From positions 5,719,807 through 5,746,085 of the forward strand of contig NC_057718.1 of the NCBI RefSeq assembly GCF_004010195.1: a stretch of DNA of 26,279 nt, read 5' to 3'. Under the pieces are notes generated by a model that made no database searches, was not told the origin of the DNA, and worked only from the letters and a program-made list of their open reading frames with translations. Positions 1 through 26,279 of this stretch are shown here, piece by piece (position 1 is the first letter of the stretch; each line of letters starts with the position of its first letter). The position numbers were made by a program, and so were the translations under genes. Origin of the DNA: Chiloscyllium plagiosum (taxonomy: Eukaryota).

Positions 1-490
1 ATAGCAATTACAGAAACATGGCTCAGGGATGGACAGGACTGGCAGCTTCATGTTCCAGGATACAAATGCTACAGGAAAGACAGAAAGAGAGGCAAGAGAG
101 GAGGGGGAGTGGCGTTTTTGATAAGGGATAGCATTATAGCTGTGCTGAGGGAGGATATTCCCAGAGATACATCCAAGAAAGTTATTTGGGTGAATCTGAG
201 AAATAAGAAAGGGATGATCACCTTATTGGGATTGTATTATATCCCCCCCTAATAGTCAGAGGGAAATTGAGAAACAAATTTGTAAGGAGATCTCTGTTAT
301 CTGTAAGAATAACAGGGTGTTTATGGAAGGGGATTTTAACTTTCCAAACATCGACTAGGACTGCCATAGTGTTAAGAGATTAGATGGAGAGGAATTTGTT
401 AAGAACATGCAAGGAAATTTTCTGGTTCTGGATGTACCTACAAGAGAAGGTGCAAAAATTGACCTACTCTTGGGAAATAAGGCAAGGCAG

Positions 491-684
491 CTGGAAATCT
501 GTTGCTGGAAAAGCGCAGCAGGTCAGGCAGCATCCAGGGAACAGGAGAATCGACGTTTCGGGCATAAGCCCTTCTTCAGGAAAGGGCTTCTCCTGTTCCC
601 TGGATGCTGCCTGACCTGCTGCGCTTTTCCAGCAACACATTTCCAGCTCTGATCTCCAGCATCTGCAGACCTCACTTTCTCCTC
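491..684. mobile_element. Fold-back Penelope-derived short element inserted in the CR1, with a perfect 16-bp TSD
   Basis: TSD aaataaggcaaggcag at 475-490 and 685-700. 61-bp inverted arms 489-549 and 588-648 with one mismatch. Confidence 0.85.
548..583 (-). ncRNA. Minimal hammerhead ribozyme core (PLE type)
   Basis: Minus strand reads c-CUGAAGA-a-GGGC-uuau-GCCC-GAAAC-GUC-gauu, with all core nucleotides present. Stem I is poorly defined in this rearranged copy. Confidence 0.7.
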
Positions 685-3181
685 AAATAAGGCAAGGCAG
701 GTGACTGAGGTGTCAGTGGGGGAGCACTTTGGGGTCAGTGATCATAATTCTATTAGATTTAAAGTAGTGATGGAAAAGGATAGACCAGATCTAAAAGGTG
801 AACTTCTAAATTGGAACAAGACAATTTTGACAGTATTAGGCAAGAACTTTCAAAAGCTGATTGGGCGCAGATGTTCTCCGGTAAAGGGACGGCTGGAAAA
901 TGGGAAGCCTTCAGAAATGAGATAACGAGAGTCCAGAGGAAGTGTATTCCTGTTACGGTGAAAGGAAAGGCTGGTAGATATAGGGAATGCTGGATGACCA
1001 AAGAAATTGAAGTTTTGGTTAAGAAAAAGAAGGAAGCATATGTAAGGTATAGACAGGGTAGATCAAGTGAATTCTTAGAAGAATATAAAGGCGGTAGGAG
1101 TATACTTAACAGAGAAATCAGGAGGGCAAAATGGGGACATGAGATAGCTTTGGCAAAAAGAATTAAGGAGAATCCAAGGGGTTAAGGACAAAAGGTAACT
1201 AGGGACAGAATAGGGCCCCCACAGATCAGCAAGGTGCCTTTGTGTGGAGCCGCAGGAGATGGGGGAGATACTAAACGAGTATTTTGCATCAGTATTTACT
1301 GTGGAAAAGGACATAGAAGATGTAGAATGTAGGAAAATGGATGGTGCCATCTTGAAAAATGTCCATATTATGGAAGAGAAAGTGCTGGATGTCTTGAAAC
1401 TGATAAAGGTGGATAAATTCCCAGGACCTGATCAAGTGTACCCTAGAACTCTGTGGGAAGCTAGGGAAGTGATTGCTAGGCCTCTTACTGAGATATTTAT
1501 ATCATCGATAGTCACAGGTGAGGTGCCATAAGACTGGCGGTTGGCTAACGTGGTACCATTGTTTAAGAAAAGTGGTAAGGACAAGCCAGGGAACTATAAA
1601 TCAGTGAGCCTGACATCGGTGGTGGGCAAGTTATTGGAGGGAATCCCCGAGGGACAGGATGTACATGTATTTAGAAAGGCAAGGACTGATTAGGAATAGT
1701 CAACATGGCTTTATGCGTGGGAAATTATGTCTCACAAACTTGATTAAGTTTTTTGAAGAAGTGACAAAGAGGATTGATGAGGGCAGAACAGTAGACCTGA
1801 TCAATATGGACTTCAGTATGGCATTCGACAAGGTTCCCTATGGGAGACTGGTTAGCAAGGTTAGATTTCACGGAATACAGGCAGGACTAGCCATTTGGAT
1901 ACAGAACTAGCTCAAATGTAAAAGACAGAGGGTGGTGGTGGAAGGTTGTTTTTCAGACTGGAGGCCTGTGACCAGCGGAGTGCCACAAGGATCAGTACTG
2001 GGTCCACTACTTTTCATCATTTATATAAATGATTTGGATGTGAGGATAAGAGGTATAGTTGGTAAGTTAACAGATGACGCCAAAATTGGAGGTGTAGTGG
2101 ACAGCGAAGAGGGTTACCTCAGATTAGAGCAGGATCTTGATCAGATGGGCCAATGGGCTGAAAAGTGGCAGATGGAGTTTAATTCAGATAAATGTGAGGT
2201 GCTGCATTTTGGGAAAGCAAATCTTAGCAGGACTTATACATTAAATGGTAAGGTCCTATGGAGTTTTGCTGAACAAAGAGACCTTGGAGTGCAGGTTCAT
2301 AGCTCCTTGAAAGTAGAGTCACATGTCGATAGGATAGTGAAGAAGGTGTTTGGTATGCTTTCCTTTATTAGTCAGAGTATTGAGTACAGGAGTTGGGAGG
2401 TCATGTTGCGGCTGTACAGGACATTGGTTAGACCACTGTTGGAATATTGCATGCAATTTTGGTCTCCTTCCTTTCGGAAAGATGTTGTGAAACTTGAAAG
2501 AGTTCAGCAAAGATTTACAAGGATATTGCCAGGTTTGGAGGATTTGAGTTGTAGGGAGAGGTTGAATAGGCTAGGGCTATTTTCCCTGGCACTTCGGAGG
2601 CTGAGGGATGACCTTATAGAGGTTTATAAAATCATGAGGGGCATGGATAAAATAAATAGACAAGGTCCCTGGGGTCGGGGAGTCCAGAACTAGAGGGCAT
2701 AGATTTAGGGAGAAGGGGAAGGATATAAAAGAGACTTGAGGGGCAAATTTTTCATGCAGAGGGTGGCACATGTCTGGAATGAGCTGCCAGAGGGAGTGGT
2801 GGAGGCTGGTACAATTACAACATTTAAAAGGCATCTAGATGGGTATATGAATAGGTAGGGTTTAGTGGGATATGGGCTGGGTGCTCGCAGGTGGGACTAG
2901 ATTGGGTTGGGATATCTGGTGGCATGGACAAGTCAGACCGAAGGGTCTGTTTCCGTGCTGTACATCTCTATGACTCTATGACTAACACCAGGGAGAGATC
3001 TGTGACTGGCTGCTGTGTTCTGTGATCGTAGTTTGTGTAAGATAGGCTTGTATTTATATAATTGCTTTCATGTTTATAAAAAACATTTTATTGCCAAACG
3101 AGCTCTTTCAAAGTGCTGTAAGTTTGGAAATACATCAGCCAATTTGTACAGAGAAAGCTCCCGCAATCAGCAAAATGAAAC

Positions 3182-3568
3182 TTTTTATTCATGTGTGAGA
3201 CATGAGTGCCCCTGGCTGGCCAACATTTATTCTCTGTCCCTAGTTGCCTTTGAACTGAGTGGCTTGTTAGGCCAATTCAAAGGGCAGTTGAGAGTCAGCC
3301 ACATTGCTGTGGTTCTGGAGTCACATGTAGGCCAGACCAGGTAAGGAAGGTGGATTTGCTTCCCTGAAGGACATTAGTGAACCAGACGGGTTTTTTTCTG
3401 ACAATCGACAATTGTCTCATGGTCATCAGTAGACACTTAATTTCAGATTATTATTTAATTCAAATCCCACCATCAGAGATGGTGGGATTCAAATCCAGGA
3501 CCCCAGAATATGAGCTGAGTTTCTGGATTAATAGACTAGCGAGAACACCACTAGGCCATCACTTCCCC
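3182..3568 (-). mobile_element. tRNA-derived SINE with LINE-type tail (family not named)
   Basis: B-box-like ggattcaaatcc at the right end. Shares the core ctggagtcacatgtaggccagaccaggtaagg with copies at 3612-3952, 12200-12590 and 19660-19860. Confidence 0.7.
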
Positions 3569-3611
3569 AGATGATAATGATTAGCAATTCTAATTGTTTA
3601 TTCTTGTATTA

Positions 3612-3952
3612 AATGTGTGTATCACTGGCAAGGCCAGCATTTGTTGCCTTTGAAGGGCTTTGTAGGATCATTTCAGTGGACAGTTAAGTGTCACCCACAT
3701 TGCTATGGGTCTGGTGTCATGTGTTGGCCAGACCCGGTCAGGATGACAGATTTCCTTCCAAAAGGGTATTGGGAGCCAGAGAATTTTTTTTAAGCAACTG
3801 TTGACAATGGTGGCATGGTCGTCCTTAGACTAACGATTAATTCTGGATTTATCAAATTCAAATCTCACCAGCTGCCATGCTAGGATTCCAACCCAGTTTC
3901 CCATGGCATTTGTCTGGATCTCTGGACTCATTACCACTATGCCACTTTCTCC
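3612..3952 (-). mobile_element. Second, more diverged copy of the same SINE
   Basis: Colinear similarity to 3182-3568 (cacattgctatgggtctggtgtcatgtgttggccagacccggtcagg). Confidence 0.65.
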
Positions 3953-3964
3953 CCCTGCCTTTAT

Positions 3965-4245
3965 GTTGCCAATTGAGGAATAAATATTGGACAGCAGGAC
4001 ACTGGGCGGATGAAAAACTCCTCTGCTCCTAAGAATAGCACCAGTTGGGCCTTTATATTCACCAGGGAGGGTAGAAAAGGTCTTGGTATAATATCCCAAC
4101 CAAAGACATGGCATCTATCTCCTACAGATTGGCACTACCTCATTACTGCACTGGGAGTGTTGCCCTGAAGTATTTACTCAAGTCTCTCAAATGGGATTAA
4201 ACTGATGACCTACTGATGCAGGGACAAGATTACCACTCACCATGG
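3965..4245 (-). mobile_element. DeuSINE (SacSINE1/AmnSINE-like) remnant
   Basis: Recognised Deu-type segments gaggaataaatattgg...ggacac and gcactacctcattactgcactgggagtgt...ctcaagtctct. Related pieces at about 3090-3180, 16575-16680 and 19925-20080. Confidence 0.55.
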
Positions 4246-4520
4246 TAAATCTTATAGCATGGGGAGTGACATAGCTGGTGAGGTTGTTTAAAACACAGTT
4301 AGATATTGTTAAGCATGGAGGTTCTGCATGAACAACCACCTTGAGTTTTCCCAATCTCGTGACTCATTTTCGTGCAGCCCTAGTGAACTATCCACTTGCT
4401 CCCATTTAGTTCATGTTGCATAAACAGCTGTTGCCCCTGTCCAATGTGGTCGAACACAGTGAGCTCTTGTTGAACTATCACTATGTTGTGATTCTGTTCG
4501 CCGAGCTGGGAATTTGTGTT

Positions 4521-4560
4521 GCAGACGTTTCGTCCCCTGTCTAGGTGACATCCTCAGTGC
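4521..4560 (-). ncRNA. Minimal type-I hammerhead ribozyme, core intact
   Basis: Minus strand: gca-CUGAGGA-u-GUCACCU-agac-AGGGGAC-GAAAC-GUC-ugc. Stem I gca/ugc, stem II 6 of 7 pairs, loopless palindromic ACGU stem III. Confidence 0.8.
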
Positions 4561-4663
4561 TTGGGAGCCTCCTGTGAAACGCTTCTGTGTTGTTTCCTCC
4601 GGCATTTATAGTGGTTTGCCACAGAACACAATAACACAGAAGCGTTTCACAGGAGGGTCCCAA

Positions 4664-4703
4664 GCACTGAGGGTGTCACCTAGACAGGGGACGAAACGTC
4701 TGC
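4664..4703 (+). ncRNA. Mirror hammerhead copy with a core substitution (CUGAGGG, A9 to G)
   Basis: gcactgagggtgtcacctagacaggggacgaaacgtctgc; identical to the minus copy except at position 4673. Confidence 0.7.
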
Positions 4704-4852
4704 AACACAAATTCCCAGCTCGGCGAACAGAACCACAACAACGAGCACCCGAGCTACAAATCTTCTCCCAAAGTTTGAAGAACTATCACTATGTTTTTTA
4801 ACGCTCAGTGATGTCTGAGACAGGAAAATGATGTGCAGAATCTTTCTTACAG

Positions 4853-4932
4853 ATGAAGACATCGATTTGAAGAGGCTTGCTGAAAATGAAGAGAGTTCAT
4901 GTCTGGAAACCATCCAGATTCTAAAGTCCAAG
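4853..4932 (+). CDS. MTRF1L: MTRF1L internal coding exon (probable exon 2), (D)EDIDLKRLAENEESSCLETIQILKSK
   Basis: Acceptor tctttcttacAG (4851-52) and donor AAG|gtaata. 80 bp, phase 1 to 0, joining in frame to the next exon. Peptide resembles the 'DENEDLRKLAENE' segment of MTRF1L. Not in the ORF track; read by hand. Confidence 0.85.
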
Positions 4933-5739
4933 GTAATAATCTGACCGGGAATGTGTCGGATTAGTGGAAAAATGAGAATCAGGGAATGGGAAAAGAACAT
5001 TTAGTTTGTCAAACCTGCCACTTCTCCATCTCATAGATTCCCGGGATAAGTCAGGAAAGGCAACAGATGATTCAAAGAAGAGGAGGTTTTGTGCCATGGA
5101 GCTGAGCTGAGGGAGGAGGTGGAGCTATGTCATATAGTTGGAAGTGGATGGTGTTGGTGGTGGAGCAGAAGGAATTCACAAACTCACATCTTGTTGAAAG
5201 AGATAGGTTTGGTGTCAGAAATTAGCACCAGATCACAGACCCCCTGGCATGAAAAATACTGCTCTCTGTGCAGTCACACAAGAGCGTGTTCCAGGTATTC
5301 AGTCCACATATTCTGTAAATGAAATGCAGGATGTCTCGTTGTGAGACTATGGACAGACTATTTCAAACATGGGAGTCCTTGTCAACCATTGCTCCCTGGA
5401 GGAATAGCTTGGGATCATTCTGTGTGGTTTTCTGCCCCAGTGCCAGAAATGCTGCCAGCATGGTGAAGCTTAAATGCTGAGTAAGAGAAGAATAAGGTTG
5501 GTACTGTGTTTAGGGTCCTTTAGGGGAGGAGGACCCTAAAGAGAGTCCTTACCCTCACAATGATAGAGAAGGATTTGGGTCCAAAGGTTACAATGGGGAA
5601 AGTGTTTTGACTTGCAGACCTGGCCATCAGCAGCCAGTCAATTAAGTTTTCGCACTTTGTTGAAACTTTGCCTTTCTTTCGCTTCTGCCCTGCTCCATAT
5701 CCCCCCTCCCCCTCCAAAAAAAAAACGTTTTTGTTTCAG

Positions 5740-5923
5740 ATAATTTCACTCCTGATCCCCACTGAAGAAGCGGACGATAATGATCTGATTCTGGAGGTGA
5801 CTGCGGGAGTCGGGGGACAGGAGGCCATGTTGTTCACCGCTGAGATGTTCGAAATGTACCAGAATTACGCCTCCTACAAAAACTGGCAGTTTGAGGTTCT
5901 GGATTACTGCCACAGCGATATTG
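5740..5923 (+). CDS. MTRF1L: MTRF1L coding exon (probable exon 3), [61 protein letters not shown](G)
   Basis: Lies within ORF 5668..5997. Acceptor ttgtttcAG, donor G|gtatgt, 184 bp. Release-factor PCRF signature LEVxAGxGGxEA. Confidence 0.95.
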
Positions 5924-6302
5924 GTATGTGCACTGTAGTTTCGTATTCCGTACAGTTCAAGAAGGCGGCTCAACACCATCTTGCCGAGGGTAACTAAGGA
6001 TGGGCAATAAGTACTGGTGTAACCAGAAATGCTTACATCCAGGACGTATTAAAAGACAGCAGAGCCTTACAATCTCTGCATGGCCTTGCTGACGGAGTAC
6101 AGAGACCTCAGAAGCTTTTAGAACTGAAAGACATGTCAGAGATAGAGAGATATGATACTTCCTGACTCCGTGATCTCTTCAGCTGTAGAGCTTTCTGAAA
6201 TCCCTGTCCTCCTTCATTTTGGTTTGCTGCAAATTCTCCATTTTAATCACTCTGATTATGGCCGAAGAATATGTTAGAAGAACAAGAATTTTAATTTATA
6301 TC

Positions 6303-6501
6303 ATAAAAACAAAAGGTGCTGGAGGAAACAGGTCTGGCAGTATTTGTGGAGAGAGAAATGGAGTGAATCTTTTGAGTCTTGAGACTTAAGCAAAGTCCTC
6401 AAATGTTAACCCTGTCTCTATAGATGCTGCCAGACCTGCTGTGTATTCCGAATACTTTCTGTTTTTATGCAGATTTTCTGCATTTGTGGGTTTTTGCTTT
6501 C
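6303..6501. mobile_element. Older fold-back PLE-derived element
   Basis: Imperfect inverted arms (caggtctggcagtatttgt / atagatgctgccagacctg; ataaaaacaaaag / ctttctgtttttat). Same family vocabulary as 491-684. Confidence 0.65.
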
Positions 6502-6531
6502 ATACTTGCATATATGTAGCCCTTAATGTAA

Positions 6532-7236
6532 TATAAGATCTTGGCAGTGTAGAGGAACAGAGGGATCTTGGTGTGCAGGTACATAGATCACTTAAAATGG
6601 CCACCCAAGTGGACAGGGTTGTTAAGAAAGCATATGGTGTTTTGGCTTTCATTAACAGGGGGATTGAGTTTAAGAGTCATGAGATCTTGTTGCAGCTCCA
6701 TAAAACTTTGGTTAGACCACACTTGGAATACTGTGTCCAGTTCTGGTCACCCTATTATAGGAAAGATGTGGATGCTTTAGAGCGGGTTCAGAGGAGGTTT
6801 ACCAGGATGCTGCCTGGACTGGAGGGCTTATCTTATGCAGAGAGATTGACTGAGCTCGGACTTTTTTCATTGGAGAAAAGGAGGAGGAGAGGGGACCTAA
6901 TCGAGGTATATAAGATAATGAGAGGCATAGATAGAGTCAATAGCCAGAGACTATTTCCCAGGGCAGAAATGGCTAACACGAGGGGTCACAGTTTTAAGCT
7001 GGTTGGAGGAAAGTATAGAGGGGATGTCAGAGGCGGGTTCTTTACACAGAGAGTTGTGAGAGCATGGAATGCGTTGCCAGCAGCAGCTGTGGAAGCAAGG
7101 TCATTGGGGACATTTAAGAGACTGCTGGACGTGCATATGGTCACAGAAATTTGAGTGTGCATACATGAGGATCAATGGTCGGCACAACATCGTGGGCTGA
7201 AGGGCCTGTTCTGTGCTGTACTGTTCTATGTTCTAT
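6532..7236 (+). mobile_element. CR1 LINE 3' fragment (young; 193-aa open ORF2 C-terminus)
   Basis: ORF 6573..7154 contains LVRPHLEYCVQFWSP and FFTQRVV. ttctatgttctat tail. Confidence 0.93.
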
Positions 7237-7289
7237 CTGAAGGCATCATGCAGGAGTAGGATTTGTCACTGAGTCCCATAATGATCTAT

Positions 7290-7540
7290 CAGACTAGGTG
7301 ACCAGAAATTTGAGCTCAGAGGTGGATTTGCTAGCAGAGAGAAATAATAGCGATTTAGGGAGGGCGTTCCAGAGATGGGGTGAGACAGATGAGGGGGGAG
7401 TGATGAAAATTGGGGGATGCTCAAGAGGCCAGAATTGGGGGAGTGCAGTGATCTTGCAGGATTGAGGGCTGGTGGAAGTTGCAAAATGAGAAGGGATAGG
7501 CCATGGAGGGATTTGTAGACAAAAATAACAAGTTCCAAGT
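7290..7540 (-). mobile_element. Old L2-like LINE fragment
   Basis: Reverse-complement similarity to 18090-18520; minus ORF remnant FVYKSLHGL. Confidence 0.55.
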
Positions 7541-7542
7541 TG

Positions 7543-7739
7543 GGTATGGAATGAGCTGCCAGAGGAAGTGGTGGAGGCTGGTACATTTAAGAGGCATTTG
7601 GATGGGTATATGAATAGGAAGGGTTTGGAGGGTTATGGGCTGGGTGCTGGCAGGTGGGACTAGATTGGGTTGGGATATCTGATTGGCATGGACGGGTTGG
7701 ACCGAAGGGTCTGTTTCCGTGCTGTACATCTCTATGACT
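7543..7739 (+). mobile_element. CR1 3' tail fragment
   Basis: Near-identical to 2775-2983, ending ctctatgact. Confidence 0.9.
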
Positions 7740-7769
7740 GTCCTCTTTCTGTAAGTTAGTGCTAAAGGT

Positions 7770-8090
7770 TAGATTAGATTACTTACAGTGTGGAAACAGG
7801 CCCTTTGGCCCAACAAGTCCACACCGACCCGCCGAAGCGCAACACACCCAGACCCATTCCCCTACATTTACCCCTGCACCTAACACTATGGGCAATTTAG
7901 CATGGCCAATTCACCTACCTGCACATTTTTTTTGGACTGTGGGAGGAAACCGGAGCACCCGGAGAAAACCCACGCAGACACGGGAAGAATGTGCAAACTC
8001 CACACAGTCAGTCGCCTGAGGCGGGAATTGAACCCGTATCTCTGGCGCTGTGAGACAGCAGTGCTAACCACTGTGCCACCGTGCCGCCCC
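7770..8090 (-). mobile_element. HE1-type tRNA-derived SINE
   Basis: Minus-strand A box (tggcacagtgg) and B box (ggttcaattcc), aatct tail repeats, possible TSD taaaggt at 7763 and 8092. Confidence 0.88.
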
Positions 8091-8109
8091 TTAAAGGTGT
8101 TCCTTTAAG

Positions 8110-8689
8110 ACAAGAGTCATAGAGGAGGAGGAATTTCTTCTCTCAGAGGAGAGTGAATCTGTGGACTTCTATACTGCAAAGGGCTCCAGTTGGCAAGGTC
8201 ATTTAGTATACTCAGGTCTGAGATATATTTTTAATCAGTAAAGGAATCAAGGGTTATGGGGATAAGATAGGAAAGTGGAGTTGGGGATTATCAGATAATC
8301 TAAATGTATGGCAGAGCAGACTTGATGGGTGTAATCGTGAGGGGCATAGATAGGATAAACAGACAAGGTCATTTCCCTGGAGTGGGGGACTCCAGAACTA
8401 GAGGACATAGGTTTAGGGAGAGAGGGGGAAAATTTAAAAGAGACTTAAGGGGCAACATTTTCATACAGAGGATGGTGCGTGTATAGAATGAGCTTCCAGA
8501 TGAAGTGGTGGAGGTGAGGACAATTACAATGTTTTAGAAGGCATCTGGATGGGTACATGAATAGAAAGAGTTTAGAGGGATATGGGTCAAGTGCTGGCAA
8601 ATCGGACAAGATTAGGTTAGGATATCTGATCGGCATGAACGAGTTGGACTTATGGGTCTGTTTCCATGCCGTATAACTCTATGACTCTA
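8110..8689 (+). mobile_element. Two adjacent CR1 3' fragments (about 8110-8330 and 8333-8689)
   Basis: Similar to the 3' ends at 11780-12025 and 2630-2983; ends ctctatgactcta. Confidence 0.8.
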
Positions 8690-8771
8690 AATGGCCTTGG
8701 TATGCAGTTATGATCTGATTGTTTTACTGTTCCTGTAAGCTAGTATTAAAAGTTGGTCTTTTATTTCACAG

Positions 8772-8935
8772 GGGGTCTGCGTCATGCTGCAGCTAGTGTG
8801 AGTGGCCCGGAGACTTACAAACACATGAAGTACGAGGGGGGAGTGCATAGAGTCCAGCGGATTCCCAAAACTGAAAAACAAGGCAGGACTCACACCAGCA
8901 CAATGACCGTCGCCATCCTACCACAGCCCACTGAG
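8772..8935 (+). CDS. MTRF1L: MTRF1L coding exon (probable exon 4) with the PxT stop-codon recognition motif, (G)[54 protein letters not shown]
   Basis: Acceptor ttatttcacAG, donor GAG|gtatt, 164 bp. [14 protein letters not shown] is the RF1 signature. A plain PKT tripeptide, without the extended loop of MTRF1, favours MTRF1L. Confidence 0.97.
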
Positions 8936-9084
8936 GTATTCACAATCTTCTCAGCAATTTGTACCAATTCCTGACTAAATTGACAGCTGCCCAAAGGTTT
9001 GTCTTAAAGGAGAAGAGGGAGGTGGAGTGCTTTTGGGGAGGAGTTGTAAAACTTAGGGAGCTGAAGGCACATCCATGATTACAA

Positions 9085-9120
9085 TCTCTCTCTCTCTCTC
9101 TCTCCCTCTCCCTCTCCCCC
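9085..9120. repeat. (CT)n / CT-rich microsatellite
   Basis: tctctctctctctctctccctctccctctccccc. Confidence 0.9.
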
Positions 9121-9140
9121 TCGTATTTCAAGCTTGCTTG

Positions 9141-9365
9141 ACACTGCCCCTATTAAACCCATACAGGACAGTTATAGTATGAGGTTATATACAGAGTAGA
9201 GCTCCCTTAAGACTGTCCTCACCAAACTCTCCCAGGACAGGTACAGCTCTGTCAGATTCAGAACAAAGCTCCTTTGACACTGTCCTCATCAAACATTCTC
9301 AAGACAGGGACATTGTGGGGTTAGGTACAGATTAAAGTTCCCTCCATACTGTGCTCCAAAACACA
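9141..9365. repeat. Degenerate tandem repeat of about 68 bp, about 3.3 copies
   Basis: Units start at 9141, 9210, 9277 and 9346 (acactgtcctcatcaaac...caggacagg...tacagagtaaagctcc). Confidence 0.8.
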
Positions 9366-9839
9366 GTGTAAATCTGGAATATGCTTTCCAGTTTACAATG
9401 GTTATTTTACTAAGATAGTGCAAATCTAACCTGCTTCAGTTTATACAAAAATCTGGATGTATCAGAAAAAGTCTTACAAAACATGAACTGGTAGTAACTA
9501 TCCATTGTCTCCTATACGTGGCTTCATCCCCACACAATGTCTTTGACTCTTAATATTCTCTGATGTGGAATTAGCCATCAAGTTGTATCACCTTACCAAG
9601 AGAGAGATTTCAGTTTAAAAGGAGGAGAGAGAGAGAGGGACAGAGTGTTGGGGTGAATCTATTGGAGCTTGGATATCTGAGGACAAAGCCTCCAATGAAG
9701 GGCTTGAGGATGTTGGGGTTGTGTAAGAGGCTGGAATTAGACAGACTGTGGATATTTGCTGGACATGTAGTAATTGGATAGAATAATGGGTATGATCCAT
9801 GTCTTCACACATCTGATTAATCAATAATCTTGTTATCAG

Positions 9840-9957
9840 ATTGACATGACCATCAACCCCAAGGATCTGCGGATAGAGACAAAACGGGCAAGTGGAGCTG
9901 GTGGTCAGCATGTGAACACGACAGACAGTGCGGTTCGCATCCTGCACATCCCAACAG
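9840..9957 (+). CDS. MTRF1L: MTRF1L coding exon (probable exon 5) with the catalytic GGQ motif, [39 protein letters not shown](G)
   Basis: Acceptor tgttatcAG, donor G|gtaaca, 118 bp. [18 protein letters not shown] is the universal class-1 release factor motif. Confidence 0.97.
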
Positions 9958-10304
9958 GTAACAGCAGTCCCTTGCTCTCACCCAAGTGTACATCTGTAAT
10001 ACCGTGGGTTTCATTTGCAGTTACTGGAGAATTCTGACTGTGATGCTGAGATGAAAAAGTAATAATTGCATCCTTTTCTCAGTTAGTTGGTGAAGGAGGA
10101 GCATTACGTATCCTCAGTGAGTACGGTCACTGAGTTGGGAACATTGATGGGGATTCATTGGAACAATTTCTAGTATTATTTGTCTGTCATGCTTCCTGCA
10201 TTATGATGATAATTATATTAATTAAATGTATTTAATTGGCTACTTTGGGATCCTGAAATGCAGTTGCATTTGTTCTGATACTGGTTCATTCTGCCCCTTG
10301 GCAG

Positions 10305-10441
10305 GTGTGGCAGCTGAGTGCCAGCAGGAAAGGTCCCAGCTGAAAAATCGAGAAAAGGCGATGCAGATGCTGCGAGCGAAACTATACAGCATGAAGCTGG
10401 AGGAGCAAACTAACAAGAGACATTATGCTCGAAAGATTCAG
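10305..10441 (+). CDS. MTRF1L: MTRF1L coding exon (probable exon 6), (G)[45 protein letters not shown]
   Basis: Acceptor ccccttggcAG, donor CAG|gtacct, 137 bp, phase 1 to 0. [10 protein letters not shown] motif. Confidence 0.96.
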
Positions 10442-10687
10442 GTACCTCTGTGGCCTTGCTTTCAACTCCTCTTGGTTTTCCCCATGCTCCTGCTGAGTCT
10501 CCAGACTCATACAACTAGTTCCATTTCCACAGCAGTCAGCTCAAAGAGTGCCAGTCTGCCAGGGTGACTGTTGGGCTATTTGACTTTGGGAGGAATCACA
10601 GGGAGGTCCGATCCTGGCTTCATACAGGAATCACTCCACTGGGATATTCCCCTGTTCATTTGGCTCCCTGTCCAGTGTTTTTGCCTC

Positions 10688-12025
10688 GTGTACAGCTGGT
10701 GACAAGTGGTGTTCCGCAAGGCTCAGTGTTGGGACCATAATGTTTCACTTTATACATTAACGATGTAGATGAAGGAACTGAGGCCATTCTTACTAAGTTT
10801 GCAGACGATACAAAGAATACTACCTGTACCTCTACAGGTAGTATTGAGGAGGTGGGGAGGCTGCAGAAGGATTTGCACGGGTTGGGAAAGTGGGCAAAGA
10901 AGTGACAGATGGCGTACAATGTGGGAAAGTGTGAGGTCACGCACTTTGGTCAGAAGAATAGAGGCATAGACTATTTTCTAAATGGGGAGAAAATTCAGAA
11001 GTGCAAAGAGACTTGGGAGTTCAAGTCCAGGTTTCTCTCAAGGTAAACTCGTAGGTGGTTTAGATTAGATTCCCTTCAGTGTGGAAACAGACCCTTCGGC
11101 CCACCAACCCTCCGAGAGTAACCCACCCAGACCCATTTCCCTACCATCTTTACCCCTGACTAATGCAACTAACATTATGGGAAATTTAGTATGGCCAATT
11201 CACCTACCTGCATATTTTTGGATCGTGGGAAGAAACCGGATGAAACCCACGCATACCCGGGGAGAATGTGCAAACTCCACACAGACAGTCGCCCAAAGTG
11301 GGAATCGAAACCGGGTCCCTGGCGCTGTGAGGCAGCAGTGCTAACCACTGAGCCATCGTGCCACCCATGAGTCAGTAGTTAGGAAGGCCAATGCAATGAT
11401 GGCATTTATTTCAAGAGGACTTGAAACTAAAAGCAGGGATGTGCTTCTGAGGCTCTATAAGGCTCTAGTCTGGCCACATTTGGAGTATTGTGTGCAGTTT
11501 TGGGTCCCATATCACTGGAAGGATGTACTGGCCCTGGAGCTTGTTCAGAGGAGATCCATAAGAATGGGCCCAGGAGTGAACAGCTTAATATATGAGGAAC
11601 GTTTGAGGACTCTGAGTCTGTACTCAATGGAGTTCAGAAGGATGAAGGGGGATCTAATTGAAACTTACAGAATACTGAATGGCCTGGACAGAGTGGATGT
11701 TGGGAAGATGTTTCTGTTGGTAGAAGAGACTGGGACCCAAGGGCACAGCTGTCGAATAAAGGGAAGACCATTTAGAACAGAGATAAGGAGAAACTTCTTC
11801 AGCCAGAGAGTGGTGAATCTATGGAATTCACTGACACAGAAGGCTGTGGAGGCCAGGTCATTGAGTATATTTAAGATGGAGATAGACAGGTTCTTGATTG
11901 TAAAGGGGATCAAGGGTTACGGGGAGAAAGCGGGAAAATGGGGTTGAGAAACTTATCAGCCATGATTGAATGGCAGAGCAGGCTCAATGGGGTGAATGGC
12001 CTGATTTCTGCTCCTATGTTTTATG
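10688..12025 (+). mobile_element. CR1 LINE 3' part (RT from [10 protein letters not shown] and FADDTK onward), interrupted by a SINE
   Basis: agtggtgttccgcaaggctcagtgttggga; tttgcagacgatacaaag; ORF 11396..11947. Confidence 0.9.
11058..11366 (-). mobile_element. HE1-type SINE nested in the CR1
   Basis: Colinear with 7770-8090; CR1 sequence resumes after it. Confidence 0.88.
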
Positions 12026-12199
12026 GATACAGCCTTTCCACATCTGCCCTGCAAAGTCCCCTCGTAATTGTGTATGTATTAATAAGGCTGCCTCTCATTC
12101 TTCTATACTTTGATGAGTGCAGGCCTGATCTACTCAAGCTCTCTTTGTAAGACAGTCCCTTTTATACCTGATATCAGCCGAGTGAACCTTCTCTGAACT

Positions 12200-12590
12200 T
12201 TTTTAAAAAATTATTTCATGAAACGAAGGCATCACTGGCTAGACCACAATTAAAAGTCAACCACATTTCTGCGAGAAACAGAAGTTGTTGGAAAAGCTCA
12301 GTACATCTGACAGCCCCTGTGGAGAGAAATCCGAGTTAACCCTTCCTCAGAACTAATTCACATTGCTGCGAGTCTGGAGTCATATGTAGGCCGGACCAGG
12401 TAAGGATGGCAGTTTCCTTCCCTGAAAGACATTAGTGAGCCAGGTGGGTTTTTACTGGATGCCTGGTCATCATTTGAACTCATAATTACAAATTTATATT
12501 GAATTCAAATTCCACCATCTGCCATGGTGGGATTCAAACACAGGTCCCTAGACCATTACCTGGGTCTCTGGATTAACAGTCTGATGACAA
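12200..12590 (-). mobile_element. SINE (same family as 3182-3568) interrupted by a PLE-derived piece at about 12275-12352
   Basis: aagtcaaccacatt ... cacattgctgcgagtctggagtcatatgtaggccggaccaggtaagg. The insert has ttggaaaagctcag...ctgtggagagaaatccgagttaacccttcctcagaac. Confidence 0.65.
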
Positions 12591-12923
12591 ACTTCCCAGT
12601 TCTTTCTCAGAGGGTTAGTCATCTGTGGAATCCTCTCCCTCAGCAAGTAGTGGAGGCTGGTCATTGAATTCATTCAAGGTTGAGTTGGGAGAGACCCTTG
12701 ATAGGCAAGAGTGTTAAGTGTTATAGGGCAGACAGGAAAGTTGGGTTAAAGAACACAGTCTGATCACCATGGTATTATTAAATGACAGAGCAGACTCAAA
12801 GGATTGAATAACCTGCAGATGCTGGAAATCAGAACAAGTTTTGAGTTTTTCCAGCAATTACTGTTTTTCTTACTGTATAGCTTGCTCCTACTCCTAAGAC
12901 CCATATTCCTATGACTACACAAC

Positions 12924-13017
12924 CAGTTCTGAAAAAGAGTCGCACTGGACTCGAGATATTAATTCTGTTTCTCTTTCCATTGATGCTGCCAGACCTGCTA
13001 TGTTTCTTTAACAATTT
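12924..13017 (+). mobile_element. PLE-derived element with a decayed hammerhead
   Basis: CTGAAAA-a-GAGTC-gcactg-GACTC-GAGA-tatt followed by gatgctgccagacctgct. Confidence 0.6.
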
Positions 13018-13336
13018 GGGGCAGCACAGTGGCTCAGTGGTTAGCACTGCTGCCTCACAGCACCAGGGTCCCAGGTTCAATTCCAGCCTCAGGTGACTGT
13101 CTGTGTGGAGTTTGCACATTCTCCCTGTGTCTGTGTGGGTTTCCTCTGGGTGCTCCGGTTTTCCCCCCACAGTCCAAAGATGTGTAGGCAAGGTGAACTG
13201 GCCATGCTAAATTGCCCATAGTGTTAGGTGTACTAGTCAGAGGGAAATGGGTCTGGGTGGGTTACTCTTCGGAGGGTCGGTGTGAACTGGTTGGGCCGAA
13301 GGGCCTGTTTCCACGCTGTAGGGAATCTAATCTAAT
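13018..13336 (+). mobile_element. HE1-type SINE, full length
   Basis: A box tggctcagtgg (13030), B box ggttcaattcc (13074), aatctaatctaa tail. Confidence 0.9.
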
Positions 13337-13954
13337 TTATTTCTTTGTTTTGTGGCATTAATGGCTTTCTCATTATCACCTTCTTTTGTCATTTAACCAG
13401 CATTATGGCAAACTGATCTGTTGTGTTTGCTCTTCTGGCTCTGAATTTCCTTAGACTATTCATCCCTGAAGCCTTCCAATTCCATTGAAAGGTCATTGAC
13501 TTGAAACATTAAGACTGTGTTTGCTGTCAGTCCTACTGAATTAGTGATGTTGACTGAGAGATAACTATTGGCAAAGTACTGATGTCACCTTCCTTATTCA
13601 AACTAAAACTGTAGAGTCATTCCCATGCTGGTAAGGTTCTGGGGACTGTTGCTGAACAAAGAGACCATAGACGGCACGTTCATAGTTTCTTGAAGGTGGA
13701 GTCGCAAGTAGATAGGATAGTGAAGAAGGCATTTGGTATGCTTGCCTTTATTGGTCACAGTGTTGAGTACAGGAATTGGAAGGTCATGTTGCGGCTGTAC
13801 AGGACATTGGTTAGGCCACTTTTGGAATACTGTGTTCAATTCTCGTCTCCCTCCTATAGGAAGGGTGTTGTGAAACTTGAGAGTTCAGAAAAGGTTTACA
13901 AAGATGTTGTCGGGTTTTAGGGTATGAGCTGTAGGGAGAGGCTGAATAAGCTGG

Positions 13955-14114
13955 AGACAGAAAAAACCTGCAAATGCTGAAATCCAAAGTATACAAACAG
14001 GAGGCTGGAAGAACACATCAAGCCAGGCAGCATTAGGAGTTGAAAAAGTCAATGTTTTGGGTATAATCCTTTTTCAGGACTGGACCAATCCTGAAGAAAG
14101 GTTATATCCAAAAT
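13955..14114. mobile_element. PLE-derived insertion with two opposed decayed hammerheads and a 14-bp degenerate TSD
   Basis: TSD gctgaataagctgg (13941-54) and gctgaatagactgg (14115-28). Cores: minus cctgaaaaaggattatacccaaaacattg; plus cctgaagaaaggttatatccaaaatg. Confidence 0.7.
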
Positions 14115-14172
14115 GCTGAATAGACTGGGGCTACTTTCCCTTGAGCGTCGGAGGCTGAAGGGAGACCTTATA

Positions 14173-15165
14173 GAGTCAGAGAGATGTACAGCACGGAAAC
14201 AGACCCTTCAGTCCAACCCGTCCATGCCGATCAGATATCCCAAACCAATCTAGTCCCGCCTGCCAGCACCCGGCCCATATCCCTCCAAACCCTTCGTATT
14301 CATATACCCAGCCAGATGCCTCTTAAATGTTGCAATTGTACCAGCCTCCACCACTTCCTCTGGCAGTACGTTCCATACACATACCACCCACTGTGTGAAA
14401 AAGTTGCCCCTTAGTTCTCTTTTACATCTTTCCCCTCTCACTCTAAACCTATGTTCTCTAGTTCTGGACTCCCCTACCCCAGGGAAAGGAACCCTATCCA
14501 TTTACCCTATCCATGCCCCTCATGATTTTATAAACCTCTATAAGGTCATCCCTCAGCCTCCGACACTCGAGGGAAAACAGACCCAGCCTATTCAACCTCT
14601 CCCTATAGATCAAATCCTCCAACCCTGACAGCATCCTTGTAAATCTTTTCTGAACCCTTTCAAGTTTCATAACATCCCTTCTAATAACAAGGACACCAGA
14701 ATTGCTCTCAATATTCCAACTGTGGCCCAACCAATGTCCTGTACAGCCGCAACATGTCCTTCCAACTCCTGTACTCAATACTCTGACCAATAAAGGAAAG
14801 CATACCGAACACCGCCTTCACTATCCTATCTATCTGTTGACGCTTTTTTCAAGGAGCTATGAACCTGCACTCCAAGGTCTCTTTGTTCAGCAACACTCCT
14901 AAGTACCTTACCATTAGGTGTACAAGTCCTGCTAAGATTTGCTTTCCCAAAATGCAGCACCTCACAGTTTTGGTATCATCTGTAAACTTACTAACTATAC
15001 CTCTAATGCTCACATCCAAATCATTTATATAAAAGACAAAAAGCAGTGGACCCAGCACCGAACCTTGTGGCACTTCACTGGTCACAGGCATCTAGTCTGA
15101 AACACAACCCTCCACCTCTGCCCTCTATCTTCTACCTTTTGAGCCAGCTCTGTATCCAAATGGCT
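14173..15165 (-). mobile_element. CR1 LINE 3' part, inserted antisense inside another CR1; internal deletion near 14965
   Basis: Minus ORFs 14250-15091 ([28 protein letters not shown]); tail at 14173. Confidence 0.92.
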
Positions 15166-15509
15166 ATAAAATCATGAGGGACATAGATAGGGTGAATTGC
15201 CAAGGTCTTTTCCCCAGGGTAGCCGAATCCAAAACTTGAGAGCATAGGTTTAAGGCAAGAGGAGAAAGCTTTAAAAAGGGACCTAAGGGGTAACCTTTTC
15301 ATGCAGAGGGTCGTGTGCATATGGAATGAGTTGCCAGAGGAAGTGGTGGAGGCTGGTACAATCACCATTTAAAGGGCATCCAGATGGATAAATGAATAGG
15401 AAGCATTTAGAGAGAAATGGGACTAGATTAATTTAGGATATCTGGTCGGCATGGACGAGTTGGTATCTTTCCAGGCTGTTTAGCTCTTTGACTCAATGAC
15501 ACTAGTAGG

Positions 15510-15820
15510 GAGGGGCAGATTGAGTACATTGGTTCAGTGGTTAGCATTGCTGTCTCTCAGTGCCTGGGTTCAATTCCAGCCTTGAGCAAATGTCTATGTG
15601 GAGTTTGCACATTGTCTCCACCTCTGTGTGGGTTTCCTCCAGGTGCTCTGGTTTCCTGCCACAGTCCAAAGTTGTGCAGGATATGTGGATTGGCCATGGG
15701 AAATGCAGAGTTACAGGGATGGGATAGGAGTATAGATCTGGATGGGATGCTCTTTGAAAGGTCGGTGCGGACTCGATCGGCTGAATGATCTACTTCAACC
15801 CTCGGGGATTCTATGGTCCT
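15510..15820 (+). mobile_element. Diverged HE1-type SINE
   Basis: tggttcagtggttagc ... gggttcaattccagcc ... tgtggagtttgcacatt. Confidence 0.8.
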
Positions 15821-15869
15821 CCCTTTAACATATTATTTGCAAGGAGAAAGGCCGCAGAAAGCTGTGGAG

Positions 15870-16562
15870 CAGAGGGATTTGTGAGTTCTCGTCCAAGAAC
15901 CATCAAAAGGCTAGTATTAAACTCAGTGGGTCATTATAAAACAAATGGAATGTTGAACTTTATTTCAAAGGAAATGGATCATAAAAATAAGGAGGTTTGT
16001 TATAACTACACAAGGCTTTAGCCAGATCATACCTGAAATACGATGAACAGTTTTGGGTCCCTTATCTGAGGAGAAATATACAGCATTGGAGGACGTCCAG
16101 GCCTTTTTCTGTTCTGTTGACCTCTGTAACTAATATTTAAGACGGTGATGAAGGTAAATTTATTCTGTCAAGGGGTATTGAATCTGTGGAATTCTTTACT
16201 ACAGAGAGCTGTTGAGGCTGGGACATGTTGAGGCTAAGGCTACTTAAAGCTGAGACAGACAGATTTTTAATTAGGAACGGAATTGAGGAAAATCTGAAAG
16301 AACTGTGGGTGCTGTAAATCAGAAACAGTCACAGAAATTGCTTTAAAAATGCAGCAGGTCTGGCAGCATCTGTGGAGATAAATCAGAGTTAACATTCTGG
16401 GTTGAGTGAGTCTTCTTCCAAACAGGGAACTGAGGGTTATTGGGATAAGGAAGAAAAATGGAATTGAGGATAAAGAGATTAGCCGTGATTTTATTGAATG
16501 GCAGAACCGACTCAATGGGCTGGATGGCCTCCATCTGCTCTTTTATTTTATGGTCTTATGAA
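15870..16562 (+). mobile_element. Old CR1 3' fragment with a nested PLE-derived element (16289-16425, minus)
   Basis: Remnant NGMLNFISKEMDHKNKEV and ttttatggtcttatg tail. The insert is flanked by ggaattgagg (16279) and ggaactgagg (16426). Confidence 0.7.
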
Positions 16563-17481
16563 AGATGATGTATTAGACAGTGCAGCCCTCACTCAGTGTT
16601 CCAGTGTGGGTGTCTGTGCTCAAGTCCTGAATTGGGAATTCCTAACCTTGTGACTTAGAGACGAACCACAGCTGATAATCTTGTTAAAGTATAAATATCT
16701 TTAAATCCCTTATCAAAGAGCCTTTTATAGTGATGCTGTGGAATTTAAGTAAGATTTCCAAATAAAAACTAACATAGACAATTTGCAGTTTTACTTACCC
16801 TATTGTAGAAATAGTATTAATGTAATCAGGCACTCCCAGGAGTTATCTGGGATGTGAGATTACAGTTCTGTCTGGAGCCCTGAGATACCAGGACTGTTTT
16901 CAGTTGAGCAGAAAAGGTTGTGAGGATATTGATTAGGTTGGAGTATCAAGAGATCTGAGTAAAGTGGAACTCAATCATGATCTGATTGAATGGCAGCATA
17001 GGTTGAAGGGGCTGAATGGCGTTTGTGTGTTCAACACTGGAGTAAGGTTCTAAAGCCTACTGAGTACCCTCAGTTAGTTTGCGATGAGATGTTTGCGTTG
17101 GTACATTTTGAAATAGAATGAGGCCATTCAGTGCCTCCAGTCTGTTTCGCCTCCATTCAATTAAATCATAGCCATTCTGCATCTTAACATCAACTATCCG
17201 TCTTAGTTTTGTATTCCCTGATCTCTCTGTTAACAAAATCTGTCACTTAATTGTGAAATGTTCGATTGACCCAGAACCTCAGTAGCGTCATGTAGGGAGA
17301 GAGTTCCAGATTTCCACTGAGCTGTGTGCGAGGAAGAAGCACTCTTGAGATCCTTCCTGAATGGCTTAGCTGCACATTAAAACTTGGGGCTCCTTTATTC
17401 TAGGCTCCCCAGGCAAATGGCATAAGTTCAGCCTGTCTTAAGTTACGAGTGATCTGCCAACTTCTCCAATTCTTTCTCCAG

Positions 17482-17712
17482 GTTGGGACCAAGGGAAGGT
17501 CGGAAAAAATCCGGACGTACAATTTCCCTCAAGATAGGATTACCGATCATCGGACTGGCAAGTCATTTCATGACTTGAGGACTTTCATGATGGGGGAGGA
17601 GCTCTTGGATGAGATGGTTGAAGATCTGAAGAGTCTGGCAGACAGTGAATCCCTTCTCGAGTTCCTGGAACAGAGTACATCGAGCCAGCAAAATGAGCAA
17701 AGACATCAGTGA
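17482..17712 (+). CDS. MTRF1L: MTRF1L terminal coding exon (probable exon 7), [24 protein letters not shown]...EQRHQ*
   Basis: Acceptor ttctttctccAG. [19 protein letters not shown] release-factor motif. TGA at 17710-17712. Confidence 0.96.
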
Positions 17713-17869
17713 GGTGTCAGAACAGGCAATTTTTAAACTCTCAATGAAAAGGTACCCCTCACAGTTCGATCTAGGTCTGTACAGAGTTCCACTAACTTTT
17801 CCCTCAGCCATTTCTTTGTCACTTCAGGACGGGAGTATTTGGATGCTGTAATCGACAGCTTTCCATATT

Positions 17870-18030
17870 CAAGTCTGGAACTTCCCACCTAACAGCACTA
17901 CGGGTGTATATTCCCCATATGGACTTCAGTGGTTCAAGGAGGCACTTCATTACTATCAGCTAAATGAGCATAATGGATGGGCAATAAATCCAGCATTGTA
18001 ATCAACTCATGAACGTATAAATAAATATTT
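17870..18030 (+). mobile_element. LINE 3'-tail remnant within the putative MTRF1L 3' UTR
   Basis: cagtggttcaaggaggca...ggatgggcaataaat matches the tails at 5950-6040 and 19790-19850. Confidence 0.65.
17983..18025 (+). terminator. Candidate polyadenylation signals for MTRF1L (AATAAA at 17983-17988 and 18020-18025)
   Basis: First canonical hexamers after the stop codon, followed by a GT/T-rich stretch (gtgttgactattcttgtg). No transcript evidence. Confidence 0.5.
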
Positions 18031-18089
18031 GCCAGTGTTGACTATTCTTGTGATCTGGTGCCTGATCTCTAATTGACCACCTCCAGAAA

Positions 18090-18520
18090 CCTGTGCTCGG
18101 AATTCCTGCTGCCTGTGTCCAGTTATCATGCCTGTGTCACTGACTTATATTAGTTCCTGATCTGGGAACGCCTCATTTTTAAAGTTCCGATCCTTGTTGA
18201 CTCATCCCCTCCCTGTCTCTGTAATCTCTTTCATGAACTTCTGCAATCTCTGCATTCCTCCAATTCTAACCTCTATTTGCACCCCAGTTTTAATTGCTGC
18301 ACCATTGGCAATTGTACCTTCAGCTACCTGGGCCCAGAAGCTCTGAATTACCCTTCCTAAACATCATAACCTCCCTTTCCGTCTTTTATGGTGTTCCTTA
18401 AAACCTTTCTCTTTGATCCGGCTTCATATTTTTGTTTGGCTCCCATCAGTCTTTCCATAGTAACACTGATGAGTTGTTTTAGGATGCAGTCCTATGTTAA
18501 AGGCACTTATAAATGCAAGT
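18090..18520 (+). mobile_element. L2-like LINE 3' end
   Basis: ccttcagc...ctgggccc...ctctgaatt...ttaaaacc...ctctttga, ending gttaaaggcacttataaatgcaagtt. Confidence 0.6.
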
Positions 18521-18639
18521 TATTTTTGAGGATCTAAACAAGCTAGGAGTGAAAGAGCGCTTCCTATGGCTCCATTAGGGTACTGCAGCAGTTCAAACCA
18601 GAAAGTACCAGATTCCATTTCTGACAGATACTAAGATAA

Positions 18640-18740
18640 CAACAAAAAGAAATTGCTGAAGATGCTCAGTTGGTTTGGCAGCATCTGTGGAGACTGATCA
18701 CCGTTAATATTTTGCTTCCAGTGACCCTTCGTCAAAACAG
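18640..18740 (-). mobile_element. PLE-derived short element, decayed
   Basis: gaaattgctgaag...ggcagcatctgtggaga...gttaatatttt...gtgacccttcgtca. Confidence 0.6.
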
Positions 18741-18792
18741 ATTGTAGTGAGGAAAAGGCTGGTATAGATGCTGAAGATGAGGTGGGGGGAGG

Positions 18793-19225
18793 AGTCATAG
18801 AGTCATACAGCACGAAAGCAGACCCTTCGGTCCAACACATTCATACTGACCAAGTTTCTCAAAGTAAAGTAGCCCCACTTGCCTGCGTTTGGCCCGTATC
18901 CCTCCAAACCTTTCCTATTTCATGTACCTGTTCAAATGTCTTCTAAATACTGTAACTGTATCTGCATCTACCATTTCCTCTGGCAGTTCTTTCCACATAT
19001 GACCCACTCTCTGTGTGGAAAAAGTTGCCCCTCGGGTCACTTTTAAATCTTTCTTCCCTCACCTTAAAAATATGCCCCTTAGTTTTGAACTCACTCATTC
19101 TGAGGAAAAGACTCATGCTATTCACCTTATCTAAGTCCCTCGTGATTTTATAACCTTCAATCTAGTCTCCAGTGAAAAAAGTCCCAGCCTATCAAGTACT
19201 CCTTGTAATTAAAATCCTGCATTCC
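18793..19225 (-). mobile_element. CR1 3' fragment
   Basis: agtcatagagtcatacagcacg tail; minus ORF 18943..19125. Confidence 0.88.
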
Positions 19226-19659
19226 CAGGAGGTGGAGATGGAGCCCAGAGCGAGAGAACAGCAGTTGAGCAGAAAGAATGTATAATGCTCAGCCTGGGAG
19301 GATGAATAGCTAAAAATGGGTACCATTAGTATCTAATGATAGCTTCGTTGTGGTAGCAACCCAAGTAATGACTTGGCTGGTATGTGGGGTTGGGAGAAGA
19401 TGTTCAGGCTCGAAAACTACTGAACTCGTTATCGAGTTCTGAAGGCTACAGTGCCCTAACTGGAGAAATAAGAGTCTGTTCTTCCAACCTTTGCTGGAGG
19501 ACTGCAGCAAGTCTGAGACAGATATGTTGGCCAGGGAACATGGTGGTGTGTTCGAGTGGCAAGCAACAGGAAGCTCAGGGTTATTTTTGCAAATAGTTTT
19601 GGGATTATTTTTGATACTAAGGTTGCATTGGTCCAGGAACTAGAATGCCAGAGAATTGC

Positions 19660-19860
19660 TAATTTGGGGGAAAGAACTCATCTGGTTCACTAATGTGATT
19701 TACGGAAGGAAACTGCCATCCTTACCTGGTCTGGCCTATGTGTGATTCCAGACCCACAACAATGTGGTTGACTCCTGGTTGCCCTCTAGGAAATTAAAGA
19801 TGGGTAATAAATATTGGCCCAGCTAGTGAAACCCACATCCCATGAATGAATTTTTTAAAA
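19660..19860 (+). mobile_element. SINE 3' half (family of 3182-3568)
   Basis: ctggttcactaatg...ccttacctggtctggcctatgtgtgattccagaccc...cccacatcccatgaatgaa. Confidence 0.7.
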
Positions 19861-20417
19861 TGCTAGATTGATGTAAAGGAAGAGGGGAAATCACAGACCA
19901 CATCAAATAAACCAAATAGCTAATTCTCTTATGGGAATCCTGTGCACATTTTGGCAGCCACTTTCCATATATCACAACAACAATAACATGTAACAGTATT
20001 TCATTGGCTGCGTTATACCGAGTTGAGGAAAGGCACTGGACAAGTGCAAATTCTTCTTTTTATGACTACAACGAGAGAAACACAGAGATCTCAGACAATT
20101 ATAGGTTGGATGACATGACAGAGATGCAGAAAGATGAGGTCATGGAGAGAATTGAAAACAAAGTTAAGAATTTTGATTCTAACATCTGTTTTAATTTAGA
20201 ACAAGTGTAGATTATTGAGGGAAATTAATGAATAGAATCCAACAGGAGATGCATGGGAGAACCACATAATGCTCCAAATAAGTCACCATCCTGACCCGGA
20301 AATGTATTGCTGTTCCTTCACTGCTTCTGGGTTAAAATCCTGGAACACACTCCCTAACTATACTATTATTATCCATGGTAACAGACATGTGGATTTCAGC
20401 AGCAATGGAGTCAATTA

Positions 20418-20531
20418 GCCTTATGCCTGAAACGTCGATTCTCCTGCTCCTCAGATGCTGCTGACCTGATGTGCTTTTCCAGCGCCACACTTTTCGACTC
20501 GGATCGCCAGCGTCTGCAGTCCTCACTTTCT
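20418..20531 (+). mobile_element. PLE-derived short element, 5'-truncated within the hammerhead
   Basis: cttatgcctgaaacgtcgattctcctgctcc...ctgcagtcctcactttct, homologous to the 491-684 element. Confidence 0.75.
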
Positions 20532-20663
20532 TGCTGTCTCAGCGATGACATAGATATGTCACCAAGTGGTCAAGTGTGACACTAGGGTTGTGAACAGACT
20601 GATTATATTTCAGAAAAAAAAATCATAAAACTTAACACATTGAGTCATATTCTTTCACTTGTA

Positions 20664-21855
20664 CATAGAACATAGAACAATACAGCACAGACCAGGCCCT
20701 TCGGCCCACGATGTTGTGCTGAACATTTGTCCTAGCTTAAGCACCCATCCATGTACCTATCCAATTGCCACTTAAAGTTTGCCAATGATTCTGACTCTGC
20801 CACTCCCACAGGCAGCGCATTCCATACCCCCACCACTCTCTGGGTAAAGAACCCACCCCTGACATCTCCCCTATACCTTCCACCCTTCACCGTAAATTTA
20901 TGTCCCCTTGTAACACTCGGTTGTGCCCGGGGAAAAAGTTTCTGACTGTCTACTCTACCTATTCCTCTGATCATCTTATAAACCTCTATCAAGTCACCCC
21001 TCATCCTTCGCCGTTCCAACGAGAAAAGGCCGAGAACTCTCAACCTAGCCTCGTACGACTTCCTCTCNNNNNNNNNNNNNNNNNNNNNNNNNNNNNNNNN
21101 NNNNNNNNNNNNNNNNNNNNNNNNNNNNNNNNNNNNNNNNNNNNNNNNNNNNNNNNNNNNNNNNNNNNNNNNNNNNNNNNNNNNNNNNNNNNNNNNNNNN
21201 NNNNNNNNNNNNNNNNNNNNNNNNNNNNNNNNNNNNNNNNNNNNNNNNNNNNNNNNNNNNNNNNNNNNNNNNNNNNNNNNNNNNNNNNNNNNNNNNNNNN
21301 NNNNNNNNNNNNNNNNNNNNNNNNNNNNNNNNNNNNNNNNNNNNNNNNNNNNNNNNNNNNNNNNNNNNNNNNNNNNNNNNNNNNNNNNNNNNNNNNNNNN
21401 NNNNNNNNNNNNNNNNNNNNNNNNNNNNNNNNNNNNNNNNNNNNNNNNNNNNNNNNNNNNNNNNNNNNNNNNNCTCCTCACTATCCACAGCTCCACCAAT
21501 CTTCGTATCATCTGCAAATTTACTGACCCACCCTTTGACTCCCTCATCCAAGTCATTAAAATCCATGTATACTACATCCACTGCTCTACCCTCATCCACA
21601 TGCTTGGTCACCTCCTCAAAGAATTCAATAAGACTTGTAAGGCAAGACCTACCCTTCACAAATCCGTGCTGGCTGTCCCTAATCAAGCAGTGTCTTTCCA
21701 GATCTCATAAATCCTATCCCTCAGTACCCTTTCCATTACTTTGCCTACCACCGAAGTAAGACTAACTGGCGTGTAATTCCCAGGGTTATCCCAATCCCTT
21801 TTTTGAATAGGGGCACAACATTCGCCACTTTCCAATCCCCTGGTACCACCCCTGT
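20664..21855 (-). mobile_element. CR1 LINE fragment spanning the assembly gap, with internal deletions
   Basis: Minus ORFs with QHGFVKGRSCLT, FADDTKIGG and FFTQRVV; catagaacatagaa tail. Confidence 0.9.
21068..21473. other. Assembly gap (406 N)
   Basis: Run of N. Confidence 1.
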
Positions 21856-22170
21856 ATTTTTAAAGTTGTACATTTTATTTTTATTTCTGACAACAGGTCT
21901 GTTGGATACTCTTGTCATTTCAACAGATGAGTGCAGCAAAACAAATAGTCCAATCTACAGTCTTGACGGATGTTCTCTCATATGCAATATCTGATCAAGT
22001 CTTAATTTGTGTAACTGATTGATAATGTTAATGGGGTGGAGATTTGGCTTTTGGTACTCACTTGACCCGAAGGCAAGCTGTCCTGAAATGCTGAAATCAC
22101 CAGATTTCCCTGTTTAAGTCTGACCATGGCTGCTCCCCCCAGTTTGCAATTGGGGATCCAATTTGCAAGC

Positions 22171-22267
22171 TCTGAGGAAGGGCCACTCGAACTGAAACAT
22201 TAACCCTGATTTCTCTCTACAGATGGTGCCAGATCTGCTGAGCTTTTCCAGCAATTTCTGTCTTTTG
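22171..22267 (+). mobile_element. PLE-derived element beginning at a partly decayed hammerhead
   Basis: CTGAGGA-a-gggcc-actc-gaact-GAAA-catt. Flanks tgcaagctctga (22164) and tgcaagatctga (22268). Confidence 0.7.
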
Positions 22268-22462
22268 TGCAAGATCTGAAATTGTCTTTGTCTATACTTT
22301 TGGGATGTACTGTGCAGAATTAGCTGGAGAGTATTGCCTTTGGTATGTAAGAATCCTAGCTGTTATACTACAGATGAGCTCTGATAAACGTGTTCTCACT
22401 GCCAGGTACGCAGTTGTAATGAAATGTATTTTCCAAATTATTTATTTATAATATCATTGACT

Positions 22463-22466
<4 letters not shown>

Positions 22467-22496
<30 letters not shown>
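22467..22496. repeat. (AT)15 microsatellite
   Basis: Perfect AT run. Confidence 0.95.
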
Positions 22497-22498
<2 letters not shown>

Positions 22499-22699
22499 TG
22501 AACTTTTTTAGAATACTTTGCAAAGCAAAGGACACCCAACACAACAGCAACGATGTTACACTTAGAAAGAACAAGCAGCTAAGATGGAGACACCAAATCT
22601 GCAACCCTTTCAGAAGGAGCGAGTGACTCTTAAGTTGTGAGTGACAAAAGATACTGGATTTGAATATAGAGTTGGGAGCAGGAGCCTTTTGCACTTGAC

Positions 22700-22945
22700 A
22701 GAGATTTCTTCTCTCAGTGAGTTGTGAAATTATGCAATTCTTTACCACAGAAGATTGTTGAGGCTGGATGATTAAGTATATTCAAGGCTGAGTTCGGCAG
22801 ATTTCATTTCAGTGGGAAAATCAAGAGTAATGGGGAAAAGGCAAGAATGTGGAGCTGAGAATTGCTCGATTAGCCACAATCTCATTGAGTGGCAGAGCAA
22901 CTCAAGTGGCTCAATGGCTCACTTACACTCTTGTGGTTTTATGGT
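22700..22945 (+). mobile_element. Old CR1 3' tail
   Basis: atttcttctctcag...gttgtga...gttgaggctgg...attcaaggctgag, as at 8130-8330. Confidence 0.7.
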
Positions 22946-23057
22946 AAACGTCTTGTTTGCAAAACATTATTTATTTGTTATTTAATGAACCAAGATAGTT
23001 AGTTCTGGTACTGATCACTGCATTACAGAATCACAAAATTCTCCTGGTGCAGAAGAC

Positions 23058-23675
23058 AGCCAGACTACTAATTCCCCTCAGAATCCTAGTAGCACACAAA
23101 CCCACCAACACTCTCAAACCAAAACTAACAAACTTAAAATCCCAGTACAACTCATGGACAAAACCAACATCGTCTACAAAATTCCATTCAAGGACTGCCA
23201 CAAACACTACGTAGGACAAACAGGAAGAAAGTTAGCCATCAGGATACACGAAAACCAGCTAGCCACAAAAAGACACGACCCTCTCTAAAACCAGCTAGCC
23301 ACAAAAAGACACGACCCTCTCTCCCTCGTAGCCCTACAAATGGAAGAAAAACACCATTTCGACTGGGACAACACATCTATCCTGGGACAGGCTAAGCAAA
23401 GACATGCCAGAGAATTCCTAGAGGCCTGGCACTCCAACCACAACGCCATAAACAAACACATAGATCTAGATGCCATCTATCAACCCCTCAGAAAACAAAC
23501 AGGAAATTACATCACCACAAACCCCAGAAACTCTATCCAGGACAAACTTATAAATAGAATGCAGGAGACAACAGCTTCGCTTCACTTGGAGGTCACCACT
23601 GATAATGTTACCTAGCCAGGTAATGAAACGTCCGGACATCAAACCTACAGCTCAGCGAGCAAACCTACACCCTAT
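23058..23675 (+). mobile_element. Penelope-like retroelement 3' fragment: GIY-YIG endonuclease pseudo-ORF plus terminal hammerhead
   Basis: From 23154: MDKTNIVYKIPFKDCHKHYVGQTGRKLAIRIHENQLA...HHFDWDNTSILGQAKQRHAREFLEAWHSNHNAINKH (xVY-x-C-YVGxT-R...E...N pattern). Confidence 0.9.
23596..23635 (+). ncRNA. Hammerhead ribozyme motif of the Penelope fragment (G8 to A substitution)
   Basis: cca-CUGAUAA-u-GUUACCU-agcc-AGGUAAU-GAAAC-GUC-cgg. Confidence 0.7.
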
Positions 23676-25010
23676 AGCCATTTGGCCTGCATTGCTGTCT
23701 GAGCATTTGAAGTTGATATCAATCTCCTGGCTATTGCCTCTAACCCTGCAAATTGCATCTATTTATTTGATAATTTAAATAATCATCCAATGAATGCCAC
23801 AATTGCCCTGCTCCAACACTTCCAGGCCATGCATTCCATTACCTAACTACTCACTGTTTTATTTTTCCATCTCACATTTTCCTCTTTTGCAAAACACCTT
23901 AAAACTGTGCCCTCTGGTTCTCGATCTGTTCACAAACAAGAACGGTTTCTCCTTATATACTCTTTCCAGCCTCACCTCATGATTTTGAACACTTCTTTCA
24001 AAGGTCCTCTTAGCCTTCCCCTAATACAAGGAAAATAGTCCCAACTTCTCCAATCTCCCCTCTCAACTGAAGCGTCACAACCTTAGAACCATTCTCACAA
24101 ACAGCTTCTGCATTTTACCAGTGCAATCATCTTTTTCCTATAGCGTGGCAGCCAGAACTGTACACAGTACTCCAGGAGAAGTCTAACCAATGCTTTATAC
24201 ATGTGCATCATAACCTCCTGGTTCTTATAGTCTATCTCCTTATTTATGAAGGCAAGAATATTACATATGTATTCAGGTCTCTGTTCCAATACCCTTGTGA
24301 AAGAGAACTCTTTATAACGTCTGTCCATGTTCCTTATCTGAAACCTCACCCTCCTCCCCTCTGAACTCCATCTTCAACTTCACTCCCCACAAGTCATTGC
24401 CCTTTTGAAGTTCTAGCGTCTGCCTCAGTTTGTAATTCTCCAAAGTTTTGTGTAATCTGAAAACTTTGAAATTGTCCCTTGCACACTAAGATGTAGATCA
24501 TTTCTGTATATCAGAAAAAACAAGGATTCCAAAACCAACCCCTAAGGAAACTCCACTACAAATTTCCATCCAACCTGTAAATACCCAGCAACCAATTCCT
24601 CTCTGTTTCCTATCCCTCAGACAATTTTGTATGCATGGTGCTACTGTCCATCTTATTCCACGATCTATAACTTTCCTCGCAAGTCTGTTGTGCAAAACTG
24701 TACTGAACACCTTTTGGAAATCCATGTAAAGAACAATAACAGCCTTGCCGAACTTCAGCAGATTCATAAGACATCTCACGAAGGGCTTTGGCCTGGAACG
24801 TTGACTTTCCTGCTCCTCGGATGCTGTCTGACCGACTGTGCTTTTCCAGCTTCACATCTATTGACTCTGGTTTCCCGCATCCGCAGTCCTTACTGTCTCC
24901 CAGTTAACAAATCAATGCTGACTCTCTGAATCAACCCACATTTCATCATGTAATTATTAATTTGATCCTGAATAAATGTTCCCAGAAGTTACCCCACCAC
25001 TGAAGTTAAT
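23676..25010 (-). mobile_element. Old CR1 LINE, interrupted by a PLE-derived element at about 24778-24900 (+)
   Basis: Minus ORFs with YKALVRLLLEYCVQFW and YMDFQKVF. The insert gaagggctttggcctggaacgttgactttcctgctcctcggatgctg belongs to the 491-684 family. Confidence 0.8.
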
Positions 25011-25399
25011 TGCAGTCTTACACTGTGTATAGTTAGTAATATCACCTCCCTGTTTAAGATCAAGTCTTGTTGTGACCAGGTGTGGGACAAAGAAAAGAAT
25101 CAGTTTCCCCTTCAAATTGGATCATGGCACAGCACTTTTCACGAACCTCACTCACGGAGATGTTGTCCTGTCACCTGACATTGCAAATAGATCTCAGACA
25201 ATTCCACAATTGGACTGTTTGGTTTATGCGATTTGGGTAAATTGTCCAAGTCCCTCACCCATAAAGAAATGGTCGATCAGTATGAGGGTATCAAGGTTGC
25301 GAAGAGACTGTTTAGTCGCAGAAAACAAAAGAAAAAGTATGAAATGATTTTCACAAATCAAATCACACATTCACAGCTGCAGAAATAAAAGGAAATGCG

Positions 25400-25600
25400 C
25401 TTTTCTTCCGATTTAAAGCGAAGACGAAACTTTAAAAGTCTTGCCTTGAAAGGTTGGCAATTTCCTGGTCTTTCTCTTTCCTGATTGGCTGTGCCGAAAA
25501 TGAGGGCGGTGATTGGATGGTGCCGCAGCCAATCAGAAATTTGGTGACGAAATTCAAACTATCAGAGTGGCGGCGGCTAAATTTCAGCGCCAGTTCCAGC
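25400..25600 (+). promoter_or_regulatory. TATA-less cell-cycle-type promoter: NF-Y CCAAT boxes, Sp1 GC box, CHR-like and E2F-like sites
   Basis: ATTGG at 25484 and 25512, CCAAT at 25529, GGGCGG at 25504, TTCAAA (reverse CHR TTTGAA) at 25553, CTTGAA at 25445. CpG density rises from here to the window end, and the region is free of recognisable transposons. Confidence 0.75.
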
Positions 25601-25929
25601 AGAGCCCGGAACAGAGAGAGAGAAAGGGCTATCCAAATAGGGACAGGTAGAGACCGAGAGAGGGGAATCTTAAGAGGAGCAGAAAGAAAAGGGATCCAGG
25701 TACAGAGGGAGGGGAATTGCAATCCAGGAACACAGAGTGGGATTGGAAGAAAGAGAGAATCCAGCCCCAGGAACAGAGACAGAGGGAGATCCAGCCCAGA
25801 GAGAGAGAAAAAGCGGTTTCGACACTGGGGCAAATAGAGCGCGGGGAGAGGCAGTGGATCCAGCCCCAGGGACCGAGGAACAGAGAGAGAGACAGACAGA
25901 GCGGGATCCGGGCCGCGGAGACCTTGTGG
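25560..25929 (+). other. Probable non-coding first exon of the downstream gene (possibly FBXO5/Emi1); start approximate
   Basis: Follows the promoter motifs and ends at a consensus donor TGG|GTGAGT (GT at 25930-31). No ATG seen inside. Gene identity rests only on recalled human MTRF1L-FBXO5 adjacency. Confidence 0.55.
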
Positions 25930-26077
25930 GTGAGTAGCGGCCATTCACGTCTATTCCCCCACCCTTGGGTGCCAGGTTTTTCCCGGGGTTGGGGAGGTCT
26001 GCGGCCGGGACATCTCCCGGTGATCAGCCGGGGGGAGCAGCATGTTATCTCTGTGAAACCCTGGGGGTGGATGTGGG

Positions 26078-26263
26078 GATTTGGCGGGAGTTGGGGAATC
26101 TGGCGGGTCTCCGCTCGGGAGATCTGCGGGGATCTCCTCGATTTGGCGGGCCTCTGGGGTGGGGTGGTTTGGCGGATGAAGGGAATCTGGCGGGGGTAGG
26201 GGGGAATGTGCAGGGTTCTAGCGGGAAGGGTGGATCTAGCGGGGGACTGAAGGATCTGGCAGG
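26078..26263 (+). repeat. Nine dispersed copies of a GATYTGGCGGG-like motif
   Basis: Copies at 26078, 26097, 26121, 26140, 26166, 26184, 26215, 26233 and 26253. Confidence 0.75.
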
Positions 26264-26279
26264 TCTCTGGGGACCTACA

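Follow-up and report, generated by a model that had tools for sequence, protein, structure and literature searches.

Short hammerhead repeats in a shark genome window and their link to Penelope-like elements

A 26,279-nucleotide stretch of the Chiloscyllium plagiosum genome (contig NC_057718.1; hereafter, the window) holds ten short repeats that carry, or once carried, a minimal hammerhead ribozyme motif near one end. What are these repeats, and why do so many of them begin at the hammerhead?

Ten short elements of one family

Pairwise nhmmer comparisons related all ten listed stretches to one another, and a leave-one-out profile recovered each tested element with E values of 7e-10 to 3e-23, compared with 0.27 or worse for the best match in the reversed-window control. 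On these values, the ten related short elements named in a preliminary description of this DNA are confirmed, and the alignment bears out its claim of a common body. The elements cover 1297 of 25873 non-N bases (5.0% of the window), fall into about three subfamilies, and comprise 13 arms, the unit counted below. Contigs with the element numbered 51,219 and 56,538 in two runs of DNA reads, and two database proteins include the body sequence as a predicted exon. Given this coverage and these exons, the family is relevant to shark repeat annotation and gene models. The findings support an assignment of the ten repeats to the 3′ terminal module of endonuclease-bearing Penelope-like elements (PLEs), with a layout of minimal hammerhead, body, and an optional tail of ~36 nt.

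Element 1 (491-684) is inserted in a CR1-like LINE and is flanked by an exact 16-bp target-site duplication, at 475-490 (plus strand) on the left and 685-700 on the right. Its left arm (491-582, minus) consists of hammerhead and body without a tail and starts 3 nt upstream of C3. Here lies the family's only intact minimal hammerhead in the window (552-579, minus), with C3 at 579, an extra A following A9, a 4-bp stem II (571-568 paired with 563-560), GAAA at 559-556, and a palindromic ACGU, the layout described for the minimal hammerhead, or min-HHR, in excerpts of PMC4209133. The presumed cut site, placed from sequence, would lie between 552 and 551. The inverted right arm (589-684, plus) starts 2-3 nt past this site and, unlike the left arm, has a 36-nt tail (649-684).

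The remaining nine elements are variations on this plan. Element 2 (6303-6501) is a decayed head-to-head pair (about 6303-6390 minus, 6397-6501 plus) whose tail is confined to the right arm. Element 3 (12276-12353, minus) starts 3 nt upstream of C3 and has no tail, and its stem II and GAAA are deleted. Element 4 (12923-13017, plus) starts about 6 nt upstream of C3 and has a paired 5-bp stem II with a decayed GAAAC; its 3′ end is interrupted by a tRNA-type SINE (about 13018-13335). Element 5 (13955-14114) joins a full arm with tail (14083-13955, minus) to an inverted arm of 26 nt (14089-14114, plus) that is hammerhead alone, up to about the cut site. Elements 6 (16289-16425) and 7 (18640-18740), both minus, start 5 nt and about 5 nt upstream of C3, the former with and the latter without a tail, while element 9 (22171-22267, plus, no tail) starts 1 nt upstream of it. 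Elements 8 (20418-20531, plus) and 10 (24778-24900, plus) are tailed members of element 1's subfamily that start within stem II and within CUGANGA, respectively. Two weaker copies not listed previously (E 0.002-0.05) are a small head-to-head remnant at 12802-12871, in which tail and body occupy opposite sides and the hammerhead is missing (E 0.002-0.003), and a decayed remnant at 13487-13539 (plus) that retains stem II, GAAAC, and the start of the body (E 0.047).

Three of the ten elements (1, 2, and 5) are thus head-to-head inverted pairs, and the other seven are single arms. These pairs, a PLE signature, had been missed in the preliminary description. The tail is present in 6 of the 13 arms and is one-sided in all three pairs. 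The published PLE insertion unit, in excerpts of PMC8557442 and PMC3846280, comprises an inverted truncated copy, a 30-40 bp tail at one end, and 8-10 bp duplications. Opposite-strand joints are also numerous in reads, where palindrome centres vary between copies; inverted joints with 1-3 nt of microhomology that connect 581-582 with 571-572 occurred in 26 contigs of run X1, 12 of X9, and 27 reads of X21.

We scored flanking duplications against a null of 300 random position pairs. The 16-bp duplication of element 1 and that of element 3, listed at 12275 (12262-12275 / 12359-12372; 14 bp with 1 mismatch and 5 extra bases), exceeded all null pairs. For element 9 (12 bp, 22164-22175 / 22268-22279, overlapping the element's first bases as microhomology) and element 5 (14 bp, 13941-13954 / 14115-14128), 1.3% and 3.3% of null pairs, respectively, scored as high, and for the 10-bp candidate of element 6 (16279-16288 / 16426-16435) 10% did. 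The flanks of the other five elements, elements 2 and 7 included, showed no target duplication. Where four elements with 10-16 bp duplications had been proposed, there are therefore five candidates, but just two are clear, two are marginal, and one is weak. No sequence is common to the duplications.

A decayed hammerhead and a sharp 5′ edge

The hammerhead itself is mostly in ruins. An intact core with paired stem II was found in one of the 13 arms (element 1 left, 579-552 minus), with remnants in most others, and the window has five exact matches to CTGANGA..GAAA, where chance alone predicts 3.6; two of these five lie inside the family. The claim that most elements are headed by a hammerhead thus stands for one intact arm and many remnants, but the motif has largely decayed, and its exact pattern is near chance. 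A stem II that differs yet stays paired held in part as well. All four pairs form in three arms (491 left, 12924, and 24778), and three of the four pairs show changes on both sides; however, pairing is 3/4 in two arms and 2/4 in three, and the stem is deleted in the element at 12275. Across 11 MAFFT-aligned arms, one row of which (6303) is misaligned, 74% of cells pair, compared with 13-42% when partners are slid. The covariation score was matched by 6 of 500 shuffles, for 11 related rows and a control that ignores relatedness. Folding energies are ordinary (z -0.7 to -0.8), the predicted dimer fold differs from the active form, and the Rfam hammerhead models gave no match at E 5. Among read variants, the non-CpG core positions A13, A14, and A15.1 and the extra A vary by 0.05-0.4%, N7 by 14-35%, and loop II by up to 20%. 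The hammerhead may therefore be under selection in propagating elements and decay once copies have inserted.

The 5′ ends are far from random. All eight arms that retain C3 start 1-6 nt upstream of it, and a duplication or a palindrome centre pins down six of these starts; at a constant stop rate, the chance of this is 7e-5 or lower. The other five arms begin further inside. For comparison, we took 84 copies from metagenome loci that had been chosen with this hammerhead pattern, of which 13 stop within 15 nt upstream and 50 extend 40 nt or more. Against this set, drawn from other animal PLE-type families on the basis of intact hammerheads, the concentration has a Fisher p of 2e-6, or 2e-4 for the five arms of one subfamily. 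Furthermore, two other PLE copies in the window read through the hammerhead, 60 and about 560 nt upstream. Truncation in this family is non-random and is concentrated just upstream of the hammerhead, at an edge that falls on stem I's 5′ strand (3-4 bp). In Drosophila virilis, excerpts of PMC2377424 and PMC4209133 place the Penelope start ~120 nt upstream of the hammerhead, as 46 nt plus a 75-nt intron ending at helix I; the known arrangement thus differs from a start at the hammerhead edge.

Longer copies and the origin of the short ones

A minority of copies in reads run on into common upstream sequence. In a hand count, the upstream consensus sequences of X9 (DNA, organism B) and X21 (RNA, organism A) are identical at 23 of 30 letters and, once the first five letters are set aside, at 18 of 25 (p 1e-6 to 1e-3). 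Because these consensus sequences match, a longer multi-copy parent form is indirectly shown and probably exists, as a minority. The common sequence was seen in one subfamily (A), and the X1 and X18 consensus sequences differ from it. Loose ends upstream of the hammerhead agree at 0.34-0.35 in contigs and 0.48 in raw reads, and the raw run that gave 0.48 has a tail-side agreement of 0.78. The link to coding sequence comes from the DNA of other animals: at loci with a GIY-YIG match, the hammerhead lies downstream on the same strand in 7 of 8, six of them at 222-344 nt, and in metagenome loci the endonuclease fragments next to this hammerhead form have a CxxC linker. These relatives have the hammerhead in common with the family, but not the body. 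Body-pattern scans of sequence collections found nothing real, protein searches returned no RT-bearing protein with the body, and neither these nor the reads showed the body joined to an RT or GIY-YIG ORF. The proposed Penelope origin is supported by the minimal hammerhead, inverted pairs, one-sided tail, long variable duplications, and the hammerhead's position downstream of GIY-YIG elsewhere.

As the origin of the short copies, we favour, at about even chances, dead-on-arrival insertions of the PLE 3′ terminal module (the pseudo-LTR end), as stubs that a PLE enzyme copied up to the beginning of its RNA template. A GIY-YIG/RT protein would nick the target and prime at either of two sites separated by about 36 nt, yielding copies with or without the tail; the two end classes are observed, and the chemistry is borrowed from the anole element PAc, in which two RT start sites bracket the tail and both strands are extended (PMC11167929). 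The cDNA ends observed a few bases upstream of the hammerhead would then most likely mark the template RNA start. One candidate template is a transcript that begins inside the upstream pseudo-LTR and on which priming takes place at the first tail site, in a strong-stop-like manner. The strong-stop step is our own suggestion and does not come from PMC11167929. Both target strands would often be primed, and cDNA ends joining by microhomology would give the observed head-to-head pair with a tail on one arm, with staggered nicks producing the 10-16 bp duplications (2-5 copies). Counting against this reading are the blank searches for a body-bearing ORF, the restriction of common upstream sequence to one subfamily, the Drosophila virilis start position, the five arms that begin further inside, and one poly(A) single-cell library, a poor test, in which RNA starts or ends showed no pile-up. 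Of the two origins offered previously, extreme truncation of a longer parent is favoured, since a minority of copies continues into common upstream sequence, whereas a retrozyme-like (tandem) lineage is not borne out in the window.

How else might such copies arise? A dedicated non-autonomous lineage is a less likely alternative. Here, ~130 nt masters, which arose from a PLE end once or several times, would use their own 5′ edge as transcription start without a pol III promoter and would be mobilised in trans by a PLE enzyme, much as LINEs mobilise SINEs. It would account for the edge in all eight C3-holding arms, for upstream loose ends that are mostly unique flank, and for the very high abundance in both DNA runs. 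A pyrimidine-A-pyrimidine motif with A at -4, which we take to be initiator-like, occurs in 12924, 13955 left, and the subfamily A read consensus, but neither 16289 nor 18640 has it, and such a motif often arises by chance. In excerpts of PMC3846280, a rotifer pseudo-LTR alone sufficed for trans-mobilisation. However, a longer multi-copy form of subfamily A exists, and about three subfamilies whose stems differ have this edge in common, for which one mechanism is simpler than repeated deletions. The pairs were not copied from a palindromic master, as their centres differ between copies. We also doubt that structure sets the edge, with the same parents but with stem I copied and then followed by cDNA fold-back or a template switch. 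The match to the 5′ strand of stem I, the microhomology at inverted joints, and the interpretation of inverted-junction palindromes as self-priming (excerpts of PMC3846280) are consistent with it. Against it, the stems are weak, fold-back alone cannot give a tail on the second arm only, and readthrough predominates in other families that have this hammerhead form and also occurs in the two window PLE copies. Moreover, an RT moving 3′ to 5′ on RNA is expected to stall at a stem's 3′ foot, before passing the stem.

A non-LTR retrozyme, whose tandem units are hammerhead-cut to monomers or circles, reverse transcribed, and dispersed, is very improbable here, even though the hammerhead is of type I and such elements, derived from PLE pseudo-LTRs, are reported in one chondrichthyan (bioRxiv 10.64898/2026.07.22.740005). 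A search for tandem arrays found none in the window; head-to-tail joints with an 80-nt step occurred in 3 contigs of X1 and 1 of X9, among >100,000. Copies begin about 30 nt upstream of the cut site without circular permutation, and units are 80-140 nt with a minimal hammerhead, versus 150-450 nt with canonical hammerheads in excerpts of PMC7229834. The poly(A) single-cell library, which is unsuited to this question, showed no monomeric linear or circular RNA with ends at the cut site. A MITE or tRNA-derived SINE is less probable still. The 491-684 arms, about 90 nt each, do resemble long terminal inverted repeats, but we rejected a MITE on the seven single arms, unequal arms, varying centres, and 10-16 bp duplications of unrelated sequence. 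A tRNA-derived SINE was rejected because the elements hold no A or B box and no tRNA: in agreement with the preliminary description, the window's B-box matches (12) and A-box matches (11) all lie outside them, and ARAGORN found no tRNA gene in the window. As a positive control, tRNA-type SINEs at about 8025-8078, 13030-13083, and 15530-15576 have both boxes.

More tentatively, a PLE in these sharks may insert mostly from RNA starting 4-8 nt upstream of the hammerhead, whether as a strong-stop product primed at the first tail site or from self-sufficient 130-nt pol II "PLE-SINE" masters. In pairs, one cDNA would reach that start and the other often the cut site, recording in vivo cleavage. In the window, each of the two short arms has one end no more than 3 nt from the cut site. 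Of the 11 listed joints that leave 582 with intervening letters, 7 fall at 548-552, the cut site, in a list that covers 12 of 54 rows. Microhomology in stem I accounts for the same 548-552 positions. If the proposal is true, the genome is a fossil record of in vivo hammerhead cleavage, so far not demonstrated for PLEs. The PLE hammerhead's role and the origins of the inverted copy and tail are described as open questions in excerpts of PMC8557442 and PMC11167929. With tens of thousands of tiny insertions and readable junctions, one assembly could serve to test the template RNA start, dual-strand priming, and in vivo cleavage.

Comparison with known systems

Like animal non-LTR retrozymes (Cervera 2020, excerpts of PMC7229834; Li, Clavereau, Pollet 2026, bioRxiv 10.64898/2026.07.22.740005), the family is non-coding, has a type I hammerhead of PLE pseudo-LTR origin, and occurs as many dispersed monomers; the hammerhead-bearing tandem units and circular RNA that define retrozymes were not seen here. 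Poseidon of Anolis carolinensis, PAc (Frangieh 2024, PMC11167929), is similar in its two tail-bracketing internal RT starts, both-strand extension, and pseudo-LTR hammerhead with no RNA ends at the cut site. Its ORF, however, starts in stem II, and no such conserved start was seen here.

The EN+ PLEs Penelope/Poseidon, Neptune, and Nematis (excerpts of Arkhipova 2013, PMC3846280; Craig 2021, PMC8557442; Goubert 2022, PMC8969392) have in common with the family 5′ truncation, an adjacent inverted truncated copy, a 30-40 bp tail at one end, duplications, microhomology joints, and a hammerhead near the 3′ end, and the CxxC linker of the metagenome loci is as in Neptune/Nematis. Our elements differ in having 80-140 nt per arm, a fixed 5′ edge, and duplications of 10-16 bp rather than the published 8-10 bp, and are known without an ORF.

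The family also resembles the solo min-HHR that Cervera and De la Pena (2014, excerpts of PMC4209133) interpreted as truncated metazoan PLEs. Such motifs are described in fishes, coelacanth, and frogs; they number thousands per genome, mostly single, and pairs lie on opposite strands 100-700 bp apart. Shared features are CUGANGA with an extra base, a G-C closing pair of stem II, GAAA, a 4-nt palindromic ACGU in place of stem III, and a stem I of 3-4 bp, but stem II is short here (4-5 bp). The excerpted text and supplement name neither sharks nor copies massing at the motif's 5′ edge. What makes the present family useful is its copy number together with that edge: solo minimal hammerheads of truncated PLEs are of a known kind, and the sharp starting point alone is unusual.

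The repeat family and its setting

All ten short repeats (elements 1–10, beginning at 491, 6303, 12275, 12924, 13955, 16289, 18640, 20418, 22171 and 24778) are related to one another, as first claimed, and occupy 5.0% of the non-N bases in the window. Splitting the alignment by eye gives about three subfamilies: A (491, 20418 and 24778), B (6303, 12275, 12924, 16289, 18640 and 22171) and C (13955). The elements comprise 13 arms, or oriented units, in which the hammerhead is followed by a body of ~60 nt and an optional tail of ~36 nt. In three elements, inverted arms are joined head to head, and the tail is one-sided in all three. Candidate flanking duplications of 10–16 bp were found at five of the ten elements; four had been claimed, and two are clear, scoring above all 300 null pairs, with two more marginal and one weak. 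The family is abundant, real, and of an already known kind, and what is unusual is one testable feature, its sharp 5′ edge. Our literature search for shark PLE (Penelope-like element) hammerheads and for the body motif, which Repbase, Dfam, and most subscription papers lay outside, found no description of the family.

Four insertions are nested, so that their relative ages can be read. CR1-like LINEs host elements 1 and 5 (475–700 and 13941–14128), another short repeat hosts element 3 (12262–12372), and a tRNA-type SINE splits element 4 (12923–13335). The window contains both these LINEs and these SINEs, and we take CR1 (the LINEs) and HE1 to be the names of its repeats. An assembly gap of about 400 N lies within a CR1-like LINE (21068–21473), and a transposon protein fragment has relatives from Hemiscyllium, Stegostoma, and Chiloscyllium, which suggests carpet-shark DNA. 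Five of the ten elements (6303 to 16289) are housed in introns of a mitochondrial peptide-chain release factor-like gene with PCRF and RF-1 domains (exons at 5758–5922, 9840–9956, about 10305–10441, and 17481–17700). A GC-rich stretch with CCAAT-like boxes (25480–26279) resembles the promoter and exon 1 of the following gene. Translated body was also seen in two database proteins (P0006, residues 285–312, and the C-terminal part of P0001), one of them a PDZ-domain protein. In both it begins at the same ATG, after a pyrimidine-rich tract and often CAG, and a branch-point-like CTGAC lies in the body 18 nt before a second AG. The body may be a splice acceptor and exonised, or may merely mislead gene predictors.

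State of the hammerhead and its relatives

An intact hammerhead was found in 1 of the 13 arms, the remaining copies being mostly decayed, and the window shows no excess of the bare motif over chance expectation. The hammerhead is nevertheless genuine at the family level. In stem II, described as paired in the preliminary account, three of four pairs have compensatory changes, by a covariation test that is modest and ignores phylogeny. We judged read variation, from public sequencing runs aligned to positions 455–602 (the source of our genome-wide evidence), to be better evidence. Among the best 40 of 103 variant rows, non-CpG core bases vary by at most 0.4%, while variation reaches 35% at N7, 20% in loop II, and 36% at one stem I base; this suggests that the core was retained in propagating elements. 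Core CpG positions vary by 5–18% in the same 40 rows, as expected from methylation decay. The ribozyme fits the min-HHR consensus of PMC4209133. An Rfam search of the window at E 5 matched no hammerhead model, and its mir-3127 match (520–617) proved to be the palindrome of element 1. Monomers folded no better than shuffled sequences, and the predicted dimer fold differs from the active hammerhead form.

Other PLE copies are present in the window. A second family forms a head-to-head pair at 4488–4779 (arms 4484–4594 and 4630–4740, 96% complementary), with an intact hammerhead core on the minus strand (4557–4528), an exact 16-bp duplication (4472–4487 and 4780–4795), and a ~39-nt tail on one arm. 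This pair is young and is not truncated at the hammerhead. The 3′ part of a further PLE, with frameshifted GIY-YIG endonuclease sequence whose relatives carry RT, lies at 23038–23674; it includes an internal 36-bp tandem duplication (23251–23322) and a terminal repeat that contains a variant hammerhead (about 23599–23633). Its GIY-YIG fragment (23136–23612) was rejected as the parent, the longer ORF-bearing PLE, because this terminal repeat shows no relationship to the body.

Using the same hammerhead pattern, we chose 120 metagenome loci. GIY-YIG-like matches occurred at eight of them (the search covered the 62 motif copies with at least 400 nt of upstream sequence), and in seven the hammerhead was downstream on the same strand. 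Six loci (L045, L052, L063, L084, L027, and L073) have a PLE endonuclease with a CxxC linker 222–344 nt upstream of a hammerhead whose stem II is nearly identical to that of subfamily A; the likeness may reflect either common descent or convergence in a motif of 27 nt. The loci share the hammerhead alone, and none of the 120 has body homology. The metagenome loci therefore support the PLE kind but not parentage. A hammerhead-pattern scan of viral sequences gave no matches.

The sharp 5′ edge and the search for a parent

The elements had been described as starting at or within CTGANGA..GTH. All eight arms that retain C3, the first base of the hammerhead core, begin 1–6 nt upstream of it (a duplication or palindrome centre fixes six of these edges, and alignment alone places the other two), and the other five begin further inside. 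A constant stop rate fails to give the 8/8 edge at rates up to 0.05 per base (p of 7e-5 or lower). Among 84 metagenome motif copies, from families of at least three with enough flank (40 of 124 were excluded for smaller families or short flank), the upstream end lies within 7 nt in 6 and within 15 nt in 13, whereas 50 run on for at least 40 nt. Within the window, the two remaining PLE copies have 60 and about 560 nt of element sequence ahead of their hammerheads. The clustering of starts at the hammerhead edge is thus not shared by other families, and the literature search, with most subscription papers outside its reach, found no published description of it. A splice junction at the edge was rejected, as the bases preceding the AG are retained in the copies and the AG itself is missing from two subfamilies.

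Upstream of 582, read-on in four runs comprised 730, 721, 115, and 547 records with agreement of 0.34, 0.35, 0.34, and 0.48; contigs collapse shared sequence and so overstate unique flanks, and expression level weights the records of the raw run. Tail-side agreement in the raw run was 0.78, and the share with common upstream sequence has a rough upper bound of 24–28% there. The upstream consensus agrees at 23 of 30 letters between X9 (DNA, organism B) and X21 (RNA, organism A), two organisms and two library kinds, so some subfamily A copies run into common multi-copy sequence. Runs X1 and X18 did not show this consensus, and no ORF was seen within the readable stretch.

A test of whether the body joins an RT/GIY-YIG ORF had been proposed, and protein searches found no such parent. 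Candidates for an ORF beginning in the body gave 1 match among 28, another search gave 5 matches of which 4 were unrelated repeats, and a further search gave 0 of 5, all weak negatives. Body-pattern scans gave 0 and then 5 matches in viral sequences (limited to the region spelled in the pattern), 0 and 0 in prokaryote genomes, and 0 in metagenomes. Similar ends in shark assemblies presumably belong to Neptune-type PLEs.

Origin of the copies and comparison with known systems

Derivation from a PLE as such is close to certain. How the copies formed is less so, and we give about an even chance to a combination in which an autonomous PLE would be copied as a stub, up to the start of an RNA beginning just upstream of the hammerhead, and priming of both target strands would produce the head-to-head pairs. 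Dual priming explains the one-sided tail. A structural stop at stem I with fold-back leaves that tail unexplained, and we consider it rather unlikely; only slightly less doubtful are short non-autonomous masters, copies of ~130 nt that would themselves propagate. Against the stub reading, D. virilis has its start site about 120 nt before the hammerhead (PMC2377424), and the aligned public run showed neither RNA 5′ ends nor piled-up starts or ends, including at the GUH site, where a search for RNA ends had been proposed. A look-up of sequencing-run records listed no RNA run carrying the sequence, which says nothing about expression. A MITE or SINE origin is the least credible; pol III A/B boxes are absent from all ten elements, as originally reported.

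A lead toward possible cleavage by the hammerhead in vivo comes from joints and arm ends at or near the cut site. The best 12 of 54 rows of a joint table that carries no orientation include 11 joints from 582 with intervening letters, and 7 of these land at 548–552. In element 1 the right arm begins 2–3 nt beyond the cut site, and element 5 has a short arm that stops immediately short of this site. However, stem I microhomology predicts the same joint places.

Animal retrozymes in the literature consist of tandem, hammerhead-bearing units and produce circles (PMC7229834; bioRxiv 10.64898/2026.07.22.740005), and the latter study sampled one chondrichthyan. The window copies, in contrast, form no array and start elsewhere than the cut site, so membership among these retrozymes is not borne out, and a tandem retrozyme is very improbable. 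The whale shark genome paper reports Penelope as present and unclassified repeats at 10.85% (PMC8455134). The pairs with a one-sided tail match the insertion unit of endonuclease-bearing PLEs as described in PMC8557442, PMC3846280, and PMC8969392. In anole Poseidon, according to PMC11167929, there are two RT start sites, and these fit the two end classes seen here.

Follow-up and report, generated by a model that had tools for sequence, protein, structure and literature searches.

A one-tailed fold-back of a Penelope-like element with opposed hammerhead motifs upstream of an MTRF1L exon in Chiloscyllium plagiosum

How did a near-perfect palindrome with a hammerhead motif in each arm, on opposite strands, come to lie just ahead of a coding exon, and does it matter to the gene in which it sits? 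The locus belongs to a stretch of 26,279 nt from the shark Chiloscyllium plagiosum (contig NC_057718.1, positions 5,719,807 to 5,746,085), which we call the window and to which all coordinates below refer. Our results lead us to conclude that the palindrome very probably goes back to a single integration of a Penelope-like element (PLE) of the canonical type with an endonuclease, which was dead on arrival and left two 5'-truncated copies of its 3' end joined head to head, and that the hammerhead motifs are passengers of this insertion.

Structure and family of the insertion

The inverted repeat at 4484-4594 and 4630-4740 comprises arms of 111 nt that are 96% complementary and lie 35 nt apart, with 4 mismatches over the 111-nt overlap, or an arm divergence of 3.6%. 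The fold-back of the preliminary description is thus borne out, while its figures of 108-bp arms, three mismatches and a 41-nt spacer are replaced by these values. The pair is enclosed by a direct repeat (4467-4487 and 4775-4795, 21 nt, 90%) whose exact 16-nt core, at 4472..4487 on the left and 4780..4795 on the right, is the 16-bp target-site duplication (TSD) proposed earlier; the last 4 nt of its left copy, TGTT, can equally be assigned to the end of the inverted arm as microhomology. The whole insertion measures 292 bp, and the TSD is the sole direct repeat at the locus, where neither a tandem direct copy nor an upstream pseudo-LTR was found.

The arms are not symmetric, nor, as comparison with 29 other copies shows, are they parted by a true spacer. 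The left arm is an inverted 5'-truncated copy of the PLE 3' region (4484..4622, minus strand) whose outer end, q111, is the tail start, so that this arm is tail-less, and whose inner end at about 4622 lies some 28 nt past the part common to both arms. Contig loose ends at 4614 and 4618 indicate that other copies extend beyond this inner end. Most of the supposed spacer is therefore this further 28 nt of the inverted arm, leaving about 9 nt of filler or microhomology at the head-to-head junction (4623..4631, boundaries approximate) that repeat the CACAGAA of the direct-arm start. The direct 5'-truncated copy begins at about 4632 and runs to 4740 on the plus strand, sense to the host gene. Between it and the TSD lies a tail of 38 nt (4741..4778, plus strand), present at the right end only and with no partner on the left side, which makes the element asymmetric; loose ends of other copies fall at 4740 and 4779.

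The arms belong to a family with a common 3' end: all 30 loci of the sample (30/30) end at the same 3' point, whereas their 5' extent varies, the shortest reaching about 140 nt and the longest more than 850 nt. Evgen'ev and Arkhipova (2005) reportedly already described PLE insertions that are 5'-truncated, adjoin a further 5'-truncated copy in inverted orientation, and have a tail of 30-40 bp at one of their ends. Directly upstream of the hammerhead, longer copies contain an ORF of 191 aa (P0001) with a VVY...YIG...R..EH block and a C..C pair. Its Pfam GIY-YIG match is weak (E 0.031, under the cut-off), but in the Atlas it lies closest to clusters of eukaryotic GIY-YIG proteins (score 0.95). 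It also aligns (E 3e-21) with P0012, a relative of 828 aa, over residues 656-797 of the latter, and in P0012 RVT_1 (343-534) and GIY-YIG (706-746) both exceed the Pfam cut-offs; the block, the alignment and the clusters together identify a C-terminal GIY-YIG endonuclease. RVT_1 is found in three relatives of the upstream ORF (P0012, E 1.5e-11; P0014, 1.2e-10; P0007, 2.9e-08), and the closest relative with a reverse-transcriptase match, P0002, which is 88% identical, scores 27.4 bits, under the Pfam cut-off of 29.6. Judging from the RVT_1 domains of these relatives, the family probably encodes a reverse transcriptase of its own. First-look searches returned 1,100 DNA candidates for the family and 99,744 candidates for the upstream ORF. 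The long open frames listed among the latter were rejected as artefacts of stretches that read N, as the full-length copies of this family do in this genome.

The fixed 3' end, the GIY-YIG ORF upstream and the one-sided tail uphold the earlier assignment to a PLE fragment with an inverted 5' segment. The insertion is not strictly non-coding, as had been supposed, for the arms contain the last codons of the PLE ORF, with the stop codon inside the hammerhead. The element is of a known kind and agrees with published PLE architecture: Craig et al. 2021 (PMC8557442) describe an inverted 5'-truncated copy together with 5' truncation and a tail of 30-40 bp at one end only, and all three features are present here, the tail being 38 nt and confined to one arm. 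The locus departs from that architecture in having no upstream direct pseudo-LTR or tandem copy and in being an insertion of only 292 bp. Neither this family nor its hammerhead proved to have been described from sharks in the literature searched on Penelope elements and Chiloscyllium; one published passage lists Penelope among whale-shark repeats.

One tail per fold-back

The asymmetry at this locus recurs at others: in 24 TSD-flanked fold-backs (the window's own and 23 further loci), the tail terminates one arm, while the opposite arm stops where the tail would start. In the first sample, 14 of 30 loci, the window's copy included, are fold-backs directly bordered by a TSD of 9-16 bp (median 13; 72% A+T, against 56% in the window), one copy of which adjoins a tail-less inverted arm and the other a tailed direct arm. 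The outer end of the tail-less arm lies at q108-114 in most of the 14; at two loci (L003 and L021) the match reaches no further than q88 and q91. The second sample consisted of 12 head-to-head pairs chosen solely by the hammerhead 35-mer, and 10 of them have one arm ending at q135-149, the other at q106-113, and an abutting TSD of 10-15 bp; two were unresolved, and two tails or none occurred in 0/12. On the copy number and TSD lengths that were earlier to be checked, the family is very large and its TSDs vary between 9 and 16 bp.

The orientation of neighbouring motifs is one-sided. Among the first 100 exact 35-mers on one contig (C1), neighbours within 1.1 kb are arranged (-,+) in 12 cases and in any other order in 0; at wider spacing, the same 100 sites include a (+,+) pair 1,191 nt apart and a (-,-) pair 2,267 nt apart. 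Insert lengths range from 292 to 1,244 bp at the 14 loci and from 203 to 1,198 bp at the 10 more, and the inner junctions vary by copy. The two outer termini are sharp: contigs of other copies end at exactly 4740 or 4779 in about equal numbers in three runs (110/93, 76/70 and 101/103) and continue from there into AT-rich, non-consensus sequence, and the ratio of the two termini is close to 1:1 both genome-wide and in a second species.

A mechanism that may account for two termini is offered by in vitro work of Frangieh et al. 2024 (PMC11167929) on PAc (Poseidon of Anolis carolinensis), in which both target strands are cut and elongated by the PLE protein. In that system, an AC-rich stem loop contains two neighbouring internal sites from which reverse transcription can begin, and the tail corresponds to the stretch that separates them; hammerhead cleavage is protein-assisted and dispensable for in vitro insertion (PMC11167929). 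Our family resembles PAc in having two 3' termini, here 38 nt apart, AT-rich targets, cDNA on both strands, and a proximal terminus in an AC-rich stretch with a predicted stem loop (PMC11167929). This stem, AGCUCGG with CCGAGCU (7 bp; 4717..4755, plus strand), would close a 25-nt AC-rich loop that contains the tail-less terminus 4740, and the stem loop folds no better than shuffles (z -1.23; equalled by 20/200). The two systems differ in that the PAc hammerhead overlaps the ORF start whereas ours overlaps the ORF end, and in that start-site use in vitro showed no strand difference (PMC11167929), so that PAc does not itself predict the one-tail rule seen here, by which each fold-back has exactly one tailed and one tail-less end.

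By analogy with this published in vitro work, we infer priming on both strands. The element's endonuclease would nick the target strands 16 bp apart, giving the TSD, and each 3'-OH would prime reverse transcription of the PLE RNA. The cDNA begun at the distal start site would become the arm with the 38-nt tail, and that begun at the proximal start site, in the AC-rich stretch, the tail-less inverted arm; both would extend about 140-150 nt, beyond the hammerhead, and then be joined at a short microhomology. Since both arms traverse the cleavage site, the template was uncleaved at the hammerhead, a further likeness to PAc. The outcome recalls L1 5' inversion, in which an inverted 5' segment likewise arises from target-primed reverse transcription within one TSD. 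Twin priming of L1, though, inverts a segment copied from elsewhere in the RNA, nearer its 5' end, whereas here both arms cover the same part of the element, each with its own specific 3' start.

Hammerhead motifs, host gene and age

The preliminary description spoke of two opposed hammerhead ribozymes, but only one of the two motifs has an intact core. The left-arm motif (4524..4557, minus strand), antisense to the gene, has an intact core, CUGAGGA, followed by a bulged U, a 7-position helix II, the loop AGAC and GAAAC GUC, with cleavage predicted 3' of C at 4524; according to the descriptor script, helix II (GTCACCT/AGGGGAC) has 6 pairs and one A.G mismatch, and the bulge is 1. The right-arm motif (4667..4700, plus strand), sense to the gene, has the altered core CUGAGGG, with A9 changed to G at 4673, a position at which the exact 35-mer has G in 61 copies and A in 7,175 copies genome-wide. 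Helix I in cis is only 3 bp (GCA/UGC).

The layout of the left-arm motif agrees with the minimal hammerhead of PLE terminal repeats to which it had been assigned. Cervera and de la Pena 2014 (PMC4209133) characterise the minimal hammerheads in PLE repeats by a nucleotide bulged out behind A9, the pair G10.1-C11.1, a helix II of considerable length and a palindromic 15.2-16.2, with helix III missing, and the corresponding unpaired nucleotide, base pair, long helix and palindrome, again without helix III, are found here. The same paper reports a CUGANGA core, GAAA followed by palindromic ACGU, no helix III or loop 3, massive copy number and "dual motifs ~100-700 bp apart on opposite strands", all of which have their likeness in this family. 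Differences from those published motifs are a helix I of 3 bp (4-5 bp published, with 2 bp in a D. virilis variant), the A.G mismatch in helix II, the ORF stop inside the motif, the A9G change in one copy, and cleavage that is here only predicted. The minimal-hammerhead pattern matched 112,341 times in the genome and 25 times in the control, compared with about 4,000 in coelacanth and about 9,000 in Xenopus quoted in PMC4209133, counts that were made with different descriptors and are not strictly comparable. A second family in the genome has the same motif layout with an unrelated 4-bp helix II.

The palindromic ACGU and the lack of helix III and loop 3 imply action as a dimer, and PLE hammerheads without helix III are reported to be active only in dimeric form or when the protein of the element is present. 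Folded alone (61 nt), each motif did no better than shuffles (z +0.65 and -0.30), a comparison that is uninformative for a dimer-type motif. Searches with Rfam hammerhead models, proposed earlier as a check, gave zero matches, whether at the gathering score in the window or at E up to 10 in 4440-4830, as is expected for a motif without helix III. Rfam models thus entirely miss PLE-type minimal hammerheads, which calls for caution in annotation. The miRNA and snoRNA matches listed by Rfam were set aside as generic long-hairpin matches, far under their gathering scores. Over the 7,175 exact copies, family variants numbered 456 and 362 in core sets and 785 and 542 in non-core sets (4 positions each), a modest difference of about 0.6-fold that is confounded by mutation bias and by the neutral change to which dead copies are subject, and that neither proves nor refutes constraint.

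In a transcript, the region 4472-4860 is predicted to fold into one long hairpin (MFE -249 kcal/mol, against -105.8 +/- 5.9 for shuffles; z -24.5), and 0/100 shuffles folded as well, in line with the earlier expectation of a long hairpin that buries the ribozyme motif. Ribozyme activity in the MTRF1L pre-mRNA is very unlikely on these sequence grounds, because the sense motif is single, A9-mutated and duplexed with its antisense copy over 111 bp.

The gene itself was correctly named. The exon at 4853..4935 (plus strand, 3' end approximate), 57 nt downstream of the insertion as originally noted, belongs to a plus-strand class-I release factor gene with Pfam PCRF and RF-1 exons, whose best solved-structure match is MTRF1L (7nqh_BL, E 1.1e-26), in preference to MTRF1 (E 3.9e-16). 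Taken alone, this exon aligns weakly to MTRF1L residues 66-97 (E 0.11), and one run (X5) showed raised contig depth over 4851-4943. The nearest named proteins are from Chiloscyllium, Hemiscyllium and Stegostoma, which bears out the earlier assumption of a shark.

The description of the insertion as young appears overstated. In run X1, contigs match the window over 4200-4511 without any difference and over 4750-5100 with a single one, at 4860. In a second, related species (run X12), a contig crosses the left flank into the element (4200-4511) with 10 differences in 312 nt; flank divergence in this species is 10/312 and 8/307, and its right-flank contig begins at 4794, without bridging. The presence of the left junction in the second species, together with the arm divergence of 3.6%, suggests that the insertion appears to predate the split of the two shark species. 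In run X5, the left-flank contig ends at 4487 with 7 unaligned letters, and depth is zero over 4789-4850, too little for an empty allele to be called. No read or contig spanned the palindrome in the three DNA-type runs, in which the junction contigs penetrate the element by only 24-30 nt, below the 31-nt bridging rule.

Alternative origins and wider meaning

Could the fold-back be a mobile unit in its own right? A non-autonomous, retrozyme- or SINE-like unit, copied whole from a master by PLE enzymes acting in trans, has some appeal, because fixed-length hairpin hammerhead elements do exist here: a different element of 192 nt in the same window (489-683, minus strand) is flanked by a TSD of 16 nt and carries one hammerhead only, at the apex of its hairpin, and a preprint by Li et al. 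(2026) argues that animal retrozymes derive from PLE repeats. The resemblance to the non-LTR retrozymes and hammerhead SINE-like elements of animals (Cervera and de la Pena 2020; Li et al. 2026) lies in the short, non-coding, PLE-repeat-related hammerhead sequence, and it ends at the tandem direct repeats and fixed unit length that are absent here. As the two motifs lie on opposite strands, without tandem direct repeats at the locus, one transcript cannot yield a hammerhead dimer or a unit-length circle, and we did not retain the classification as a non-LTR retrozyme. Inner junctions and insert lengths that differ from copy to copy, a separate TSD for each fold-back, and arms collinear with the 3' end of an ORF-bearing family also speak against copying from a master, which we consider highly improbable. 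A MITE or foldback DNA transposon with terminal inverted repeats would likewise provide long inverted arms flanked by a direct duplication, yet the ends are asymmetric, with the 38-nt tail at one end only, TSD lengths of 9-16 bp differ among copies, a constant 3' end contrasts with variable inner ends, and both arms derive from the 3' terminal part of an element of RT/EN type. With neither symmetric inverted repeats nor a fixed-length TSD, such a transposon is contradicted, and we give it next to no credence.

That the palindrome is an assembly artefact, whether of two separate copies or of a chimeric join, would fit the lack of a contig across the arms in three DNA-type runs and the trouble that tandem and inverted PLE structures cause assemblies, as mentioned in PMC8557442. 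It is nevertheless extremely unlikely, as both junctions are present in contigs of run X1, which differs from the window at 4860 and so is not simply identical sequence, the left junction recurs in the second species, an exact 16-bp TSD encloses the pair, and the same architecture with abutting TSDs is found at 23 other loci. A last alternative concerns not the origin of the insertion but its fate, namely co-option by the host, with the hairpin or ribozyme modulating MTRF1L splicing or RNA stability, or yielding functional edited or small RNAs. The position 57 nt ahead of a 3' splice site, the apparent retention in a second species and the predicted near-perfect RNA duplex of 111 bp in the pre-mRNA would all suit such a role. 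Against it, the arm divergence of 3.6% is close to the interspecies flank divergence, as neutral decay predicts, one of the four arm differences strikes the ribozyme core of the sense copy, and the copy is one of thousands of similar fold-backs, so that co-option in this form seems very improbable to us. A host function of any kind is unlikely, and the single-event PLE insertion is most likely a neutral intronic passenger kept in two related shark species, a neutrality that we infer from this decay.

The one-tail rule and the near-equal frequency of the two termini lead us to speculate further that in vivo a PLE usually integrates at two ends at once, by way of a dimeric particle that uses a different start site on each strand, that head-to-head fold-backs are the default product and no accident, and that transcribed fold-backs could seed hairpin elements, a proposal that we regard as tentative and on balance rather doubtful. 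If it were true, fixed-length hairpin hammerhead elements, such as the 192-nt unit at 489-683, would account for most of the 112,341 motif matches.

For MTRF1L, the insertion is probably irrelevant, one of thousands of similar dead fragments. For the family, the two start sites and the extension of both strands described in vitro in 2024 find their in vivo counterpart in the one-tail rule and the two sharp termini. The resolution of PLE integration intermediates is called still undefined in PMC8557442 and PMC11167929, and a genome-wide census of fold-backs could probe it, for which this shark genome is an unusually rich natural archive of PLE integration products.

Architecture, host gene and age of the insertion

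The fold-back at 4472-4795 is real and lies far beyond chance. Its arms (4484-4594 and 4630-4740, 111 nt each and 96% complementary) are 35 nt apart, and the preliminary description, which gave 108 bp, three mismatches and a 41-nt spacer, was right about the inverted arms and slightly off in their dimensions. The 16-bp target-site duplication (TSD) that it placed around them is also there, exact over 16 nt (4472-4487 and 4780-4795), and the folding that it proposed for the RNA of 4472-4860 yields a single long hairpin (-249 kcal/mol versus -105.8 +/- 5.9 for shuffles, z -24.5), equalled by none of 100 shuffles. The structure is asymmetric in that 38 nt (4741-4778) separate the right arm from the TSD and have no counterpart on the left. 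Comparison with 29 other copies indicates that the "spacer" is mostly element sequence, and the family extends upstream of the shared part: the left arm follows upstream family sequence for ~28 nt more, to ~4622, and the right arm begins at ~4632, leaving ~9 nt of filler that repeats the opening bases of the direct arm. Of the four positions at which the arms differ, one (4567/4657) is C versus G in CACAGGAGG[C/G]TC; the same site is polymorphic across family copies, and the difference could mean that two template RNAs were used or that the site is mutable.

The plus strand carries a class-I release factor gene, with PCRF exons at 5611-5994 and 8750-8971 and RF-1 exons at 9828-10034, 10226-10564 and 17404-17709. 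Among solved structures it matches mitochondrial release factor 1-like best (7nqh_BL, E 1.1e-26), with MTRF1 behind it (E 3.9e-16). The insertion is intronic and ends 57 nt 5' of an exon starting at 4853, whose alignment to MTRF1L residues 66-97 is weak alone (E 0.11), and its tailed direct arm has the same sense as the gene. Inside this exon, position 4860 is C in the window and T in all three DNA-type sequencing runs (X1, X5 and X12), a difference due either to individual variation or to an error in the assembly. LINE remnants lie on the plus strand of the same intron region, at 1-249 and 1614-2690 (Exo_endo_phos, E 4.6e-05; RVT_1, E 1e-11 and 0.0017), and 406 N occupy 21068-21473.

Contigs from run X1 cover 4200-4511 with no differences and 4750-5100 with one, at 4860. 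In run X12, from the related species organism B, a contig spans 4200-4511 with 10 differences, so that this contig enters the element at the same left junction; the right-flank contig of organism B begins at 4794, with no bridge into the element. The X1 and X12 junction contigs extend 24-30 nt into the repeat, less than the 31 nt required for bridging, and no contig across the palindrome was found among the runs examined. Since the left junction is shared and the divergence between the arms (3.6%) is close to that of the flanks between the species (~3%), the insertion seems, from these sequence comparisons, to predate the split of the two species and to have decayed neutrally since, and it does not appear young as had been proposed. 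In X5, a run from the same species in another study, the left-flank contig ends at 4487 with seven non-fitting letters (window 4487-4494) and depth is zero at 4789-4850, a slight pattern that may reflect either a variant or an alternative allele.

An endonuclease-bearing Penelope-like family

With the right arm and tail as query, the 3.56-Gb genome gave 1,100 first-look candidates, at least 40 of which were scored as copies, with 95-98% identity. The 3' end is common to all 30 copies fetched and the 5' ends vary, which is retroelement behavior. Longer copies carry an ORF directly upstream, the final codons of which extend through the shared part, with the TAG stop codon sitting within helix II/loop 2 of the hammerhead. 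The 191-aa ORF product P0001 has a GIY/YIG/R..EH block and a C..C pair, matches Pfam GIY-YIG weakly (E 0.031), and adjoins eukaryotic GIY-YIG clusters in its Atlas placement (0.95). An 828-aa relative, with which it aligns over residues 656-797 of the latter (E 3e-21), has RVT_1 (343-534) followed by GIY-YIG (706-746), each over the Pfam cut-off. As judged from predicted domains, this order is that of a canonical endonuclease-bearing Penelope-like element (PLE), the reverse transcriptase of the window's family being predicted here from relatives. Together, the upstream GIY-YIG ORF, the fixed 3' end and this relative uphold the earlier identification of a PLE fragment. A first look with the ORF fragment gave 99,744 candidates genome-wide; the apparent long open frames in that result are runs of N. 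Among named proteins, the closest to it come from Chiloscyllium punctatum (87-90%), Hemiscyllium ocellatum (80%) and Stegostoma tigrinum (57%), which assigns the genome to an orectolobiform shark. Two predicted C. punctatum isoforms, P0005 and P0008 (MAP3K7 isoform X3 and NT5DC1 isoform X3), include a segment that shares 82-90% identity with the endonuclease fragment, which suggests exonized or misannotated PLE pieces in these gene models.

The one-tail rule and its possible mechanism

The architecture of these fold-backs, their TSDs, their two termini and the rule of one tailed and one tail-less end per fold-back are matters of observation. Among 30 loci picked for similarity to the tailed arm, there were 14 TSD-bearing fold-backs, the window copy included, with inserts of 292-1,244 bp and TSDs of 9-16 bp (median, 13) that are 72% A+T, versus 56% in the window. 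In these 14, the TSD adjoins the tail-less inverted arm at one end of the insert and the tail at the opposite end. In positions along the family 3' region (q; the tail starts at ~q111), the inverted arm ends at q108-114 in most, loci L003 and L021 being matched only to q88 and q91. The second sample was selected blind to the tail. It came from the first 100 exact matches to the hammerhead 35-mer on contig C1 and consisted of the neighbor pairs within 1.1 kb; all 12 are head-to-head (-,+), and no other order occurs within that distance. One arm reaches q135-149 and the other q106-113, with an adjoining TSD of 10-15 bp, in 10 of the 12, the second-arm match ends early in two, at q83 and q88, short of either terminus, and no two-tailed or tail-free pair was seen among the 12. 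Moreover, contig ends of other copies fall at exactly 4740 and 4779 in near-equal numbers in three runs (110/93, 76/70 and 101/103), and the sequence beyond is AT-rich and lacks a consensus.

Craig et al. (PMC8557442) describe PLE insertions as 5'-truncated, with an inverted copy alongside that is likewise truncated at its 5' end, and with a tail of 30-40 bp on a single end. Frangieh et al. (PMC11167929) found that a PLE protein cleaves and extends both strands of AT-rich targets, that reverse transcription has two adjacent internal starts in an AC-rich stem loop, the tail being the stretch between them, and that hammerhead cleavage is protein assisted while insertion in vitro proceeds without need of it. 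The tail-less terminus at 4740 falls in an AC-rich stretch within a predicted 7-bp stem loop whose fold is no better than shuffles, and both arms pass through the hammerhead cleavage site, so that the templates were uncleaved.

By analogy with the in vitro work, we infer priming on both strands. A single integration event would make staggered cuts 16 bp apart, cDNA started at the distal site would give the tailed arm and cDNA started at the proximal site the tail-less arm, and both cDNAs would halt after ~140-150 nt and be joined at microhomology. Copying of a nascent cDNA back on itself is a less good fit than both-strand priming, as it offers no reason for an inverted arm that ends at one specific internal position.

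The hammerhead motifs

The preliminary description proposed two opposed hammerheads. Each arm does carry a motif, at 4557-4524 on the minus strand with core CUGAGGA and at 4667-4700 on the plus strand, but "two ribozymes" is unsupported, as the plus-strand core is CUGAGGG, with core position A9 changed at 4673. In the suggested check against Rfam, no model matches the motifs, and folding of each motif by itself is no better than that of shuffles.

A relaxed pattern for the minimal motif, which lacks helix III, has 56,186 + 56,155 = 112,341 exact matches in the genome versus 12 + 13 = 25 for a reversed-pattern control. This is far above the ~4,000 of coelacanth and ~9,000 of Xenopus given in the 2014 paper (PMC4209133), whose descriptors differ. 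Most matches come from another family, in which helix II is 4 bp long and unrelated (GGGC/GCCC) and the core, bulge, closing pair and GAAAC GUC are shared, a sharing across two families that, on sequence grounds, is structural conservation. The exact 35-mer of the window's family occurs 7,175 times; opening core positions adds 456 (C3 U4 G5 A6) or 362 (G8 A9 A13 A14) variants, and opening noncore positions adds 785 (loop 2) or 542 (N7, bulge and mismatch pair). The core thus appears ~0.6x as variable, a modest signal that would be expected with most copies dead on arrival. Few copies have A9G (61 of 7,236), and therefore the change at 4673 most likely arose by later mutation or through an error in copying. 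A head-to-head pair elsewhere (G000:C2:9472302-9472808) has A9G on both arms, which suggests that fold-back arms are copied from one source RNA or locus.

Ribozyme activity at this locus is, as far as sequence can tell, very unlikely, because a single transcript contains the motif once in sense and once in antisense and can form no dimer in cis, because the sole sense-strand hammerhead in the pre-mRNA, that of the tailed direct arm, is the A9G copy, and because a 111-bp duplex would bury it. In classical mutagenesis, most substitutions in the hammerhead core strongly reduce cleavage. The effects on the host raised in the preliminary description (splicing, A-to-I editing, small RNAs) gained no support.

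A second, unrelated hammerhead-bearing insertion lies at 489-683 on the minus strand, a fixed-length unit of 192 nt for which a first look gave 2,575 candidates; the 16-nt TSD around it reads CTGCCTTGCCTTATTT. The unit forms a rod-like hairpin (-146.7 kcal/mol, z -17.7) whose apex bears one minimal hammerhead (CUGAAGA A GGGC UUAU GCCC GAAAC GUC), and it looks like a SINE-like or retrozyme-like nonautonomous element.

According to Cervera and de la Pena (PMC4209133), the minimal hammerheads of metazoan PLE repeats lack helix III and combine a short helix I with a helix II of 7-8 bp; the nucleotide after A9 is unpaired, G10.1-C11.1 is present, and 15.2-16.2 is palindromic. Such motifs are active solely as dimers, weakly in vitro, and "dual" motifs occur on opposite strands 100-700 bp apart. 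The window motif agrees with this description point by point except that helix I has 3 bp and helix II contains an A.G mismatch. The locus is a PLE fold-back insertion with minimal hammerhead motifs, of a well-described kind in a new host family.
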